Shown one piece after another: positions 1 through 64,000 of a stretch of 64,000 nucleotides of DNA. The notes under the pieces are model-generated. The model was given only the letters and a program-made list of their open reading frames with translations. It did not search any database and was not told the DNA's origin. How positions within the stretch are numbered: position 1 is the stretch's first letter; the number at the start of each line of letters is the position of its first letter. Source of the DNA: Psammoneis japonica (Eukaryota); contig QPGO01000076.1 in assembly GCA_008632985.1 (NCBI GenBank), forward strand, positions 310,001 to 374,000, in the 5' to 3' direction. The position numbers were made by a program, and so were the translations under genes.

Positions 1-117
1 CATCAATATAGGGAATTATAGACAGTATGAAAGATTGGTGAATCGGCCCGCTCTCACTTCTCAGTTCATCCAACAATAAATATGCGAATGCAAAGCTTGC
101 AGTGGACTTTCTTCCCG

Positions 118-2730
118 TTATTGAACCCTTCTTTCTCGGTAGTATCCATGACAGTCGCTTGGATCCTGGCCGACATCAAGATTCAGACGCGGCAGTTCCT
201 TTTCTTGCGTAACAATGTCATGAACAAGGACAGTGTGCCTCTTCATGGTCATAACATCATTGTCGAACACGAGACTTCGGGCATCCATGTTTGAGTAGCT
301 CCAACAGCCGCCCATGATTTCGGTTCCATCGGCGTGTGATATTGAGAAACGAGGAGCGATTTCGTCCACTGAAACATTGTAGACGAAGAAACCGTCAAAG
401 GGTTCCTCTTTGTCATCTCTTGATCCCCACTGTGTGACAGGAATGATCAGGACCTTGTTAATATCGAGGTAACGAAACGCCTGATGGTCATATTCGGCTG
501 AGCTCGAAGCATGATCGTCGACGAAGTTCTGCAGTCTACGCGGATTTGCAAGATCCGCTACGTCGAAAAGAGAGATCTGCAGGCCACCACGCCACCCTTC
601 ATCAGGATCAACATACTGACCAACCCCAAGAATAACCGATCCATCAATTGGGTGGAGGTAACTACTGTAGCCAGGAATCTTTAGCTCGCCAACCATTGAC
701 GGATTGAATGGATCACTCATTTCAATCGTGTAGAAAGGATCTACTTGCCGGAACGTTACGACAAATCCACGAAGATCGATAAACCGGACAGAGTAAATGC
801 GTTCTGTGACACCGAGGCCGTCTACCAAACCCACGATAGTCAAGTTGGAGCTACTACCTTCAGCCGGGAGAGACAAGACCGTGACCTGGCTCGATGATGT
901 GTCACGAGGACGCCAGAAAAGAGGTCCACCTTGGGGCGCATTTTCCTGCTCCCATTCTGTCTCTTTTGTGGTAGCAACGCGCAAATAGTCGATGCCATCA
1001 ACTTGGTAAATGTCCAATGAGAACTGATTCAAGACATAACCAGGAACGCTTCCAACGGCCACGGCCCTGGTGGTCGCATTAAAGAACTCAAACACAAATA
1101 AAAACGTTTCTTCGTCCCAGACGCTTCGCCTCACTTCATTCCATCCTTGAGATGACATAATGAGAAAATTCTTGCTGCCATAGATGGTACTGAGCCGGTT
1201 TGACATGAGCAAACTTTTGGTGGATGTTGGAAAGCTAGTCTCGTTTACATCCCTCACATCGAAACTTGTTATTAAGGTCACATGTCCAAGGACCTGGCCT
1301 CCTGCAAACCAAAGCTCGTGCATGTCAGTCTCGTTGAAATCCGACGTCTGCAAAAGAGCAAGTCGGACAATGTCGTCACATATGGAACTTTCCATAGCTG
1401 CCAAGATTTCATCTCGCAAATTGCAAGCAAAGACCTCCAGTTTTTCTTCCACCATAGCTTCGGCCGCAATTCGAAACTCATACTCGGGAAGGTCTCGAGG
1501 ATATAGGGAGAAATCATATCGATCGACAAAGCTCAAGAATGATTTGTAACTGTCAATATTACTGGATGTGATGACGTGAATGAATTGGCCAATTGCACGA
1601 CCATTCAAGTACATCCCTGGGATATCTCTTCTTCCCATGAGTGACAACGGTGATCCATCCGTTGGAATATTTGAAACGTCGTAGACATATACTCTTGTAC
1701 TCTGCGGTGACAAAATGGGGTGCAAATCATCTGCGGGGTCTGAATATCCTGGCTCATAGAAAGAGCACTCTCCTGAAGCGATCACGACGAGCTGCTCATC
1801 ATGGAGCAATAGGCCTGCAATATTTGAATAGCAGTGAAACGAGTCGCCTCTAATTGAATTCTCGTCTTCTTCTATTACAGTTCTAATGTTCTCCATATCT
1901 TCCAAGCTGACAACTGGGATCCTTGTACGGCTTTTGAGTTCAAGTGTCTTCACCTCCCACACTACAACCTCGTTGCCATATTTAGCAAAGACATGGTTTC
2001 CATCTGACTTGACGGAGTCAGGTTCATCCACGCCCTTGACCTGATTGTTCGAAAGGAAACTATCTTCACCACCGCCAGATTCACCACCGCCAAATGTAGG
2101 CGACCCTGGCGCCGGCACCGGCCTCTCCGCTACGGGCGCACCATCAACTTCGCATTCCCAGCATCCTCCACCTCCCCCATACTGGTACCGCCTACCGTGA
2201 TAGTACGCTTGAGCACCGGTTTCGATCGCAAAATTAGCCATGTACTTGAGAGCGAGACGTAAATCGTTCTCAAACTCGCTGCAGTTCTTGTATGGCTCCA
2301 AGATCTCTGGACCAAAACCGTTCAGTTCTACTGCAAAGGAACCGCCCCCGGCCGAATCACCCCCTTCGTCCTTTGTAAGCCCAAAACCGAGTCCAAACGC
2401 CAAACCCACAGCTGCGACTAGTAGAATGATCAAAACACCAACGACGGACTTAGGTCTTTCCGTAATTCTCTGTAGAAATGATTTCGGCGCACGGGCATTG
2501 TCGATTTCTTCGACATTGCTTCTTGCCGATTCCAAGACTTCTTTGTCGTCTTTTGAGATAGTGCTCTGCTTCATGTCCTCTTTAGCAACTCCTACATCGA
2601 TGGCAACATTGCCAGCCTCGGCGTCACTTTCGTTCTCTGTTACTTCCATCTTCATGTAAACGCTATCCTTGTGGAGATTGTACGATTGAATGTCAGATTG
2701 AATGTGTTCGCAGTTCGCAAGTTTTCGCAT
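118..2730 (-). CDS. Membrane-anchored protein with C-terminal beta-propeller (Beta_propel / PF09826-like)
   Basis: Intact ~870-aa ORF with first ATG at 2730 (alternative 2655). One N-terminal TM helix (VVGVLIILLVAAVGLAFGLGFGL). Family motifs NNQVKGVDEPDSVKSDG, GYVLNQFSLD, LRVATT, ERIYSVRF...FVVTFRQVDPFYTIE, GELKIPGYSSYLHP. Confidence 0.85.
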   Translation of the reverse strand: MRKLANCEHIQSDIQSYNLHKDSVYMKMEVTENESDAEAGNVAIDVGVAKEDMKQSTISKDDKEVLESARSNVEEIDNARAPKSFLQRITERPKSVVGVLIILLVAAVGLAFGLGFGLTKDEGGDSAGGGSFAVELNGFGPEILEPYKNCSEFENDLRLALKYMANFAIETGAQAYYHGRRYQYGGGGGCWECEVDGAPVAERPVPAPGSPTFGGGESGGGEDSFLSNNQVKGVDEPDSVKSDGNHVFAKYGNEVVVWEVKTLELKSRTRIPVVSLEDMENIRTVIEEDENSIRGDSFHCYSNIAGLLLHDEQLVVIASGECSFYEPGYSDPADDLHPILSPQSTRVYVYDVSNIPTDGSPLSLMGRRDIPGMYLNGRAIGQFIHVITSSNIDSYKSFLSFVDRYDFSLYPRDLPEYEFRIAAEAMVEEKLEVFACNLRDEILAAMESSICDDIVRLALLQTSDFNETDMHELWFAGGQVLGHVTLITSFDVRDVNETSFPTSTKSLLMSNRLSTIYGSKNFLIMSSQGWNEVRRSVWDEETFLFVFEFFNATTRAVAVGSVPGYVLNQFSLDIYQVDGIDYLRVATTKETEWEQENAPQGGPLFWRPRDTSSSQVTVLSLPAEGSSSNLTIVGLVDGLGVTERIYSVRFIDLRGFVVTFRQVDPFYTIEMSDPFNPSMVGELKIPGYSSYLHPIDGSVILGVGQYVDPDEGWRGGLQISLFDVADLANPRRLQNFVDDHASSSAEYDHQAFRYLDINKVLIIPVTQWGSRDDKEEPFDGFFVYNVSVDEIAPRFSISHADGTEIMGGCWSYSNMDARSLVFDNDVMTMKRHTVLVHDIVTQEKELPRLNLDVGQDPSDCHGYYRERRVQ

Positions 2731-2781
2731 CCTCACATCGGTACACGGTGTATTTATTTGTTCGCGAAGATGCAGTCGTGG

Positions 2782-2966
2782 CGAGTAAATCTGGATGGAG
2801 GGCTATGTTATAATTTGGTGATTGGTTAAGATATATGGATCGAGTGGTGCTGCAGCGACACGCTCACAATCTAATCAGGTTTAGGTTCGCATTGACAGCG
2901 TCACTACTTTCTATTTAGACTTAAAAGGCATCGTGCTTGTTCTTTCGTTGCATCGAGATTTATTCG
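2782..2966 (+). repeat. 5' LTR (TpA retained)
   Basis: 185 bp, CGAGTAAATCT...AGATTTATTCG (11-bp terminal inverted repeat with 1 mismatch). Aligns to 9470-9652. Confidence 0.92.
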
Positions 2967-2969
2967 CTT

Positions 2970-2980
2970 TATCAGAGCCA
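2970..2980 (+). promoter_or_regulatory. Primer binding site complementary to the initiator tRNA-Met 3' region
   Basis: TATCAGAGCCA, 3 nt after the 5' LTR. Matches the canonical TGGTATCAGAGCCA PBS except for the first 3 nt. Confidence 0.65.
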
Positions 2981-3426
2981 AGACGAAAAAGACAGAGCGA
3001 AATGGTTTCGAATACAATTCGTCATGGACGATTGTTTGTTGTGTTGTTTGCATGGAACGTGCAGCTGCAGAAACGGCACTGAACTGTGCTCGATGCGTCA
3101 GAATTCGGATTGATGCGCACGATGATGCGTCTCGTGTCACTTGTTATAATGTCCACAAAAACAGCTTGCAATGGTAACACTCGCAAAGACAGTCACTATC
3201 CTCACATGTGCAACGGGTGTGAAGGGACTGCGGCATTGGGCGACATGCCCGAGCGTGTGCTCAACAATGTCGGTTGACATGAACGACACAGGACTGATCA
3301 CCCTGACGTCGGGTGGCTGTGTGAACCCGTTGTCACAACACAGAGAAAGTGCAGCCATCATGACCATGCAGACTCACAGCTGTGTGTTCCCGGTGCGGGA
3401 CCTTTGCACCCTTTCTCCATCACAGG

Positions 3427-4971
3427 ATGGCAGCAGCGGCAGCACCAGCAGCAGCACTTGCGGCGCTGGCCGCGGCAGCTGACGTTGACGCAGTTTCACA
3501 AGTTTGTGGTGTTGCTGACCAGAATGCAAGGGCGAGGTTGGTCTTCTATGAAGGGTTCACGACTTTGGAAAACATCGCAGTGATGGAGAGTGATCATGAT
3601 GTGGAAGATGTGGTGCAGAGGGCGTCTCGTCGCACGGTGGCCGACGGACGTGTGACTCTTGGGACTGTTCAGATCAAGAACTTGCAGGCGCTAGCATGGT
3701 GGTGCCAGGATTTGCTCAGACGGAATCAGCCATTGGTTGCGGCAGACTTTAATGCAGCAGCCACAGCTGCGGCCCGGAATGGCAGGCGCATCGAAAAGGA
3801 GCGCACGGATTCGGACGCGTCGGCAAGCGGTCTCGTAAAGTTCAAGCCCGATGACTTCGATGTGTGCGAAGATGCTTTCTTGAATCTCTTGGCACAGAAA
3901 TTTGGTGTGTTGAAAGAACCCCTTCGCCATGTTGTGAGGACAATTCCAGCTCCGGCTGCATTCACGGATGCTCAACAACAGCGCATGCACCAGATGCCAT
4001 TGAATGGCGCCGCATGTGACGAGGACAACCGCAGCGTTCACCGTGTGTTGAAGGAACACTTGGTCGACACGGCAGGATGGGCATGGATCAAACTGTTCAA
4101 CGTGACAGAAGACGGACGTGGAGCATTCAACGCATGGGTTGACCATTGCAATGGACAGGGCGAGTTGAGCAAGCGCATCCATCTGGCTGCGGCAACTGTT
4201 GAAACCTTGTTTTGTAAAAAGGAAGGATCGCTCCCGTTCGAAAAGTTCAATGAGAAACTTGCCAGTGCTTTCGCTGCTTTGAACAAATCACCGGATGACC
4301 ACAAATCTGAACGACAGAAAGTTGACATTCTTCTAAAAGGGATCCGAACGGATGACACTCGTCTCATTGCAGCAACGGCTGTCATTGGCAGTCAGCGCCC
4401 TCGTGACTTCACGGGGGCATGTGCTTGTTTCTCATCCGAAGTCTCTCGTTTGCATGCAGGTGCTCAGTTGGAAGCCCGGCGTCACTCGAAGCGCAAGATT
4501 TCTGAAATGAGCCGTGGTGGCAGTGGTGGCCGCGGTTTTTATCGAGGTCGCGGTCGCGGAGGAAGATTTGGACATGGGGGTGGACGCGGACGTGGTGGTG
4601 GCCGTCAAGGCAGAGGTGGCGACCACACTACGATGATCAATGGAGTCGATGCATCCGACCCTACAAGGAGCTTCAGTGCTCAAGAATGGGAAAAGTTGCA
4701 GCACAATGGGGGCATGAGCTGCGTGTTCCAAGCTCGCGAACGAATGGGTCATGGACGCGGTGGTGGCCGTGGGTCTCCCGCAGGTCAACAAGGACGCGAT
4801 GGGGGCGGCAGGCATGCAGCTGAAGCCCAAGTCTGTCAAGATGGCCAAGGCCAAACCCAACAACAGGATCAGGAGCAAAGGAGTGGCGGGCGTGGTCGCG
4901 GCGCTGACCGGGATCACGGTGGACGCAATGGACACGCCTTCGGTCGGGGAGCCTACAATGGTTCCACCTGA
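3427..4971 (+). CDS. gag: Copia gag-like protein (Tyr-depleted)
   Basis: ORF from ATG 3427 after the PBS, with a Gly/Arg (RGG)-rich C-terminus. Only 3 Tyr in ~514 aa. Confidence 0.8.
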   Translation: MAAAAAPAAALAALAAAADVDAVSQVCGVADQNARARLVFYEGFTTLENIAVMESDHDVEDVVQRASRRTVADGRVTLGTVQIKNLQALAWWCQDLLRRNQPLVAADFNAAATAAARNGRRIEKERTDSDASASGLVKFKPDDFDVCEDAFLNLLAQKFGVLKEPLRHVVRTIPAPAAFTDAQQQRMHQMPLNGAACDEDNRSVHRVLKEHLVDTAGWAWIKLFNVTEDGRGAFNAWVDHCNGQGELSKRIHLAAATVETLFCKKEGSLPFEKFNEKLASAFAALNKSPDDHKSERQKVDILLKGIRTDDTRLIAATAVIGSQRPRDFTGACACFSSEVSRLHAGAQLEARRHSKRKISEMSRGGSGGRGFYRGRGRGGRFGHGGGRGRGGGRQGRGGDHTTMINGVDASDPTRSFSAQEWEKLQHNGGMSCVFQARERMGHGRGGGRGSPAGQQGRDGGGRHAAEAQVCQDGQGQTQQQDQEQRSGGRGRGADRDHGGRNGHAFGRGAYNGST

Positions 4972-5051
4972 CTCCTTGGGGTGGCAACAGCTGCTGGAGC
5001 ATTGGCGCATTTGGCACACTTGTCGTTTTTGCTTGTGTTGCTCTTCTTGCT

Positions 5052-8000
5052 GTGTTGACCAAACCCCACCCAACATCTCGTTTCAAAGGAAAGGCGACAA
5101 AGAGGCACATTGCCGTGACATCAAAACGTGTGATCCGATCGACGAGTTCTGCACAGATGACAAATTTGATGACACCTGGGTTTGTCGCTCAAAATGAATG
5201 TGATGCTCACGCGGACACTTGTTGCGCTGGGGCGAACTGGAAGCTCATGGAGATGACAAATGAAGTGTGTGAGGTACATCCATTTCTGGACTCTTGTGAG
5301 CCGATCAAACAGATTCCTGTGGCACGTTGTTGCACCGCATGGACAGATCCGGAAACGACTCGTGAACATTTGCTGGTTGGTGATCAAATGCTCTGGTTTG
5401 GGACCGACATGGAACACTCACTTTTGAATCCTAACCAACTCCGTGCGTGCAACATGCCCGCACACGACAACCCTTGCGACACCCGAAACGGATTTGGCAT
5501 TGAAGCTGATGAAGCTTTCATCCCTTTCAACACCACGGGGACAATTGTGTCTTTCAAGTCTCGTGTTCCAGCGGATTGGGAAGTGCAGAACTTGCCGGTC
5601 ATGCTGTTGACAGGTGACGCATGGGATCCAGCACAGACAGACATGGGCTCACCGGAGCGCGCTAGAGAGCAGGCGGAGATGCGCACTGTTCGATCATTGG
5701 CCTCTGGCATGCGACAAGAACAGGTCTCGGAATTAAGGAGCGAGAAGGCAAAGTCCCAAGCAGCACGCTGGGGCGAGGTCGAAATGCAACTGTCGTCTGC
5801 ATCTCCCATCTGTCAACTTCAATCATTTTGCGACAGGCTTGTCAGCTCAGTGAACGTGGCTTGCACACATCGCGACGACGTGGACAAGAGGCAGAGGGCA
5901 GTCAAAGATTTGTGTGGCAAGGATCGGCACTCGAAGGTTGACGCTGAAGAGCTGGCCCGAAAATGGAATGTCGGTTTAGAAACGGCAAAAGACACTCTCA
6001 ATGTAACAACTCAGCGCGGTGTACAAACGGCGACCCAGCCGATGTCACGAAGAGTGAGGGTGGATCATCTTGACTTGCATCGGAAGCGTCTGAAAGGAAC
6101 ATGGTTTGTGGACACTTTGACATCCAAGGTGAAGTCTTTGCTCGGTGACACGTGTGCCAATGTTTGTGCTCAGGGCAAATTCGTGAAGGTTGCGCCGATG
6201 ACCGCCAGGTCGGAGGCAGGTTCATCTCTTGTTGAATTCACAGACGACATGGGTGCACCAGAACATCTTATGTCAGACGGGGCAGGAGAGTTCACTGGAA
6301 GGAGCACCGAATTTGTGAGACACGCACGATGTATGAGAATGCAATCAAGAACATCAGAGCAGGGTCGGAAGAACCAGAACCAGGCAGCGGAGCGTGAAAT
6401 TGGTTTCTCAGCCAAACGTTGGCGGCTGCGGATGACGAAGAAGAAGGCACCAAAGCGATTGTGGGATTTTGGTCTTGTTTGCGAGTCGGAATTAGTGTCA
6501 TGCATGGCAAGAGGCAGGGATGAGAGGACTGGATGTGAAGAGGTCACTGGGCAGACACCAGAGACAGGCAAGCATTTGGATTTTGGTTTCTGCGACATGG
6601 CATGGTGGTGGGACAGGCCCAACAAGCCGAGTGCAACTGACAATCCTCGAAGGCTTGGACGGTGGCTTGGTGTCTCACACAAAGTTGGCTCGGATGTGTG
6701 CCATTGGATTGTTGCGGAAAGCGGGAAGATTGTCTCCAAAACATCGGTCGAGCACGTGACACAGGCTGATGTGGTGCAACCGGACATTCGCGTCAAGGTC
6801 GACAACTTTAATGAGCAGCTGGAGAAGCAATTGGACGATGCCAACTTTGTCTTAAAAGGCGATGAAGCTGTGCCCACATTCGTGTTGGACGATCTTGCAA
6901 TTGACGGCAACCTTGGTGTGGAGTGTGAGGGCGGCATCACGCCAGAGGACGAAGAATGTGGCAACATGCCATCACCCGACGAGTGACCAGACGACGATGA
7001 CGAGCAGGCAATCGATCAACACCTGGGAATGGAACTCATGTTTGACATCGGAACCAACGGCGAGCGACGTGGTGTTGTGATGAAACATGCAAGAGGACAG
7101 GATGGGCGTCCAATTGGGACTCGGCAACAAAACCCATTGTTTGACACTCGCAAATGCGAAGTGGAACATGCCGACGGAACCACAGACAAGTGTGCAGCCA
7201 ATGTTGTTGCCGAGAACATGTTTGCTCAGGTCGACAGTGAGGGCAACCAGCATTCTATCTTGCATGAAATGCAGGACCACGAGAGGAGTGACGATGCGGT
7301 GTCGATTGCTGATGGCACCGTACGAACCGCTGACGGGAAGGAGAAGAAGAAGATCACAACAAAAGGATGGAAGTCATTGGTCGGATGGAAGGATGGCTGC
7401 TCATCTTGGGTCAAACTCAAAGATCTAAAGGACTCTAACCCCACTGAAGTTGCTGAGCATGCTGTTGCGAACAGGTTGACGGAAGAACCTGCTTTTGCTT
7501 GGTGGGTCACACATGTCCCACGCAAACGGAACCGCATCACATCCAAGGTCAAGAAGAAGTGCTGGTGCACGACTCACAAGTTTGGGGTCTGATTGCCCAA
7601 GTCCACGGAGGACGCTTTGCGGATTGATCAGGAAACGGGGACAGATTGTTGGGCTCGTGCAATCAACAAGGAGATGGCAAAGGCAAAGGTGGCATGGTGC
7701 GAGCACGAAGCTGAAACCCCTCAAGTGGTCCGGGAAGGCAAGAGTGCAACTTTGCGTGGTTGTCAGGAGATCAGGTGCCACATGGTGTTCGACATTAAAA
7801 TGGATTTCACCAGAAAGGCAAGGTTTGTAGCTGGCGGACACACGACAGAGGCCCCGGCATCGATCACTTGCTCCAGCGTGGTTTCCAGAGACAGTGTGCG
7901 ACTTGGATTCTTGTTGGCAGCCTTGAATGGCATCGATGTTGCGGCAATTGATCTGGAGAATGCTTGTCTCAATGCACCGTGCGCAGAAAAGACATGGTTT

Positions 8001-9305
8001 GAAGGCGGAAAGGAATGCGGCGAGTGTGAAGGAAAGGTGCTCATTGTCACTCGGGCGTCACATGGCTCAAAGAGCTCGGGATGCTCTTGGAGGTCTGCAC
8101 TGTCATCGGTCTTGCATGACTCAGGCTTCGAATCAACGAGAGCGGACCCAGATGTCCACTTGCGTGCGGCGACTCGTGAGGATGGGCACGAGTGTTGTGA
8201 AATGCTTTTGGTTTGTGTCGATGACACACCAATCATTTCCCATCAAGGGAAGTCCATTGTTGCTGCAGTGGGTGAACACTGTGCCATGAAGCCCGGCAGT
8301 GAAGGAGAACCAGAAGTTCATCTTGGAGCTAACATTGAGAAGGTTCAGACTCAGGATGGGCACACAATCTGGGCGAGTTCACCGAGGTCACATGTCAAAT
8401 CGGCGATTGAGACTGTGGAAGGCCTGTTGGATGAAGACGGCAATGGAGAGGTTCTGAAGAACAGTGCAAAGGATCCACCACCCCTGAAATGCAAACCGGA
8501 ACTGGACGTGACGGACGAGTTAGGTCCCGACTTGGTGGACAGGCATTTGCAGCTGACAGGGATTTGTCGTTGGGCGATCGAGTTGGGTCGCATCGACATC
8601 TTGCATGAGGTTTCAATCCCATCTCAACATCAAGCTAATCCAAGGAAAGGACATCTTGAGGCATTGCATCGTGCACTTGCGTGTGTGAAGAAACACCAGA
8701 ACGTCGGACGCATCGGATTTGATCCAAAGGAACCGGTGATTGATGAATCTGTTTTCAATTCAAACGCAGACTGGACCGAGTTTTACGGGGACGTCGAGGA
8801 GGAACTGCCGCCACGGGCACTGAAGCCTCGTGGCAATCCGGCGAACATCTGTGCATTTGTTGACGCTAACCATGCAGGGAATGTTGTCACTCGCAGGTCG
8901 CATGGCGGGATTCTGACATTCGTCAATGACGAGCCAGTGGTGTGGTTCAGCAAGCGGCAGAACATGGTGGAATCGGCAACGTTTGGAAGTGAATTGGTTG
9001 CAGTGCGGATTTGTAAGGAATTGATTGTTGCTTTGCATTGCAAGCTTCACATGTTTGGGGTTCCCCTTGAAGGACCGGCAAGTGTCTTTTGTGACAATCG
9101 CGGTGTTGTGAAGAACGCAAGTGTGCCCGAGTCGGTTTTGCACAAGAAGCACAATGCCATCAACTGCCATGTTGTGCGAGAAGCGGTCGCAGCGGGAATT
9201 GTTCGTGTTGGCAAGGAGGACACGGAAACGAACTTGGCCGATCTACTTACGAAGGTGGTTGCAGGAGAGCGGCGATGGAAGCTTTGCTCGTGCATTTTTT
9301 GGCAA
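5052..9305 (+). pseudogene. pol: Copia pol (protease, integrase, RT, RNase H) pseudogene
   Basis: Protease DAHADTCC. Integrase SDGAGEF...NQAAEREI. RT CHMVFDIKMDFTRKARFVAGGH and LVCVDD (YVDD motif, 8214-8225). RNase H FVDANHAG...ESATFGSEL...NLADLLTK. In-frame TGA stops at 6984-6986 and 7590-7592. Likely original stop TAA now reads CAA (9303-9305). Confidence 0.93.
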
Positions 9306-9469
9306 TGTCCCGACACCAAGGCCAGGCACCTGTGGCTCGTGTCCACGTGTCGTGGCCTCCCAAGCCAGCACATCTGGTGGTTTAATTTGGGTTCTTGTGG
9401 TTTGCCTCTCTGTGAGAGGATGTTGCATGTTTGGACGAATCGGCATTGCCATTGCCGTTTCGCGGGGAC

Positions 9470-9652
9470 TGAGTAAATCTGGATGGAGGGCTGTGTCATA
9501 ATTTGGTGATTGGTTGAGACACATGGATCGAGTGGTGCTGCAGCGACATGCTCACAATCTAATCAGGTTTGGGTTCGCATTGACAGCGTCACCACTTTCT
9601 GTTTAGACTTGAGGCATCGTGCTTGTTCTTTCATTGCATCGAGATTCATTCG
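9470..9652 (+). repeat. 3' LTR (TpA-mutated copy)
   Basis: Aligns end to end with 2782-2966, with 13 substitutions and one 2-bp indel. Confidence 0.92.
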
Positions 9653-9815
9653 GTGGATGTGTGATTCCCCAAATTTGTCGTTGCTGACCCTGTCGAATGA
9701 TCCTGCCTGCCACACAAACAGCAACCTGATGAACGTGCACATGCCAAAGGAATCATTGCATGAACATTCATCAGTGTGACAGACTGGTGGCTGTGATGCT
9801 GCTGCCATCAGAAGG

Positions 9816-9940
9816 CTGCTCACACCCAGGCAGGGAGAAAGTGACAATGCAGATTGTTTGGCACACAGGCAGAGCTGCGGCCCAAGCAACTCGACAGTCT
9901 GCTCACACCCGCTCAGGGAGAAAGTGACAACGCAGATTTG
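9816..9940 (+). repeat. Short direct duplication (~40 bp x2)
   Basis: CTGCTCACACCC..CAGGGAGAAAGTGACAA.GCAGATT at ~9816 and ~9899. Confidence 0.7.
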
Positions 9941-10374
9941 CGCAGAGCCCGTTGGTCTGCGGCATTTTCAGCACATGTTTTACATGCGCAATTTTCTGCA
10001 CACTTCACAACAGCACACCCTCTCCCCAAAGTTTGAAAAATGAGAGCGCGCGCTGTCATGACTCACATGGATCCTGCGTGTGGTCATGAATCTGCAAATC
10101 GACAACCGGCCATGGCAGCAAAAGACTTTGCCCTGTTGGCCGATGACAGCAGCTCAATGCATGGTGAAACCTGCCATCCTTCTGGTTGGTCAAGGTGGGG
10201 TTTTATTTGGGTGCAGCTTGAGTTTCGTGATTGCGAGTGTGCTGCCACGAATCTGCTGCATCCAGAATGCTGAGCTGCTGGTGTGTTGTTTTGTGTTGTG
10301 TGCACGCATGTCACAAACTTGCTTTTCTGCAGCATTGGCACAATCACGCACATCAGAGTTTTGCACCCAAAATC

Positions 10375-10680
10375 ATCACAAGTTGCCACAAACTGCACTG
10401 TTCAAACAAGGCATGCACAAAAAGAGGTTCATTGGTTTTTGGTGCATTCGCCAACAACACATCCATCTTCTCCAATTTCTACATCCAGATCCAGAAAGAC
10501 TGCAGGTGGTGCTTGTTGCTGCAGCTCTCAGAGTTGCACACATGAAAAGTTCTTTGCCACATGTGACACTCTTCAAAAAAGGCATGCACAGAAAGAGCTT
10601 CATTTGTTTTTGATGTGTTCACTTGTGTTGCACCCGTCTTCTCCAATTTCTGTGTCCAGATCCAGAAAGGCTGCAGAGCT
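10375..10680 (+). repeat. Diverged tandem duplication (~170-bp period)
   Basis: TTCAAA.AAGGCATGCACA.AAAGAG.TTCATT...TCTTCTCCAATTTCT...TCCAGATCCAGAAAG.CTGCAG at ~10401 and ~10572. Confidence 0.75.
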
Positions 10681-11039
10681 GAGAGTGGGAAGGCAACCCA
10701 TTGGAGGTTGCCTGAGTTGTTGGGCTCATTTTTAAAGACTTCCTAAGTCTCTCTGCTGTTTGTGGTCCATGCTCTAAACATGTCATCAATGAACCATCCA
10801 CAGCATGGGAGGTGCGGGGCAAATTCAGTCATTGCCACATGACTTTGTTGTTCACGCAGCGCCTTGTGCAGTGTGGCACACATGCAGGTGGTGCTTGTTC
10901 CCACAGCTGTTCCAGTGAGTGCATTGTGTGGCACTTAAAATGTTTTTTGCTTGCTCACATGCTTTCTTTCTGCATTTTCTTTGAGTTGCAGGGGAGGAGC
11001 TGGGTGCTTGACGTCTCACACCGCACACCGACACCCATG

Positions 11040-11420
11040 TTGCTCCGGAATCAGTGGCGCCAGATGCACTGATGCACCGGCAAGTGTGTGTTGCAGTTCA
11101 TGTCAGTGCATCTACATTGTGCTCTCACAATGTGCACTGTGCTTTTTGGCAATGAACAAGGTGGATCAGAGGAGCAACAGCACTTCTGCTGCAAACTCGC
11201 CTGCTCCAGAATCAGTGGCATTGGACACACTGACATGTCCATGTTGCCATTCCTGTGGGTTGTGTTGGTTGACACTCTCACAATGTGTTTTGCTCTTTTT
11301 GGCAACATGTGAGGTGGAACAGAGCAATGGCACTTCAAACACTAAAACAGCAGCTCCTGCTGCAAACACACCTGTTCCAGAATCAGCAGTGCCAGATGCA
11401 CCTGTCGACCTGTGTTTGTG
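11040..11420 (+). repeat. Diverged tandem repeat, ~165-bp unit, 2-3 copies
   Basis: TCC(G/A)GAATCAG...(C/G)AGA motif at ~11045, ~11205 and ~11376. CTCTCACAATGTG...TTTTTGGCAA...AGGTGGA repeated at ~11122 and ~11275. Confidence 0.65.
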
Positions 11421-13534
11421 AGTGTGAGCCTTGGTGGACCAAGGAGGGCAGTGATGCCATTTAACTCCCACGCCGGTGTCAACTGGAGTGCTGTTGGCAG
11501 CATCTCCACTTGGCTTGTTTTGTGTCTCTGGATGGCAAGCCTTGGGCATCATGGTGTTGTTTCCATCTGCGTTGTTTAAATTAAATGCAAACAACAAAAT
11601 AGAATGTGCACAATGCAAATGATTTTAAATTGCAGGTTTTGCAGGAATTGAGGGCGGGCACTCTCACAGGGAAAATGGTTGGCTGTTTCACAGCGAATGG
11701 TGTTGTCTCACAGGACAGCAGTGGGCTCCACAGCAATGAAGTTTGTGTCTTTCATGGTTGACAAAATGTCACCACACACACAACTGACAAGGTTTGAAGC
11801 CACAAAATTTTTAACTGTGACAGATTGAAAAATTCACTGCAAGAAAGTCAGTCTGATCACTGCGCTGCGCGCTCTGATGGACAATGCCCTGCTTTTGAAT
11901 GCAGCCAATGACATGTGGATTGCTTTCAATGCACAGCCCACATTTTGATTTTATTTCTTGCAAAAGTTGGCTGCAATCTTGATTGGTCTGTGGACGCTGC
12001 ACACACACGCTGAACAAATGAGAAATGAGTCCTGTGGACTTGGTGCAGCGAGAGACAGTTTTTTTTGTTTTTTTGGTTTCCAAAGATGTTTGTTTTTGTG
12101 TGTGGTCATCACTTTGGGGCAGTTTTCTTCTTGTTGAGAAAATGTTGTGCCCTGGCTGGAGCATGGGCAACTCACTTTTTTTTTAAACCTTTTCTTTGTG
12201 GCATTTTTTTGTGGCAGAGTTCAAGACAATTGTTGTGCATGTGACTGTGAACAACATCATGTGAGTCAACAAAGTTGTCATTGTTTTGTGGGTCACCTGG
12301 TGCTGGAGCGTGCCCCAGAAAGGTGCCATTCGCCAGCAACAGTGGTGTGCCAGAGCTCCCAGCAAATTTGAAGAAAGTTGGCCCAGAAACCACCCCAGAG
12401 AACACAAAGGAGAGATCACAGGCTGTTTTTAGAGCCAGCAGCAGCAGCAGCCGCAGCAGCTGACCCAGAAACATGCTCTCACCCCAGAAGCATGTGTGGT
12501 GAGCAATGAAGCACCGTGCACCACCTCTTCCAGAGCCCCCCTCCCACGGCATTCTTTTCGAGCGACGGCACCTTCTCTCAAATGCTGGTGCCTCCCATGC
12601 ACGTGTTTCAGCTGATTTCCAAACTTCAAAGCACCTGACCTCTACGGTGACATCTGCTCTAGAACATGACAAGCATGGAATACATGCAGTCTTGTTGGCA
12701 TCACTGTTCACAATAAAACTCTGCCACATGTTGTCCCAGCGGTGGATGCGATGCGAGAGATGTGGCGGCCGCCTGAACCCGACAAGGCCAGACGGATGAT
12801 TTTAGTCCAATTAATCAACTGAAATCGAATATGACGTCAGCTCGTGCTGAAAAACTTGGCGAGCGCAATTGATTCGTGATGTCCATTGTACAGAGCTCTC
12901 CTACTAGGACGCAACGGGCAAATGTGTCACTCACAGAAATCAAACAGCCCCAATACGAAGCTCGCGCTTTTCATCGCACTCTCCATCAACGCGGAAGCAA
13001 CACGACTTTTATTGTTCTCACTTCTCGTTCATCAGGCGCTTTGTGAAGGGAAGTCAGTGCTGACCGGTTGCTCTTTCGTCTGTGATTACACGGAAAGACA
13101 ATGGCGGTGCGAACGTTCGACACTGATACGGCGGGCCAGCGGGTAACGACGCTGGTGCTTTCTAAAAAGAATGTGTTGGATTAGGACGAGGAGTTTCTAC
13201 TTTTGATGCTCGTCGGGTGCGGCCCACCTACACAAATATCACGTTCTCCTCGTACGTCAATCGAGAATTGATCCAGAATCCTTGAGTCAGGACTGGGTTG
13301 AAAAACGACTTGCTCCCTCCCCCCCCCAAACTTTTGTGGCTCAGCGGACGCCTTACCAAACCTTTGTGTTTGGACCGTTAGAGATGGACGTCTCGACCTA
13401 TCTGTTCTTTACGTTTTTTCGTTCGTTTTGCCCTGTCGTCTACCCAAAAGAAACTCACAAACTCGTTGTCTCCTTGTATCTCTCAACAGATTGTCACGTA
13501 CGATGGTGGTGAAGAAGAAGCTCGTAGGCAGGCG

Positions 13535-14182
13535 ATGCTTTCGAAAATTCGGGAATTGCACTTTTGGATCAAGCTCGCATTCGCACGGATCAGTGTCGTG
13601 GAGGAATTGAAGGCTCGTTTGATGGAGCGGAAAAGAGTCAAGTCGACACGAAAGCGAGCGCTGGTACTTTTGAAAAACGCTGTCAAGAAACGGCTGATAT
13701 TCGATCGTAAGACTGACAAAAAGGCAATGAAGGATTACACGGGTGGTGGCTATAAGCAGATGAATTCCGCCTTGCGCTCTGGAAAGCTGAGTCCAGAAAT
13801 AAAAGCCCGTGTGGATGCCGTTATCAAGGCGATGGGCAAGTCGCGGAATTGTCCAGTGTTTCAAGGTACAGTCCACCGGGGCACCAACATTAGTGGAGCG
13901 CGTTTCAATTCGTTGTGTCCTGGAGCCACCTTCATGGACCCGGCTTTTTTGAGTACATCTCTGAGAAAGCATGTTGCTTGTAATAAATTCGGTATAAGCA
14001 AGAATGCACTATTCAAGATTGAAAGTCGATCGGGTGTGAACGTGACGAAACAATCCAAATTCAAGAGTGAGTCGGAAATTCTTTTTCGACCTGGTACTTT
14101 GTTTATGATCACGGCGGTTGAGGAACACGACGATCCCGTGTGTGGAAAGCGGAAGTTTGTTTCAATGCGAGAGATTCATTAA
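13535..14182 (+). CDS. R-S-E type mono-ADP-ribosyltransferase (VIP2/ART-like)
   Basis: Motifs YTGGGYKQMNSALR, VHRG (catalytic R), FLSTS (STS), ESEILF (ExE). First ATG at 13535. An in-frame acceptor (CAACAG, 13489) suggests an unresolved upstream exon. Confidence 0.85.
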   Translation: MLSKIRELHFWIKLAFARISVVEELKARLMERKRVKSTRKRALVLLKNAVKKRLIFDRKTDKKAMKDYTGGGYKQMNSALRSGKLSPEIKARVDAVIKAMGKSRNCPVFQGTVHRGTNISGARFNSLCPGATFMDPAFLSTSLRKHVACNKFGISKNALFKIESRSGVNVTKQSKFKSESEILFRPGTLFMITAVEEHDDPVCGKRKFVSMREIH

Positions 14183-15205
14183 TTTTGGTTGTAAGAGACG
14201 AATGGAGGTTTGGATTTAAAAGATAGAAGGTAACTATAGAAAACTTCCCGCTCCATCCATCCGGAGGTGAGGCCTTGGGGGCCCATGTGGCATAGACGGG
14301 CGTGATTATTCCTATCGTAGTGTGTATTGTTGGCTTAGAAAGTTTACTGGTTACATTCTCAGAAGCGAGTGTTTACAGAGAATAATCATTCGTTGTGTGT
14401 GCGCACATCCTCTTTGTTGTATTCAATTGCATAATTCTCGCTACCCTAAGGCTTGTACTGCAAGCCGTAGCTAGAGAGTGTTCCGGGGGTGGCAATCATA
14501 TTTGGTGGTGGGACTCTTCCGCCTCTACCGGTATAGCAGTGGACTCTTTCATACTAAAGCGTGGACTCGTTGGTATGGTACTCCCACTTCATGGTGGAGC
14601 AAGTCCAGTAACTACTATTAGGAGTGGCTCTGTTCAAGTCTTGGACTTGGTGGAGAGGTGGTCAGCAGCTACTGCCCGTAGTGGACGTGGCTCAAGCATG
14701 CATTTCCTTGGATGAAGTGTCAGGACACGTCTCCTCAAGACGTGAGTAATATTGTCCATGGTTATAACAAAGGTTTGCAAAAAAGAAAGAGTCGTCCTAT
14801 GTAAAGCTCCATAAGTGTGTCTATTCGAATTATTTCTGCCTTTCTCGCAACTTCAAATTTGGTGTACTCGCTCAGGCTACGAGGGAACAAGACTAGCAGT
14901 GGACGAGTCACTGAAAGAACTACTGCTCGCACATTCCAACTTTGATCTTCGAGTTCACATGGGATTGTGCACCGAACTGTGTTTATTACTATTTTTTGCC
15001 ATTGTGTCACTTTGAAAAGTGCAATGCAGTCTTTCGAGACTGCTGATCTGTACGCGATAGTATCATGCATACCCATTCCCCCAAAACTGACCCGAGTCGT
15101 AGAGAAATGGGTGGGTTTCTATAATACGGGGCCCGCCATTGCGAACTTTCGGCAATTGAGACATGAATCGACGAAGAAGCAACAGATACCTAATATCATT
15201 CAATT

Positions 15206-16147
15206 TTAATGCTCGTCATCGACATCGTCACGAAACTCTGTGTTTTTCCGGCGAGTACCACTTCCGGAGGAACGACTGGCGGATGCCCGACGTTGTCGTG
15301 CCTCCTGTGCATCCTTGCGTTTCTGGGCAGCTCCTCCCTTGGGAACTCCAAAAATAGGCTCCAGCATGGGCCATAAAGTGCGCTTCCAAACTTTTCTAAA
15401 ACGCTTGTAAAGCTTTGAAATGTTGTACTTTGCATTGGTGGCCGCCGTCTTGACGGGCTGAGGAGCATGCATCCAGAATTTCTCAGCAATCTCGTCTCGC
15501 GTTGCCAAGACGTGCTCCAACGCCACCGTCATGGGAGCTTCGTCTTGTTCCCAACCCAAAAAGTAGCCATAATCTTGGTATTTCCGTTCGAGCCTCTTGA
15601 TGAGCGTAGGATAATCACCATAGTATTTGCTCAAAATCTTGGGAACCTCCGTGACCTTTTCCGGATCATGTTTTTCGTAAAAGCTAAGTACACGCTTCTT
15701 CGGAGTTGCCCCGACACCTAGTTTGTATCCCAATTTACCAATCACGTGGTGCTTTTGCGCAAAGTTTCCAATAAAATCGCCGGCATACAAAATCGCAGGG
15801 AGCACCGTTGTGCCTGTGAGCAGAATAAGTAGAATCAGAGGCATGGTTTTGATCCCGCCCTTTTTACTAGCTGCAGCAGCTTCAGCCTCTGCTCGTTTCA
15901 TTTGTGACCGATTCTTCATAGCCTTGGCTGCTTTTTGAGACTTTTTGCTCAAATTGACTTCGTCATCGCTACTGTCTTCTTCAATGGGTGCATCGTTCGT
16001 TCCAGGCATGGGCAGCTCCTCCTCCTCGTTTTCGTCGTCTTCCGCGGGACCAAAATCATGAGTGCCGCTCAACATTTGTTCGGCCTGCGCCTTGGCCTCC
16101 TTTTTCTGGTTGCGACGACGCAACTTTGCTTCTGCTCCTCGTGCCAT
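15206..16147 (-). CDS. Hypothetical membrane protein
   Basis: Intact ORF from ATG 16147 with charged N-terminus, TM segment (PLILLILLTGTTVLPAILY) and a FYEKHDPEK..VPKILSKY.G....L...LERKY helical motif. Confidence 0.8.
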   Translation of the reverse strand: MARGAEAKLRRRNQKKEAKAQAEQMLSGTHDFGPAEDDENEEEELPMPGTNDAPIEEDSSDDEVNLSKKSQKAAKAMKNRSQMKRAEAEAAAASKKGGIKTMPLILLILLTGTTVLPAILYAGDFIGNFAQKHHVIGKLGYKLGVGATPKKRVLSFYEKHDPEKVTEVPKILSKYYGDYPTLIKRLERKYQDYGYFLGWEQDEAPMTVALEHVLATRDEIAEKFWMHAPQPVKTAATNAKYNISKLYKRFRKVWKRTLWPMLEPIFGVPKGGAAQKRKDAQEARQRRASASRSSGSGTRRKNTEFRDDVDDEH

Positions 16148-16871
16148 GGTGAACGTTGTACAGTAAGAGTGATGACTACCTATCGTGATGGTCTTCGCCA
16201 AAAAGTGACCGCAACGTTGAACGTTGTCGCTGTGTTTTCAACCACATACTTTCGCCATCATACGTCACCTCGTCATCCACGTGGATGTGAACGGGGGTAA
16301 TCTCTAGTAATAGGTTATGAGGGTAGATTCGATGGTATCTTTTTTTCAGACTGGGAGACGCGCAACACATGACCAAACTAGCGAGAACATGAACAGGTAT
16401 TTAGAGTAGAAGTAGTAGCCTAACTTTGACAGACGCCATCTTAGATAAAAGAGCATCAATACTATGAATTGAGGTTAAAAGGGTAATCTCCACTACGGCG
16501 ACTGATCAAAGTGGATCGTTTTGGTCGGAGGGACCAACCAGCGCAGTGCTCCCCGTCACCGACATTCAAGGATCCAAGCCCCACTTGTGTCTACGGCTAT
16601 GAGAGTTGGGCTTGTTCTCATTTTCGTTTTAAAGCATTGCATGATTCTTTTATTCATTTTTCTAACAAATTTTAACAAGACATTGTGTTGCGTGAAATCC
16701 TGAACTGTTCGCGAGAAAACCTCAACTGTTGAATCTTGCATCAGAGAGTATGGTACAAGGAGTTGTCAGCACAATCCACTCCGACTGAATAACGAGAGCG
16801 AAAAGAACACATCAACGTTGTTATACCACAACACACATCAACACCGGAACTTGCTTCTACTGTATGAAACC

Positions 16872-17720
16872 ATGAGTCCGCCTCGTTTGAACTCGCCCGA
16901 AGAGGAAGAAAGCGTCCACTACGACAACAACAGTCAAGTCTGGGCCGTCTTGTCGTCTGTGTTACCTGATAGCACCGATGCCGGCACGTCTCAAACGCTC
17001 TTTGGGAGAGCTGAAGTCACGTTCAAGTCAATTCCCCGCAGCTGGGGAACCAAGGTCGATGCAGTCAAGAAGATTGCGATGAAGCACTCACAACTGTTGA
17101 AACACATTGCGTTCGCTGTTCTTGTAGGTCTCAACGTTGGCCTTCTCCTGAAGTCTGGCTTTCACGCAACCAAAGCAACGGATTTTGATCCGGTTGGTAC
17201 CCTTGCCAGGATTGAAAAAGAACACCAAGAGACCCACCTCAAGCTGCAACATGAGATTCTCCAACAGGAGCAGATCATCAAGTCGGCGAACGATCGAATC
17301 GCCTTTTTGGAACAGCAAATGGACTCGATTCCTGCTTTGGAGGTCAAGGAGGTAGAGCCAGACGAGCCCCCGCCACCCGTAAGCTGCTTGGAGAAAGTGA
17401 CCGCGGATATGCGAGACTCCTTAGGCACATTTGCGCGAGCTACCGAAATGGTCTACTATAGGAGTGACAAGGTCGAAGCAGCCGAAGCACTCGCTACGGA
17501 GATTCAGTCCTTCTTGGAAGTGTTTGACACTTGCAGTGACACGTACGAGAACTTGACGAACGAAGCTGAACAGTGGAAGACCGAGACTGTCAAGCTCGTC
17601 CGTCGTGTCGAAACGCTCAAGCAACAGAAACGTTTCTTTCACATGGTTGTTACCTTGAATGCTCTGGTTTGCGTGGCGGCTTGGTGGGCCTTTGCCTTGA
17701 AGAAGAAAAAGGTGCTCTAG
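16872..17720 (+). CDS. Hypothetical coiled-coil protein with two TM segments
   Basis: Intact ORF with coding-like composition. Hydrophobic helices near aa 80 and at the C-terminus, the latter followed by KKKK. Confidence 0.7.
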   Translation: MSPPRLNSPEEEESVHYDNNSQVWAVLSSVLPDSTDAGTSQTLFGRAEVTFKSIPRSWGTKVDAVKKIAMKHSQLLKHIAFAVLVGLNVGLLLKSGFHATKATDFDPVGTLARIEKEHQETHLKLQHEILQQEQIIKSANDRIAFLEQQMDSIPALEVKEVEPDEPPPPVSCLEKVTADMRDSLGTFARATEMVYYRSDKVEAAEALATEIQSFLEVFDTCSDTYENLTNEAEQWKTETVKLVRRVETLKQQKRFFHMVVTLNALVCVAAWWAFALKKKKVL

Positions 17721-19020
17721 GGAGAACAGAAATATTGATCCCGATGATATGACGAGCGAGAGAGAAAGAAGTTGATAGCGCCCACACAGTATAGCATTTG
17801 TATGTTCAACAATGCATTCACAGGTTGTAGAAGCGAAGTTGTACGTTGAGCGAAAGCGGTACGGTATGGAAGAGTCATTTTGTTACGAGCGCAAAGCCAT
17901 GAGTTCGGAACATAGCTCCAACTACTGCCTGGTTGAACGCTTTCCAAAGACGAAAATATTACATCCTTCAAGCGACGCCATCGTTGTCGTCATCAACAAT
18001 CAAAGGGGGAGCTCCACTGGTAATACCACGAGGATGGGATTCTGGAACGCGAGTTTTCAACTGCTTACATTCTTGTCTTTTTCGTCAGGAACAATCGGCG
18101 GTCCACGATCTTTCCTGATGCTGAATAGTACCATTTTTCAAAGCTGCTCAATCACAATGCCCTCGAAAAAGAATTCCAATCGAATCTTACCCAACGACCT
18201 CGATCTAGCAGACTCTTCCATTGCATTGTAATGAGACAGAAGAAAATCTTTCGTGCAATGGCACGTTCCCAGTGATTCCGCATAGCCTCCAAAACTGTCT
18301 TTACGCATTCGTCCTAGTGTGGATCGTCTGCAACCTCAACAAATTCACCCTTTCGCGGTAAACGAGGAACATGGATCATGCAAAAGGCAAAAGTCAAACT
18401 CTTTCACCGCGTCAACACATGGCTGTAGAAAAGAAACGTCTTCTCATCCCGGAAGTTCTCAACAGTCTGGTAGACGCATGGAAACATTTTTGCAGAACGA
18501 TTTACGGCAAACTGATCCGCTGGTACTGACTGTGACAAGAGGACAAGATCAAAAAGGAGATGATAGTAACGACCTTGTGACTCTCGACAGTCACAACCTA
18601 TAGTCAGCCTCAAGCTGCTCTCGTCCCTCATCCTGAAATCTAACAGGCAAGACCAGACCAGGGCGTGTCGCAGACAATTCTTCCTCCTCGAGGTGATCAA
18701 AGTCAGCAGTAGGTGGTGAATCAAAGCTGTATCCATGGGATGTAAGAGACGGCTGCGGAGAGTTGAACATGGTTAGGTTTGAGAGCGGACGTATGAATAG
18801 AGCACCGTCATTGTGAGCGATAAATTCCAAAATATCTTTTTCTGGCAGTATGACACTGTATCTTTGTGAGCTCGCTTGGCGGTTTGTTTGGGTGCGAAGT
18901 TGAACATGTGGTTTCAATAGAGGAATCTTTCGAAAATGACCCGTGACGTAAAAAGCATAAATTACTTATAGACGTCCGTAGAATCTACACGTTTTTGTAC
19001 CAAAACTGTTATCTTCTCAA

Positions 19021-19131
19021 AACTTTCGCAAAAAAGGACATTACTGCTAACTGATCAGGCGTATTTCTGCAAATATGTTGTTCTAAAATGCGCCTGATCA
19101 GTTTGCAGTAAAGTCCATTTTTCGCAAAGTT
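19021..19131. repeat. Foldback hairpin (~46-bp arms), MITE-like
   Basis: AACTTTCGCAAAAAAGGACATTACTGCTAACTGATCAGGCGTATTT (19021-19066) is the near reverse complement of 19086-19131. Confidence 0.85.
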
Positions 19132-19229
19132 AAAATTTACTAAGGACAGACAGACAGACTTTTCAATAATTATCTTGGTGCTGTTCTACACATTTCTACG
19201 TAAATGACTCTACGGCGCGAAAGATTGCT

Positions 19230-21465
19230 GTGTTGTGTTAAAAAATCAATGATGATTGTTCCATGTTCTGTCAGAATTCTACAGAGGAAATTATCTGCTC
19301 GAACTCGGTCATGTCATGTGCCAGCAGGCCAGGTGGGGCTAGTTGGTCGCGCACATTTGGGTTCGATCTGATGGGCAACTGGGGTCCTGGCTGGCTCAAG
19401 CCAGAGCCATGATGCCCTGCATGAAAAGCTGTTCTTGGTCGTGCGAGCAGAAGTGCAAGACATGCGCACAACACCGCAAGCCCTCGTTTCAGAGCAAAAA
19501 AAACATGGCGTGAGACAGTGCGTCATAAAATGACATGACAACAAGCAATGAGAAAGGCCCCAACTTGACACAGGGATGAAGCACACAAATGTTGTCCAAT
19601 CTGTTTGATCTCATGTCTCATCGGAAAATGCCGGCTTGCAGATCAGCAAACGGTGTGCTCAAGTTGCTCTCCATGGTGCTGTTGGGCACTGCCATCAAGC
19701 ACCTGCTGTTTGCCACTCTCCATTGTGAGTCCATGCGTTGACCATTGTGCACGAGTTTTGCACACCCAGCCACCTTGTGGACTCTCAGAGAACACAGAAA
19801 TGTGGTGTGTGTTCTGGCACCCTCTGGTGTGTTTTGTGCAGAAGTCTGTGCAGAAACATTTTTGCGTGTGCAGAAATGTGCCAGAATCTGTGAGAGCACC
19901 AGACACATTGCCTGCACATGACCCTGGCACATTGTCCGCCTGCATTCTCTGAGAGTCTGTGAGGCAACACCAGCCAGGTGTGCAAAGCTTGTGTGCAACT
20001 GTCGACGCACAGACTCTCTCGATGGAGAGTGGCTGTTTGCATGTGAAGGACAGCGCATCTGTTTTGCCAACAGTGACTCTGTTTTGGTGATGGCAGATGT
20101 TTCACTGCATTCAATCTGAAAACATTTTGAGAAGTGCTTCAGAGGCAACCCTGTTTGGACCGTCAAACAGAAATTTTTTGTGCAGATTCCAGAGTTCTTT
20201 GGGGTTGTTTTGCAACATTTTGGAGTTGGTGCATGATGCAGATGTTAACCCTGCAACCACTGGACTTGAGCAAATCTCCATGGGTGGAGATTTGCTCACT
20301 TTCTTCACAAATGTAAAAAACAAAATGTTCTCAGATGTGGACAATGAAGAGCTCGTGCGATTTTTTGTTTTGGAGTGCACATTTGCCGAAAATTCCAAGG
20401 GATGACCATTCTTGCAATTTAGAAAGTTCAATGTCAACTTTTGATGCCAGGTTTTTTTTTGTGCTTCATCTGTGAACAAAGAGAAGCCAAATCTCAACCT
20501 TTGACAATGAAGCCTGTGATGAGCTGCTGTCACAATGACAACAAGCAAGTGCATGTGGGGTGTGCTGTTTTGCGCAGATTGCTCATGATGTGACATTTTT
20601 GTGCTGCGTGCATTGTGTTGACATGCAAATGCATGACACATCACAACCCCTCAAGTGGAGCAAATTTCCACCCACTGAGATTTGCTCCATGGTGGTTGAA
20701 GGGTCAAGAGCAATGGAAAATTCAATGATGTGCAAAAGCTCAATGAGCCAACATGATTTCATCTTCCCTGCAGAGCCTGCAGATTGAGCACTGGCAAAAA
20801 TCCACCACTTGTCAACTCAATCAGCAGCAGTTCTGTGCACACTCTGCTTGCGCCTCACACATGCCTGCACTGTCTGACAACTGTGCACTGTGTGTGTGAG
20901 ATCACAATTGCTTGAAAGTTCTTTGTCAGTGGAAATGTGCAGCCACACACTTTTCAGTGTTGAACATTAAAACATCGGGACTTGATTGATCTGTGTCGTT
21001 GATGAGCAAGTGGTGAGTGGCAGCGGCAGCAATGGCTCTGCTGTTGGCTCTCTAGAGTGTGGCTGCTCTCTGCTCCAGAGAGCAGCGCCAGTGACAGAGA
21101 GCTTTTTGAGTTGAAACAAGTGGTTTTTGTGAAGTTTTGTCATGTCATGATGTGGTTGATGGTTTGGCATTGGAGAGCAGCAGGGTCGCGGCAAGCTGGT
21201 GGTTTGTGGCTTGCTTGCTCAGGTGGCGGATGACCATCCTTGTGAAGGAATCTGTGAGAAGCACCAAGATGATGACATCTTTTGCTTTTTGTTCTGCTGC
21301 CACAAAAAAAACACTGCTCTCTCTCTCTCTCTCTCGAATGAATGAACAGAATCGGCGCAGCCGATTCTCCGTCAAATGTGGCTGACAAGATGCAGCAGCC
21401 AAGACAGAGCCGCTGTTCGGACAGTTGTCCAACTGTTTGGACAAATGGCAGGCACAATGGCTTTG

Positions 21466-21496
<31 letters not shown>

Positions 21497-21800
21497 TTGC
21501 CGCACACTTTCAAAGTGCCAAGTGGCGTTGGTCCAACTTGGCTCGCTTGCCACAGCACGGTGCAGCAGTTTGTTGGTTGTTGCACTGCTGGAATGTTGCT
21601 GCTTTGCAGGCTTTTAGACTGGCTGTGATGCACTGCAACTGACCATCTCGAGCTAGACTCACAGCAGCAGGCAGATGTTGCACCCACAGCGCCCTTTTCT
21701 CCGGCTCCTAGCTAGCTGCTGTAGTGCACGGCAGCAGCAGAGAGAGCACCACTCTGTCCGCAGAGCGAGAGAGCGAGCCACACGCCACACGCATCCACAA
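19230..21800. other. TpA-depleted degenerate block
   Basis: TA near-absent, no intact ORF. Contains (CT)n tracts at ~21317 and ~21465. Confidence 0.6.
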
Positions 21801-22027
21801 TCCGCATCACTTCTGAACTCTGGCCCAGAAAGATCTTCTGTCGTAGAATTAATACTGACTTCTACGCACAAGTGCCATGTCAGCATTGTAATCGAAGTTC
21901 ACTTCATTCACGTTGCGTTGCACCCAACGGCCCAACAGCCAAGGCCTTATAAATCCTTGCCAACAGCCCAACGGAGAAAAAGAGGATACCATAGACTAGT
22001 GAAGAACGACTTCGACTGATACACACC

Positions 22028-22705
22028 ATGGCGGAAACAGATCCTCCTCCCGAGAAGAAGAGCAAAACGGAAGAAGAAGCACCTCTTCCTCAGGCTCCAG
22101 AGGATGAGTGGCCTGAAGCGTGGCTCATGACGGAAGGAGAAGTGACGAATCAAAAGGCTGAGAACCGTCGCGAACCCAACGTGCCCGTGGGTGTCAAGGA
22201 GATGCAAGCCTTGGGCATTCAGTACTGGAAGCTCGACGCGGATGCCTATGAGTATCCCGTCAAGGCTGTACCGTGGGATCCCAAGGACGCCCCGGACCCA
22301 AAGCTTGCCAAGCTCCGTGATGATCGGGGATACTCGTATGCGGATATCATTACGATTCACCCCGATCATTTGCCCGGGTTTGAAGAAAAGATCAAGGCGT
22401 TTTTCGAAGAGCATATCCACGATGCAGAAGAGATTCGTTACGTTCTTGGTGGCTCTGGGTACTTTGACGTGCGTGACTTTGAGGACAGGTGGGTCCGTGT
22501 TCACGTCAAGAAGGGAGATCTCATGACTCTCCCAGAGGGCATTTATCATCGTTTCACTTGTGATGATAAGGATATCATCCACGCTATGCGGCTCTTTATT
22601 GGGCACCCCGTATGGACACCCTTTAACCGTCCTGCCGAAGACCACCCGTCTCGTAAAAAGTATGTGGACGAGTACAACGTTGACATTGAAGAAAAGAAGG
22701 AGTAA
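22028..22705 (+). CDS. ADI1: Acireductone dioxygenase (ARD/ADI1, methionine salvage)
   Basis: Cupin motifs FFEEHIHDAEEIRY, GSGYFDVRD, GDLMTLPEGIYHRF, AMRLFIGHPVWTPFNRP. Confidence 0.95.
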   Translation: MAETDPPPEKKSKTEEEAPLPQAPEDEWPEAWLMTEGEVTNQKAENRREPNVPVGVKEMQALGIQYWKLDADAYEYPVKAVPWDPKDAPDPKLAKLRDDRGYSYADIITIHPDHLPGFEEKIKAFFEEHIHDAEEIRYVLGGSGYFDVRDFEDRWVRVHVKKGDLMTLPEGIYHRFTCDDKDIIHAMRLFIGHPVWTPFNRPAEDHPSRKKYVDEYNVDIEEKKE

Positions 22706-23309
22706 GGTACAATTGTATTGTGTTATTGTTTGGATTGTTGATTTCGGGGGAAGGATTGTACACCAACGGAGTGAGAGACCGTCGTAGATACCTATGTTGC
22801 TATAACTAGTTGTATATCACTTCTTGAACACATGCTGAAAGATCTACAGAAGTTTTGAATTGACTTGGTGATATCGATATCTCACAGGTTGTCGACCAAG
22901 ACCAGACTTCAAGCTTTCAATATGCCAATGTTTTATGTGCAGCTGGATTTATGCTAGAGAGTAGATAGGCTCTACAACATAACGGAAGAAGCAAAGGTGC
23001 ACAGTCAGTGAATCGATATGGTGATTGGAAATGATCATGCCGTCACAAGGCTCATTTGCAATGTCAGTACTTCTTCCTTTCTTCGAGTAGCACGGCTTTC
23101 CAGTTTTATTTTCTAACGAACTTTCTCCTTGCAAAGTGTGGTGAGCTGAAAGTGTATTTTGAATTGGAATGACGAAGGATTTAAAGTATTAACAAAATGA
23201 GATCTAACGTCTCCCTTCGTTTTTCAACGTGACTGCTGAAGTAGCAGACTCAAAACTTGGAACAAAAGCAAAAATTGGTTTCCGATGACGGAGCATAGAT
23301 GACAAAGAA

Positions 23310-24476
23310 TCAACGCATGTCATCCATGGAGTGGATCGAGAGGCTTTCCACATCACCCGCTTTGGCGTCCGCACCGCCGTCATCGTCCGCATTATCAGGA
23401 GAGGAACCACGGCGAATCGAAGAAGACGTTTCTTCTGCTCCTGCGTTTCCTCTGTCTACCGATGTAGAAGATCCCTCGTATCGAGAGAGCTCACTCTGAA
23501 AAGATTCCATCCTGGAGGTGTGTTGTTCAATCACGCCTAAAGCAATTGCCGAGGCACGATACTCGGCACGAAGGATTCTGTTAGACTGCTGGGTATTTTC
23601 GTACATGGTGAGAAAGTTCTCCGACTGACGTCTACTCTTGCAAGTCTCAATTGGCTCAATTGAACCATCTTCACATTTCCCAAGGAAGTCCTTGAAGTCT
23701 TTGTTGCAGCGTTTGGCCAACTTGTACAATATGAAGCACGCGTACACTTGAGAGGCGTACAATATAAGAAGCAAAGGGGGGAAGCATATCTTCCAGAAAT
23801 ATTTCCAGTTGCCTTCTTGAGCGTCGAGAGAACCGTCTTGCAGACCCGCAATATAGTAGACGAATGACACGATGGTCACAATTGTCTTCAAAACGAAAGC
23901 TTGAACAGCCGCAGCATAGAACAGGGAGCCCTGACGTGCTGGATACAAGCTTAAGCGGAAGCAAAAGAGAGCCAAAAAGCTCACCTGCTCAGTCGTAGCA
24001 TGGAACCCAAGAAGTAATGCGTAGCGGAGGTACATTATATCCCTAGTGTCGAAAAAAGATGCCGTAGATAACTGAATGAGCAAGAGAGTTACGAGGTGAT
24101 GTACAAGGAGTGGGATGCCGAACTTTTCTCTGTAGCAAAGTTCCCACGTGTACAAAATAGCAATGAGCTGGATCGCCAGCTCCATCCAGTGCAAACGAGC
24201 CTCTGTCGTAGTATCTTGCCCACGAAAAAGAATATCATAACCACCGTAGATTTGTGCGATGAACACAAAGGTTGTTAAAAAAAATTCCATCACATAGGTG
24301 ACAACATTGCGCTTCTTGTCTTCTGAGAGAGCTCTAAAGCAGAACTTGATATCAAGCTTTTTGACGTAAAGAAGCGCATGGCGGGTGAGATTGGATGAGA
24401 GCCACATGCATAGGAAAAAGTTGATGCACATCCAAGGGTACTGATATGGGCTGTAGAGGTCATAAGGAACCGACAT
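23310..24476 (-). CDS. Multi-pass membrane protein (possibly TLC-domain-like)
   Basis: Intact ORF from ATG 24476 with 6-7 hydrophobic helices, an LLVHHLVTL motif and a Ser-rich tail. Confidence 0.7.
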   Translation of the reverse strand: MSVPYDLYSPYQYPWMCINFFLCMWLSSNLTRHALLYVKKLDIKFCFRALSEDKKRNVVTYVMEFFLTTFVFIAQIYGGYDILFRGQDTTTEARLHWMELAIQLIAILYTWELCYREKFGIPLLVHHLVTLLLIQLSTASFFDTRDIMYLRYALLLGFHATTEQVSFLALFCFRLSLYPARQGSLFYAAAVQAFVLKTIVTIVSFVYYIAGLQDGSLDAQEGNWKYFWKICFPPLLLILYASQVYACFILYKLAKRCNKDFKDFLGKCEDGSIEPIETCKSRRQSENFLTMYENTQQSNRILRAEYRASAIALGVIEQHTSRMESFQSELSRYEGSSTSVDRGNAGAEETSSSIRRGSSPDNADDDGGADAKAGDVESLSIHSMDDMR

Positions 24477-25171
24477 AAGATCTGTTTTTAAATGTTGGTG
24501 TCGGGGTTGCTTGTGTACGGTGTACGGGGGGAGCTGGCAGTTGTTGTCAATTCGTGGCAAAGAAACGATGGGAATATATTTTAATGAGGAAATGGGACAG
24601 TTACACTGTAACTACGTGACAAGAAGAGTGCAACAGCGCAACATGCAGGCACCGGTACTAACTGCGGATGGTGTCGCAATGCGTGGCAATGCGCAATAAC
24701 GCTTCACGTCGCCGTCGCCCGCATCATCGCATCGCTCCATCGACACAAAATTCTGACAACCGATGTCTCATAATTTTTTAACGACGACATCTTTCTCCTT
24801 CAAAATTACTTAACATTAAAAAACCTTCTTTGGGATTTGAAGACAAATAAATAATTAATGAAGGGTACTGGCTGGACATTTCCTCCCCGTAGATGCTGTA
24901 CATAAGTACGTACGTACAGTGCCGGTAGTTGAATACTGTGAATCACGAGTCTTTAATCCCGCATGACTCGCTCGACTCGAATTTTTTGGAAGTTTCAGCA
25001 GACTTTGACCCCCGCTATAGCCACAACATACACAAGATATGAGCATTATCGGTCTCGTACTCTTTAAACCAATGTCTTGTGAGAATGTAATAGGCATGTA
25101 TTGTTCATGGTATCTGGTATTTCAAAATAATAGAACTAACTTTTCATGGAACACCTGTGACAAAAGACAGC

Positions 25172-25185
25172 CATTATATATCTAA
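25172..25185 (+). promoter_or_regulatory. TATA-like element upstream of the permuted tRNA
   Basis: CATTATATATCTAA about 30-45 bp upstream of the tRNA 3' half. Confidence 0.45.
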
Positions 25186-25216
25186 AGTTCCCCAGGGAAA
25201 TTAGCAGCTGTAAGAC

Positions 25217-25293
25217 ATCGGGAGATTCCGGGTTCGAATCCCGGGCGGGATTCTCCTGTCCCGTTGGCTCAATGGTACAGCGCCCGACTACGG
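25217..25293 (+). tRNA. Circularly permuted tRNA-Arg(ACG): 3' half 25217-25252, spacer CTCCT, 5' half 25258-25293
   Basis: Joining the 5' half to the 3' half gives a 72-nt cloverleaf: acceptor GTCCCGT/GCGGGAT, D-arm GCT..AATGGTA..AGC, anticodon stem CCCGA/TCGGG with loop CTACGG|A, T-arm CCGGG-TTCGAAT-CCCGG. Confidence 0.88.
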
Positions 25294-25300
25294 TCAGCTC

Positions 25301-25314
25301 TTTTTCATTTTTTT
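25301..25314 (+). terminator. RNA polymerase III oligo-T terminator
   Basis: TTTTTCATTTTTTT, 7 nt downstream of the tRNA 5' half. Confidence 0.7.
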
Positions 25315-25329
25315 GCAGCAGTCCTAATT

Positions 25330-28300
25330 GCACGTGGGTGCCGTGGTGGGGCTCAGGGCTGCTGCTTTGCCAAGATCGGTGCTTTTGCTGGCAGCGATTG
25401 TCGTCGTGTTGTGTTGCTTGGCTTGATGCTTGATGGCAAGGCTGTTTCTTTTGCTTTTTTTTGTCAGCCAGCATTGAAACAGCCACTCAACTCCTCCTGC
25501 TGCAAGAGAGCAACTCTTGACACTCCTCTTGTTGCTTCATGTGCTGCCTCTTGTTTGAGGCTTTTTGTTCAGCCACACACCTCTTTCCTCTTTCCTGCAC
25601 TCAACAAAAGATGGCTCAACTTTTCTCCTGAAAGAAAGGGGGGTTGCTTGCAAGCCCAAGATTTGTTGTCATGTGTTTGAGGGGGCAGAGCTCTGGAAGC
25701 TGCAAAAGCTGACAAGTGCAGCCCAAGAACCAAGCACAAAAGCCATCATGAATCCACCACAAGGCAGGTGCTTGCACCATGAATGCAAAAGGCTTCTTGT
25801 TTTTGTTTTTGTACAATGACGAGGGAAAGAAGGGGCACTTGGCTCTGTTGAATCATTCAAAAGTCTGGTTGCTGAGTGAGCAGCACGTGCCGCCAAGTTG
25901 CAACCTTTCTCCTCAACAAACTAAAGTGTGATTGCCTGTGCAGGCCAAAATGATGGCTGCATTTGAAGAGTGGCTGGGCACAACCCAGCAACAAGCCACT
26001 TTTCAAACAAATGAAAATGGCGGTTTGCACCACAGTTGTCAACATGGTGAATGGCTGCCATGATGGCAAATGCCAGCAAGTGCACAGTCTGCAGCAGCCA
26101 AAGAGTGCACCTGGGTGTGTCTCATTCTGCTGCATTGAGCAACTTTCCCTGCACCGGCTGTGTGATCCTCTCCTGCAAAAGCGTTTCTGAGGCAATTTTC
26201 ATCATGCTGGGCCATGCACAAATTTGGCACCTGGTCTGTCTTTTTCAAAAAATGCACAGACTTCGGCCCTTTCCCAGGTGGGAGCGGACCTCATTGGATC
26301 ATGTCGCATTGTGACAGCTCCTGGTCTTCAAAGTGACGGGCATGGTCCACACTCACAGCATTGTTGTGTGCAGGCAGTGATGGTTTGGTGTGGCGCTGGC
26401 TGATGGCTCCTTTGGATGGGCTCTCATGACAAAAGGAGTGCTGCTGGCAGACCACAAAGGTGCAGTGTTTGGACAGCTGTGGTCTCATCACACCAAACAG
26501 AGGCTTGTGGCATGATGCTGCCCTTCTGTCATCTCACATTTCATTTTTTTTAGCTCTGTGGGGCAGTGGCCAGCAGTGCAGGAATGGCGCCAGCACTTGC
26601 AGCAACAATTTGTTGGCTGAAATGGTGAGTCAACTTGATTGACCATTCCTTGCTGCCAGCTCAAGCGCCATCACCACACAAATGAGACAGAGAAGCTGAC
26701 TTCCACATCATGCTCATCAATTTTTTTGGCAAATGCTCTCTCTCTAGACTGGGGTGCTGCCAAAAAAATTTGCAGTGCACTGGTCAAAATCAGGGCATGC
26801 AAACAAGTTGAGGGAACCTCCAGATCACTTGCAATTCTCAAGTGGGTGAAGGGTCATGAAGGCAGTCAAGCCCCAGCTCATGCACCCTTCTGTGGAAAAT
26901 GACAACAAACACCAGACCCAACAAGATTGCTGTGGCAACTGCCATGGCATGTGCTCATGCTGGACCACATTTTGCTCCTGGATTCCCACACAGCTCTTGA
27001 GCCTCATTGTTGGCAAAGCTGCTTTGGCATCCTGCTGCAAGATGAAAATTTGATTGCAGCTTTTGCCCCCTTCTTTGACACACACACACACACAAAAGCA
27101 CCCACAGACAGATTGAGCTTGTGTGACCAAAATTGACTGGAAAGTGCTCATGGCTCTCACAAGCCATCACATCAGAAAACAAGTGGTGTCCACCACAAAA
27201 CTTGAGCAAGACCTCTCTCCTCCTCTTCCCACCAGCAAGATTGCACACTCCTGACGCAGCTCAGCATGACCACCAGACTGCTCCTTTGTTCAAGCAAAGC
27301 ATGAAGGAGAGGCAAAGGCACATGTGCTGCACAGAGTGAAGACAACTGCCAGTTGCTTTGGTTGGGTGCCACAAAGTCAGCACTGGGACAGGCCAGTCTG
27401 CTTTCAATTTTGTCTTGCTGCTGTGCCATGTGCTGAAAGTGTGGGTCAGCCTGCTGCTGGGAGTGGCTGGGAGCGTTCTTGCCTTGGTGCACTGCAGGGT
27501 CTTTGGGAGCAAACATGGGCATCCTCCACCAGTTTGTTGCAAGGCTTGCTCTTCTGGCATGCAGACAATCTCCAAGTGGATCAATGGACTTGACACAATC
27601 ATCCAAGTTGACACTGTGCAGCAGCTGATGCTTGGGTGGTGGGTTGTGCACCTCTTTTTCTTCTTGCTCAGGAGTGGCACAAGCAAGTCCAGGATTCTTG
27701 AGTTTTGGGGGCTTTGTGTGATGCATTTTGGTTTGTGACAATGGCAGCAAAGTCTGGCATGCTGTTGTTGTGCAACACACAAGAACATGTGCAGCACCAA
27801 GTCCTTGGTTCAAAGGCAGGGTGATCAAAGTAGATCTCAAAAAACTTCAGGGGCAAAAGAAGCAATCAAAACACAAGTGGTTTGTTGCGTCCTCCTTTGC
27901 ATTGGCCAGAGCAGCTCTTTGCACTTTCAGCAACACAAAAGATGATCTTTGCTGTTGGTGTTTGGTCAACCACTGGCATCCCTTCTTGGAAATGTCTTTG
28001 GGAGAGCAGGAGAGGAAGAGAAGGCTTGCCGCCCTTTCCAGATTTCCAGCCTTGAGCTTGGGCATGTTTTGCTTCAAAGGATGTCTTTTCGCTGGCACGT
28101 GCATGCAAACATGCAGCTGAAACACTAAATCAACAATCAAACTGGCAACAAAGGAGGCAGCATTTGTCTTGGCAGCCATGCCAAATTGCTTGTCACTTGA
28201 CAAAAAAGAATGACATTCAACCTCAGCAAAACAGAGGAGCAAAGAGGCTCCCACAGCAAGAGAGGTGGAGCTGGCGCTGGCAGAGGCAGCAGCCAAGCTG

Positions 28301-31300
28301 TCAAACTTCTCAAGCTTGGAAAAGCCTTGGCAACATGACAAAAAAAGGAGATTTGAGCTCCTGTGTGCTGCACCTCAGATTTGAAAAGCTTTGACAAGGT
28401 TTGCCTGGAAGTCAGCAGGAACAAATGGCTTGCCTCTTTAGCCTTGAAGGTTCTCAAGTTTTGGGTGGCTGCCATGAATGTGAGAGATGACTTTGCCCTC
28501 ATCTTCTCCAACAAAGTTGGCAATCGTGTCATTGGCTGTGGCAGCAATCAAGCAACAAGAAGCACCTCCTTCAGAGTTGCTGTGCAGTTGCTTCATCATG
28601 ACAGCAAAGAATGGGGAGCCACCCTGCTTCCCAATTGTTGACAAGTCAAATGGGTTTTGTTGACTTTTTTCTCAACAGCTTGAGAAGAAAACTTGTTGAC
28701 AAGGCAGACATGGGCAAGATGCAGACTTGTCAAACTTCCATGGGTTCCACTGGGGTTCTTGGCCGCCGATGTGCCATGCCACTTGTTGCTTGCCACCACT
28801 TTGGCAGTTGCCAAACATTCCATGCAAAGGTTGTGGGGGTCTCAAGGGTTGAAGGATTGACATTTTTGAGGAAAATGTTGCCCATGTCATGCACAGTGTG
28901 ACTTGACTGCATGGGGCCAAGATGAACACAGCCAGGTTGCAAGTGTCTTCAAGCTTGCCAGGGTCTTTGATGTCGACAATGAGGAATTCAAATTTTTCAT
29001 CTGTGCTGGGCCCAAGCTGTCTCTCTGGGCTTTGGTGTGAACCCTTGTGGTTTTTTCACCTGCCAGCCACTGGCAGGGCTTCCCCTGTCATGCCAGCCAC
29101 CACACCATGGCAATGCCATGCAGATGTGTTGCCCCTTGAGCATGCCATTGCATGTGTGTTCTGAACCTGCCTGCTCTGTCTGCATGTGTTTCCCATGCAC
29201 TGGGCAGCTGACTGCACACTGCAGAGCTCACCAGCTGGCCATGTGCCCCACAACCAGGAGGACGCTGATGTCAGCATGGCACTGTGTGAAGAAGTTGCAC
29301 CCTGGGATCCACCACCTGGACACACAGCACAGCAGAGTCCCGCCCAAGTTCTCACTTTCACACTTGCTGCATCTGCTGGCATGCTGTGGGGCAATGATCT
29401 CCCCGCAGGCTGTGAAAGTGCTTGAGAAGGCTCTGGCTGTTGCGCCAATTGATGATGAGCTGCTGGGTGCTGGCAGTGCCAAATGATCAGATGCTGAATG
29501 CAGTTGATGCACAGTTTGTCAGGTGGGATGAGTTGGCATTGTTGTGAGGCACTGTCACTTTTGAGGGAGAGGCTGACACAGTGTTTTGTCATGAAGGCAG
29601 TTGGAGTGTGATGTGCACGTGCTCACAACCTGCCATGAACTCAGCTGAGTGCTGCAGCTGGGCTGTTGGTTCAGTGCAAGAGACAGCACCACAAACAGCT
29701 GGGTTGGCTGCAATGGGTGGCATTGACATGCTCTTGTTGTTGCTGCTGCCAGCACTGACTGTGCTGGGCAACAAGATTGTGAGCAAAAGTTGAAGCACAA
29801 GGCTTTGAGCAAAGACAGAGAAGCATCAGCAACATGAGTGAACTGCAGGCATTTTCCAACATTGCTCATGGATGCCAGACATCAGAGTTTGCGTGCTGTG
29901 TCCTTGAGCAACAGCCTCCCTTTAGAGAGTGGTTCAAGGTGACTCTGTCACAAAGCCAATGTTTGCAAGGTTGCATGGCCAGCTCTTTGTTGTTGTCGCC
30001 ACATGCTTTGCACATGGACTCAAGAGTCAATGTGCCAAGCTCTTGCACCTTGTGCTCACAGAAAAAAGAAATCAACAAAGTTTTGCCCAAAGTCAACTCA
30101 TCTGACAAAACTCACTCTCATTTCATTTGCAAATGGACGTGTGATCATTCCTGCACAAACCAAATGCTTGGTGATGCTTGGCTGGCTTGAAAGTGGCAAG
30201 CAACCCCAGTGTGCAAAAGATCCTTTGCTGAAAGGTCCAACAACCCAAAGTCAAAAGAAGATGAGGGCCAAACTGAGCTGGAATGTTTGTGGTGCACAGA
30301 ACCTTTTGTGTGAGCAATGTGTGCAATCATCACCTTCCATCTTCTTGTTTGAAATTGGTGCAAACATTGATTGGGGGAGATGATCATGACCAAAGAGTGT
30401 GGCACGCCTGTGTGTCCTCATGATCTAGCACCCAAGTTGATTGCCTGTGTTTGAGGTCAAAAGCAAAAACACAAAGCTCCATCAACAGACCGGACAGTGT
30501 TCCCTGGTGTGGATGGAGTGTGGGGCAAGTGCTCAGATCAAACTGGAGATGCTGCCAACCACATCAAAGCAACACAATTTTGATCCTGTGGATGCTTTCA
30601 AGTGGGGTGTGGAAGGTGTTGAGTTTGGTGTTCTTGAGACTCTCTTTGGATTGTGGATTTCACGTGCTGGTGAGACTGTTTTTTGTGGAGTGACTCTGTC
30701 AATTTTTTGTCAGCAAGAGCCTCCGGCAAAAAGCCACACAGCAATTCAAAGTTGCTGGTTTTGTCAGAATTCATGCCTCCTGCAACAAGGAGGAAGAAGT
30801 TTGCAACACCCATTTCAGCATCATCTGGAGTGGAGTTGTGTGGTGTTCTGGGACATTCGTGTTAAAATGCCCACAGTTTGGACAGAGAACCTTGTGACAC
30901 CACCACTTCTCACTCTCACATGAAGCAACGATGGCATTGTAGAAAAGGACATGGTCTCTCTTGACAGCTCAAGCACCCAGCAAGACATTGTGTTGGCCTG
31001 GAGTTTGTGGAACTTCACATGCTCAAGTCCATCCAAGGAATGCAAGCCAAACAATGCCTGCATGGCCGGCTTGTTTCCTGCTCCTCTGAGCCTGGAGCTC
31101 TTGAAAAAGCAAGCAAACGATTTCGTGAGCAATGTCCTCATCAAGGATTTGTCCTCCATGACCTCTGCCACTCACTCATCAATCGTTTCTTCTTCGACAC
31201 TCTGGACAATGTCAGTGTTGTCGCAGGACCGCTTTGGGACCTTCCTGCTTCATCACTGATGGTTTCTTGAGTGACAAGTTCATGCAGTTCAAGTCGAAGC

Positions 31301-34300
31301 CGTCAACGTTCGTGAGGGACTGAGGCGGTTGGTGCCACAAGCTCACAATGGTTGTCAAAGGATGACATCACAGTCCATGCGATTGACAACTTCAACTGAT
31401 TGTGCTGTGAAACTGCGCCGAACTGCCATGAGCTTGAAGGTGGTTCGTGAAGAATTTTCACAGCAATTTGTGCAACAAAAGTTCAACGATGCCTGACATG
31501 TTCAAAACTGCATCAGCGCAATGGGATGTGTCATTCTGGTGGAAGGGAAATGTCGCAGATGCAGCATGAATGTAGTGATGGCCCAAGTTGTGTGCCACAG
31601 GTCCACAAATTCTGCCGCTTTGTCCCTCATGCATGAACTCAACCACTGTCATGTTGCCTTGTTCCCTTGATGGAAGCCAAAGCATGTTAGTCAAACCTGC
31701 ACCATGCCCACCAATCAGAGCATGTGCCTTGCTAAAATGGTTGGCACAATCTCTGGGTGAAAAGTTTGCAAGCTCTGAATCAGAAAAAACATTGAAAGAG
31801 ATGTTTGTGTGCATCTCTTGGAGTCTTTCAACAAGGGCCTTGAAATTCCGAACTCGATGCGTGCTTTGTCTTTTCAATGCAACTGTCTTTGTGCGAGTGG
31901 GAGGATTGGCATGACTGTCGGGTGCAGCTTGGTGCAGAGCCATCTGCAACAATCTGGCATTTGCTCGACTGGGGTCCGGTGGCATCAGAGCAGCTGGACA
32001 AATGGTGTCTTGCACCTTGGAGCATTCATTGAAACCTTGGCAGCTTCCAGAAACCGTCGTGTTGCAAAGCAAAAACTGGAGATGCAATGAGTGAAAGGAA
32101 AACTCACTCGGAGCAAAGAGATCCATTTCATTGTTCTGAATGTGTCATGCAACAAGGGATTTCGATGTTGCAAAATGACCCAGAACTTCACAAATGAAAT
32201 GAAAGCATGTTGCGCCATGATTGTGTGAGAGCGAGACAAGAGGTCAGGCATGGTTAGAAGCCCCAAGGGTGAAGTGTTGTCCAGGTTTGTAGAGGACTCG
32301 ATCTGGGCAGCACCCACCACTCACATCGTGTGCGATTCGAGTCACAGTGTCCACAACTGCCCCCCTTCGATCAACAATTTGAGCATCTTTCACGACGAGC
32401 ACCGCATCTTCTGGAGGGCATTTTGTTCCATTGTCAGAAAGTTTCTCGCCACACAAAAATGCCATTCTTGACTCTGATGACAGGCAATCTTGCAGTTTCT
32501 TCCACGAAAAGGCAAAACAGTGAGAATCGACTTCGTCCCTCTTTTGAATGACTTTTGTAAAGTTCAGGGAGGCTGCTCGTACTCTAGAAACAGGGCTCAG
32601 CAATGTGGAGTGTGCCTCTTGCACTGCAGCCAGATTCCGGCAAAGTCCAAATGCAGCCAATGCTGCCAGGCCCACAAGAAGCAAAGCAAGCACCATTTTC
32701 TTTCTCACAGCAGGTTCATCATCTGTCCACCCATGCTGTGCTTGGAGCAACCGGCTCGCGTGACAAAAGCAATGAGCCTCAGCACCGCAACAGGAGGCAG
32801 GCTGGCGAGGTGTCACCCAAAGACTTGTGTGCACAAAGAACCCACTTGAACCAGAGTGTTGTGATGGGATCTGGCATTGTGCATTTGTTGACAATGACAG
32901 TTTCTTTTTGGGCATTGGAAAAATTGGAAGTTCTGTGCAAACTTGCCCTCTCTCTGCTGAAAGGGCGCATGTCATCAACAAGAAGAAGGTGCCACAGCTG
33001 CTTGCCAGAGGAGAGGGTGGGGGAAAAGGAATTGCACTGCACACAACAAGCAGCTCTGTTTGTCCACTGCCACTGCCTTCTCCAGCTTGATGGGGGGTGG
33101 CTTTCCAGCTCTGGGTGTTGGGATTTTTGGATGTTTGCCCTCTCCTGCTGCGGAGCTCCAGGCCAGAGTCATCGCAAGCTCCCCAGCAGCTGTTGCACCA
33201 GGTGACAAGCACACCCATTTTTTACATCAAAACAAATGACCACTCTGCAGTGACACAACACCTCTCCACACTCAAAATTTTGGAAAATCTGTGTGCATTG
33301 TTGTGCTCCAGCCACAGGTGTCAGAGGGGCAGCACAGCTGCAACACACATCAGCATCAAAGGTTGTTGAGTGAGTCATGGCTCAACAACTGCACTGCAAG
33401 CTGGTGCAAAACAAGTCCAAAGTCATGCGGAAATGCACCTGAATCCTGCACTGAGACACAAAAATGCAAAATGTTGCTGTTCCCTGTGCTGCGAGCCTCC
33501 TTCAAGCTGGAGCTCATCTGGGATCAGTGGGGGAGAGACAAGCTTGCTCTGCACAGGCTGTTTTCCAGGGCTGACTTCAAAGACAAAAGAGCTCCTTCAT
33601 CCAACAACTCTGGCATTTTCAGTTTTGCTCATCTGGGCAATCCAACAAGATGCCAGGACAGTGGCAAGGAGCACAGCACTGGCAACAAAGGAAAAGTGAG
33701 TGGAGGGTCTCAGAGAGATTCAACCACTGCTGTCTGCACAATGCACTGATGTTGTCTGTCTCTCTGAGTGTGCACATGACACACACAGCAGTCAAAACAC
33801 TGCCACCCTTCCCTGATGAGCAATCCAGGTTGCTGGTCAAAGAAGAAACAATGTCTGACAGGGAGAAAGAGCAAGACAGACAAAGGAGAATTGCTCACAA
33901 AGGGGTCTTTCAACAGCACCTGCAAGAGCCAAAGCAGACAGCAGTTGGCTGAGTCAGCCACAGCAACCCATCAATTGGCAAGAATGACCAGCATGGAGAG
34001 CCCAACCAGCCACCTTTGCAAGCACAACAGCAGAGTCAATGACTTGAGGAATGTGCCCAGCAATGATTTTCTTCTCTTCCTGCTGCTCTTGAGTGGCAAA
34101 CTTCATGACATCAACATGTTGCATTCACTTGGTGAGGGCACTTGAGAGGTGCTTCTGCTCTGAGGTGATGGGTGAGAGTGACATGCTCAGCTGTCAGCAA
34201 GATTTCATTCCTCAAAAAGAAAAGAGAGTTGTGCTTTCATGATGATTTGCACATGATGGAAGACACACTTTGCACCAGCCAAGCAGAAAACCAGATCTGT

Positions 34301-34600
34301 TTTTAAAGTGCGGTCACTCCCTTGCCGGCCATGCCAATGCAGACTAACCCACACTCCCAGGCACTGAGTGTTCTGTTTGACCATGCAGCCTCATGGCTTC
34401 CTGAAGCTGGGGAGGAGTGAAGTGGCCCAACGACCCCTCCACTCACGAGGAGTCTGTCTTTCATTTGCATTTCAGCTCTGAAAAAATAACCCAATTCGAT
34501 TCATCGTGTGTGCGCAGGTCCGTCATTTGCACAGAAGTGAGCCACTCTGATCCGCCACTTTGCTCAGTTTTCCAAAGATTCGTTCAACGAAAAAAAAATC
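25330..34600. other. Large TpA- and CpG-depleted domain containing decayed coding sequence
   Basis: Kilobase stretches with almost no TA or CG, strong TG/CA excess and many Cys/His/Gln-rich spurious ORFs. Contains a GT61 pseudogene. Confidence 0.75.
31458..32696 (-). pseudogene. Glycosyltransferase family 61 (DUF563)-like pseudogene
   Basis: N-terminal anchor MVLALLLVGLAALAAFG, HNHGATCFHFICEVL (eroded NYFHF-like motif), IGGHGAGLTNMLW...VVE. Single frame with TGA stops at 32244-32246 and 32145-32147. Confidence 0.75.
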
Positions 34601-34843
34601 TTTGTGAACCATGTAGATCTTTGGCTTACAATCTACATACAACGAATATCTTCTACTCGTTCCTACTCACCAATAAATGGAGTGGCGCTACATCAGTAGA
34701 ACACCGTTACTTCGTTCAGAGGCTCACTGAATAAAGACGCATGTTAAAAGAGGACGTCCACAAATGTCGGGTGGTCAGCGTGCAGATACTCTCCTATGTC
34801 TAGATGATAGCTAATGGAAGTTGATAGTACGCGTCTTGCTAGC

Positions 34844-36542
34844 TTAACCCATCCACGCGGTCGTGCGAAAGCCCTCTCCAGCGTAAATAGTATTCTCGGC
34901 ACCCAACTCTTCTTCAATACGCAGGAGCTGGTTGTATTTTGCGAGACGTTCCGATCGGCAAGGAGCACCGGTCTTGATTTGACCAGTGCACAGTCCAACA
35001 GCCAAATCGGCAATGTAAGTATCTTCAGTTTCACCAGAACGATGAGACGTCATGACTCCCCAACCAGCTTGCTTCGCCTTGGTGACTGCAGCAATACTTT
35101 CCGAAATGGATCCAATCTGGTTGACCTTGAGCAACAAACAAGTGCATGACTTTTCGTCAATAGCGCGGTCGATCTTTTCGATATTAGTCACAGTCAAATC
35201 GTCGCCGACAACCTGGAAGGCTTCTCCATTCTTGTCAGTGAATTTAGCCCAGTTTGACCAATCGTCTTCATCGAAAGGATCTTCAATCGTGACAATGGGG
35301 AAGTCCGCGGCAAGGCTTTGGTACAATTGTCCCAATTCTTCGCCCGAGATCTTGTTTCCATCATATTTAAAGTCCAAATCATAGGCATCTTCGTCCTTGA
35401 CTTTGAACTCGGAAGCAGCCACATCCAGACCAATGGTGCACTTGTCTTCGTATCCCGCCTTCTTCAAGGCCTCCATGATCAATTCACAGCCCTCGCGGTT
35501 ATCACATGGAGGAGCAAATCCGCCCTCATCACCAATCAGAGTAGCATCGCCACCAAACTTTGCCTTGATGATTTTACCTAAATTATGGTACACTTCGCAT
35601 CCGATAGTCATGGCCTCGGAAAAGGTCTTGGCTCCCGTGGGAATGACAAAGTACTCTTGAAAGGCCAACTTGTTGCCTGCATGAGAACCACCGTTGATGA
35701 CATTAAAACACGGAACAGGCATGGTGTACGTTTCTTCCTTGTTTCCAGCCAATTCGGCATAATGAGCATAGAGTGGAATTCCCTTGCTTGCGGCTCCTGC
35801 CTTGCTTACTGCGAGCGAAACTCCGAGAATGGCATTGGCACCCAACTTGCTCTTGTTGGGTGTTCCGTCCAACTTGAGCATGACATCATCAATTTCTTTT
35901 TGATTTGTTGGATCAAGACCCATGACGGCAGGTCCTAGAATGGTATTAACATTTTCGACAGCCTGAAGAACACCCTTGCCCATGTACCGATCGCCGCCAT
36001 CGCGTAATTCACTGGCTTCGTAAGCGCCAGTCGATGCACCCGACGGGACAGATGCGCGAAAAACGCCATTTTCAGTTCCCAAATCGACCTAGATATTACA
36101 GCAATGACATGAAAGAATGATTGTTTCAGAACACACGTTGGTATGCATCATATCCGATTTTGGACTTAGATTTCAGAAACAATAGGTGGTGGCAGTCAAA
36201 AACTTACCTCGACGGTAGGGTTACCACGAGAATCCAAAATTTCACGAGCCTTGACACTAGTAATGGTAGACATGCTAAGCTTCGATGATGATGAAGACAC
36301 ACCGAATGGATTGGACGACTTTAGAGGACTTCCAACAAAGGCAGATGTGCCTGTCATCAACCATGATTCAACGAGAAAGAATGAGAATGGAGAGAGAAAT
36401 GCCGAGTGAGAACACAATTTTGAGCCATGTCAAGCCGAACTTCAGAACGAAGCGACCTTGTTGCTGAACATAAGCAACTATTATTCCACTTACCAGTTAC
36501 AGTGGCGACCAAGAAGAGAGCGGCAGCAGCAAATCGAGCCAT
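34844..36542 (-). CDS. ENO: Enolase, plastid-targeted (exons 36542-36494, 36350-36208, 36088-34844)
   Basis: [65 protein letters not shown] introns keep the frame. Signal peptide plus TSA-F transit motif. Confidence 0.97.
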
Positions 36543-37100
36543 GGTTGTTTTGATTTGATTTTGACACGGTCGCGTGCGTGTTTTGTGTGGAGGCAAATCT
36601 TTGAAAAGATTCGATTGGCTGCATGACACGTAGCCAATCAGTACACGTGTACATACAGCGCACTCGATACAAAGACGTGTAGAAATCAAAAGATGGTGCT
36701 GTCCGTTGAAAATCAAAATACTTGAATCTGATTGGTGGAGAGAAATTTGAAATTTAGATTCCTTCTCACGAAGAAATACTGGGCTTTTGGATGTGACACG
36801 GAATCTCACTCTTTGGAAGCAAAATCCGCGTCAGTTCCCGTTTCTCACAACACGTCAGTACATCATGTAAAAACAAAATGCCATCGGCAGCGATGCAGTT
36901 GCATTACAACGCTGCAAGCAGGGGGCAAGAGCGTTGCTTGGTTGCTGTCCTTGTCTCTAAAGAGTCGCTCTGTATTGATCGAAAACCTAGCGATCAGATT
37001 GAGTTAGATAAAGTTCTTTAGAAAGGAAGGATTGCTAGTCGCGTTGCATTTTCTTGGAAAAATACATTGCAACAAGGACGAGATTGGTTCTCAGAACACC

Positions 37101-38163
37101 ATGAATTCTTTCATAAACGTCCTTTCCACTTTTTGTACGGCTCAATTCAAGTATGCGGCTGAGCTGCAGGCATTTTGGATGGCCATTCAAGGCGCCGTGG
37201 CGGTTCGAAAAGGACCCAACAAGGACAAAAGCATGGTGTGGTTTCATTCGTTCCTCTTGTCTGTGCTTTCGGGTTATGGCGGAGCTTGCTTTACCAATGT
37301 TTGGATGGGCAAACCAACAAGCATGTTGTCAAACGATTTGAACTTGGCAATGTGCGTGTTGGCATATGCTATTGTCAATTGGGTGCCGTATGGTTTCAAG
37401 ATTTGCACTACGTTTCCAGTGGTTTTAGTAACGACGGTATTCGCACAACTCTTTCGATCGAACGGAATTGCAAAATTCGCATCGGTCGCTTACGAAGCAT
37501 TCAAGGATAATCCTTCTGATTATTACCCGATTCCCGTGTTTGGGCCAATCATGTTTGCAACCTTTCTAGGAAATATGAGTGGGTTCTTCTTGAAGGGCTT
37601 TCATGAGTACCTGCGTTACGGTATGCCTTGGCCTTTTCAGAATGGTACGTACGGTAGCCCGAAGTGACGGGATGCTTGTTGTTATGCTATTTACTTACCT
37701 TCTCATTTATCGATACATGGTAGGTTTGTTCTGTGCCTCGTTTTATCACTTTTTTGTTCACGACGAGAAGGGTTTCATTGGTGTCACTTTGCGAAAGACA
37801 TTTTACGCCATGCCGTGGCAGACGTTTGGTTTGTCCGACAAGGACTTTGCTAGCACTTTTGTTGGGACGTTTATGCAGATCATGGGAATTCTCCAACTTG
37901 GATACTTCTTTGGACCTGGCTTTAGTCCGTTCAACCGCTTGTGGAACTTGTTTGATCATTACGTGCTGCGATCTACCGTTGAAGTGACCGTGTCGGTGGA
38001 CACGACTTCCGGTGTAGTGAACTCTTATACCAAGAAACGCAAGAGAAAACGCAGAAACAAAAAGTCACAGGGAAAAACAACAAATGGGCCCGTAACGACA
38101 TACAATCAGGGAGCGGCAGCAACAACGAATGGAACAGAAAACTTGCAAAAGAAAGTGCAGTAA
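37101..38163 (+). CDS. TRIC/TMEM38-like cation channel (exons 37101-37644, 37724-38163)
   Basis: Multi-TM protein with SGYGGACF..WMGKP and a repeated Gly motif (GNMSGFF). The GT-AG intron restores the frame (NG-LFCASFY). Basic C-tail. Confidence 0.7.
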
Positions 38164-38684
38164 AGCTATTTGGATCGATATGCCTCTATCGATTCAGAAA
38201 GAGCGTACAAATCATTTAACTAATTAAACCCGCAACTTGCGCCAGCTTTCTTGTGACAATCTCAAATCAGTGGAACAGCATCGAAGAAGAAGTAACGAAA
38301 CAATTGATTTGAATTTTGTAGCTCATAGTCGCATGCATGGTAGTCGACAAGAAGCCCGCAATGTTACGAGCTGCTAGAGAGGATTTGCTAGACATACATG
38401 CGTTTAGCTAGCATTCAATGCTAAAGAGGTTATGCAAAAGGGTAACTTTGGGCTTGGAACTGATATCATATCATTGACAGACTCCCGGAATGTGATGCAA
38501 GCAATGAACATGCTTCAATGTGCTTCAACGGAGGATCTACTGTACCCGAACGATTTGCTGTCTGTTTTGGGAATGGCACACGACATTGGCATCATGAAGC
38601 TACTCAAAGGAACAGAACCTGCAGAAGGGATATCTTTCGTGCAAGTGCTTCCTACCGGTACGAAAGTTGCCATATGCTAGGTAA

Positions 38685-39383
38685 CTACACAATCTCAATG
38701 TTACATGCAGCCCGCAACCAGTCCTCATCGTCTTGACCCAAGACGTCCTTCATGCCCTTGACAAGTGCCAAAATGTCTTTTCGGTTCGGTCTTGTATGCG
38801 CTCCTTGTGCTGCAAAGGCTGTTCCAAGGGGTGGACCACCCAAAGCAGGGACATTGTCAAAATAGGATTGTTCTGGGTTGCCTCGACAAATCAAGTGATC
38901 GTGATAAAAGTAGGCTTCATGATCGGTGCCGAGTTGAACAGCAGCACTGACTGATTCGTCATTTGTGCTGCTAGTACCTGTTGTGATGGTCGTACTTCGT
39001 TGCCGCATACTATTGTTGCCCAAGTGCAAGGACTGAACAAAGAGGCCTTTTCGGTGCCACAGAACTTGTTTGACTGCCGCCACAGCCGTAGAAACAGCCA
39101 AAGAGTCCTCGAGGCTGTGCATTTGATTCAAACGAGTCATCATATCTTGTGGTCCATCCACCAAGACACGCGCAATGAGACGATGGCACTGTTGGTCAGT
39201 AGGATTGGCGTAGAGACCGACTTTGGTGATGACGTTTTCGTTCGATTGTGATGGACGACTGACCTCGATGATGGCGACGGCATAGTACTGCTGACGAAAG
39301 GAAGATTCCACGCCTGATTCCATTACCCAGGAAGGGACGTTGCTGGTGCTTTTGCTATCGGTAGTAGGATGCTGTTTCGCCAT
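38685..39383 (-). CDS. Hypothetical protein
   Basis: 232-aa ORF from ATG with normal codon and Tyr usage. No recognised domain. Confidence 0.55.
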   Translation of the reverse strand: MAKQHPTTDSKSTSNVPSWVMESGVESSFRQQYYAVAIIEVSRPSQSNENVITKVGLYANPTDQQCHRLIARVLVDGPQDMMTRLNQMHSLEDSLAVSTAVAAVKQVLWHRKGLFVQSLHLGNNSMRQRSTTITTGTSSTNDESVSAAVQLGTDHEAYFYHDHLICRGNPEQSYFDNVPALGGPPLGTAFAAQGAHTRPNRKDILALVKGMKDVLGQDDEDWLRAACNIEIV

Positions 39384-40144
39384 CTTGTCGATGGAGGAAT
39401 CGTTGTTGTGCTCTGTAGTTGCTGCAAAAGAAGGTGCGCGCCTGCTCCAGAAAAGAACAGAGAAAGCAACAATGAGCTGGTTTTAATATTGTATAGACCA
39501 CCGAGCTTCGATTCAAGTACACCATCGTCGCTTTCGCATACATGAAGCGATATGGGATATGGCGCCGCGATGGCTGATGGATGAATCATGATGAATTGTA
39601 TCGCGGGGCGGGCGTGCCCACATCATCATCACGAGCGATTCTTCGCGCGCTCCGCGAACTCCGAGCAAGTCGTCGCTCTGATGCGGCTCTTTACATTCGA
39701 ATCTGAAATCTGTCATGGCACCGATAAACTGTGCACAAGCATGGAGCATGGAGCAGCAGCAATGGGACATCACCTTTGCAGCTCTATGACATTGTTCGCC
39801 CGGGGCCCTGACACAGAAGGGAGTGACAGAGAATCGGAGAAAAGACAAACAAAATGGCAGACAAGCCCTTCCGGGGGGGGGGGGAGGGCACTGACCAGAT
39901 TTTCGCGTGAAGCCAATCGTGTTCATCAAGAGTGCCAAGATGGTTTTGGCCCTATTTTCCATTTCAGAAACGGCGCTGGCAGGGTTTTCCATCGTAGGGA
40001 ATTCCTCATTTGGCGCCCTGAATTTCCTGAGACAAGGAAAGACAAGGAAACCAGATGAGGAAAAATTGGCTGTGGCAATTTGATGCGCAGTTGCAACTGG
40101 CACAAGGCACAAGAGCAGTCACCATGCAGGTTGCGCTCTTGTTT

Positions 40145-40492
40145 TCATCCCATCTCTTGGAGAATAAAGCATGGTGCACCGGCAGTGCACTCAAGCTTGT
40201 GTTCCCATTTCCAGTCAAGCTGCTGGCACTCTTTGCTGCAGCATTTTGCGACTTTGCACCCAGAGCACCGCAGCAGTTTCTCAGCCTGTGGTTGTTGACA
40301 TGCCCAATGGCAACACTCTGATGCACCCTCCTCAAATGTTTTCTGCACATCCAAAAAGAATTGATCGTTCATCTCACACTCCTCTGTCTCATGTCTTTTG
40401 CACATTTCTTGCCAAACCCCGGGAACTCTCTCATTGCAGTTTTCCCCACAATGTTGGACATTGCGGTCATTCTCTAATTGCATCTGAAGCAC
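40145..40492 (-). pseudogene. MYND zinc-finger gene remnant
   Basis: C..C...LLRCSGCKVAKCCSKECQQLDWKWEHKLEC. The consensus YCS is converted to CCS. Confidence 0.75.
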
Positions 40493-40987
40493 TTTTCCCT
40501 GAATGAATTTTGCCCAGCATTCTGTGCGTTCATTTGTCCAAGGATCACCGCCGGGTCAAAGTCCCAATCTTGATCGCTCGTGGTCCACCTCTTCCTTCAG
40601 AAATGCATTGTTCTCTTCGCGTGTGTGACAATGGAGCATGCAGTGTGGACGACAGCATTGAACTCCGTTCAAAATCGCCTTTCCGAAAACCAACCATGCT
40701 GGCTCAGGATTTTCATCCAACCATTTCTTCCCAACAGACATTTTTGGGGTTTTGTTGTTTTTGTTTCCTTTGACAACTCTGCCTGCTGCAGGCTCCATTG
40801 AAACTTTTTCCGACATGGCGCGCTTGCAAGGTGCCGGCTGTGGGGCCCTCTGCTCTAGCTGGACTCTGCTCTAGAGACAAAGAGTTGCTCTTGCCTCATT
40901 GCTCATTGCTCATGCATCGCACGCACAAAAACACTTTCAGTTTTTTGAAGTTGGGCAAGTGGGGGACTGCGGCACTCAAACAGCACA

Positions 40988-41476
40988 GAATTCCACGTGT
41001 CGTACTTCGCCGTGTTGTAAATCGAAATCACGTGGTGAAGGCACGGTGAAACTGTCAAGTGGCGGAGAACGTCCAAATGACAATTGGAAGGAAAGTGATG
41101 TTGTCGAGCTTGTCCTCTGGACACATGCCATCCAATGTAAATGGAAACTTTCATTCAGAAACTTGTTGTGACAAATGTTTTGGACAATTCCCAAGTTCAC
41201 CACAGCAAAGCATGGGAAATCACTTGCCAAATTGCTGTGCAAATCGCTGCTCTGGCAATTGTGTGTCTAGCAACACTTTGTGGAGCTGCGATCAATGCAT
41301 GACTTCCATTCCAACATCAAACTGGCACAACTTGTTGCAAGATGTGTCACAGCACAACTGTCATTTAGCAGAGTGTTCCTCCAATTGTCAAATGTTGTCA
41401 GAAGCATTTGTGGCTTTCCACCATGCTTTCATCGTGTTGTCAATTTTACAACACGGTGAAGTGTGCACGCAAATTC
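40988..41476. mobile_element. Foldback/MITE-like element with ~110-bp diverged inverted arms
   Basis: ACTTC(G/A)CCGTGTTGTAAA...GCA(C/T)GGTG...TGACAATTGGA at ~40990-41095 recurs in reverse complement at ~41372-41476. Confidence 0.6.
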
Positions 41477-43276
41477 ATGCCAGGTTGTGCTGCAGTCCCC
41501 CATTTGATCAACTGAAAGTGTTCATGCCGCCGCCGGTTTTGGGTTTTGTCGGGTGTTGCACGGTCCCCGACAAAGGCAGGACAGAACGAGCGAGCCGGTG
41601 CAGAAATTTAACACCCAACCGAGCTTCCCCTTTCAAATTTAACGGACGTCGCACATTTTTTTGGGGGCTCAAGAGAGAACTCAAAAATCAAAATGGCGAA
41701 TTGTTGGAGATGTGCATGCCGCACTGTGCCACACAGTGCAATCAATCTCGAGCATGAAATGCCAGCACAACAAGTCCAGGACAACCAAAGAAACCTGTTG
41801 CTTGAATGGCCAGGATGAGTTTTGGTTTGTCAATGATGACTGAACTCTCGATCGATTGGGGTGCCTGTCCCTTCTCGTGCCAACCGCGAAAGCACTTCCA
41901 AGGCCTGTTGTGCAATGTTTTGCCCAAACCCGGTGGAGTGTCTTTCTGGTTGGCTGTTTGATGGGCTCCATTGTGTCATCTTGATGACCATCTTCAAAGA
42001 TCTTGGCCTGGAAGCCGCCTGGACTCAGGATTGATGCGCTGGCTCCAGGAGCGGCACTTTCTCTTTTGTTTCCAACTTTTGGAGAGTTGACAGTTTTTGA
42101 TTCTCAAGTGTTGTGATGGCATTGTTTTGGTCATCTGTCTCTGAAAGACACACTCGTTGATCCTCTGCATTTGTCAATTGTGCCATGGAATGCCTCCAAT
42201 GCAGCTGATCGTCAAATCCAGTCCCCAGAGGTGTGAAGGGTGAATGAGAAGTGCGAACATCCACACCCTTTTTAATTGTGCACATGAACACATCATCTTG
42301 TCCACATGCAAGTTGATGCACCCCAAGTGAGAAAGCCATCCACTTCATGAAACTTCAAAAGTCATGGCCACCATTGAGGTGAATCACACAAAAGCCAACC
42401 AAGGAACATCAGATGAGCTCTCGACTGCTTTCAAACGGGCTTCTTTGGTGCTGCCTGCCTGAGTTGCAGAGCTGCACACAGTCTCTCGTGTGACACCGTC
42501 CAAGAACAAATCCTGTTCTGGCCAGCATTTATGACATGCAGTGGACACTGAGAGAAGCGCTGGATCAATGCACTTTGCACATCTGGCTGAACAACAAGCT
42601 TCAAGCACCATGAGAGTCAGAGAATCGCCGATGCGAAGCAGTGCAGGCAGTTTTGATTTTTCTGCTTAAGATGAAAGGCATCATTCCAAGGCAGTTGGAT
42701 GACATGCATGGCCATGTACCATGCAGCAAATCCCATGAGAAAAACCGTCGCGCTGACCCAAACGTGCAATTTCAAAATTGCAGAAACACACCAAGAAGAA
42801 TGCTGGCCATCATGAGAACCCCACCAAGTGCAACGAGCGACTCAAAGCCTAGTCAATCTTGAACTTTGACCCATGTAGATGACATGACATTGTAGTTGTC
42901 AGATTCAATCAGCACCGGCGCAGCGCTCATGAGTGAGTCCTCGACGACCGGGCACGTCATCGTGGCGGTGCAGAAAAAATGAGAGGACGTGTTGCGGACG
43001 GACCGCAATAGGAAGGGACACAGTCATTGGAGGTAGTCATAGTCATTTCTCCGTACTACGAATGTCCAAGTCACTGAAATATGAAATTTTGACCTTTCGA
43101 TAAGAACACAAAGACGACGACGAAACAAAAACCCTCTCACAACGCCGATCCTCGACACAAAAACCGGCTTTGGATCGAAAAGAGAAGGCAACATGGGCGG
43201 AACTTCGGGCTCTTGCTGTTGTGTCAGCAACAATGAAACTAATCCAGCAGTAAGAGTGAGCACTGGTCGCCGCACC

Positions 43277-44560
43277 ATGTTGCTCTTCATCTTTGGTCCC
43301 ATCCCATTCTTTTTGTATCTAATGCTCACCATGCATTCCAGTGTCCTCGTGGTTGACTTGGACGACCTCAATAAATACATGAACCTTGGAGGTGTCGGAG
43401 AATATGTTCAAACTCAGAAAAAGAGCAAGGGAGTGACAAACATATCTTGGATTTGAATGATACTCCGTTGTTTCGCACAAAAGCAGTCATGAGAAGGTCA
43501 CTGTTGAAAATGCCGGGTTCTACGAACTTGGTGCAGAACGATTTTCTCGCCGAGATCCCAGACGAGGATGATCCCTCCGAGAAGAAGACAGAAGAGAATA
43601 GACCCGCAGTCAAAAAAAGCAGTTTGCGCCAAAGATCCGCAAAGCTACCACACCAACCGACACCCAAACCCAAACCCAATCCAAAACAAGAACCGACGAA
43701 TCCCCAACGTGCTCTTGGCTGGAGTCCAAAAGTCCGGAACAACCGCGATTGCAAGTTGGATTTTTCATCTCAACAAGGTTTGCAAGCCAGAGTCTATACC
43801 AGATCACCGCGCAATCAAGGAGGCTCACTTTTTCAACAATGAAGAAGCCTATCGTGGTGGGCTCGAAATGTACCAACAGCATTTTTCACATTGCGGGAGT
43901 GACCAGTCGATATGGCTGGACGCGACTCCAAATTACTTCCCACACGCAGATCGTGTCGCCGAAATCTACAACAAGGCCAATGCCAAAGACGACTTGAAAA
44001 TTATCTTTATCTTGCGAGAACCGGTGGACAGGGAGTTTAGCTGGTACAACCATTGTCTCGCTGACTCGCATCGAGCCAAGACTCGCAAGTACGCACGAGC
44101 CGTACTGGATGAGAATCAAAAGCTCCTAAACTTTGGTCAATACGTCAAGCGAAGCGTCATGGAGGGTTGGAATGGACAGAAAACTTCTTTTGGACAGTAT
44201 GCAAAATGGCTCGAAAAGTGGATGGAGCACTTTGATCGACAACAAATTCTAGTATTGAGCTACGACGAGCTGCTCAGTGATCCTGCATCGGTAGTCATGC
44301 GTTTACGAGGGTTCTTGGAACTGGGAGATACGGAAGGACCTGACGAGATTGCTCATCACAATAAAAAGGCAAACGACAAAAAGCAAGAACTTCCGCCGTG
44401 CAAAGCACAAGCGAAACTGGCCGAAGCGTATGCAGAACCCAACGAGCAGTTGTACAAGCTTCTAGAATCAAAACCTGGTCCAGAGTCTGAGCAACGACCA
44501 TTTGGAAAATTTCAGCTTTCTGCGTGCACAGAAAACGAGTCCGTTGGGACTCATAAATAA
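43277..44560 (+). CDS. Sulfotransferase (heparan-sulfate 3-O-sulfotransferase-like), 5' part frameshifted
   Basis: PAPS-binding GVQKSGTT, KEAHFF, DATPNYF, ILREPVDREFSWY, GQYAKWL. TM anchor and stalk lie in other frames (shifts near 43440 and 43690). Confidence 0.8.
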
Positions 44561-44687
44561 GATAAAAAACATTTAGACAGCGCAACGAAGCGATGCGCCA
44601 GCATTTGCATCGCACCTGCTTGAACACTAAGGAAGGGCATTTCTATCTATTCAACAGACATTCTAATTACAGTCAGTCGTCGTGCTT

Positions 44688-47543
44688 TCATCCTGTTTCT
44701 TGCTTCAAAACGGGCTCTTTAAACTGTACCGTGTCCTGGTCTGTGGAGAACGCGACAGCCGAAACCCGAATGTTGTGGATAGTCATGAATCGTAATCGAT
44801 TGACTTGCGGTAACGTACTCTCCACCAAACACCGTCAGTGTAATTTGACACAAAAACAGTTGGAGCAATCACGTTCAGTGACTCTAGATCCATCAGTCTA
44901 ATGGCGTGCTTTTCGTGTCGTCCTTAGCCACGCAATAAATCGAGAGCCAATAATGTGCCTTTTGCAGTGGGTTCTTATTCAAAGGTTCGCTTTCAGATGA
45001 CTTGTACTTGTCGGCTACTTCAACCTCGAGTACAAGACCCGCATCCCAACCAACGCTGTCAAATCGGCTGACCTCTCCGAGCGACCGATGCTTACGCTTG
45101 TTTCTGATGTTGTCACTCTTTACGTGCCCCAAAGTCCGCCGAGTCTTGTACACGACATTGGCAGCATCAACAGAATCTCGGGGATCCGGAAGATACGCAG
45201 CATTGCTCGTAGACACCCCTACAAAATCACGAGGTAGTTGTGTCCAGCCAGCATAGTCATGAGACCTTATAGAGACGTTTTGAATGTAGTTTGGAAGATT
45301 GGACACATCGGTACCATTGTCAAAGCCAAAAAGCACATAGCCGTCGAACCATGGTGGAATAGACCATCACCGTGACTCTCACGATCTACTCTGGTTGTAG
45401 CAGGATAATGAGGGATGGGGAATGGAGGGATGTGAGGATTCCGGACATAGCTGCACTGTTTGCGCTTACTCTATCGCTCCCTTCAGATGTGGTGCTGCAG
45501 TTACCGATAATGCAGCCGTAACAGTGAATCGTCCACCTATTGCAATGCGAAGAAACGAAAGCAGATGACATGGTCGAGACAAAATGCTTCCAAAGGCCAG
45601 CGAACCAGCCTCGTCGGGATCTGATGCGTTGGAAACATCTTCAGCGCTTGCAGTTGTTGTCCGCATTCCGTCAACCGAGATAGTTTCACTATCAATGACG
45701 CATCCCGGTGTGATTTGCTTGCGGATTCCGATAAACCCTGGGACATCCGCTTCAATCGTGATGACTAAAGATCTTCTTCGCTTTCGTTCATCCGAGAGCA
45801 CAGCATTCACGGCAATGGAACCGGCTGGAGTGGGCACCGTGGCGCGAACTGAAGGATTCCGAGCTGAAACAAGGGCGTAGCAACGTACTCGGCATATCCA
45901 GGAAGCAGGGACTCTATGCCACCTAATACGTTCGATAGCCACGCTGTAACTCCGGAACTCCAGGGGTGCAGTACGATGGTCTAGTCGGACCCTCATCACC
46001 TTCCGACATGAATGAAGCCCATTCTGGTGAAAACAACTCCCAGAAACAACCCCGTCCAAGCTCGAGCATGGGCTCCCAACACAACTTGATAGAAGCAATG
46101 GCGTGATCCATCATATCAGCGTTCCCAAGCGCTTGAAGGATCCAGTATTGGTTAAAAGGAGAATGGGAACATATGTTGACAGAATCGTTTAGCGCATTGT
46201 GAAAGAAAACCTTGACATCTTCATCTGTTACGATCCGGCATTGATAGCGTTTGCAGCAGAATGAACTCCGAATCCCTAGGCCACTCTGGAACTTGCCTCA
46301 GGCGGTTTCCTAAATGAAGAGTGATTGCCTCATACTTCTTTGCTTCCGGCTCCATACCTGCGAGATGTAGGGATCGCGCAAGATCTCGACACGCCCTCAC
46401 AACAAGACCTGCAAATGCAAGATGAGCCTCTCGGTTGCACTCGTCGTGAACGGCATGGCCACACCACCCATTTCCTATTCGATCGTCCCACCCAAACCAG
46501 AAAATATCCAAATTTGGTTCAAGAAAGTCCTGTATTCTCTTGTTGAGAATCGACATGCAGTCTGGAGCAAACGTTCGAAAGCCAGCAACGTCACCAGATG
46601 CCATGAACCAATCATTTACACTCATGGTCCAATAGATTGGATAAGCCATAATTTGTTGGTCTACCACATCATGCCCATGCACATCACCACTGTTGGTTTG
46701 ATTCAGCTCGTCTCTAATGAGCTCGTAAGAGCAAACGCCACCAGTGCCGCTGCCATTGTCGGATGACCGTCTCCTTGAATCGCATCACGATCCCCTCTGT
46801 CTATTAGAATGGAATTGAAATCATTCTCCTCAATGTTGAGCCGAACACCATACGCACCAGTGTACCATACTCGGGAAAGGGCGTCATCGGACGCGTTAAA
46901 AGATCCCGTGTATGGATGGCTTGACTTTGGCAACTAGAGTAATCTTTGTGATGTGCCATGGCTCTTGATTTAGGGGAGCATCAAAGCAAATCCAGGTGTA
47001 TCGGACGCCCTCATAGAGTTCCTTATTCGTCTCGAGTCTGTAGGTTGAACGACCATACTTTGTGAGAGCTTGTGTCTTGCCGGATAAGGTCTTCTGAATT
47101 CTGAAATGGCTGCTGATACATTTCCAGTGAGATCGGGACTCTCAAATTCCAACCATGCGGCACGTTCGACACCCCAGTCGAGAAACAAACAACCCCTGCC
47201 CTTAATCGACATGTTTGATCTCGCCCATCACCAAGGAGTGACTCTGCACCCAAGACAAAATTTTGCTGGCCGTCTTCTAGTACTTGTAGCTTGCAGGGCG
47301 ATGAACTCTATAAATCTGCGGTGGCGCGTTATAGACCGAATTGTTCCATGTGTAGCGTACAAGCGGATCCCCACTGAACGGCTGCGGTGTCCCACACGAA
47401 GAACAAAATCCATGCAAGTCCTCAAACGGTTCTGGTGCTTCACTACTTGCAGCTCCACAAAATGACCAATTTACGCATGAAAAGAGCACGACTGCTGAAC
47501 AGACGATTAACTCGAAACAGCGACTGGACCGCGACGATGCCAT
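44688..47543 (-). pseudogene. Alpha-L-rhamnosidase (GH78)-like gene broken by many frameshifts
   Basis: Signal peptide at 47543. Fragments LDWGVERAAWLEF, YTGSFNASD..LSRVWYTGAY, DRGDR, GWDDR, WEPMLELGRGCFWE in successive frames. TpA content normal. Confidence 0.75.
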
Positions 47544-48139
47544 TTCGCTTTATGTTTGTTTTTCCATCATAATTCCCTTGTGGCAACGGAGAAGCATGGA
47601 ACTGGATACACTGCGATGGATCATGCTGAGTTAGAAACTCGATCGCACTTGCCGACCGACAGACGAATTATTGCGTTCGTCCACCGTCCATCCGCGTGAG
47701 GAGGTCGCCTCTTTTCGCGCTCTTGCCTTTCTTCGCCACGACAACATTCAATGGCGGCAAGTGCATGTAGGTTTTCCCAACTAGCAGCGCCCGTGATGGA
47801 CAACACAAAACATACAGTGTAGGAGTACAAAGCAAAAAAAAGTGAGCGCTGATGAATCTGATGACCACATTTTCCCCAATTTGTCAAGGATGTGAATAAA
47901 TAAATACAAATTTGAATATATTGTTAATTTCACATCAATTAAAGGTTTATCAGGTAATAATAATTATTATTTATAGACGTTCCCGCCATTAACATAAATA
48001 CTTTCTAAAAGCTGGATATGTATTATGAAATTCAAAAAGCAAACAGTGGAGACAAAAACAACTTCACAAAAACAACAAAAATACCGATCAACCTCACAAC
48101 ATATCTTGATCTCATTCCATTTCAAAAGAGCCAAGCACC

Positions 48140-49521
48140 ATGGATCATTTGGGCTTACGCATGCTTATTGCTGCGGTGTGTTCCTTTCTTGTATTTACAA
48201 ACGCCATGTATTTCCTTGCCGGGACAGCAGCGGTTGAACGTGATGGTGAAGTGTCAAAACAAGATAAAACCGCCGCCAAGAAAACCAAAGGAACAAGAAG
48301 CGAGTCTTCTGACAATGACTTGAAACTCGTTATCTGTGCTCGTGTGCGGTACGTCAAAGAGCTACACGTAAATATAGCTGCGGCGCTAATTTGCTACGCT
48401 TTCAGAGTCCGATGTTCCTCACGTATATTTGTCCCGTTCTCGTCTATTTTATAAACAGAAACGAGGCCCCATATCTTGAAGAGTGGATCGAACATCACCG
48501 AATGATTGGCTTTGACTCTTTTTTGCTGCTCAATCACGAAAGCTCGGATTCGACACAGTGTGTTTTAGACTCGTATGCAGAGCAAGGCATTGTGACTCGG
48601 CTTCCCGACGACATTGACAAGGACAGCTACCACAGTGGTGGAGAAAGCGCCGTCTTTACCTCATGTGCCAATCATTTGTTGAAACAAAAAGAGGCGAATC
48701 GGACGTGGATGTTGACTCAAGATCCGGACGAATTTGTTTGGTTTAACGTAAGGTTTGGTGTTCCAACCATCAAGCATGCTGTGTGGTTGATGCTAAAATC
48801 CAACAGTTTGACAAGGAGCGTGCGTATTCCTAGACTTACGTTTGGCGCTTCTGGTCAAGAGAAGTATGAAAATGAAATGGTGATGAAACGCTTTACTCGT
48901 CGTTTCGAGGTTAAGAATTGCCCTCGTGGTGGCAAGCACCAACAGCATCGACGATTGTTTAACAAAACCGCACCGAATTCGTACTGCGAAACGCACCATA
49001 CTCGACATTCCTTTGACAATACCAAGAGTATGACTTTGGTGACAGAAATGGCACTGAAATGCCGTCGTCTTGAGACCAAGCGAAAAAAGACGAAAATGAG
49101 CAGAGCCAAGTGCCACAATCCTCACAGACACAAACTGGCCGATGATGTATCGACCAAAATCGCAACCTTTACCGACGGCAAACAAGAGGCTTCCGATCCA
49201 AGGTATCTTGATGAAAAGGTTGTTGGAGACGATATACAGATATTTCATTATAGGACCAAGAGTCGACAAGAATTTTATGAACGAACCTGTGCATCCGAAT
49301 TCGTGGACAAGTTTCGTCGATGCAAGGGCTGCTCACCGGCGAGCTACTTTGACTTGTTCCAAACCTACGCCAACAACTACCAAGATGATCGAATGCTTCA
49401 CTTTGCCCAAGCCCTTGAACAACAAATGGCATCTGAACCGAGTATCGTGTCTCATTGTGATACAAGGCCACGAAAAGTGTCTCGTCAATTCATAAAAAAG
49501 TGCTTGAAGCCGCAGAAATAG
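48140..49521 (+). CDS. Glycosyltransferase, GT92/GT2-like (exons 48140-48348, 48459-49521)
   Basis: Type II TM anchor. ICARVR|NEAPYLEEWIEHH..IGFD..L...S.D, DPDEF (DxD), IFHYRTKS. Confidence 0.85.
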
Positions 49522-49689
49522 CGCGCCACGAGTAGTAGCATGATCGTCATTCCCTTTAGTTAGTAAGCTTGCTGTCCTTCGTCTTGGAGTACTATTTCTA
49601 AAGCAAGCAAGATGACACATTTTAGTATAAATTAAACTAAACCACGTTACGCCCTGCCATGTTTATGATACACCCGAAGTGAGAGGGGA

Positions 49690-49860
49690 GCCTCGCTCTA
49701 CTCTACTCTCTACCGTACCGTAGCTAGTAGAGTAAAGGGTAGAGAATACCTTTAGCTACTAGCTAGTAGGATGGCCTAATAAGTACTAGCTAGAGTAGCT
49801 AGCTCTACTCTAGCTAGAGTAGAGACTAGCTAGCTAGGCTCTAGAGTAGATAGAGAGTTC
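49690..49860. repeat. CTAG/TAG-rich low-complexity tract
   Basis: Dense TAGCTAG, CTCTAC and GTAGAG units, e.g. TACTAGCTAGAGTAGCTAGCTCTACTCTAGCTAGAGTAGAG. Confidence 0.8.
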
Positions 49861-50409
49861 TCGTTAGATGAGCTCATATCCTGAATTCGATTCGGGTTGG
49901 TCGGATAGATCGGGGTGATGTGTGAACGTTCCCATCCAAGCGCCGACAGACTTCAACTTGGCGTAGATTCTACGTGGAACCAATACTGACGCAAGTTGAT
50001 GGAGCAGTGACGCGTGGAGCCGCACAAATTCGTAGAGTAGAAAAAACGACAAACGAAAAAAGCAACGAGTGATTGCTGCTGTTGTTCTTGAATCTCCTTT
50101 ATTTCTTCGAGAGAGCGCAACAACAAGTGTGACGTGAGCATCAAACTCTATTGCTGCTCCTTTGACCATTTAGTTTTAGATCTTGAATTAATTTTGTGGG
50201 TTAAATTACCGTGAATCCCCGACGTCTTTCATCTTTCGACGGTATGTACAGAAAACGGGTGTTTTTGTTTGATGGCTCGAGAAAGACGAGTGAAGCAGGA
50301 GAAAAAATCGGAGGCTGCTGAACTGAACGTGTTGAAACTCACTAGTTCTTTGTTCACTCATTTACGTTGTTGATGCTTGCAGTACGAAAGTAAATAATCA
50401 CATTACAAA

Positions 50410-53400
50410 ATGAAGTTTCACTCGGCAGCCCTCGCTACGTTGGTGGCCGCAACAGCTTCGAATGAAGTGGCTAGTTTCGCCATGCTACCGTCTCCTACAA
50501 AAATGGGCAGTGCGTTTGTTCCACGCACAGTCCTTTCCGCTACAGTTTCGTCTACGCCTCCTCCTACTCGAGGATCCATGAGCATGTTTTCACTCGCGGG
50601 TGGTGGTATCGAAGAGCTTCAGACACTGGTCGACGCATCTCCCAAGGTGACAAAGCAAATTGTTGTGAAATCTCCAAAAATGTGGAAAATTGCAGGCCTG
50701 GCCACGATTCCAGTGTCTGCCGCCTTGGGCTTTGGATTGGTCCCCGCCTCGGGGATTGCAGCCAACACGGTAGGTGCCATGGTATCGGGTATTGCGGGCG
50801 CCGTGGGCAAGTCGAAAATGGATGAAATGGCAGAGACGGCTGCGAAACCGGCACTTGCGCAAGTTTTGATTGACAATGGTGTCGATGAGCCATCTGTTAC
50901 ACACGAGGCTGTCCTACAAGTCCAACAAGACTATGGAGTCTTGGAGGAAGACTTTACGGCCTTGTGCACAGACATTTACGCAAAATACCTATTGGGCATG
51001 GTGAAACACAATATGGAACCTAGCACACGGGAACTCAAGGAACTGGATAAGCTCAAGCAGTGTCTTGGCTTGGAGAATCTTGCCGTCGGTGAGGCCCATG
51101 CCGCTGCTGCGGCTGAATGGTACAGAACCACCACTCTTGTAACTCCCGAGGAAGAGTTGGACGACCCAGAGCATCCTGATCGTGTTGCCATGGACAAGAT
51201 GCTGTTCCTCACGGAAGGAGTTTTGCGACAGGGAGGCGAGACACAAGAAGCGTTTACGTATGAAATGACTAGAGTGGCCAAGGCAATGAATCTTTCTCTG
51301 TTGACTGCAATGGATCATGTTTCGGACGTGACTGAACCGTTTTACATGAAGGCCCTCAAGTCTGTTCGGGCAAAGCTGGACAGCGACAAGGTTTCGCCAG
51401 AAATGCTACAGCGTGCCCGCAACACCTTGGGCTTGTCGGAAAGTACAGCAAAAGACCTGCACATTAGTGCTCTCAACGACGATGTCAGAGAACTTTTAGG
51501 AAAAGTCGACAAGGATGGAAACGAGGTCAAGACCGAGGATATGGATGACTTGAAATTCTCACAAGATGCGATTGAGCGCGTAAGTTTGGTGCCTTGCATG
51601 TTCTTCGTTTCATACGTTGTGTATTGATATGTCCTTATTCTTTCGCCGTTTGGACTACTCTTTCTCTTACAGCTTGCAAGACTCTCCCAAGTTTTCGGAT
51701 TGTCTGAAGCTGACGTTGAGTACGAAGTCACGGTTGAAGCGACGCCTCTATTCCAACAGACTGCTCTGGCTGCCATGAAGGACGTCCTGGCCGGAAGCAA
51801 GACCCCCGATGAAGCCTGGACTCTATTGGAAAAACGCCGCGAGGAACTCTTGTTGATGGAGAGCAGCTCAAAGGATTTGTTGAGCTCCATGGTAATGCAG
51901 GCTCTTGGTGGTCCTCTCGAGGAAACCAACAAGTTTGCCAAGGTCAACAACGAGGCCGCGACCTATGAACACTTGTTGGAAGCGCTCGAGGCAAAGGAAG
52001 CTCTTATTGCTGTCTTGTCGAAAAGTGGCTTTGACGAGTTTGAAAAGTTTGACGAGACCTTTTGTGATCCCCGGAACAAAAATTCTGCTTGTGGATTCCT
52101 GGAAGACACGGAACGTCTCAAAATGTATAAGATCTTTTTGATCAGGACCGTACGTAAGAGCGAGGATGGTAAGCTCACCAAGGAAATGTACGATAAGGTC
52201 ATGGAGGTGAAGGGCTTGCTGGGAATTACCGATGCCGAAGCTGAGAATGAAGCCAGAACCTCCTTTGGACCTGAATTGCAAAAGGCGATGAAGACGGCCA
52301 TGGCTGAGATTCTAGATGATTACACTCCAGAGCTTGCCAAAAACCTCAAGAAGAACATTGAGGAAGTAATGGACAGCTACAAGCTATCGACCCAGTTTTT
52401 GGAAGAAATTGGTAGTGGTTTGTACGCAAAGGCTGTTGCTATTGTTAGCGAGAAGGTACGTGCACAAGATTTCCTGGAGAGCACATACATTTTTTCTGAG
52501 TTGTCGTTGGGTTTTGCTCACATGCGCTCATGTTCGAATATATAGACCCCGGCTGGGGTTCCAACGGAAGAGCAGAACGCTGCTCTTGATGCCTTGCGAT
52601 CGTTGTTTCAGTTGGAGAAGGAGGACACCTACGCCGCTCACATTAATTCCTTCGCCCCGGTATACAAAAAGAGCGTTTTGGAATCCATGGGCAGCACGGG
52701 CGTGATTCTCCCTGAGTTCAGAAAGCCGTTGGAAGAGCTCCGTGACAGACTTGGTGTTTCAGAAGAATCGACAAAGAGTATTTTCTTGGATGCAGTCCGA
52801 GAAAAGATGGTGCCAATGGTTGAATGGATTGCAAGTGAGCTGGAGCGAACTATGCTTACGCAACAACAACTCTCACATCGACGCAAGAAGGATATGGGCG
52901 AAGATCTCTTCCAAACTGGCAAGGGCGCAACGGTAAGGATGTTGAAGCGTTCACTTGCAGAGATTTTACGACTGTTAGATATACCCATTAACGTTCGTCG
53001 CCCTTTATTCTTTCTTCTTCTTGACAGGGGGTTCTTGGTCTTGGCGCGGAGGCAAACATTATGAGTGATATTATGAATCTTGTTGACTTCTACTTGGAGA
53101 ATGATATTTGCGAGCAAAAGGAGGTTGGAACAAAGACTTTCGAAAAGAGAATCCCTGCCGAGGAGGAGGACGGCGAGGACGAAATTGTCGAGGAAGAAGT
53201 GCCCGTGTTTGAAACGACTTATCCTGTGACGGCTCTCGGCGAAGATTGCATTGACAATGAGATTGCCGAATTGCTTTATCGTCAGTTTGTAGTAGGAGGC
53301 TTCACAACGCAGGGTCCACAGGGAGAGCGATACGAGGGTGCCAAGGCCACCTTTGGTGGAATCTTGGGATTGACGAGCGAAAAGATGGAAGAGATTGGCA

Positions 53401-54092
53401 GCAACATTGGAAGCACGGTTTACGACAACTTTGTAACCAACGCCATGAAGACCAAGGGTGAAATGGACCAACAGGACTTGATGTTCTTGGCCAATATCCA
53501 GTCCAAACTCGGTCTCTCGTCAGAGCAGGGCGAGAAAATGTTGATGGCTTCTCAACGAAAGGTTCTGAGCGAAGAAGTCGATGCGCTCATGGACGAGCCT
53601 ACCCCACAAGGCGTCAAGGCCTTCCGTGAAAAGTGCAATTCCATTGGCATGAGTCTTTCGGAGGACGTTGGTATTTCCAAGACGCGCTTGTCCCGCATGT
53701 TCGAAGCCGAAGTCATTCCTCCACTCAAGTCGGGTGAGGTTTCTACCGAGAATGGCGGTGAGTTGGTGCGAGAAGTCCAAGAGAGTCTTGGACTAGAGCA
53801 AGAAGAAACAGAGCGATTGTTTGAAGGCATGTTGATGAAACTCTCCAGCACGGCGTATGACTTGATCAAGGGTGAATTGATGCGTGGCCGTCAAGACACA
53901 GCGGTTGAACCAATCAAAGAATTGGTCCGCTATGCCGCCTTTGTGGAGGGCGATCTTGACTTGGACGTGCCGGAAGCACTTGCGAACCAAATTTACAACG
54001 TATACGATGCACTGGACTTTAGTGACCAAGACAGCGAAACCGTAGAAGCAAACAAGGAGTTGCTCAAAACCACGCTGGGACTGTCATCATGA
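50410..54092 (+). CDS. TIC110: Plastid inner-envelope translocon subunit Tic110-like (exons 50410-51579, 51673-52455, 52546-52932, 53028-54092)
   Basis: ~1134 aa after three phase-0 GT-AG introns. Signal peptide plus VAS-F motif, two N-terminal Gly/Ala-rich TM helices, long helical LGL-repeat body. Confidence 0.75.
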
Positions 54093-54720
54093 AACTAAGG
54101 GGGAGAACAGTACTTTATTTTGTAGAGAGATTAGCAAGAGTTTTAATAGCTTATATCTGTGATTTATATAGTTTACTAGGCCTGTACACTGCAGTTTTAG
54201 GGCTATTCTTGCCCGTCCGCGCCCATGTGAAACCTTACCATTTTTACCAATGATGTGGTTTAGTAAGAGCAAAAGATTGACTCGGACGACTGAAACTGCG
54301 ACATGCGCGACCGCCGATTGATAATGTACGGCAAACTACGTAGATTTCTACGGTGGACGATCAAGTCTGAGCTTTTCGTTCTCATTTCTCATTCTGCAAA
54401 CGTCTTATTGTTTCTTGTTGTTGGTTGTTACCTTCGTTGAGCATCCCCATAAGCGCAACGATACACTTATTCTATCGCCATTGATAACATAAGCCTTTTT
54501 GGGTGATACGCGGGGTCTGCTTTTTGTTTACTTTTGTGAATGCGAAAATTACCGAAAGCTTGGGAATACCGGTACAGCTATCACGGACAAGAACTCACGT
54601 AAAAGTCTGAGTTAAAGAAGATCGGATCAAACACCTCGGTTTCTTACGTGCAGAGAGAGCGCTTTATTGAACGATTCTGTCTTTATCTGATATAGAGACA
54701 GAGACGCGGAGAGTACTAAA

Positions 54721-55170
54721 ATGAGTTTTTCCAATCATCCTCTGCAACCACCCGCGAAAAGACCTCGAAGCACGCACTCTTTTCATCCCAACAAGAACAA
54801 CACGTCCAAGCGCCCTCGAGATTCCGCTGCCGTCGAAGACGACCCGAGCCACTCATTCAAGAGAATGCGTATCGAAGAATATGCTTCTGTTACAGCAGTA
54901 CGAGATGATGAACACAACATGATGATTGACGAAAACGAAGAGCAGCACCACCGACAACAAGTTCCGGGACAAGACACGAGCTCGGATCATAGCAAGCCTG
55001 CATCAACAAAGGTAGAAGAACCCAATAAAACGCCCGTAAAGGATTACTCCCAAGTCAATCACGTGTTGGGTAGTTTGCACCAAGAACGAATGCGACGACA
55101 AGAGCGAGGAGATGCGAAAACAAAGAAGCGTCACGTCAAGAAGCTGCCCAGTAATTCTCAATTGTATTGA
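54721..55170 (+). CDS. Small hypothetical, likely nuclear, protein
   Basis: 149-aa ORF with PAKRPR/SKRPR NLS-like motifs and a C-terminal YSQVNHVLGSLHQER helix. Confidence 0.6.
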   Translation: MSFSNHPLQPPAKRPRSTHSFHPNKNNTSKRPRDSAAVEDDPSHSFKRMRIEEYASVTAVRDDEHNMMIDENEEQHHRQQVPGQDTSSDHSKPASTKVEEPNKTPVKDYSQVNHVLGSLHQERMRRQERGDAKTKKRHVKKLPSNSQLY

Positions 55171-55703
55171 ACGCCATTACGGAAGAACGCGCAAGCACGC
55201 CGCTTTGAATACGGTAGCTATAGTCTAGAGACATCTTCAAACTGTACGTAGCGACTACCTGATAGGCCTAGAGTCAGATATGTAGTTTCAGATCTGCCAG
55301 AAAAAGGTTTTGCGAAAGGATATGCCAGCTGTTGCGGATGAACTTTCCGGAGGATACTGATCACAGCACGCTCTCTAGTTGCGGTGACTCTTGAGAGACT
55401 TGCATTTAGGCCGGCTTTTATTTACCAAGAAGCACGTTTGAGCGCTCGAATGATGTCTCTCTAGTCAGCACGCATAAGTAGCCCGGTGTTGAGTGACATG
55501 GTCGTGCGCAACTTCGAATGCCAGGGCCAGCGAAATGTTATAAGGATACAGCTTGAGAACGCAAGAAGAAATGATCTTTGCTTTTATGTATTGTGTTTCT
55601 GTGTATAACATGACTAGCATTGTTCTTGCGCAGTGTTTATTCATTTTCTCATTCTCCCTTTCACCATGCAGTGATGGCCTTTGCAATCACACATGGCAAT
55701 CTC

Positions 55704-56887
55704 TCAAAAGTCCTCAGTGACTGTAATGCAGCGAGTGTTCACAGCATCCTTTAAGTAGAAGAGGAAGTCGTCACACTCGTTCTCTGCAACATTCTCAGTC
55801 CCATCATTGGAGCACAGCGATAAATCCAAGGTGTTGATGTCGTCGTACAGAAAAGTGCCCGCTGCGCCCCCCTCAAACGCCATGTTCTGCTCAAACACAC
55901 TCTCCGCAATAGTCAATCGAGGCATTTGCCCTATCGTAGTCGCCAAATACCCACCGCCGAAACTCGCAGTGTTCTCTTCAAAGGATGTTTTGTATATGGA
56001 AATACGCTGTCCCGCCGTGAGAGATGTCGGTGAGGTAAGGGTTGTCAGGAGACCTCCTCCGCCAGTGCCAGAAGCGTTGTTACCAAAAAACTCACTAGAC
56101 GTAATGACAACATCCAAGGCATCCTCCACATACACACCTCCACCTCCTGGAGCATCGCCTTCGGCAAACCTGCTCTTGTCTACCAAAACACCGCCGGTTG
56201 TCCGAATAAACAAGTTTCCACCACTTAATTGGTGTTGGCCTCTTTCAAATCTACATTCTAAAATACGATGCGTACCGCTGGAGATGATTTCGACATTTCC
56301 TCCGCCTCGTCCTTCCCCAGTGCTACCTCCTCGAATGTCCATCTTGGCCATTGTAAAGTCTTGACCCGTTACGACAAGATTCCGATCCGAAGACGTTGTG
56401 CTGCTCTCTATGATGCAATTCTCCGATTCGCAGCACAAGTAAATGCCAGACTGAGTAACACGGACGGCGAAAGGAGTAGTGATTGTGTTTGATCCGCAGA
56501 GAGAAACAACCGAATTTGGGCCTGCTCTATCCAGCTCCGTCTGAAGGCTCGCGAAGTTCGAGACACAAGCTCCCGTTGTTGGCGTGCAGGCCGGGACAGG
56601 AGTTGGAGCGGCGGAGGTCCACAATTTGGGACTGATACACTCATCATTCCAACATTCTCTAAGAGTCTTTGCCAAAAGACATCGTTTTCGTCATGGTTGA
56701 TATCCCTCTCGTCATCCTGTTCGAAAGTGTTACGGAGCATGGAAGAAACAGCTTTCTTTCCACTGTTCCGCCTTGAAGGGATGTTGTTTTGTCGCATGTC
56801 ACCATCACTGAGCGCCAAGATCATCCCCAGGAGAAGCCTTACCGGTAAGCAAAGAGCAAACCCCGTCATTGTAGCGGAATGTTGCAT
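55704..56887 (-). CDS. Secreted beta-helix (Pmp-like GGxI/FxxN repeat) protein with one frameshift near 56625
   Basis: Signal-like N-terminus and FWQRLL..MS propeptide in one frame. PTP linker and GGG-V/FxxN repeats in the adjacent frame. Confidence 0.65.
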
Positions 56888-57980
56888 GTGATGTTGCGAT
56901 CTGGATTGTTCGCAGAAAAATGTGAGCAAGCGATACCTTTTCAGTTGAAATTCAAAATATCGTTGTTAAGTACACATTTTATATGTACCGTATATTAGCA
57001 ATTTCTATTTCAATTTAATAAAGAATTAATAATTATATTAACGGTTGATAATCATACAGTCATGACCATTGATCCTCGCACCACTTTAGAGCGAGGATGG
57101 TTGCAGTAAACGACGAGGGATGGAGGCGGGGGCATCCCTCCTTCTTCCTTCTCAGTTGGTAAGCTCATGCACTTGGAAACCACATGCAGTGAGAAAGTGG
57201 TGCATACGTGTGAGTTCATGTTGGGAAATCCTCTCTCAGGTTTGTGGGGTGAGAAAAAAGTGGCGCAGAGCAGGAGACAGCAGCAAGAGCACACACACCA
57301 CCACCACCACAACAGGAGCACACTTCCAAAGTGTTGTGTGTGTGGGCAGTTGTGTCATCCAAGAAGTGCATCACAACCAACAAAATCTTTTTGGATGGTG
57401 GTGTGCACCACACCTTGCAGTGCTGCACAAAATGCCACCAAAAATTCTTGCCTTGTTGTTTGAAGTGCTCATCATCATTCCTTCATCTGACTCAGCCCAC
57501 TCTCTGTGGTCAAAATCCTTTGACAACTTGAGGCCCTGCCCTTTTGGCTTGGTCAGTCTTGCAAGGGACAATTGTGCTGGTGGCCTCACAGAGTCACATG
57601 GAGCAAAAGATCATGGGGGGAGGGGGGGGCGGGCAGGCTGCTCCTGGTTGTGGGAAGCGTTGGTCGTGGGGGGGAAGGAGGGCTCATCAACGGCCACCAC
57701 TGCTGCCGTGTGTGCTGCGGCATCCTGCAAAAAACACTTTCCTTCCAGTTTGTGATGCACTCTGGTCCCCCCCCCAACCCACTGACAGGGTGAATCCTTT
57801 GACGACATCGTGGGTGACTTGCTCCTCATGTGCCACAGAGCTTCTGTGTGTGTGTGTGTTGGAACCTTCCAGCAGTGCAGCAAAAGGCAGCATCTGCAGT
57901 GGCCAAAAATCCCCCCCCCCCCCTCTTTTCCCTCTTCTCTTTCTTCTTGTCTTTGTCAGCCTGTCTGTCTGCATGTCACG

Positions 57981-60900
57981 TGATGGACAGACTGGATGTG
58001 GATGATGGCTGGACCATTCAGACAGACGAGAGCAGATCTCTCTGAGATCTGCTTCTCACTTTCTCATCTGCTGGTGCTCGTGTCATCACAGTCCTGGCAC
58101 TTCAGGGAGTCTTTCATGCCTCTGTCACCATTGACCTTCGGCATTCTGTCAGGTCATGGCCGCGTGCTGTGCCACAGACCTGTGCGCCAAGCTTTCTGTT
58201 TCGATTCATTTCTTTTGTGAGCCGATCGAGCGAGCCTCATCGTCTGATCTGACAACTTTTTGTCTCGCTTTCCCGGCATTTTTCATGACCGTAGAAACAC
58301 ACCAGATTTCTGCGCGTGCATGACCAAAAATGGCTCCACCAACTAAAACCATGGTGTCTTCCGACCCCACAAAGCCCACTCTTCCGTCCATTGCAGAGAT
58401 CTGCTGTGAGTTCGAGGCACACACAACGATGCCACATCTACATGGCTGCCTGGGTGCGATTTGTGCGGACTCCACAACTGATCTCGACCCGTTCTTTGAC
58501 GATCCAGAGCGCGTGCAACCCAAGAAAGATTTTGCGGACATGCTTCGTGATCACTTCATCCACGAACGGAAAAGTTGCTCTTCAGAGCTCCCTCGTCCCT
58601 TGCAACCATGGATTCCGTCACTGTGTTGATGCATCCAATTGCATCATCCTCAACGATGGCACCCTTTTCATCATGAGCTTGACTCCTGACCAGAAAATGT
58701 TGTTCAGGGAACCTCCTGCATGTCACGACGACTCTCCCCCTGGGATGCGAGCATGGTGCCAAAATTTCCAACGTCATGCCTTTGATTCAGGATGCCACAT
58801 GCATCCATTGTGGTGTTTTGCTGAGGACCACGGTGGTGTGAAAGGTTTCGAGATCGGAAACGGCAAGGATGATGACTTGCCTCAATGCATGTGCGTCCAC
58901 TGCAAGGAAGCTGAGAGCTCTCTCCACAAAATCTCATCCAAGTCGGGTGTGTTCCCCAAGAACAGCAAATGTCATCGGATTGTTGCATCATGCTGCGGCA
59001 ATGGACACAAGGCTCTCAAGCAGATTGTCTGTGAGAATCATCCTGCTTTCGACCACGATGCTGCTGGACTGGTTGACTCCCATCCTGTCCAAGGCAATCG
59101 ATCATTGACAGACTGCCACATGATCTTCAATGATTTCCCACAGCTGCATGCCTGCATTTTTGATGCGGACTCTACGTTGAACGATCCACGGGAGATGACT
59201 GTCTTTGTCAAGAACACCAAGCACTCCAAGTTCTCATCTCGTGCCACCAGAGATGAGACGCGTTCCAGCCCTAGGTGGGAGCTCGTAGCACTGACGTGTG
59301 ACAACAATAATTTTTATCATCCGTCGTATGTTTCGTACGTAGATTTCTACGTGTGATATTTAAAAAAAAATTGTCCAGACTCGCTGTTTTGCGAAGCCCC
59401 AGACGTTTTATATAACAAATTTATAGAAACAATAATGCGCCAGTTACATTCTTCAATGTCTGAAGAATGTAACTGGCTAAGTAAAAAATGATGTACTTCA
59501 ATCATGTGCGAGTTTGTGCGTTCGCAAAATTGCCTCATTTTCTGTTGGCGATCATTGACATTTTAATTACCGTATAATTTTACTACGGAGCTCGCACGTA
59601 GAAGTCTGCGGGCCCAATGTCACACGGATTCCCACCTACGTCTGGAACGCGTCATGAACGGAAGTCTCCAGCTGTGCAGAAGAAGTGCACAGATGCACAG
59701 ATTGTCGAGACTCTCTCTGATTTCCTCTGCCAACCGGACAGTCCATCCTTTGCCACTCGTGCGACGCAATCCAATCCCCGCCGCACATGGAATCGAGCAG
59801 CTGAGGATGCGCGACGCACGGCTGTCAATGTCAGTGCTCTCCAGATCCCTGAGACATCTCTTCCTGAACCAGTCGATGACTCCACCACTGAAGACACTGG
59901 TGCGGAATCTCCACCTCTGGACACCTTTGATGCTTTTTGTGACGAATTGCATGAACTCGAGATCCCTTCTACGGACGAAGATCGACTTCTGCACCATGCA
60001 TGTTTGGCTTCAGTTTGCAAACTGAAAGTTGCTCCGAATGAAGCCTCCAAGAAACCATGTCTTGTCTGCTCCGGAGAGCATTTGTTTGATGACTGTCCGG
60101 CCCTGAAGAACAACCCACACATCAAGGGATTTCACATCCATTTTTGTCAATTCTTAAAGAGGGAAGCAGCTGTGCGTGCTTCTGAGTTCCAAGGATCCAA
60201 GGTCTGCTCCCACCTCATCATGAAAACCTGAAAATCCGCCCAGATCTGGTGCTCCGCCCTCGGATTTTCAATCGGGCCGTCGCAGCTAGTTTCGGATCTC
60301 CGACACTGCCCGTTTTTCTCCTCACCGAGACAAGACTGATGTCAGCGGGATGACCTTGAAAGAGGGACCAACCGTCTCGTCATCTGCCACTGAAGTGCCT
60401 CTTTCTTCACAGATTGACATGGATGCCACCCCTTCCACTGCCACGAAGGTGTCATTTGATGCCAGCAAGTTACCAGATGATGACCCTGCTCCCATGGAAG
60501 ACACCGTCGATGCTGCTTGTGCTCCGGATCCTTTGGAACAGGGGAGGGAAGACCCAGAAACACCGGATTTTGAGGAACACATTGACCTCACCTGCAATGA
60601 CATGGCTGTTGAAGATGGTTTTGCTGCCATCAATTCTGTTCGTGTCACTCCGATCGATCCACACCAAGCGAGTCACTCTCCTGAGCCGGAACTGTTGCGC
60701 TCAACTTGTTCTGTCAATGGGGCAAATTTTGCTCCGAATGAGTGTTGTGCTCAGTTGGATGCTGGTGCTGATGTTGCATGTGCAGCGACCGTGACCTTCT
60801 CCACCGACACCAAGAATTCACTCCGTCCCATCCCTGTCCCCTTGCTGTCAATCCGGCCCTTGGCCATCAAGCTGTCCCAGTTGGGTTCGGATGTCTTCGC

Positions 60901-63900
60901 ATCCCTGCAGAGAACTCTGATGGATGTGTTGAGGTTCGTGCCTGCTGCCACCCACAGATCCAATCTACGTTGGTTGATGAGCGACTCCTCCTTCGTCAAA
61001 ATGGCCCTCGTCGTGCAGACCACAATGTTGATTGTGTCCTCAAGTTCCATGATCTCGGCACCTGCAAGTTTGTTGCACGACACCGATTGCACAAGAATCA
61101 GGACATCATCATTCATGGGAAATTGATCAATGGCAAATGCTTTGCTCACCCTCTCATCCTCCCAGAATCTAATGATGAATTGGGTGCATCTGTTGAGCGC
61201 CTCAAGACCAGTGACCCTTCCTTTGCTGATGAGTGTGAAGCAGTCTCTGTGCACATGATTGAAACATGTGACACCTGCCAACATGACGCTCTTCGTGCTG
61301 AATGCAAGTTGATCCCCCGAGTGCATCAAGATGTTCCTTTTGAAGAGCATGCAGAGAAGAATGTCCCTGTCCAATCTCTCAAGGCTGACACGGAATGCCT
61401 TTCATGGCATCAGCGACTTGGTCATCCGAGTGATCACTGCCTTTGTCATGCCCATGAACACGGTGTCCCCAAGTTTGCCCACGGAACTTCTCCTCTCGAC
61501 ACTTGTCCCACATGCACACAAGCAAAGCAGACAAAGGAACCTGCTGGTCCGAACACTGCTCTTGCTGCCACCCAACCCTGCCAAGGTCTTGCGGTTGATT
61601 TTTCTTTCTCTGGCCTGCGGTCCAAGAACTCGGAGCGCACCAAAGACTGTGTTGGATTGAATGGCGAGACTTGTTGGATCACCATCTACGATCATAAAAC
61701 GAAGCATCTCCACCGTCCAAGGCAACCCCTCTGAATTGGCTTCGCCACTTTCTGGAAGAGCACTCACCAAAATGTCCAGACAAATGTGTGTTTGTGGATC
61801 AAGGAGGTGAATTGCATCAAAACCCAGAGGTTCGGTGACTTTTCGAGGATGACTTTCACCGCGCAATTTGTCCTGCGGGAAAAGATGCTTCAAACCAGAG
61901 GTGGCCCAGTGGAACGCAGTCATTTGACTGTTGCTGATGCCATCCGGGCGATGCTCATTGGTGCCAATTTGCCCACAAAATTCTGGCCCTGTGCTTTTCA
62001 TCATTTCACTCGAATCAACAACGCTGTGCCATCCCGCGGACAACCTGCTGCTCCGATTGCTCTTGCTGAGCTGGTCGAAAGGATGATTTCAAGAACTTTC
62101 GCATGTTTGGTTGCCAAGTGTGGGTGCGTGCGTCGAATCACCGCCCAGCAAAATTTCGGTCTGTCTCTTGCAAGGGTGTTTTCTTGGGCCATCTTCCAGA
62201 CACCACCAAGAACATCCTTTGGTGTGACACCGAGACGTCGCGTGTCAAGCTTGCCAAGCACATTCATCATGATGAGGGCATGAATGATCTACCCCACGAC
62301 TCTCTTCCCCTGAATGTGGTTCACTTGGAGCATGCTCAAGATGGCAAGGCTTCACCTGCCAAGACTGAAGAATCTACGATGGACGAGCTCCACTTTCATG
62401 GGAATCCTTTTGCCAAGACCATTGCGCATACGATGAAGGGGCCGTTTGCTGATCCGACATTTGGAATTTCATTGACTGCGGATGATCTCCATCAGCAAGT
62501 GTTTGTCTCTGATGTCAAGCATGGTTCTCCTGCTGCGCGTCTTTTCTGTTCTTTGAAGGCAACCTGCAACAAGATCAAGGGTGCGTGTGTCGCATTGATT
62601 GATGATCACCCTGTCTTTGTGGCAGAGGAGGCCATCAAACGTTTTCGACAAGTCTGTGATTCTGGCAAGACTCACTTTGAAATCGAGTTTGCGCCGGAAC
62701 GTCAACTGGACTCCCAGGCTCTACAACGTGCCCTGATGGAACACAATGTCTGTGCACCGACTCCTGACCCTGATGACGAACATGTCCCGGAAATTGCCAA
62801 TGCTGACATGCATGCTGTTGCTGCCATCCGTCACCCTGATGTTGATTTTTCCGATGTGGACGATGATGACATCCCTCCGTTGATCCATGTCGACTGCGAC
62901 AATGGTGTGGTCAACATCTGCACCATTTCATCTCATGCCATTGCTCCGGAGGAACAAGCGTCAGGTGCTTTCACTCGCCATTGTCTCAAGAAGCTGGGCA
63001 CCTGGCCCGAATGGCATGTGGGTGAATTCAAACAACTTGACCAATTCCATGAGTTGGGGATGTTTGGTGCACCGATTGAATGTCCAAAGGATGCCACAGT
63101 CCTTTGTCCACATTGGCAACATGATCTCAAGCATGATGGCACGCGACGATCTTGACAATGCTGCGATGGATCTCCTTGTGCTGCGTCAATCCTCCATTGT
63201 CTTCACTCAACCCACTCCTCTTGTGTGGAACAACCTGTCCAACGCATGTTTTTTGCCCTTGCTGCGACTGTGAGCTACCCTGTGTTTGGTGGTGATGCTC
63301 ATGATGCCTGTGCACACTCTCCACGACCGTCACACCCCGTCTGTGTTGCTGTTGACGAAGCATGCGCGACTTGGCACAAGGCTCGGTTTGGCATTGATTT
63401 GGATGGGACCATGGTGCTTCCGATGCAACATGCACTTCAGGGACACCCAGAAGCCAGCGTGCTCTGGGAGATGCACATCAACGGCATTTTGTCGATGTGA
63501 ATCCACTTTTTCGCAACACCGCTCATGACAAATGCATCTGTTCTGCTGCTTTTGAGGGACACAAGATCTTGCTCCTCCATCAGGTTGATGACTTCTCCCT
63601 TGCGTGTCCTGAAGAGTCCCTTGCGATCAAGACACACGACAAGATTGGCAAAGCTCTTGAATTGGAATCGGAAACCTCCCTGCCTTTCAAGTGTCTTGGC
63701 GTGATTGAAGAGTTCAATGGTGTGGATGTTCATCAACATGATGACTCTGTTGGCATTGCTGTTCACAGCCATGTTGATCGGGTTTGCACCTCGCATGGAT
63801 GGTCGACACCGACGGAAGAGGAACTCGACGATGACTGCAAGGCTGCGCCAATCCCGGTTGACTCTTTCGTGAACTGTGCACTGCTGTTGGTCCAGCTGAA

Positions 63901-64000
63901 GGAACCCCGGAACATGCAGAGTTACAACAAGCTGCTGGTTTTGGGTGCCGCACTCCACTTGGTGAATTGTTGTGTGCGCATGTTGTCTGTCGATTGGATG
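57981..64000 (+). mobile_element. Second degenerate Ty1/copia retrotransposon, running off the window end
   Basis: Putative 5' LTR at 57981-58151 (TG...CA) followed by PBS-like GGTCATGGCC. gag ~58330-60230 with a C..C...H...C knuckle. Protease QLDAGA, pre-integrase WHQRLGHP, integrase, RT EFKQLDQF...QVDDF. Multiple stops and frameshifts. TpA-depleted. Confidence 0.88.
59257..59653. mobile_element. 397-bp MITE with 24-bp TIRs and ATGA target-site duplication, nested in gag
   Basis: GACGCGTTCCAG(CC/AC)(C/G)TAGGTGGGA-type TIRs, 22 of 24 matching. ATGA at 59253-59256 and 59654-59657. Excision restores gag TRDERKSPAVQKK. Confidence 0.9.

Follow-up and report, generated by a model that had tools for sequence, protein, structure and literature searches.

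How did five stretches of this locus lose nearly all of their TA dinucleotides while the genes between them kept theirs? The window, i.e., the whole 64-kb stretch of diatom DNA analyzed here, had been proposed in a sequence-only reading to contain five blocks in which TA was lost and TG and CA were gained, separated by host genes with normal TA and Tyr contents. Pooled dinucleotide counts bear out both points, and the positions of the blocks agree within a few hundred bases.

The TA-poor blocks and their contents

The five blocks sum to 30,566 bp and contain 136 TA (observed/expected, o/e, 0.07), 3343 TG (1.67), 3072 CA (1.69), and 940 CG (0.49), whereas the gene-bearing remainder of the window (33,434 bp) contains 1390 TA (0.59), 2423 TG (1.19), 2402 CA (1.13), and 1800 CG (0.99). 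Block limits were set, approximately, from per-kb dinucleotide counts and a map of TpA positions, and they are listed below together with the other features (block 5 as a whole covers 57206–64000). The blocks are 2.3–9.6 kb long with sharp borders and normal neighbors, and the TA o/e of single blocks is 0.03–0.11 versus 0.59 between them; about 90–97% of the TpA sites in the blocks have been converted. The left edge of block 3 is abrupt, with TpA dense up to 25325 and the next TpA at 25812. The longest stretch without TA (1484 bp, 28439–29923) would arise by chance with a probability of about e^-62 at the TpA density outside the blocks (0.0416 per base). Between the blocks, 14 ORFs (5365 residues) have 3.15% Tyr, 1.85% Cys, and 2.27% His, while nine ORFs within the blocks (3719 residues) have 0.32% Tyr, 4.25% Cys, and 4.76% His.

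118..2730, minus strand: host gene for a beta-propeller domain protein (PF09826, E 6.9e-101), ATG-started ORF; TA o/e 0.55–0.67; first ATG 53 bp from the 5' LTR of Copia element 1
2783..2966, plus strand: 5' LTR of Copia element 1, spared, with 14 TpA kept (self-BLAST with 9471–9652, 92.4% over 184)
3200..12790, no strand: TA-depleted block 1, the element 1 body and 3' LTR followed by an older repeat stretch (9653–12790)
3364..4971, plus strand: gag-like ORF of Copia element 1 (tblastn to the N-terminal parts of P0141 and P0142, E 6e-57 and 1e-50)
5052..9302, plus strand: pol frame of Copia element 1, a single frame with TGA stops at 6984 and 7590 and one Tyr in 1417 codons
9471..9652, plus strand: 3' LTR of Copia element 1, where TpG (5) or CpA (5) has replaced 10 of the 14 TpA of its 5' twin, and 2 CpG are changed
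10383..10676, plus strand: old tandem duplication of 123-nt units, 77% alike, the copies differing by CA-versus-TG tracts
19340..21615, no strand: TA-depleted block 2 (TA o/e 0.04, CG o/e 0.36)
25326..34486, no strand: TA-depleted block 3, the most extreme (TA o/e 0.03–0.05, CG o/e 0.16–0.20), at single-copy word depth
31461..33221, minus strand: glycosyltransferase-61 (GT61)-like pseudogene in block 3 (PF04577, E 8.7e-12) with two in-frame stops
33966..34133, minus strand: short remnant of a Copia pol, at the right-hand end of block 3 (tblastn with the C-termini of P0241, P0242, and P0244, E 1e-7 to 8e-7)
39700..42876, no strand: TA-depleted block 4 (TA o/e 0.08, CG o/e 0.5)
40148–40555, minus strand: zf-MYND ORF in block 4 (PF01753, E 4.7e-6)
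57206..59172, no strand: TA-depleted block 5a (TA o/e 0.03), no Pfam family
59257..59653, no strand: 397-bp element inside block 5 with 24-nt terminal inverted repeats (92% complementary) and 29 TpA, unmutated
59654..64000, plus strand: TA-depleted block 5b, Copia element 2, with gag-pol matches from 60754, running off the window

In block 1, TA o/e is 0.05–0.11, and CG o/e is 0.82–0.89 in the element and 0.24–0.44 beyond it. Element 1 has an LTR pair flanking gag and pol, an RVT_2 domain (PF07727), and a full-length pol match to its relative P0121, residues 1–1418 of which align as one HSP with 62.5% identity in tblastn. Judged by these sequence features, it is a Ty1/Copia LTR retrotransposon. 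Both TGA stops of its pol frame lie at columns where Arg is commonest in the relatives. Element 2 was recognized from PF13976 and PF25597 and from tblastn matches to P0241–P0288. The left part of block 2 belongs to a high-copy repeat family, with a word depth of 1000–2400 compared with about 55–65 for single-copy DNA. Among 75 ORFs of the blocks, the Pfam matches were GT61, zf-MYND, and two Copia domains only; no Pfam family was found in the gag-like ORF, in the 9653–12790 stretch, in block 2, or in six-frame translations of 25330–31461 and 33200–34330 that were read through with X.

The GT61-like pseudogene is not a transposon gene. It has 0.3% Tyr compared with 2.0–4.9% in eight relatives, and five columns with a Tyr majority read Cys (2), His (1), Phe (1), and Tyr (1). 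Since this pseudogene and the MYND-finger ORF both lie inside blocks, the depletion is domain-wide and not transposon-specific. The TA-rich, unmutated 397-bp element in block 5 indicates either that the process comes in episodes or has ended, or that location in such a domain is not sufficient. A general sparing of 5' LTRs was considered and rejected, as the TA-normal island in block 5 is this inverted-repeat element and not an LTR. A Copia primer-binding motif that matched beside the 5' LTR at 2967–2978 with 3 mismatches was also rejected, as such matches are at chance level (43 found, 50 expected).

Direction, timing, and context of the TpA changes

The two LTRs of element 1 give the direction of the change. 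Between them there are 12 substitutions and a single 2-bp indel; ten of the substitutions are TA in the 5' LTR and TG or CA in the 3' LTR, and the other two are CpG transitions. Thus 10 of 14 TpA but 2 of 9 CpG have changed, with none at the remaining ~140 positions and no transversions, and 4 TpA are left in the 3' LTR versus 14 in its twin. Because the LTRs were identical at integration, the change came after integration. Although only one LTR pair is available, it independently proves the TA to TG/CA direction that had been proposed for this DNA from Tyr codons turned into Cys or His, and our own codon columns agree. The tandem duplication in block 1 contains four CA/TG and three AC/GT adjacent double differences in its alignment.

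For the codon columns, elements 1 and 2 were each compared with 40–48 relatives, and a column was taken as conserved at 80% or more. At 44 conserved Tyr columns of the two elements, the window has Cys at 27, His at 14, Tyr at one, and other residues at two; the 19 columns of element 2 among them read Cys (10), His (7), Phe (1), and Arg (1), with no Tyr. Second-position A became G at 27 of the 44 Tyr (TAY) columns versus 6 of 294 His, Asn, Asp, Lys, Glu, and Gln columns, where the A stands behind A, C, or G and is nearly unchanged. Second-position T-to-C changes have A as the next base in 21 of 22 cases. Of 91 conserved AAR/AAY columns, 3 show a Lys-to-Arg or Asn-to-Ser replacement (AA to AG), while 41 of 44 TAY columns have become Cys or His. 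The order of Cys and His gave no sign of strand-coherent (processive) conversion (13 and 15 runs, with 12.8 and 13.6 expected); the two outcomes are interleaved, and thus both strands were changed in many events.

The flanking bases matter as well: RTAY was converted most and YTAR least. The TpA survivors in the blocks are mainly YTAR (TTAA 22, CTAA 17, CTAG 16, and TTAG 13), and ATAT, GTAT, and ATAC survive 0, 1, and 3 times, while 110, 94, and 87 of them stand outside the blocks. With the host genes of the window standing in for the ancestral composition of the repeats, enrichment among the TG products falls from TGC (1.94x) through TGT (1.57x) and TGG (1.45x) to TGA (1.17x), and among the CA products from GCA (1.79x) through ACA (1.34x) and CCA (1.27x) to TCA (1.21x).

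Could the blocks be an artefact of sequencing, base calling, or polishing at modified bases, or consist of elements that are natively poor in TA? We found nothing in favor of either, and both are scarcely credible. Contigs from a public DNA run (X1) span 25100–35845 in three segments, which differ from the window at 16 letters in total over about 10.7 kb, at a word depth of about 55–65, the level of single-copy DNA. The run and the assembly possibly share one sample, so that the run rules out a consensus error but does not represent an independent individual. Since the X1 contigs reproduce block 3 and the reads keep its TA-free state, the consensus artefact against which the sequence-only reading had asked for a check is unlikely. 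The Copia family is not natively TA-poor, because 76 of 79 related loci from metagenomes have a TA o/e of 0.54–0.92. No Tyr-free protein was found among 120 listed Copia relatives (lowest Tyr 1.7%), and five printed relatives carry 39–46 Tyr where the window copy has one. Moreover, the conversion is visible within one insertion, between its two LTRs.

The conversion is likely to be recent, as judged from differences between the window and run X1. Fourteen differences are listed in 25100–32758; at three of them a TA survives in the window and the run has TG or CA, five are CpG transitions, and two adjacent ones form a single TG-versus-CA double. A second run (X2) is RNA-like, with spliced contigs over host genes and most TA-free bins of 19000–38900 uncovered, and it was not used as evidence.

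Comparison with known mutational systems

The sequence-only reading knew of no published description of such a pattern. However, a preprint (Mettrop et al. 2026, bioRxiv 10.64898/2026.01.13.699255) reports the same TpA to TpG/CpA hypermutation, an A:T to G:C change at TpA only, in integrated viral DNA of the chlorarachniophyte Bigelowiella natans, and the diatom pattern is therefore not a wholly new class. According to the main text of that preprint, 231 of 302 mutations in mutation-accumulation lines were located in two regions of integrated viral DNA; with a single exception they were A to G or T to C, those all at TpA, at a de novo rate about 1000-fold over background, and the targets are transcriptionally silent. 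On that account, the two systems share near-pure A-to-G and T-to-C changes limited to TpA and giving TpG or CpA on either strand, kilobase-scale tracts of foreign or mobile DNA, silent in B. natans and presumably so in the diatom, with normal DNA next door, and a lasting loss of TpA with a gain of CpA and TpG. The low-TpA coding sequences described for B. natans are enriched in reverse transcriptase and DDE domains, which resembles the diatom targets, and an adenine deaminase is proposed there, unproven, as it is here.

The host here is a diatom (a stramenopile), unlike the rhizarian B. natans, and the targets identified comprise Copia LTR retrotransposons and one host-type pseudogene rather than the giant-virus/virophage insert described in the preprint. 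Depletion is near saturation in the diatom (o/e 0.03–0.11), compared with a Rho of 0.45 given for the NCLDV insert of B. natans. The diatom also provides the RTAY over YTAR rule and the proof from an LTR pair, while a term search of the preprint main text gave neither flanking context nor LTRs. No diatom report of TpA hypermutation was found in the freely accessible full-text literature, and term searches of PMC2806351 and PMC8147415 gave no mention of the pattern.

Like the repeat-induced point mutation of fungi (RIP), the diatom process is a dinucleotide-specific transition hypermutation at the DNA level that inactivates transposons for good and leaves blocks of distinct composition. Fungal RIP changes CpA to TpA and enriches TpA. 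Here, in contrast, TpA is destroyed and GC rises, and duplicated copies were not mutated together, as the 14 TpA of the 5' LTR and the 4 of its twin show. Decay by deamination of 5-methylcytosine (5mC) co-occurs in the older blocks (CG o/e 0.16–0.5), where it also feeds TpG and CpA, and it turned two Arg columns of the element 1 pol into in-frame TGA stops. Unlike 5mC decay, the process studied here removes TpA, and CpG loss is a second, slower process at this locus. The earlier argument that neither RIP nor 5mC decay can explain the pattern therefore holds, RIP having the opposite product and TpA being lost with CpG near-intact.

Context-dependent transitions directed against foreign nucleic acid are also made by deaminase mutators (AID/APOBEC, ADAR/ADAT, and engineered TadA base editors). 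AID/APOBEC enzymes change C to T, and ADAR and ADAT act on RNA, unlike what is seen in the diatom. The tRNA adenosine deaminases target A34, which follows an invariant U33, and for bacterial TadA the context is UAC; the TAY preference in the blocks resembles both. To our knowledge, no natural eukaryotic enzyme has been established to deaminate adenine in chromosomal DNA at such a scale.

Mechanism and significance

What has to be explained is a fixed direction, a specificity for TpA, an effect on both strands that came after integration, limits set by domains, the inclusion of DNA other than transposons, and independence of CpG, all of which are observed in the window. We consider it likely that silent, repeat-rich blocks undergo transitions almost only at TpA after integration, as a defense carried out by an adenine deaminase. 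The blocks would be silent repeat-rich nuclear stretches that hold two Copia elements, older repeats, and one or more decayed genes of host type. Once they were integrated, A:T was changed to G:C at TpA on either strand, so that TA ends as TG or CA, far faster than CpG decay and background substitution; TAY (RTA on the other strand) goes fastest, TAC first of all, and YTAR slowest. The process would halt sharply at the borders of expressed genes. Its outcome would be irreversible inactivation, with all Tyr codons, and many of those for Ile, Leu, and Val, rewritten. As to the chemistry, a deaminase that requires a 5' T, TadA/ADAT-like or of another type, would turn adenine into hypoxanthine, and the latter is read as G; the TA-preferring deaminase suggested in the sequence-only reading is kept, by inference, as the most economical candidate. 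Such an enzyme, with aiming at silent chromatin, perhaps in bursts, is our leading inference, and it would act as a genome defense of the same sort as in B. natans.

TpA is palindromic, and judged by sequence alone the base attacked could therefore be either A or T. The T in TpA might be modified instead, by TET/JBP-type oxidation to 5-hydroxymethyluracil (5hmU) or a derivative, and become C through mispairing or faulty repair. T-to-C change on either strand would yield identical TG/CA products and the same RTA/TAY context, and dinoflagellate DNA carries 5hmU preferentially at TpA and TpC. However, 5hmU pairs well with A, and we know neither of near-pure T-to-C change caused by it nor of such a base reported in diatoms; we regard this route as unlikely. 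Quite unlikely, too, is that repeats are targeted by homology, as in fungal RIP, and not by chromatin, whatever the chemistry. The identifiable content of the blocks is mostly transposon-derived and part of block 2 is high-copy, and many diatoms encode DNMT4, which is described as related to the RIP factor RID (PMC9998398). Against this, LTR twins that are equally repeated are unequally affected (0 versus 10 of 14 TpA changed), block 3 is now at single-copy depth, and the main B. natans target is given as single-copy (10.64898/2026.01.13.699255).

Two further explanations fit poorly. Pol-eta-like error-prone patch repair (WA to WG), set off by 5mC deamination mismatches in methylated repeats, was the other candidate of the sequence-only reading. 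Several blocks are CpG-poor, as methylated DNA would be, and TA and CG depletion are correlated within the blocks (Spearman 0.69, n=27). The Pol-eta signature has both AA and TA as hotspots, but AA is barely changed here; TA o/e is about 0.1 in element 1 in spite of a nearly normal CG o/e, and in the LTR pair TpA loss far exceeds CpG loss without a single transversion. We therefore judge Pol-eta very improbable. Editing from A to I in retrotransposon transcripts by ADAR- or ADAT-like enzymes, or of cDNA before integration, would suit the LTR retrotransposons in two blocks, and RNA adenosine deaminases favor a 5' U. It is hardly tenable, as it is contradicted by the ten TA changes between the LTRs of one insertion, by the interleaved outcomes on both strands, by the inclusion of a non-retroelement pseudogene and of DNA of unassigned family in blocks that cross element borders, and by TA/TG differences at the same locus between the window and the DNA run.

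Returning to the adenine deaminase, the occurrence of the same pattern in a diatom and an unrelated alga suggests a shared DNA-editing defense. Tentatively, and with more doubt than confidence, diatoms and chlorarachniophytes may share an old programmable TpA mutator that works best in RTAY, is aimed at silent chromatin and not at repeats in themselves, and saturates its targets in diatoms. If so, the codons for Tyr, and two stop codons out of three, would be erased from transposons, pseudogenes, and any other DNA in such domains, and a natural chromosomal adenine (or thymine) editor would form a third mutational defense beside RIP and APOBEC. The killing of integrated DNA by editing would then be widespread in eukaryotes rather than peculiar to a single alga. 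Transformation and CRISPR tools exist for some diatoms, and a search for the enzyme would be practical if a tractable species bears the footprint. A natural enzyme making A:T to G:C changes on chromosomal DNA would also be of interest to base editing.

The blocks may also affect genome annotation and analysis. In about 31 kb they contain 80 ORFs with 110 codons or more; since the stops TAA and TAG are lost in TA-free DNA, long false ORFs result, and these may enter gene sets and protein databases. TA-free blocks likewise skew LTR-based dating and analyses of GC content.

Blocks poor in TpA and their content

Per-kb dinucleotide counts and a map of all TpA sites in the 64-kb window confirmed the five TA-poor blocks that had been proposed by the sequence-only reading. 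The near-TpA-free stretches are:

~3200-12790, block 1
19340-21615, block 2
25326-34486, block 3
39700-42876, block 4
57206-64000, block 5

Dinucleotide counts in the blocks and in the gene-bearing rest of the window, with observed/expected ratios (o/e) in parentheses
Region; length; TA; TG; CA; CG
Blocks; 30,566 bp; 136 (0.07); 3343 (1.67); 3072 (1.69); 940 (0.49)
Rest of window; 33,434 bp; 1390 (0.59); 2423 (1.19); 2402 (1.13); 1800 (0.99)

The block borders are sharp and can be resolved to tens of bases. The maximum run without TpA is 1484 bp, which has a probability of ~e^-62 at the TpA density found outside the blocks. Tyrosine makes up 0.32% of the ORFs within blocks compared with 3.15% of those between them, and Cys and His are at about twice their usual level in the within-block ORFs. 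Because the stops TAA and TAG have been lost, long open frames are numerous on either strand of the blocks (80 with at least 110 codons in ~31 kb), a likely source of false protein calls by gene finders. A mild strand asymmetry tracks gene orientation (32441-34476 and 59732-64000): TG exceeds CA (470 vs 368) where the elements read on the plus strand, and CA exceeds TG (245 vs 198) where they read on the minus strand. It may come from codon context (TAY) or from a transcription-strand bias.

By its sequence content, the window is diatom nuclear DNA. Among the products of its long, intron-poor ORFs are a Tic110-like protein and an enolase, the latter with best matches to diatom sequences at 84-92% identity. 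The features used below are:

118-2730, minus strand, beta-propeller gene
2783-2966 and 9471-9652, LTR pair of the Copia retrotransposon in block 1 (element 1), 92.4% alike
5052-9302, pol of element 1, in a single frame, aligned to a 1418-residue relative
13382-14182, plus strand, ORF with ADP-ribosyltransferase domains (PF03496, E 1.5e-12; PF01129, E 2e-11)
59257-59653, 397-bp element inside block 5, with 24-nt terminal inverted repeats (22/24 complementary)

Block 5 carries a second Copia element (element 2), which is unrelated to element 1 and extends past the window end. Block 3 contains a glycosyltransferase-61 (GT61)-like pseudogene and a Copia remnant, and block 4 contains a MYND-finger ORF. 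The remaining block DNA gave no family match, including when frames were translated through stops with X. The ADP-ribosyltransferase-domain ORF lies ~600 bp past the right edge of block 1. The contigs of a second public run, probably an RNA library, skip two stretches of 101 and 119 nt (23140-23240 and 36087-36205). Their ends are GT..AG or, for the minus strand, CT..AC, and both are probably host-gene introns.

The sequence-only reading had asked whether the blocks were a consensus artefact. Among sampled words of 25300-35200, 94% were present in one public DNA run, whose contigs (word depth ~55-65) form three pieces that together span 25100-35845 and differ from the window at 16 letters overall; this run is possibly from the same sample as the assembly and is not an independent individual. 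The TA-free state is thus present in the reads, beyond the assembly consensus, and an artefact is contradicted. Word depth in the same run was 1000-2400 at 19000-20991 and 24976-25639, against ~55-65 for single-copy DNA, with hundreds of diverged contigs, and these two stretches are a high-copy repeat family. Over all variant places of the run in 19000-38900, A>G changes number 62 and T>C changes 46, compared with 36 for G>A and 28 for C>T.

Direction and sequence context of the change

The LTRs of one insertion are identical at integration. Those of element 1 are now separated by 12 substitutions and a 2-bp indel. In ten cases the 5' LTR has TA where the 3' LTR has TG (5) or CA (5); the other two substitutions are CpG transitions, and none falls at the remaining ~140 positions. 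The 5' LTR has kept 14 TpA and the 3' LTR 4. Comparison with relatives fixed the direction. At the columns with Tyr in at least 80% of 40 relatives, element 1 has Cys in 17, His in 7 and Tyr in 1 of 25; under the same 80% criterion element 2 has Cys in 10, His in 7, Phe in 1 and Arg in 1 of 19. The pol of element 1 has one Tyr in 1417 codons, compared with 39-46 in five relatives. Related metagenome Copia loci have normal TpA (o/e 0.54-0.92 in 76 of 79). These comparisons show that TpA was lost, not gained, and together with the LTR divergence they place the loss in chromosomal DNA after integration. The direction from TA to TG/CA had therefore been read correctly at the outset, and so had the specificity for TpA. 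Second-position A->G was found in 27 of 44 Tyr (TAY) columns vs 6 of 294 His, Asn, Asp, Lys, Glu and Gln columns, where the A stands behind C, A or G; A behind A was spared (3 of 91 Lys/Asn columns changed). Second-position T->C had A as the next base in 21 of 22 cases (ATA->ACA 8, TTA->TCA 6, CTA->CCA 4, GTA->GCA 3). Element 1 has two in-frame TGA stops, each in a column where relatives most often carry Arg, so both come from CpG decay.

The flanking bases matter as well. TpA sites surviving in the blocks are mainly YTAR (TTAA 22, CTAA 17, CTAG 16, TTAG 13), while ATAT, GTAT and ATAC are left 0, 1 and 3 times vs 110, 94 and 87 times outside. If the DNA outside the blocks is taken to represent the original composition, survival is ~3% for RTAY, ~8% for one-sided sites and ~29% for YTAR, a pattern that fits two independent strand-wise rates. 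Among the products, TGC is enriched 1.9x and GCA 1.8x in the blocks, TGA and TCA only 1.2x. Cys is twice as frequent as His at Tyr sites, and the site is preceded by a purine in 10 of 14 His outcomes vs 12 of 27 Cys outcomes. The per-strand rule is TAY->TGY, with TAC changed first.

Mode of action and rival explanations

The order in which Cys and His outcomes alternate matches chance expectation. There were many separate events on both strands and not a single processive sweep. The process is confined to domains: TpA density drops just beyond the 5' LTR of element 1, and block 1 continues through the 3' LTR into older, CpG-poor DNA. The spared 5' LTR begins 53 bp upstream of the beta-propeller gene's first ATG and may now (2730-2966) lie in the promoter region of that gene. 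Since the GT61-like pseudogene is also poor in Tyr (0.3% vs 2.0-4.9% in relatives), the process is not restricted to transposons. In element 1 the TA o/e is ~0.1 while the CG o/e is 0.82-0.89, so TpA loss is faster than CpG decay. TA and CG depletion are correlated within blocks (Spearman 0.69, n=27), as expected where both increase with age.

As to timing, the 397-bp element is very TA-rich and unmutated (29 TpA), has an internal perfect 17-nt hairpin at 59439-59477 and is probably a young MITE-like insertion. Its state suggests that hypermutation was active in bursts or in the past. The 14 differences listed between the window and the DNA run in block 3 count against a purely ancient process: three are a surviving TA vs TG/CA, two adjacent ones form one TG-vs-CA double, five are CpG transitions and four are other changes.

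Adenine deamination needing a 5' T would account for the pure A:T->G:C transitions. Such a requirement has parallels in tRNA adenosine deaminases, with their U33-A34 geometry, and in bacterial TadA, which acts at a UAC site. As TpA is palindromic, the sequence alone is also compatible with a T-directed modification, and thymine may be the modified base instead of adenine. Error-prone repair of the Pol-eta type, the other candidate of the sequence-only reading, is contradicted by the sparing of A behind A and by a TpA loss that outpaces CpG decay. RNA editing before integration is contradicted by the difference between LTRs of one insertion, by changes on both strands and by the inclusion of the GT61-like pseudogene, and homology targeting as in RIP by the unequal TpA content of the twin LTRs. 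The enzyme, the targeting signal and a role in defence are what we infer.

Comparison with Bigelowiella natans and other traces

The full-text literature searched, on topics from diatoms and transposons to TpA, hypermutation and RIP, gave no account of the pattern, nor did term searches of diatom transposon and genome papers. The one relevant paper on the signature in the literature search was a 2026 preprint (bioRxiv 10.64898/2026.01.13.699255) on the chlorarachniophyte Bigelowiella natans, and the idea of a wholly undescribed system has been overtaken by it. According to the preprint, 231 of 302 mutations in mutation-accumulation lines fell in two integrated viral regions; 230 of these 231 were A->G or T->C, all such transitions being at TpA, with a rate of ~6e-7 per site per generation and in some lines only (10.64898/2026.01.13.699255). 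The genome has 124 clusters of windows poor in TpA and rich in CpA and TpG, low-TpA coding sequences are enriched in reverse-transcriptase and DDE domains, and an ADAT2 homologue was proposed as a candidate (10.64898/2026.01.13.699255). The text available makes no mention of diatoms, and nothing on flanking context or LTRs was found in the main text (10.64898/2026.01.13.699255). The window is a further case of this very recently described kind of hypermutation, a long-term footprint of the same TpA signature in a second, distant lineage. Here depletion is near saturation and retrotransposons are targets.

In one Copia family, three short loci from metagenomes (L077, L028 and L066) are partly TpA-depleted (TA o/e 0.25-0.30), and CA/TG is the top adjacent double difference among them (7/24, 16/71 and 14/61). 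By this sequence evidence, the same process is probably active in other organisms too. The copies of an old tandem duplication at 10383-10676 likewise show CA-vs-TG tracts.

Follow-up and report, generated by a model that had tools for sequence, protein, structure and literature searches.

A Ty1/Copia element in a diatom genome most probably underwent hypermutation of TpA to TpG or CpA in its DNA, after insertion and within a confined domain; we put the probability of this reading at about 0.85. Such a process has so far been reported only from one unrelated alga, and our verdict is that the diatom case is a real and new instance of this very recently described kind. What exposes the process as fast and locally confined is the loss of TA from one LTR of the element, the twin LTR being intact. 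The host was assigned to the diatoms by homology. The features discussed below are collected in Table 1, where the window means the whole stretch of DNA that was analysed (64,000 bp).

Table 1. Features of the window, with positions counted from its first letter
Feature	Position	Strand	Remarks
Intact host gene	118..2730	-	beta-propeller domain PF09826, Pfam E = 6.9e-101; TA 38-44/kb, normal
Flanking direct repeat GTGG, left copy	2778..2781	.	target-site-duplication-like; read from sequence
5' LTR, read as unmutated state	2782..2966	+	14 TpA, 10 CpG, 14 TG, 10 CA; GC 0.42; in HMM 'normal' segment 1-3197
Ty1/Copia internal region	2967..9469	+	Pfam RVT_2 and tblastn
Primer-binding-site-like 9-mer	2970..2978	+	directly 3' of 5' LTR; TA retained; sole exact match in window
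TA-poor domain 1	3198..12642	.	9.4 kb, sharply bounded; TA 6.2/kb; rho TA 0.11, rho CG 0.70, rho TG+CA 1.61
gag-side ORF	3364-4971	+	within Ty1/Copia internal region
pol frame	4908-9476	+	sole interruptions: in-frame TGA at 6984-6986 and 7590-7592
RT active-site motif, CVDD for YVDD	8214..8225	+	first position Y in 39/40 relatives
3' LTR, read as mutated state	9470..9652	+	4 TpA, 7 CpG, 21 TG, 16 CA; within TA-poor domain
Flanking direct repeat GTGG, right copy	9653..9656	.	partner of 2778-2781
TA-poor domain 2	19341..21614	.	rho TA 0.04, rho CG 0.35
TA-poor domain 3	25326..34613	.	rho TA 0.04, rho CG 0.20
Tyr-poor GT61-like ORF	31461-32144	-	in TA-poor domain 3
TA-poor domain 4	39600..42849	.	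rho TA 0.10, rho CG 0.57
TA-poor domain 5	57206..59271	.	rho TA 0.03, rho CG 0.48
TA-poor domain 6	59638..64000	.	continues past window end; rho TA 0.05, rho CG 0.65
Second Copia relic, unrelated to first	in domain 6		gag_pre-integrs, SH3_retrovirus; Tyr 0-0.3%

Differences between the two LTRs

Global alignment of the 5' LTR (185 nt) with the 3' LTR (183 nt) gave 13 substitutions and one 2-bp gap, and blastn of one against the other gave 92.4% identity over 184 nt. All 13 substitutions were transitions. At every one of them, the 5' copy had TA (n = 10) or CG (n = 3) and the 3' copy TG or CA. In 5'-LTR coordinates, the TA>TG sites were 2805, 2828, 2883, 2913, and 2923, the last of which is TA>TG only with the 2-bp gap set directly after the changed base; the TA>CA sites were 2809, 2832, 2834, 2905, and 2961; CG>TG occurred at 2782 (the first LTR base) and 2861, and CG>CA at 2947. 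The original prediction had claimed this very tally of substitutions, gap and contexts, which proved exact on the global alignment, and its claim that 10 of 14 TpA sites had changed agrees with TA counts of 14 and 4 in the two copies. Of the 48 positions within a TA or CG, 13 had changed, as against none of the other 137 (Fisher p = 7e-9). All ten differences at A/T sites lay at TpA, five of them leading to TG and five to CA, and the direction was uniform, with the TG/CA state always in the 3' copy (13/13, sign test p = 2.4e-4). As regards the terminal site 2782/9470, TG, the state of the 3' copy, is the usual start of an LTR; the sole argument for CG as the insertion state is the terminal inverted repeat CGA...TCG.

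Over all sites, the K2P distance between the LTRs was 0.077, and at the approximately 135 non-TA/CG sites there were 0 changes (95% upper bound 0.022). The TpA rate in the LTRs was 1.25 changes per site against a background of <0.011 per lineage, and thus exceeds the background more than 100-fold. Dating by LTR divergence would therefore overestimate the age of the element, as had been predicted. TpA loss had also been claimed to outpace CpG loss. The LTR pair by itself did not reach significance on this point (10/14 against 3/10 changed, Fisher p = 0.095), but the element interior agreed with the claim (rho TA 0.11 versus rho CG 0.70).

The GTGG repeats on both flanks fit a single insertion event. 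Since a single template gives rise to the two LTRs of an insertion, no difference between them can come from RNA or cDNA editing; this, together with the occurrence of both Tyr>Cys and Tyr>His changes in the coding region, bears out the prediction of post-insertion change at the DNA level. It is true that retroelements are classic targets of editing enzymes, and that ADAR enzymes favour a 5' U, according to a recent preprint (bioRxiv 10.64898/2026.01.13.699255). Before integration, the RNA might accordingly have undergone A>I editing of the ADAR type, or the cDNA deamination, with the changes then copied into the genome. We regard such a history as highly improbable: apart from the shared template, both strands are affected (13 Tyr>Cys and 7 Tyr>His; five LTR changes of each kind), and the TA-poor domain begins inside the element and continues 3 kb past it. 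The APOBEC3 and ADAR systems of animals share with our case deaminase-type transitions, a nearest-neighbour preference and retroelement targets. However, they act on pre-integration cDNA or RNA in a strand-asymmetric manner and leave the LTRs alike, whereas here the LTRs differ and the two strands are both affected.

Direction of the changes

The element was assigned to Ty1/Copia by its RVT_2-type RT (Pfam E = 2.2e-9 in ORF 7593-9476), direct LTRs and the flanking target-site repeat. In tblastn, one HSP (5139-9302) to a relative of 1353 aa stayed in one frame, and this 4.2-kb pol alignment needed no frameshift. Database relatives numbered 25,710 at E <= 0.001, the best of them at 58-68% identity. 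Integrase and RNase H gave no Pfam match in the four element ORFs scanned, which fits heavy mutation of the element. The 9-mer next to the 5' LTR resembles, as we take it, the tRNA-iMet-type primer-binding site of Ty1/copia elements.

We used the relatives to orient the changes. Among the 40 closest, 480 columns were conserved, of which the element keeps 397. For the 21 conserved Tyr columns, however, Tyr was kept in only 1, with Cys (TGY) in 13 and His (CAY) in 7, a loss far out of line with that of other conserved residues (Fisher p = 1e-15) and reproduced with 80 and with 258 relatives. Overall, the Tyr content of the four element ORFs was 0-0.6%, compared with 2.8-5.8% in the first 60 relatives listed. 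The YVDD tyrosine itself (codon 8214) is TGT, and the next conserved Ile is ACA. Among the 83 changed conserved columns, 47 require no other steps than TA/CG>TG/CA; the 36 without the signature are expected at 61-68% identity to the relatives.

Related contigs point the same way. At 6346, all 9 related contigs have TA and the window copy has CA. Among the 40 of 1279 variants listed, the window copy has TG at 6521-6522 where 9/9 related contigs have CA, and CA at 10973-10974 where 12/12 have TG; among the variants listed, a TG-for-CA swap also occurs at 13121-13122 in a minority of the X1 contig depth (2 contigs) and in the single X2 contig there. Since TG and CA are each one step from TA, such swaps between copies imply a TA ancestor. 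These alignments show TA to be the ancestral state in the coding region of the element, with TG and CA derived.

Taken by themselves, the ten TA/TG-CA differences between the LTRs carry no direction, and the 5' LTR is TA-dense (76/kb versus ~40/kb in flanking DNA). The original prediction had named as its alternative a RIP-like process of opposite polarity. By such a process, the 3' LTR would hold the ancestral TG/CA and the 5' LTR would have gained TA by C>T at CpA/TpG. This is contradicted by the TGY/CAY codons at conserved Tyr columns of the same element, which are possible only by TA loss, and by the swaps between copies. Moreover, an interior with 5-9 TpA/kb and a Tyr-free polymerase cannot be native, and the three CpG sites would require a second process in the other LTR. 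We consequently give gain of TA next to no weight. An LTR motif search of three collections gave 0 matches. By extension from the interior and from the position of each LTR relative to the domain, the ten LTR sites probably have the same polarity as the interior, that is, loss of TA.

TA-poor domains and their edges

A two-state HMM on TpA positions called six TA-poor domains, which occupy 30,686 of the 64,000 bp (48% of the window). TpA density was 1.9-6.5/kb in the domains. In the segments that carry genes it was 40-48/kb, with the exception of 366 bp at 59272-59637, where it reached 76.5/kb. In the domains, rho TG+CA was 1.58-1.82 and GC was 0.48-0.52, compared with a GC of 0.46-0.47 in the flanks. 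Domain 1 starts ~230 bp past the 5' LTR, inside the element and ~415 bp from its left end, and on the right it continues into other repeats for ~3 kb past the 3' LTR; it includes the 3' LTR but not the 5' LTR. Summed contig word depth was 1240-6070 in this domain and 112-144 in the flanking gene. The segment 11984-12751 has single-copy depth, yet is TA-poor. In the islands past the first Copia element (coordinates >9600), 4 of 71 ORFs had a Pfam match (two retroelement domains, one GT61 and one zf-MYND).

Modified DNA can produce motif-specific consensus errors in long-read-only assemblies, and base-calling or assembly errors at modified bases might have turned TA and CG into TG/CA. Logan k-mer contigs of run X1 (word depth 63-65) match the TA-poor sequence with 1 difference in 419 nt at 9557-9975 and 1 difference in 985 nt at 11818-12802. 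The TA-poor sequence is thus present in k-mer contigs built from reads. Reads containing the stretch belong to one study (three runs, one sample), and X1 may be the source sample of the assembly; the match excludes an assembler or noisy-read artefact and does not stand for an independent individual. That the only run containing the stretch may be the source sample leaves an error at modified bases some room. Nevertheless, the substitutions are clean, the 4.2-kb reading frame is kept, and five other public assemblies contain Copia ORFs that lack Tyr and show the same Y>C/H pattern, so that we give an artefact hardly any credence.

The switch from TA-rich to TA-poor sequence is abrupt and lies inside the element. 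With the polarity unchanged, both LTRs might have been hypermutated and the left ~415 bp (2782-3197) then overwritten by gene conversion or recombination with an unmutated family copy, in which case the LTR pair would be no clean same-age control. The family has many related contigs (3809 aligned), and the 2-bp indel separating the LTRs is polymorphic in it: among the variants listed, the two bases at 2923/2925 are absent in 7 + 2 contigs. The LTRs may be related in a less simple way than as sisters. Matching GTGG flanks oppose an inter-element crossover, though not gene conversion. The location beside the start of an intact gene, with 52 bp between the 5' LTR and the first in-frame ATG of the gene, offers a simpler reason for the escape, and the other domain edges likewise end 118-660 bp from gene starts. 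Overall, we consider overwriting unlikely, and prefer the reading in which the 5' LTR was never part of the mutated domain.

Proposed process and related systems

In the process we propose, the retrotransposon would have inserted 52 bp upstream of the first ATG of the diatom gene, after which sharply bounded domains would have undergone TpA to TpG or CpA changes (A>G on either strand). These would have affected the element interior, the 3' LTR and the repeats beyond (3198-12642), with the 5' LTR and the adjoining first ~230 bp staying outside the domain and retaining their TpA. CpG>TpG/CpA decay would have proceeded in the same domains at a per-site rate about a third of that of TpA. The domain probably corresponds to silenced chromatin, with the promoter of the neighbouring gene fixing its edge. 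By analogy with the proposal for Bigelowiella natans, the chemistry may be deamination of adenines that follow a T; the same outcome would be expected if an oxidised or modified thymine in TpA mispaired.

With RIP of ascomycete fungi, the diatom case shares a genome-defence-like, DNA-level, transition-only hypermutation of repeats that ruins transposon genes, as well as a preference for certain dinucleotides, symmetry between the strands and sharply delimited regions. The diatom case is the mirror of RIP: in RIP, CpA/TpG become TpA (C>T) and AT content goes up, and in the diatom TpA becomes CpA/TpG (A>G) and GC content goes up. Fungal RIP itself was rejected: Tyr codons are lost rather than gained and the islands are GC-richer than their flanks, and a copy that RIP should have hit, the 5' LTR, which has duplicates both in cis and among many related contigs, keeps its 14 TpA. 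Furthermore, RIP is triggered by sequence duplication, whereas here the duplicated 5' LTR is spared and the segment of single-copy depth is TA-poor.

LTR elements of diatoms are CpG-methylated, according to Maumus et al. 2009 (PMC2806351). Deamination of 5-methylcytosine, which marks the same domains, is consistent with 3 of the 13 differences between the LTRs and with the shortage of CpG in the islands (rho CG 0.20-0.70). As sole cause it was rejected, because it cannot make ten TpA changes and TpA was lost faster than CpG. CpG decay is a co-acting process, not the explanation. A further possible likeness is to AID somatic hypermutation of immunoglobulin genes in vertebrate B cells, in which a targeted deaminase acts on cytosine at WRC hot spots and the mutated zone begins a few hundred bp inside the transcription unit. 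The diatom zone, beginning ~415 bp from the left end of the element, recalls this pattern, although AID deaminates cytosine.

The TpA>TpG/CpA signature has been measured in mutation-accumulation lines of B. natans by Mettrop et al. (bioRxiv 10.64898/2026.01.13.699255). There, two viral inserts had acquired 231 new mutations; A>G or T>C accounted for 230 of them, in every case at TpA, at a rate of ~6e-7 per site per generation. The two cases have in common AT>GC transitions only at TpA, on either strand, in bounded regions of foreign or repeat origin at rates orders of magnitude over background, and a long-term TpA depletion and CpA+TpG gain clustered in 1-kb windows; the enrichment of RT and DDE domains in TpA-poor genes of B. 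natans is counted as a likeness too. In the diatom, TpA restriction is seen at 10/10 A/T sites of the LTRs and in 20/21 conserved Tyr codons (TGY/CAY), boundedness and speed in six HMM domains and an LTR TpA/other-site ratio >100, and selfish or foreign targets in two Copia relics and in the many related contigs covering domain 1. No deaminase domain (the ADAT2/TadA-like candidate expected of a B. natans-type process) was found among the window ORFs scanned.

The two cases also differ. The host is a diatom (stramenopile) here and a chlorarachniophyte (rhizarian) there, and the process is directed at LTR retrotransposons and other repeats in the one and at NCLDV/virophage inserts in the other. 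Depletion is near saturation in the diatom (rho TA 0.03-0.11 versus 0.45 in the B. natans NCLDV region) and 26 of 64 1-kb windows passed both 5% cut-offs of the B. natans study, in runs of 2 to 8, with rho computed per strand here and perhaps slightly different from the values of that study. The B. natans mutations were observed in accumulation lines, whereas the diatom case is read from standing sequence. CpG loss is coupled with TpA loss here, whereas 'CpG', 'LTR' and 'diatom' are absent from the available B. natans text. In the literature, we found the TpA>TpG/CpA signature reported neither from diatoms nor for LTR pairs, nor in combination with CpG loss.

Taking the two cases jointly, we tentatively suggest, at slightly less than an even chance, that A>G hypermutation at TpA serves diatoms and chlorarachniophytes alike as a genome defence targeted to chromatin domains, that it is possibly old within SAR, and that it mirrors fungal RIP. 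In this diatom it would saturate transposons before ordinary sites reach 2% divergence, be coupled with CpG decay, follow an extended context (ATAT lost fastest, TTAA slowest) and end a few hundred bp before active gene starts. Because one LTR of the pair escapes, it would not be homology-triggered. If this is true, the implication would be an enzyme that acts on eukaryotic heterochromatin and either deaminates adenine in DNA or modifies thymine.

Substitutions between the two LTRs

Comparison of the window with itself (blastn) aligned 2783-2966 with 9471-9652 at 92.4% identity, and global alignment of the two complete LTRs gave 13 substitutions and one 2-bp gap. All 13 substitutions were transitions. 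This pairwise alignment reproduced exactly the tally of the original prediction, which had counted five changes of TA to TG, five of TA to CA, three at CpG and none in any other context. The TA/TG call at 2923 requires the 2-bp gap to be set after the changed base, and the first LTR base (2782, CG versus TG) is ambiguous. The sequence GTGG stands on either side of the element (2778-2781 and 9653-9656), and these identical flanks fit a single insertion event.

Positions of the LTRs, of the substitutions between them and of the TA-poor domains
Feature	Positions	Basis
5' LTR	2782-2966 (185 nt)	global alignment
Interior	2967-9469	
3' LTR	9470-9652 (183 nt)	global alignment
TA (5' LTR) to TG (3' LTR)	2805, 2828, 2883, 2913, 2923	alignment
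TA (5' LTR) to CA (3' LTR)	2809, 2832, 2834, 2905, 2961	alignment
CG (5' LTR) to TG (3' LTR)	2782, 2861	alignment
CG (5' LTR) to CA (3' LTR)	2947	alignment
TA-poor domain 1	3198-12642	HMM
TA-poor domain 2	19341-21614	HMM
TA-poor domain 3	25326-34613	HMM
TA-poor domain 4	39600-42849	HMM
TA-poor domain 5	57206-59271	HMM
TA-poor domain 6	59638-64000	HMM

From the 5' to the 3' LTR, the count of TA went from 14 to 4, CG from 10 to 7, TG from 14 to 21 and CA from 10 to 16. Positions belonging to a TA or CG carried 13 changes in 48, against 0 in 137 elsewhere (Fisher p = 7e-9), and all 13 changes ran in the same direction (sign test p = 2.4e-4). Editing of the APOBEC or ADAR type acts before integration and leaves sister LTRs alike, so it was rejected as the source of a difference between the LTRs of one insertion. 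At 2899 and 9587 both LTRs carry the C of a CpG, and 21 of 21 related contigs have T at 2899; either CpG has decayed in those copies, or the C is particular to this element's lineage.

Per site, the 3' LTR has undergone 1.25 changes at TpA (10 of 14 changed) and 0.36 at CpG (3 of 10). About 135 other aligned sites showed no change, with a 95% upper bound of 0.022 for the pair, so that TpA changed at more than 100 times and CpG at more than 30 times the background. Over the six TA-poor domains the two depletions increase together, with TpA ahead in each, in line with the earlier claim that TpA loss outpaces CpG loss. The further claim that LTR divergence would overestimate the age of the element was borne out as well: the K2P distance of 0.077 overstates it at least 3.5-fold relative to that upper bound. 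A frameshift-free pol frame agrees with a young insertion.

We also compared how TpA survived in different NTAN contexts, as the ratio of islands (the TA-poor domains) to normal segments; since the normal segments stand in for the islands' starting composition, these ratios are a lead and not a measurement. Survival was 0 for ATAT, 0.012 for ATAC, 0.036 for ATAG, 0.062 for GTAC, 0.064 for ATAA, 0.095 for GTAA, 0.114 for CTAC, 0.16 for CTAG, 0.31 for CTAA and 0.40 for TTAA, suggesting that a TpA preceded by A, or followed by T, is the preferred target. Of the four TpA left in the 3' LTR, two belong to the CTAA/TTAG class.

The element, its relatives and the ancestral dinucleotide

By its protein matches, the 6.5 kb between the LTRs is a Ty1/Copia retrotransposon. 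An exhaustive phmmer search returned 25,710 relatives at E <= 0.001, and tblastn aligned 5139-9302 in a single frame to a 1353-aa relative, with in-frame TGA at 6984 and 7590 as the sole breaks in the aligned pol frame. Tyr-free relics of this kind elude domain searches: Pfam RVT_2, matched by the ORF at 7593-9476, was the only domain detected across the 6.5 kb. In the blastn self-comparison the window showed no second copy of the family: apart from the LTR pair, two short tandem repeats were all that aligned. A degenerate 24-nt motif drawn from the conserved core of the LTR had 0 matches in metagenome, genome and viral contig collections. PBS-like 9-mers with one mismatch (e.g. 11871 and 39675, CA for TA) numbered 8 against 10.9 expected from shuffles, which is not evidence.

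The coding sequence offers the decisive test, within the element, of the direction of change. Tyrosine makes up 0-0.6% of the element ORFs, versus 2.2-3.9% in the host genes of the window, and 2.8-5.8% in the first 60 database relatives. With conserved columns defined by at least 70% agreement among at least 20 relatives, the 40 closest relatives (61-68% identity) gave 480 columns, of which the element retains the conserved residue in 397. Of 21 conserved-Tyr columns, a single one was kept, while 13 had become TGY (Cys) and seven CAY (His) (Fisher versus all other residues p = 1e-15). The outcome was similar for a set of 80 relatives, where 1 of 21 tyrosines was kept against 12 Cys and 5 His, and for one of 258, where the figures were 1 of 25, 14 and 7. 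The tyrosine of the RT active site, present in 39 of 40 relatives, is encoded by TGT in the element, and the next conserved Ile by ACA. Steps from TA or CG to TG or CA could alone explain 47 of the 83 changed conserved columns; the other 36 are expected from ordinary divergence at 61-68% identity. Judging from these conserved tyrosine codons turned into TGY and CAY, TA is the ancestral state of the element's coding sequence, with TG and CA derived on both strands. The predicted polarity of TA to TG or CA is thus supported by the coding columns, and the ten LTR sites would share it by extension from them, not from an outgroup LTR.

The sense strand carries TG 617 times versus CA 550 times in the element interior (p = 0.053) and 479 versus 376 times in domain 6 (p = 5e-4); taken as a strand-bias test, 13 Tyr>Cys versus 7 Tyr>His changes gave p = 0.26. 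The bias is only suggestive, as it depends on the original composition.

Reads of one public study were available as three runs of one sample (coded X1-X3). X1 contains 0.51 of the sampled words, and X2 and X3 next to none of the stretch. We aligned 3809 k-mer contigs of the study to 2000-13500 at >= 80% likeness. Summed word depth, which does not give copy numbers, was 1240-6070 across 2768-11983, fell to 63-104 over 11984-12751 and was 112-144 in the gene flanking the element, so the element is a member of a multi-copy family. Contigs of depth 63-65 match the TA-poor 9557-9975 and 11818-12802 with one difference each; accurate reads therefore contain the TA-poor sequence, and neither assembly nor noisy base calling produced it, although X1 may be the assembly's own sample and is not an independent source. 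Among the 40 variants listed of 1279, which lie outside the ten LTR sites, this copy has TG at 6521-6522 where 9 of 9 related contigs have CA, and CA at 10973-10974 where 12 of 12 have TG; at 13121-13122, TG replaces CA in a minority of X1 contig depth and in the single X2 contig. A TA ancestor is a single change away from either side of each such swap. This copy has CA at 6346, where 9 of 9 contigs have TA.

TA-poor domains and their edges

A two-state HMM on TpA positions called six TA-poor domains totalling 30,686 of 64,000 bp. They contain 1.9-6.5 TpA/kb (rho TA 0.03-0.11, rho TG+CA 1.58-1.82, rho CG 0.20-0.70), versus 40-48 TpA/kb in gene-bearing segments (rho TA 0.56-0.68, rho CG 0.92-1.03). 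The values in the gene-bearing segments rule out a genome-wide TpA bias, and foreign DNA innately avoiding TA is ruled out by the LTR difference and by the tyrosine codons lost in place. The second Copia relic, at domain 6, was matched by none of the 258 relatives at E <= 1e-6.

Domain 1 accounts for the contrast between the LTRs. The 3' LTR lies deep within it, whereas TpA is kept in the 5' LTR (14) and over the next ~230 bp (2970, 3013, 3145, 3147, 3175, 3197), after which only 3547 and 3692 follow. The left edge of the domain therefore falls inside the element, and position relative to it explains the asymmetry. It is quite improbable that the 5' LTR was instead gene-converted from an unmutated family copy, a scenario in whose favour the 2-bp LTR indel is polymorphic among family contigs. 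Since a repeat, the 5' LTR, was spared, a RIP-like homology trigger does not fit. The earlier placement of the change after insertion, on both strands of dsDNA, is supported by the presence of TG and CA products, by the LTR pair and by the bounded domain.

The neighbouring gene at 118-2730 (-) is intact and TpA-normal, and 52 bp separate its first in-frame ATG from the start of the 5' LTR. We propose that domain 1 may correspond to silenced chromatin, with an edge that the gene's active promoter region may set. On the other side, the domain extends for 3 kb past the 3' LTR, reaching other repeats and a stretch whose depth is that of single-copy DNA. That stretch, 11984-12751, has ~5 TpA/kb, so domain 1 exceeds the DNA repeated at >= 80% likeness; it is either the result of a spreading process or an old diverged repeat.

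The deepest part of domain 1 (summed depth 5757-6070 over 10064-10831) contains short tandem duplications at 9813-9938, 10383-10676 and 11122-11324, with periods of 83, 171 and 153 bp and with 76-88% identity. Their copies differ mainly by TG/CA-type changes, and they may be a satellite-like or high-copy repeat. Directly upstream of the second Copia relic, 59272-59637 is a 366-bp TA-rich patch between two TA-poor domains (76 TpA/kb, GC 0.39, rho CG 1.48) with a long inverted repeat at ~59440-59480; it may have escaped as a promoter or LTR-like piece, or have been inserted later. In domain 3, the ORF at 31461-32144 (-) has a glycosyltransferase-61 domain (E = 8.7e-12) with 0.4% Tyr and 7.9% His. 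This host-type gene fragment seems to have been hypermutated too, which argues that the targets are not transposons alone.

Domain 1 contains 31 TAA, 9 TAG and 206 TGA trinucleotides in 9.4 kb. The near-absence of TAA and TAG leaves long spurious ORFs in all six frames, and gene callers will over-predict genes inside such islands.

The ordinary genes of the window are intron-poor and include an enolase, a Tic110-like protein and a sulfotransferase. Among the best 120 enolase relatives every named match is a diatom (86-89% identity; best unnamed 92%), and the nearest Tic110 cluster is mostly Bacillariophyta, so that these genes point to a diatom host. The ORF at 118-2802 (-) is intronless, encodes 894 aa and strongly matches the PF09826 beta-propeller (E = 6.9e-101). 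PF09826 is a mostly prokaryotic family, which makes ancient horizontal transfer a possible origin of the gene. An ADP-ribosyltransferase ORF (PF03496 E = 1.5e-12, PF01129 E = 2e-11) with normal TpA density lies at 13382-14182 (+), some 740 bp past the right edge of domain 1.

A precedent in another alga and wider occurrence

No account of diatom repeats losing TpA came up in our literature search, and one direct precedent did: the preprint of Mettrop et al. on the chlorarachniophyte Bigelowiella natans (bioRxiv 10.64898/2026.01.13.699255). According to its main text, mutation-accumulation lines acquired 231 new mutations in two regions, one of integrated giant-virus and one of virophage origin; 230 of them were A>G or T>C changes, every one at TpA. 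The rate, ~6e-7 per site per generation, exceeds the background a thousandfold. The same text describes 124 genomic clusters of TpA-poor, CpA+TpG-rich windows, reports RT and DDE domains enriched in TpA-poor genes, and proposes an ADAT2-like adenine deaminase. As described there, the lines give real-time proof of the polarity originally inferred here, and the signature matches feature by feature. The two systems differ in host (chlorarachniophyte versus diatom), in targets (viral inserts versus LTR retrotransposons), in degree (near saturation here, where 26 of the 64 windows of 1 kb satisfy the 5% cut-offs used in the preprint) and in the CpG loss coupled to it here; the words 'diatom', 'LTR', 'retrotransposon' and 'CpG' are absent from the preprint text, supplements aside. 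Among classical systems fungal RIP comes closest, but it carries out the reverse reaction. In diatom work, 'TpA' and 'dinucleotide' are both absent from Maumus 2009 (PMC2806351), and in Veluchamy 2015 (PMC4504042) TA appears only as a nucleosome-excluding step. The 'hypermutation' of the SPLASH paper refers to immunoglobulins.

Six of 269 database relatives examined had less than 1.5% Tyr. Five of these, from ENA, JGI and Logan assemblies (P0288, P0199, P0204, P0206 and P0263), show conserved Tyr replaced by His or Cys in 8-17 columns each and retain most W, G and D columns. The sister copies P0199 and P0390 (94% identity) differ by C/H, T/M and L/S pairs, the alternative products of one TA, which indicates independent hits on the two copies. 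P0391, grouped with P0206, is another of these Tyr-free Copia ORFs. A search of metagenome contigs for loci related to P0199 gave 67 pattern matches, of which 0 were confirmed. Tyr-free Copia ORFs in other public assemblies argue that the process is not confined to this locus.

A majority-rule consensus built from hypermutated copies could wrongly give TG or CA, and the family test proposed at the outset therefore needs a two-outcome form, in which a site that reads TG in part of the copies and CA in the rest implies a TA ancestor. The LTR pair is a natural control that fixes the starting sequence, and it shows a process that is post-insertion, on DNA, on both strands, bounded and more than 100 times above background. 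The observation is confirmed and its first interpretation supported, with the LTR polarity carried over from the coding sequence and the enzyme and targeting signal putative; it is a new lineage and a new target class for a hypermutation described only months ago. The process, so far described for one alga in a single preprint of 2026, would thereby extend to diatoms, which are major, genetically tractable phytoplankton, and if it operates there, knock-outs and chromatin maps could pinpoint the enzyme and the targeting signal.

Follow-up and report, generated by a model that had tools for sequence, protein, structure and literature searches.

The window analysed here, a 64,000-nucleotide stretch of DNA from the diatom Psammoneis japonica, contains at positions 2783-9652 a dead copy of a Ty1/copia (CoDi-like) LTR retrotransposon (Table 1). 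Self-BLAST and alignment revealed a direct pair of LTRs around the coding region, with 92.4% identity over 184 columns. The primer-binding-site-like motif is presumably complementary to the 3' end of initiator tRNA-Met, as in Copia elements. Both flanks of the element share GTGG; since the LTR ends are uncertain, this represents at best 4 of the 5 positions of a 5-bp target-site duplication. The reverse transcriptase (RT) is of the Copia type, matching Pfam RVT_2 (PF07727) with E=2.2e-09 and 37.7 bits, where 31.6 bits is the cut-off. Relatives of the RT at E<=0.001 numbered 1008, and PF07727 was present in all but one of the 120 that were listed. Polyprotein relatives reached up to 68% identity, and P0117, one of the matches listed, is a Cyclotella cryptica gene model. 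The recoded stretch at 4908-6983 matched no Pfam family and no integrase model, and it aligned lengthwise with long polyproteins that extend into the RT. Elsewhere, the window encodes a plastid-type enolase that is 84-92% identical to the matches listed, those with readable names being all from diatoms.

Table 1. Features of the retrotransposon copy and adjoining DNA, in window positions.
Feature	Position	Strand	Remarks
5' LTR	2783..2966	+	14 TA, observed/expected 0.91, not hypermutated; self-BLAST partner is 9471-9652
Primer-binding-site-like TATCAGAGC	2970..2978	+	Exact match, directly 3' of the 5' LTR
TpA-depleted tract	3015..12797	.	Two-state HMM and 250-bp profile; TA observed/expected 0.12
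gag-like ORF	3364..4971	+	535 aa, 3 Tyr, without Pfam match
pol reading frame	4908..9302	+	Protease, integrase, RT, RNase H order from alignment; interrupted by two TGA
In-frame TGA	6984..6986	+	Arg in 7/7 close relatives; fits CGA>TGA at CpG
In-frame TGA	7590..7592	+	Arg in 5/7 close relatives; the remaining two have Lys and Gln
RT catalytic box CVDD (TGT GTC GAT GAC), not YVDD	8214..8225	+	Letters TGTGTCGATGAC
Sole remaining pol Tyr codon, TAC	8784..8786	+	Context TTAC
CAA and 57 further read-through codons	9303..9476	+	Into the 3' LTR, to TAA 9474
3' LTR	9471..9652	+	Hypermutated: 4 TA remaining, observed/expected 0.32
Older flanking DNA	9653..12797	.	TpA 0.11 and CpG 0.34, both lost

The initial annotation had reported one Tyr in ~1450 aa of the three pol ORF pieces. 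Positions 5052-9476 indeed translate to 1475 positions with a single Tyr, along with 58 Cys, 56 His and three stops (TGA 6984, TGA 7590 and TAA 9474). This corresponds to a Tyr content of 0.07%, compared to a median of 3.8% in the 120 listed RT relatives. To see what had replaced the missing residues, conserved Tyr columns were tabulated. At the 16 RT/RNase H columns with at least 70% Tyr among 22 relatives, the window has Cys at 10, His at 5 and Tyr at 1. Over the whole of pol, the 28 columns with at least 60% Tyr among relatives now hold Cys (14), His (8), Phe (2), Val, Ala, Trp and Tyr (1 each), so that 22 of the 28 have become Cys or His. All six motif changes quoted in the initial annotation were recovered by translation and by alignment to the majority of relatives: besides the CVDD box, the window reads TCSSVV, NACLNAPC, ASHGSKSSG, NAINCH and AEHAVAN at the places where the majority has TYSSVV, NAYLNAPC, ALYGLKSSG, NAINYH and AEYAVAN. 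By the annotation's own criterion, intact transcribed relatives with CVDD and the same substitutions would count against its reading, and the comparison did not refute it. The YVDD column held Tyr in 18 of the 18 relatives with a residue there, and P0018, the only Cys carrier seen at this column, is itself Tyr-erased. Sixteen relatives each kept Tyr at 16-20 of 20 of the same columns. As for the proposal that Tyr loss inactivates Pol, its effect cannot be separated from that of the two TGA stops and roughly 90 other substitutions.

The loss of Tyr can be traced to the DNA. In the element body (2967-9470), observed/expected ratios were 0.12 for TA, 1.55 for CA and 1.48 for TG, compared to TA ratios of ~0.7 in 74 environmental relatives and 0.6 in the window's host DNA. 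TA occurs 7.0 times per kb in the element and 46.6 times per kb in the 74 environmental relatives, a loss of ~85%. The pol frame (4908-9302) has 27 TA against 248.5 expected, and 4908-9476 has 29 in 4569 nt. The only dinucleotides shifted relative to the window's normal DNA and the 74 environmental relatives were TA, CA/TG and CG. Among 80 environmental relatives fetched, a sample that favoured well-conserved copies, TA ratios ranged from 0.30 to 0.92, and none was as low as 0.2. Some of the TpA loss could also have come down from a source copy that was damaged before: the 3' LTR lost 9-10 of 14 TA, compared to 22 of 23 Tyr codons.

Codon changes away from Tyr carry the same mark. At conserved Ile/Leu/Val columns, 15 of 16 xTN>xCN changes end in A; this excess of ACA, TCA, CCA and GCA codons has p=1.7e-7 against a null of 0.3. 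In total, 115 substitutions were counted at 607 conserved columns, 45 of them reachable by the TpA path and 11 by the CpG path. The A-ending changes support the claim that Tyr disappeared as a side effect of an A:T>G:C process specific to TpA. Both strands were affected. The excess of Cys (14) over His (8) was not significant (p=0.29), and the number of runs in the Cys/His choices along pol, counted by hand, was 11, with 11.2 expected.

Not every TA was lost equally. Taking the ancestral context mix to resemble the reference DNA, survival of TA relative to the relatives was 0.046 for RTAY, 0.143 for mixed contexts and 0.41 for YTAR, and the same order, with RTAY lowest and YTAR highest, was obtained against the window's normal DNA (chi-square p=8e-18). 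In two small tracts, which had 5 and 14 survivors, the YTAR excess was absent, and a T-A-Y strand preference at YTAY Tyr codons was not significant (9:2, p=0.065). Both Tyr codons start with TA and present it in the favoured T-A-pyrimidine setting, which explains why Tyr gave way almost completely to Cys (TGY) or His (CAY).

The same chemistry bears on stop codons. Enumeration of all TpA>TpG/CpA outcomes confirmed that such changes remove TAA and TAG, as had been claimed, and that they never convert a sense codon into a stop; apart from the two TGAs, the pol frame therefore remained open. Its natural terminator was probably lost in this way, since 6 of 7 close relatives end one column before the CAA at 9303 and the seventh ends a residue later. 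By alignment to close relatives, the two internal TGAs lie, as proposed, at expected Arg sites and both fit CGA>TGA; among the wider set, the column of TGA 7590 has Arg in 8 of 20 relatives with a residue there. The annotation had further described a flood of spurious long ORFs. A rise does exist, but it is modest at 1.3-1.6x: stops per 1000 codons fell from 37.9 to 26.5 in depleted DNA, and ORFs of at least 100 aa rose from 2.67 to 3.58 per kb. That such ORFs seed de novo genes is speculation.

Comparison of the two LTRs dates the change. The LTRs differ by 12 substitutions. At 9 of them TA in the 5' LTR faces CA or TG in its 3' counterpart, with none in the reverse direction, and the other 3 lie at CpG. 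The 9 TA sites comprise 5 T>C and 4 A>G changes interleaved along the LTR; their polarity was set by parsimony together with the coding evidence. The TpA loss thus came after insertion and acted on DNA. As none of the 12 substitutions falls outside TpA and CpG, the insertion is much younger than an LTR identity of 92% suggests. Contigs of other copies carry TG where the window has CA, for example at 3928/3929 and 7874/7875, among the 40 of 312 variant places that were listed. In the X1 comparison with sequencing-run contigs, 256 of 302 variant places were transitions.

The depletion follows a tract rather than the element. The tract at 3015-12797 retains 67 TA among 2038 TA+CA+TG sites, and it takes in the body of the element, its 3' LTR and, beyond that, older repeat DNA over 3.1 kb. 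Its onset lies ~50 bp inside the element and spares the 5' LTR, which is separated by ~130 bp from the position where an adjacent host gene probably starts its coding sequence. The window as a whole has eight depleted tracts totalling 32.5 kb, and every host-type Pfam ORF sits in the normal segments. Depleted calls of 374 and 651 bp, both short, fall within long ORFs that lack annotation and could be spurious. A TA-normal island at 59272-59637 was considered as a second spared 5' LTR and rejected, because it is a small insert of its own whose ends are inverted; it therefore gives no replication of the spared-LTR result.

Collectively, these results suggest, with a probability that we put at roughly 0.8, that a CoDi-like element was recoded after integration by a tract-acting, DNA-level TpA>TpG/CpA process. 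Several other explanations were weighed against this reading. A homology-triggered process like fungal RIP, sensing duplicated sequences but with a different chemistry, would suit an element that is multi-copy, the summed contig depth (the source of all copy-number figures here, in place of read counts) being ~1200-2300 across the element vs ~60-105 in unique flanks. It would also suit the large depleted tracts of the window, all of which are without host-gene Pfam domains and two of which contain Copia sequences. However, the 5' LTR is just as repeated (summed depth 2063 in the bin containing most of it) and kept all 14 of its TA, compared to a loss of 9-10 in the 3' LTR. Conversely, 11818-12802 is TpA-depleted at a depth of 63, which is single-copy like the unique flanks. 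Together with a tract edge that lies inside the element and not at its end, and a chemistry that is reversed, destroying TA instead of making it and never creating stops, this makes homology sensing unlikely.

At WA motifs, Pol eta introduces A>G errors. Error-prone synthesis of this type, while mismatches from methyl-cytosine deamination are repaired in methylated repeats, could in principle deplete TpA without a dedicated deaminase. As TpA-depleted tracts grow older, their CpG declines too (CG observed/expected 0.20-0.64 in the older ones), so both processes occur in the same DNA. A WA spectrum should nevertheless erode AA as well, and AA/TT was stable (1.15 in normal segments vs 1.20 in depleted ones), as was AG/CT (0.97 vs 0.99). 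In addition, the element has lost ~85% of its TA with CpG still at 0.87, indicating that TpA loss does not wait for CpG decay. We therefore regard repair-coupled synthesis as very unlikely.

An origin at the RNA level is still less probable. The element replicates via RNA, and A-to-I hyper-editing of its transcript (ADAR-like or ADAT-like), fixed by reverse transcription before integration, would account for A-to-G changes in which U/T is favoured on the 5' side, the ADAR neighbour rule as given in the discussion of a preprint on Bigelowiella natans (Mettrop et al., bioRxiv 10.64898/2026.01.13.699255). Yet LTRs, which are identical at integration, differ here at 9 TA sites in one direction only. 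Both strands were hit in the LTR as well as in pol, which speaks against RNA editing because reverse transcription uses a single RNA strand. The depletion also reaches 3.1 kb past the element, outside its transcript, and the preferred 3' neighbour is a pyrimidine, not G. Finally, although TA is mildly under-represented in host DNA and relatives alike, a TA scarcity and low Tyr native to the element lineage (through codon usage or selection against UA) can practically be dismissed, given that relatives retain Tyr at the same columns, including the YVDD box, that the frame has two stops and a lost terminator, and that the non-coding LTR and flank show the same loss.

Under the favoured reading of tract-wide recoding after insertion, TpA would be changed to TpG or CpA on integrated DNA, with one hit per site on either strand. 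ATA, TTA, CTA and GTA codons would thereby become ACA, TCA, CCA and GCA. Ordinary CpG decay would have left the two CGA>TGA changes, and the natural stop would be read through. The process would target a chromosomal tract and not the element as a unit, and we infer that its cue is silent chromatin, not sequence homology. In line with the proposal made in the Bigelowiella preprint, the agent would most likely be a DNA adenine deaminase that depends on a 5' T. A more specific version is tentative and on balance doubtful: that diatoms possess a dedicated TadA/ADAT2-like DNA adenine editor, guided by chromatin, needing 5' T and favouring a 3' pyrimidine in an echo of the U33-A34-C35 anticodon-loop substrate, as part of a defence shared across SAR (stramenopiles and rhizarians) that acts by missense only, leaves Tyr-free, Cys/His-rich frames in gene catalogues and inflates LTR ages.

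If diatoms do rewrite TA in silent DNA, this would be a genome defence with a chemistry opposite to that of RIP, and it would point to a natural DNA adenine editor. TA-rewriting defence has so far been reported once, in an unrelated alga, and its presence here would indicate a wider, possibly ancient system. There are also practical consequences. Dead elements keep long ORFs because the process creates no stops, and they will be picked up as genes where gene finding is guided by ORF length. The risk to annotation foreseen in the initial annotation is real: Tyr is below 1% in 1 of 120 RT matches and in 5 of 150 protease-integrase representatives of public protein catalogues. Tyr-free, Cys/His-rich gene models, already present in those catalogues, thus offer a cheap screen for hypermutated DNA. 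Dating by LTR divergence is misled by TpA hypermutation.

The element resembles the CoDi retrotransposons described by Maumus et al. 2009 (PMC2806351) in its Ty1/copia pol domain order, short LTRs and diatom host, and differs in that this copy is dead and recoded; TpA, hypermutation and YVDD were absent from that article in a term search of the text available. ADAR and APOBEC3 likewise disable retroelements by clusters of deaminase-type transitions, and ADAR also favours a 5' U. They act before integration on RNA or single-stranded cDNA and mark one strand, whereas the changes here postdate integration, affect both strands one site at a time and continue into the flank. RIP, known from Neurospora and other ascomycetes, shares with our case a dense, transition-only, dinucleotide-specific mutation of DNA in place that ruins transposon genes. 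RIP changes CpA to TpA (C>T), which raises TA and creates TAA and TAG, whereas here TA is destroyed and stops are impossible. The C>T change at CpA that defines RIP was not seen, with TA at 0.12, CA/TG at ~1.5 and relatives indicating that the TA-bearing codons are ancestral. RIP also senses duplication, and here a repeated LTR was spared and DNA of single-copy depth was hit.

The closest parallel is Bigelowiella natans (bioRxiv 10.64898/2026.01.13.699255). In the freely accessible articles and preprint main texts searched, no description of TpA hypermutation in diatoms was found, and a term search of the main text of the B. natans preprint turned up neither a dependence on flanking bases nor a loss of Tyr nor any reasoning on stop codons. 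The host there is a chlorarachniophyte (rhizarian) and here a diatom (stramenopile); the targets there are integrated giant-virus and virophage DNA and here an LTR retrotransposon and old repeat DNA, although the TpA-depleted genes of B. natans are enriched in reverse-transcriptase and DDE domains. According to the preprint, de novo mutations in B. natans were measured and were exclusively TpA>TpG/CpA; the evidence here is a footprint. This footprint is near saturation, with TA observed/expected at 0.04-0.12 vs 0.45 in the NCLDV region of B. natans. An ADAT2/TadA-like deaminase is put forward in the preprint as the candidate agent. As far as the preprint text describes it, the two systems nevertheless agree in producing only TpA>TpG and TpA>CpA changes on either strand, in being restricted to foreign or mobile DNA with the remaining genome spared, and in leaving a footprint in which TpA is low while CpA+TpG is high.

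Positions 2783-9652 are an LTR retrotransposon of the Ty1/copia (CoDi-like) type. Self-comparison of the window gave a single strong direct repeat with 92.4% identity, which marks the two LTRs. The motif TATCAGAGC, located directly 3' of the 5' LTR, presumably corresponds to a Copia primer-binding site, which it resembles. The final piece of pol matched Pfam RVT_2 (Copia-type reverse transcriptase; E=2.2e-09), and searches of public proteins returned 1008 relatives of the RT piece (top identity 68%) and 5057 of the protease-integrase part. The host is a diatom: the listed matches to a plastid-type enolase ORF at 34844-36088 (84-92% identity) were all from diatoms where the organism name was readable (Chaetoceros, Thalassiosira, Nitzschia, Phaeodactylum and others).

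Parts of the element and the TpA-depleted tract that holds it (window positions)
Feature	Position	Basis or remark
5' LTR	2783-2966	self-comparison repeat
3' LTR	9471-9652	self-comparison repeat
gag-like ORF	3364-4971	between the LTRs
pol frame (one, long)	4908-9476	between the LTRs; broken by TGA 6984 and TGA 7590
depleted tract holding the element	3015-12797	two-state segmentation

The initial annotation proposed that tyrosine had been erased from pol, and the alignments bear this out. Of the 1475 positions translated from 5052-9476, 1 is Tyr, 58 are Cys and 56 are His; the median Tyr content of the listed relatives is 3.8%. At the 16 columns of the RT/RNaseH part where at least 70% of 22 relatives have Tyr, the window has Cys at 10, His at five and Tyr at one, and over the 28 Tyr columns of the whole pol it has Cys at 14, His at eight, Phe at two, and Val, Ala, Trp and Tyr at one each. 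Every quoted motif change was recovered, including CVDD for YVDD at 8214-8225 and TCSSVV, NACL, ASHGSKSSG, INCH and EHAVAN where the relatives have TYSSVV, NAYL, ALYGLKSSG, INYH and EYAVAN. Among the xTN>xCN substitutions at columns conserved for Ile, Leu or Val, 15/16 end in A (ACA, TCA, CCA or GCA; p=1.7e-7 against a null of 0.3), which is what xTA>xCA predicts. The 115 substitutions at 607 conserved columns comprised 45 on a TpA path, 11 on a CpG path and 59 on neither, the last including ordinary lineage differences. Tyr loss (22/23) was more complete than the overall loss of TA, probably in part because Tyr codons are always T-A-Y.

The loss of Tyr reflects a loss of TpA in the DNA, also as proposed. 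The element interior contains 43 TA where 357 are expected (0.12), with observed/expected ratios of 1.55 for CA, 1.48 for TG and a nearly normal 0.87 for CG. TA occurs 7.0 times per kb in the element versus 46.6 in 74 environmental relatives from metagenomes, implying that about 85% of the element's TA was lost. Relative to the window's normal DNA or to the relatives, the shifts were confined to TA, CA/TG and, for older DNA, CG; AA/TT and AG/CT were unaffected. The LTRs of one element are identical at integration. This pair is now separated by 12 substitutions plus one small indel. Nine of the substitutions have TA in the 5' LTR and CA or TG in the 3' LTR, with none in reverse, T>C (five) and A>G (four) alternating along the LTR. 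The remaining three are CpG versus TpG/CpA, and one of these lies where the LTR boundary is uncertain. Cys and His outcomes along pol formed 11 runs by hand count, compared to 11.2 expected, and sites in the element were therefore hit independently and on either strand. Other copies, represented by contigs from a public sequencing run, have TG at 3928/3929 and 7874/7875, where the window has CA; one ancestral TA has thus been resolved differently in different copies. Editing of RNA ahead of reverse transcription is ruled out by these copy-by-copy differences, by the hits on both strands and by the one-directional difference between LTRs that began identical. The mutations postdate integration and arose on double-stranded DNA; for the LTR differences, the direction of change was read from the coding evidence.

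Survival of TA depended on the flanking bases. With an assumed ancestral composition, on which all these flanking-base results rest, survival relative to the 74 relatives was 0.046 for RTAY, 0.143 for mixed contexts and 0.41 for YTAR, and the same order was obtained against the window's own normal DNA (from 0.009 for ATAT up to 0.36 for TTAA). The context distributions differed (chi-square p=8e-18), and the effect was present in 4/6 larger tracts, the two tracts without it having few survivors. By hand calculation, an additive two-strand model describes all three classes. In Tyr codons after a pyrimidine, the T-A-Y strand was changed in 9/11 (p=0.065), hinting at a preference for a 3' pyrimidine on the strand that is edited.

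The pol frame has remained largely open because TpA>TpG/CpA change makes no stop from a sense codon. Enumeration of all codon contexts showed that such change instead converts TAA to CAA or TGA and TAG to CAG or TGG, and that stop creation by CpG decay is limited to CGA>TGA. The element matches this enumeration exactly: its terminator is lost, and its two TGA codons occupy Arg sites. At TGA 6984, Arg is the aligned residue in 7/7 close relatives; at TGA 7590 it is so in 5/7 close relatives and in 8/20 relatives overall. Six of the seven close relatives end immediately before CAA 9303, beyond which 57 further codons read into the 3' LTR. Window-wide and in six frames, stops fall from 37.9 per 1000 codons in normal DNA to 26.5 in depleted tracts (TAA 9.4 to 1.7, TAG 9.3 to 1.5, TGA 19.2 to 23.3). 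The claimed flood of long Cys/His-rich ORFs is a real but modest inflation, from 2.67 to 3.58 ORFs of at least 100 aa per kb (0.97 to 1.55 for at least 150 aa), a contrast somewhat understated because the normal segments hold real genes. Tyr makes up 0.12% of such ORFs in depleted tracts, Cys 5.4% and His 4.7%. Similar models occur elsewhere. Six public-catalogue relatives of pol (P0018, P0185, P0263, P0225, P0247 and P0154) have less than 1% Tyr with raised Cys+His, among them 5/150 protease-integrase representatives. Hypermutated copies elsewhere have been annotated as genes. P0018 (684 aa, 0.29% Tyr, 59% identity to the window's RT) has His or Cys at 13/16 Tyr columns, and makes the same choice as the window at 5/10 sites where both are mutated.

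The target of hypermutation is the tract and not the element. Two-state segmentation gave eight sharp-edged depleted tracts covering 32.5 of 64 kb, and the one holding the element starts ~50 bp past the 5' LTR, takes in the 3' LTR and continues for another 3.1 kb through older DNA, where CpG too has been lost (0.34). The 5' LTR keeps 14 TA (0.91) versus four (0.32) in the 3' LTR; it starts in the upstream region of a divergent host gene for a beta-propeller protein (Pfam E=6.9e-101), ~130 bp from the probable start codon. Summed contig depth in the sequencing run was ~1200-2300 over the element versus ~60-105 in unique flanks, and was 2063 in the bin with most of the 5' LTR. At 11818-12802, inside the depleted tract, a single contig has the unique-sequence depth of 63, so that DNA not now repeated is nevertheless hypermutated. 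A homology sensor of the kind behind RIP, the repeat-induced point mutation of fungi triggered by sequence duplication, is argued against, because a repeated sequence was spared and a now-unique one mutated; this would favour a cue set by position, of which silent chromatin is one example. That cue, the agent enzyme and any present activity of the process are what we infer. CpG loss varies across tracts (0.20-0.92) at similar TpA loss, suggesting that TpA erasure is faster than CpG decay. The most extreme tract, 25329-34612, has 23 TA among 2099 TA+CA+TG sites (0.04) and CpG of 0.20.

Other features lie in or beside the tracts. A 123-bp direct repeat in the older flank (10383-10505 and 10554-10676, 77% identity) has the region's highest contig depth (4200-5600) and is thus part of a very abundant repeat. 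The host ORF at 13382-14182, adjoining the tract edge, has normal TA and matches ADP-ribosyltransferase families PF03496 (E=1.5e-12) and PF01129 (E=2e-11). Short depleted calls at 16973-17345 and 53339-53988, within long ORFs (16704-17720 and 53025-54092) that gave no Pfam match, could be spurious, a product of coding composition, or else mark small patches of mutated DNA. Between two depleted tracts, an insert at 59257-59653 with 24-nt inverted ends (92% complementary), normal TA (0.84), CG of 1.49 and 39% GC resembles a miniature DNA transposon, one that either inserted once the surrounding DNA had been mutated or escapes the process. At 59643-64000 lies a second Copia-like element, cut off by the end of the window. 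Its ORF 62070-63155 matches Pfam SH3_retrovirus, and the element too is TpA-depleted (0.05), with part of its CpG lost (0.64).

The process differs from RIP, whose changes create TAA and TAG stops in the same enumeration, whereas TpA>TpG/CpA change creates none from sense codons. Literature searches found no TpA hypermutation in diatoms, nor did term look-ups in diatom transposon and methylation papers, and the searched literature held one match to the signature (Mettrop et al., bioRxiv 10.64898/2026.01.13.699255). According to its main text, A>G or T>C changes at TpA made up 230/231 mutations in two integrated viral regions of Bigelowiella natans mutation-accumulation lines, and an ADAT2-like DNA adenine deaminase is put forward, as a proposal only, as the agent; a term search of that main text returned nothing on diatoms, tyrosine or flanking context. 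B. natans is a chlorarachniophyte mutated in integrated viral regions, whereas here the host is a diatom and the target a retrotransposon and its flanking tract. The present case is therefore not a new kind of hypermutation; it extends a recently described one to a second lineage and to a new class of target.

Follow-up and report, generated by a model that had tools for sequence, protein, structure and literature searches.

Permuted tRNA genes described so far

The table compiled by Soma in 2014 contains 34 permuted tRNA genes, distributed over Cyanidioschyzon merolae, four green algae, the nucleomorph of Bigelowiella natans and Thermofilum pendens (PMC3978253). Neither an Arg(ACG) gene nor a stramenopile appears in this table; the 37/38 junction is the common type among its green-algal entries, and its intervening sequences are 1-74 bp long (PMC3978253). 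A review of 2026 names the identical lineages, and whether these genes are ancient leftovers or repeated inventions is, according to it, still debated (PMC13578239).

The type II genes of Ostreococcus and Micromonas (Maruyama et al. 2010, as tabulated in Soma 2014; PMC3978253) share with the gene described here the 3' half placed first, the location of both halves on one strand, the 37/38 junction, intron-free halves and the lack of an encoded CCA. They differ in the length of the intervening sequence, which is 11-64 bp in these picoalgae and 5 in the present gene. The host also differs, being a diatom nucleus here, and Arg(ACG) is not among the 19 green-algal genes of the table, the nearest being Arg(TCT) of O. 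tauri. The genes of C. merolae, reported in 2007, have in common with the present gene a TATA-like box, a T-stretch, a leader/trailer motif resembling a bulge-helix-bulge (BHB), which is relaxed in its predicted form here, and a proposed pathway via a circle, RNase P, tRNase Z and CCA addition, and five of its 11 permuted genes are of type II (PMC3978253). However, junctions occur at four positions in C. merolae, extra introns are present, and the permuted arginine gene is an Arg(CCT) of type IV; furthermore, the circle has been demonstrated experimentally there, whereas in the diatom it is proposed by analogy (PMC3978253).

The permuted tRNA-Ser genes of the B. natans nucleomorph likewise have a type II junction and an intervening sequence of 5 bp (PMC3978253, Table 1), but they belong to another amino acid and lie in a relict green-algal nucleus rather than in the host nucleus (PMC3978253). 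Circular permutation and a splicing-type motif at the junction are also shared with T. pendens (Chan, Cozen and Lowe 2011, cited in PMC3978253), which differs in being an archaeon with a 59/60 junction, an encoded CCA, and the strict archaeal BHB and enzyme (PMC3978253). The permuted genes of Auxenochlorella were found via an incomplete tRNAscan-SE tRNA set, in which respect the cases are alike, and differ in belonging to a green alga (bioRxiv 10.1101/2025.02.07.637104). The 5-nt spacer, the 37/38 junction and the combination of TATA-like box and T-stretch of the present gene all lie within the range tabulated for published permuted genes (PMC3978253).

The present gene shares this design and presumably also the pathway; what is new is the host lineage, a major one, and the isoacceptor, Arg(ACG). 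A literature search covering the main text of papers and preprints found no report of a permuted tRNA in diatoms or other stramenopiles, and the accessible text of PlantRNA 1.0 and 2.0, which curate Phaeodactylum, makes no mention of permuted heterokont genes. The statement in the first-pass annotation that no report from diatoms or stramenopiles was known is thus in agreement with both this search and the 34-gene table.

Layout of the gene

The locus is best explained as a working nuclear gene of a diatom that encodes tRNA-Arg(ACG) in circularly permuted form. It would belong to type II in Soma's scheme, with its junction at 37/38, and its transcript would be matured by splicing enzymes via an RNA circle; the probability of this reading is put at roughly 0.78. 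Its features within the window, that is, the whole stretch of 64,000 nucleotides that was analysed, are listed below.

25175-25181, + strand: TATA-like box TATATAT, 36-42 nt 5' of the first tRNA base, likely an RNA polymerase III upstream promoter element
25206-25216, + strand: leader, predicted to be removed in maturation (register analysis and fold with the cloverleaf fixed; the 5' limit is an inferred one)
25216/25217, + strand: predicted 3' cut site (register analysis, fold)
25217-25252, + strand: 3' half of tRNA-Arg(ACG), positions 38-73 (sequence, ARAGORN, alignment, covariance model)
25253-25257, + strand: 5-nt spacer CTCCT (sequence, alignment)
25258-25293, + strand: 5' half of tRNA-Arg(ACG), positions 1-37 without position 17 (sequence, ARAGORN, alignment, covariance model)
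25290-25292, + strand: anticodon ACG, inside the 5' half
25293/25294, + strand: predicted 5' cut site (register analysis, fold)
25294-25299, + strand: trailer, predicted to be removed in maturation (register analysis and fold)
25301-25305 and 25308-25314, + strand: two T-runs (T5 and T7), likely a polymerase III terminator (sequence)

The layout and the cloverleaf are direct observations. Reading of the sequence places positions 38-73 ahead of positions 1-37, with CTCCT between them. The first part begins with A38 and runs through the anticodon stem (3' strand), a 5-nt variable loop, a T arm whose loop is TTCGAAT, and the acceptor stem (3' strand) to discriminator T, while the second comprises the acceptor stem (5' strand), T8, a D arm that includes A14, G18 and G19, the anticodon stem (5' strand) and the loop bases C32, T33, A34, C35, G36 and G37. 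CTCCT follows the discriminator T directly, so that CCA is not encoded. The 3' half thus stands 5' of the 5' half, on one strand, with a short intervening sequence at the acceptor ends, as in type II genes. In the window copy 20 of the 21 modelled cloverleaf pairs are standard, and the anticodon loop has 7 nt.

ARAGORN read the script-joined halves as a tRNA-Arg(acg) of 72 nt; presented with 25205-25303 in two tandem copies, it reported the identical tRNA with a 22-nt intron at 37. No tRNA gene was reported by ARAGORN in the native order of the halves, nor was any tRNA found in the whole 64-kb window with introns either allowed or disallowed. The window also gave no Rfam match at gathering score, and an ordinary contiguous 5'-to-3' cloverleaf, as described by RF00005 or by ARAGORN with or without a 37/38 intron, is not formed by the native sequence. 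A covariance model built from 14 metagenome units (see below), with the window left out, recovered 25217-25293 at 91.7 bits (E 3.8e-23) as its sole match in the 64 kb, which exceeds what chance would give. No partner halves flank the gene in the window; BLAST of each half returned only the half itself and chance matches of 9-17 nt. The proposed order of 3' half, five nucleotides CTCCT and 5' half is therefore borne out by the sequence, by ARAGORN on the joined halves and by the model match, and the proposed break at 37/38 by ARAGORN and the covariance model. The absence of missing halves nearby, and the prediction that standard tRNA scans would miss such a gene, were likewise confirmed by the BLAST searches and by the blank ARAGORN and Rfam results on the native window.

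A scan of rotated sequences across the window, comprising about 73,600 rotations for the + strand and about 57,500 for the - strand, also yielded a candidate permuted tRNA-Pro(tgg) at 14602-14724 (+). It was rejected as a false positive that forms only as a molecule of 79-101 nt, 109 of the 110 calls being 93-101 nt long.

Host lineage and recurrence of the layout on other contigs

The window contains an enolase gene, a Tic110-like ORF, sulfotransferase and glycosyltransferase ORFs, and pieces of copia-type retroelements. Among the 120 matches listed for the enolase, all ten organism-named relatives are diatoms, with a best identity of 92% among those listed, and the nearest Atlas cluster of the Tic110-like ORF is composed mostly of Bacillariophyta. 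The relatives of these two genes uphold the earlier description of the host as diatom-like. A neighbouring ORF of 433 aa in the window had no Pfam match. The copia-type pieces lie at 7593-9476 (+) and 62070-63155 (+) and carry an RVT_2 reverse transcriptase and a retroviral polymerase SH3-like domain.

No metagenome contig matched a 34-nt piece of the 3' half exactly. A degenerate layout pattern, comprising a T loop, 19-49 nt, a eukaryote-type Arg D arm and an ACG loop, was found at 27 metagenome loci, 17 of which have the window layout and together hold 18 units, one locus (L010) having two. Joining of the halves gave a 72-nt tRNA-Arg(acg) in ARAGORN for all 19 units, i.e. the 18 metagenome units and the window. 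After removal of duplicates (L003 = L024 = L025, L006 ~ L011, L008 ~ L013), 14 distinct units remained besides the window. Their spacers are 4-18 nt long and are not conserved, and the GC content of the permuted metagenome loci is 35-52%, which we take to be unlike that of Ostreococcus or Micromonas. No ordinary tRNA was detected within 1.5 kb of 16 of the 17 permuted loci.

Flanking genes also point to diatoms. Among 120 matches listed in each case, all six organism-named relatives of the ArgJ gene adjoining L007 are diatoms, as are all 12 of those of the fatty-acid desaturase adjoining L013, the latter including both centric and pennate species. This check of neighbouring genes covers the window, the L007 group and the L008/L013 group, and the other loci are tied to diatoms by likeness of the tRNA alone; the most divergent unit, L017, lies on a contig whose ORF gives a weak structural lead to a Bacillariophyta cluster (Atlas). 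By the sequences of the neighbouring genes, the host of the window is a diatom, and so are the hosts of at least two further locus groups. Flanks of L006/L011 and L009, and of L007 and L014, are 77-86% identical over pieces of 0.3-1.6 kb around a gene that is kept, which indicates an orthologous position in related species. The recurrence of the window layout on other diatom contigs means that it is not a one-off.

The remaining ten of the 27 loci (L004, L005, L015, L016, L019, L021, L022, L023, L026 and L027) are ordinary, closely spaced tRNA genes and were set aside. Five genome contigs that matched the pattern are bacterial His-Arg tandems, all of them ordinary, and viral contigs gave neither the layout pattern nor the unbroken junction. 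L004, L016, L019, L021-L023 and L026-L032 are ordinary His(GTG)-Arg(ACG) tandems with 8-nt spacers, and the titled records among them belong to Caldatribacterium and other bacteria.

Soundness of the assembly

Of three DNA runs considered, X1 contains 90% of the sampled words of 24200-26300, whereas X2 and X3, which come from one sample with X1, contain next to none. No RNA run was listed among the public runs containing the locus. A 6631-nt contig assembled from X1 spans 25100-25800 with a single difference (25167 A>G) and a depth of 60.7, as compared to 54.4 in the upstream flank, and the X1 contigs show no joints or loose ends inside 25181-25800.

The arrangement could in principle result from the collapse or mis-joining of an array of ordinary intron-containing tRNA-Arg genes. 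Some room for this is left by the fact that X1, the only DNA run with the locus, may be the assembly's own source and would then give no independent support, and by a high-copy repeat 80 nt upstream. The continuity of the X1 contig across the locus at near-flank depth nevertheless argues against a collapsed array, which the first-pass annotation had named as a finding that would refute its reading, and independent support for the arrangement comes from the seventeen metagenome contigs with the identical layout. Such an artefact is hence scarcely credible.

The repeat itself, of about 180 nt at 24960-25140, reaches a summed contig depth of about 5,800 in X1 as compared to 54-61 in the flanks. 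Many variant short contigs and loose ends map to 24949-25129, and the repeat has no second copy in the window.

Conservation as a tRNA

The 15 distinct units (14 from metagenomes and the window) were aligned (alignment A1), and the cloverleaf was scored in the permuted order over 21 pairs, giving 315 pair cells, of which 94.9% are standard pairs. Eight of the 21 pairs change on both sides. This conservation with paired changes is an observation made directly in the alignment. None of 500 shuffles reached the observed percentage of pairing, number of doubly changed pairs or covariation score, and 135 of the 500 reached the observed count of further pair types, counts that overstate the independence of the units because these are phylogenetically related. 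A control in which the partners were slid by 1-3 columns keeps the relatedness, and in it the pairing falls to 31-57%. Only 13:22 systematically fails to pair, in every one of the 15 units; it is often unpaired in tRNAs.

The window copy itself carries three paired changes with respect to the majority: C-G in place of U-A at 29:41 of the anticodon stem, U-A in place of C-G at 12:23 of the D stem, and one at 5:68 of the acceptor stem. Paired changes combined with kept pairing are the pattern of a gene under selection and unlike that of a decaying remnant. The anticodon loop CTACGGA and the anticodon ACG within it are invariant in all 15 units, while the anticodon stem covaries. G1-U72 at the top of the acceptor stem is also invariant (15/15; A1 columns 35:55), and U7-G66 occurs in 14 of the 15 units (columns 29:61), whereas the discriminator varies between T, G and A. 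This acceptor stem, unusual for an arginine tRNA, may be a lineage-specific identity or processing feature.

An alternative to be weighed against this conservation is that the locus encodes a non-decoding RNA resembling a tRNA, for example a Y-RNA-like module or a repeat derived from a tRNA. The best Rfam match of the window gene is YrlA (RF02553, E 3e-4), in which a T arm, an acceptor-like stem and a D arm lie inside an outer stem, a likeness to the permuted gene in topology only, and the high-copy repeat adjoins the locus. But the YrlA match reaches only 28.1 bits as compared to a gathering score of 69, and YrlA is a bacterial, non-decoding RNA without an anticodon loop. A mimic would not need an invariant CTACGGA loop, an invariant ACG and a covarying anticodon stem, and the locus stands at single-copy depth and is unique in the window. 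This explanation is accordingly considered very improbable.

Flanking signals and the putative splice motif

Putative signals for transcription recur at the flanks of the units, their recurrence again being a direct observation. TATA-like motifs start at -42 and -40 in the window. Across the related units, whose shared ancestry inflates the apparent significance of any enrichment, such a motif lies at -50 to -29 in eight of 15 as compared to 6.4% of 11,200 random positions at the same loci, and a run of four or more T within 24 nt downstream is found in 14 of 15 as compared to a background of 15.2%, the exception being the upstream unit of L010. The upstream TATA-like box and downstream oligo-T reported from the first reading of the locus are hence both present in the window and both enriched among its relatives. 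As in other type II genes, they would take the place of an internal order of A and B boxes that could be used. A scan for sigma-70 promoters and intrinsic terminators was blank; its promoter model is of the wrong type for a eukaryote.

In the window, G25214, third from the end of the leader, stands opposite C32 (25288), and A25213 opposite T33. In the fold, 25206-25210 pairs with 25295-25299 to form a 5-bp leader/trailer helix, which closes a 7x7 internal loop holding both predicted cut sites; 7 nt per strand is what a bulge of 3 nt and a helix of 4 bp add up to in a bulge-helix-bulge. In the canonical register, in which positions 32-35 pair with leader bases -3 to -6, the central splice helix of the window has two of four standard pairs, C32:G(-3) among them. 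The pairing of leader with trailer and the antepenultimate G opposite C32, as originally noted, are both recovered by the register analysis and the fold. The description of the substrate as BHB-like also holds for the geometry, whereas plain BHB would overstate a central helix with two of four pairs. The splice motif of the window is, as modelled, right in geometry but relaxed.

A similar picture is obtained from the relatives. The leader pairs with positions 32-35 in every unit (n = 15): in the canonical register four units have 4/4 pairs, two have 3/4 and four, including the window, have 2/4 with C32:G(-3) always kept, while the remaining five of the 15 form a perfect GTAG:CTAC helix (4/4 pairs) displaced by one base. 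In all 13 precursors folded with the four cloverleaf stems fixed, the leader pairs with the anticodon loop, the trailer or both. A relaxed motif of this geometry fits eukaryotic splicing endonucleases, which take their measure from the tRNA body and require the 32:(-3) pair, and not the strict motif of archaea. Folded without constraints, 25200-25305 does not form a cloverleaf (z-score -1.1), which is common among tRNA sequences; this result is uninformative.

Tandem units and unbroken genes

The question of the ancestral layout is touched by two of the loci, L010 and L005. L010 (678-852, - strand) contains two permuted Arg(ACG) units arranged head to tail with 19 nt between them, and the middle of the locus, made up of a 5' half, the 19 nt and a 3' half, is read by ARAGORN as an ordinary tRNA-Arg with a 37/38 intron. 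L010 shows, as a natural example, the easy interconversion of both layouts by tandem duplication. At L005 (1407-1634) an unbroken Arg(ACG) gene lies in a cluster of Val(AAC), 5 nt, Arg(ACG), 3 nt and Gln(TTG), on a 3.4-kb contig of 36.6% GC. Its sequence is almost that of the permuted diatom types, with G1-U72 and discriminator T likewise present in the Arg gene. The contig has no ORF of more than 136 aa, and its short ORFs are without Pfam match. In L006/L011, the last 7 bases of the 5' half and the first 10 bases of the trailer are repeated 40 nt downstream of the unit, this 17-nt direct repeat lying about 24 nt further downstream; it may be the vestige of a past duplication.

It could be argued from such loci that the permuted gene is a dead relic, left by a tandem-duplicated, intron-containing tRNA-Arg(ACG) gene that lost its outer halves, while an ordinary copy elsewhere does the work. 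Tandem duplication is indeed the proposed origin of permuted genes, L010 contains what reads as an ordinary gene with a 19-nt intron, and L005 carries an unbroken gene of nearly identical sequence. A relic should, however, decay, whereas 8 of 21 pairs change on both sides at 94.9% pairing over the 15 units, three of the paired changes being in the window copy; the layout is kept at orthologous positions despite flanks that are only 77-86% identical, TATA-like boxes and T-runs are kept, and an ordinary tRNA is absent within 1.5 kb of 16 of the 17 loci. A relic is thus regarded as improbable, though somewhat less so than a non-decoding RNA, and the working permuted gene remains the preferred reading.

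Proposed maturation

The enzymes, the order of the steps and the RNA circle in the proposed scheme are modelled on red and green algae. A single polymerase III transcript of about 100 nt would extend from the TATA-like box to the T-runs and comprise leader, 3' half, spacer, 5' half and trailer. Its body would fold as a normal cloverleaf with the acceptor stem closed by the spacer, and leader and trailer would pair mutually and with the anticodon loop, bringing both tRNA ends into a relaxed bulge-helix-bulge setting. The tRNA splicing endonuclease would cut after G37 (25293) and before A38 (25217), and tRNA ligase would join G37 to A38 to give a 77-nt circle, from which RNase P and tRNase Z would remove the CTCCT spacer, CCA being added afterwards. 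In eukaryotic tRNA-Arg(ACG), A34 is deaminated to inosine, and the tRNA reads CGU, CGC and CGA. The same deamination would allow the diatom tRNA to read these three codons, and of the 131 arginine codons counted in five ORFs of the window with Pfam support, 80 are CGT, CGC or CGA.

The promoter role assigned to the TATA-like box has its basis in the upstream TATA-like element of the C. merolae permuted genes (PMC3978253), and homologs of Trl1-type ligase are said to occur in diatoms (PMC4090602). A different route is also conceivable, in which the spacer is first excised from the linear precursor by RNase P and tRNase Z, leaving two base-paired pieces, and the endonuclease and ligase later join 37 to 38 without a circle, since the acceptor stem and elbow are already formed in that precursor and the end-processing enzymes could act first. 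Circular intermediates have, however, been seen by RT-PCR in red and green algae (PMC3978253), and a 5-nt loop lies within the processed range, with 5 in B. natans and 1 in T. pendens. This route is therefore considered unlikely, albeit less so than the other alternatives, and maturation via the circle is favoured.

Significance for diatoms

Diatom nuclei would be a large, ecologically dominant and phylogenetically distant addition to the hosts of permuted tRNAs, and Arg(ACG) would be a new isoacceptor among them. As ARAGORN and Rfam miss the gene, diatom tRNA sets may seem to be without Arg(ACG) or may be filled from wrong candidates; the covariance model built here, or a rotation-aware scan, would detect such genes.

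It is tentatively suggested, as a possibility that stands well behind the reading of the locus itself, that diatoms obtain tRNA-Arg(ACG) from the permuted gene alone and that this gene is older than the divergence of the sampled centric and pennate lines. If this is true, about 60% of the arginine codons in a main primary producer of the ocean would depend on the cutting, circularising and re-opening of an RNA. The design would then have come via genes of an algal endosymbiont or represent a further independent origin, which bears on the debate between ancient and recurrent permutation. If Phaeodactylum, which is transformable, carries the permuted gene, the pathway would be open to genetics.
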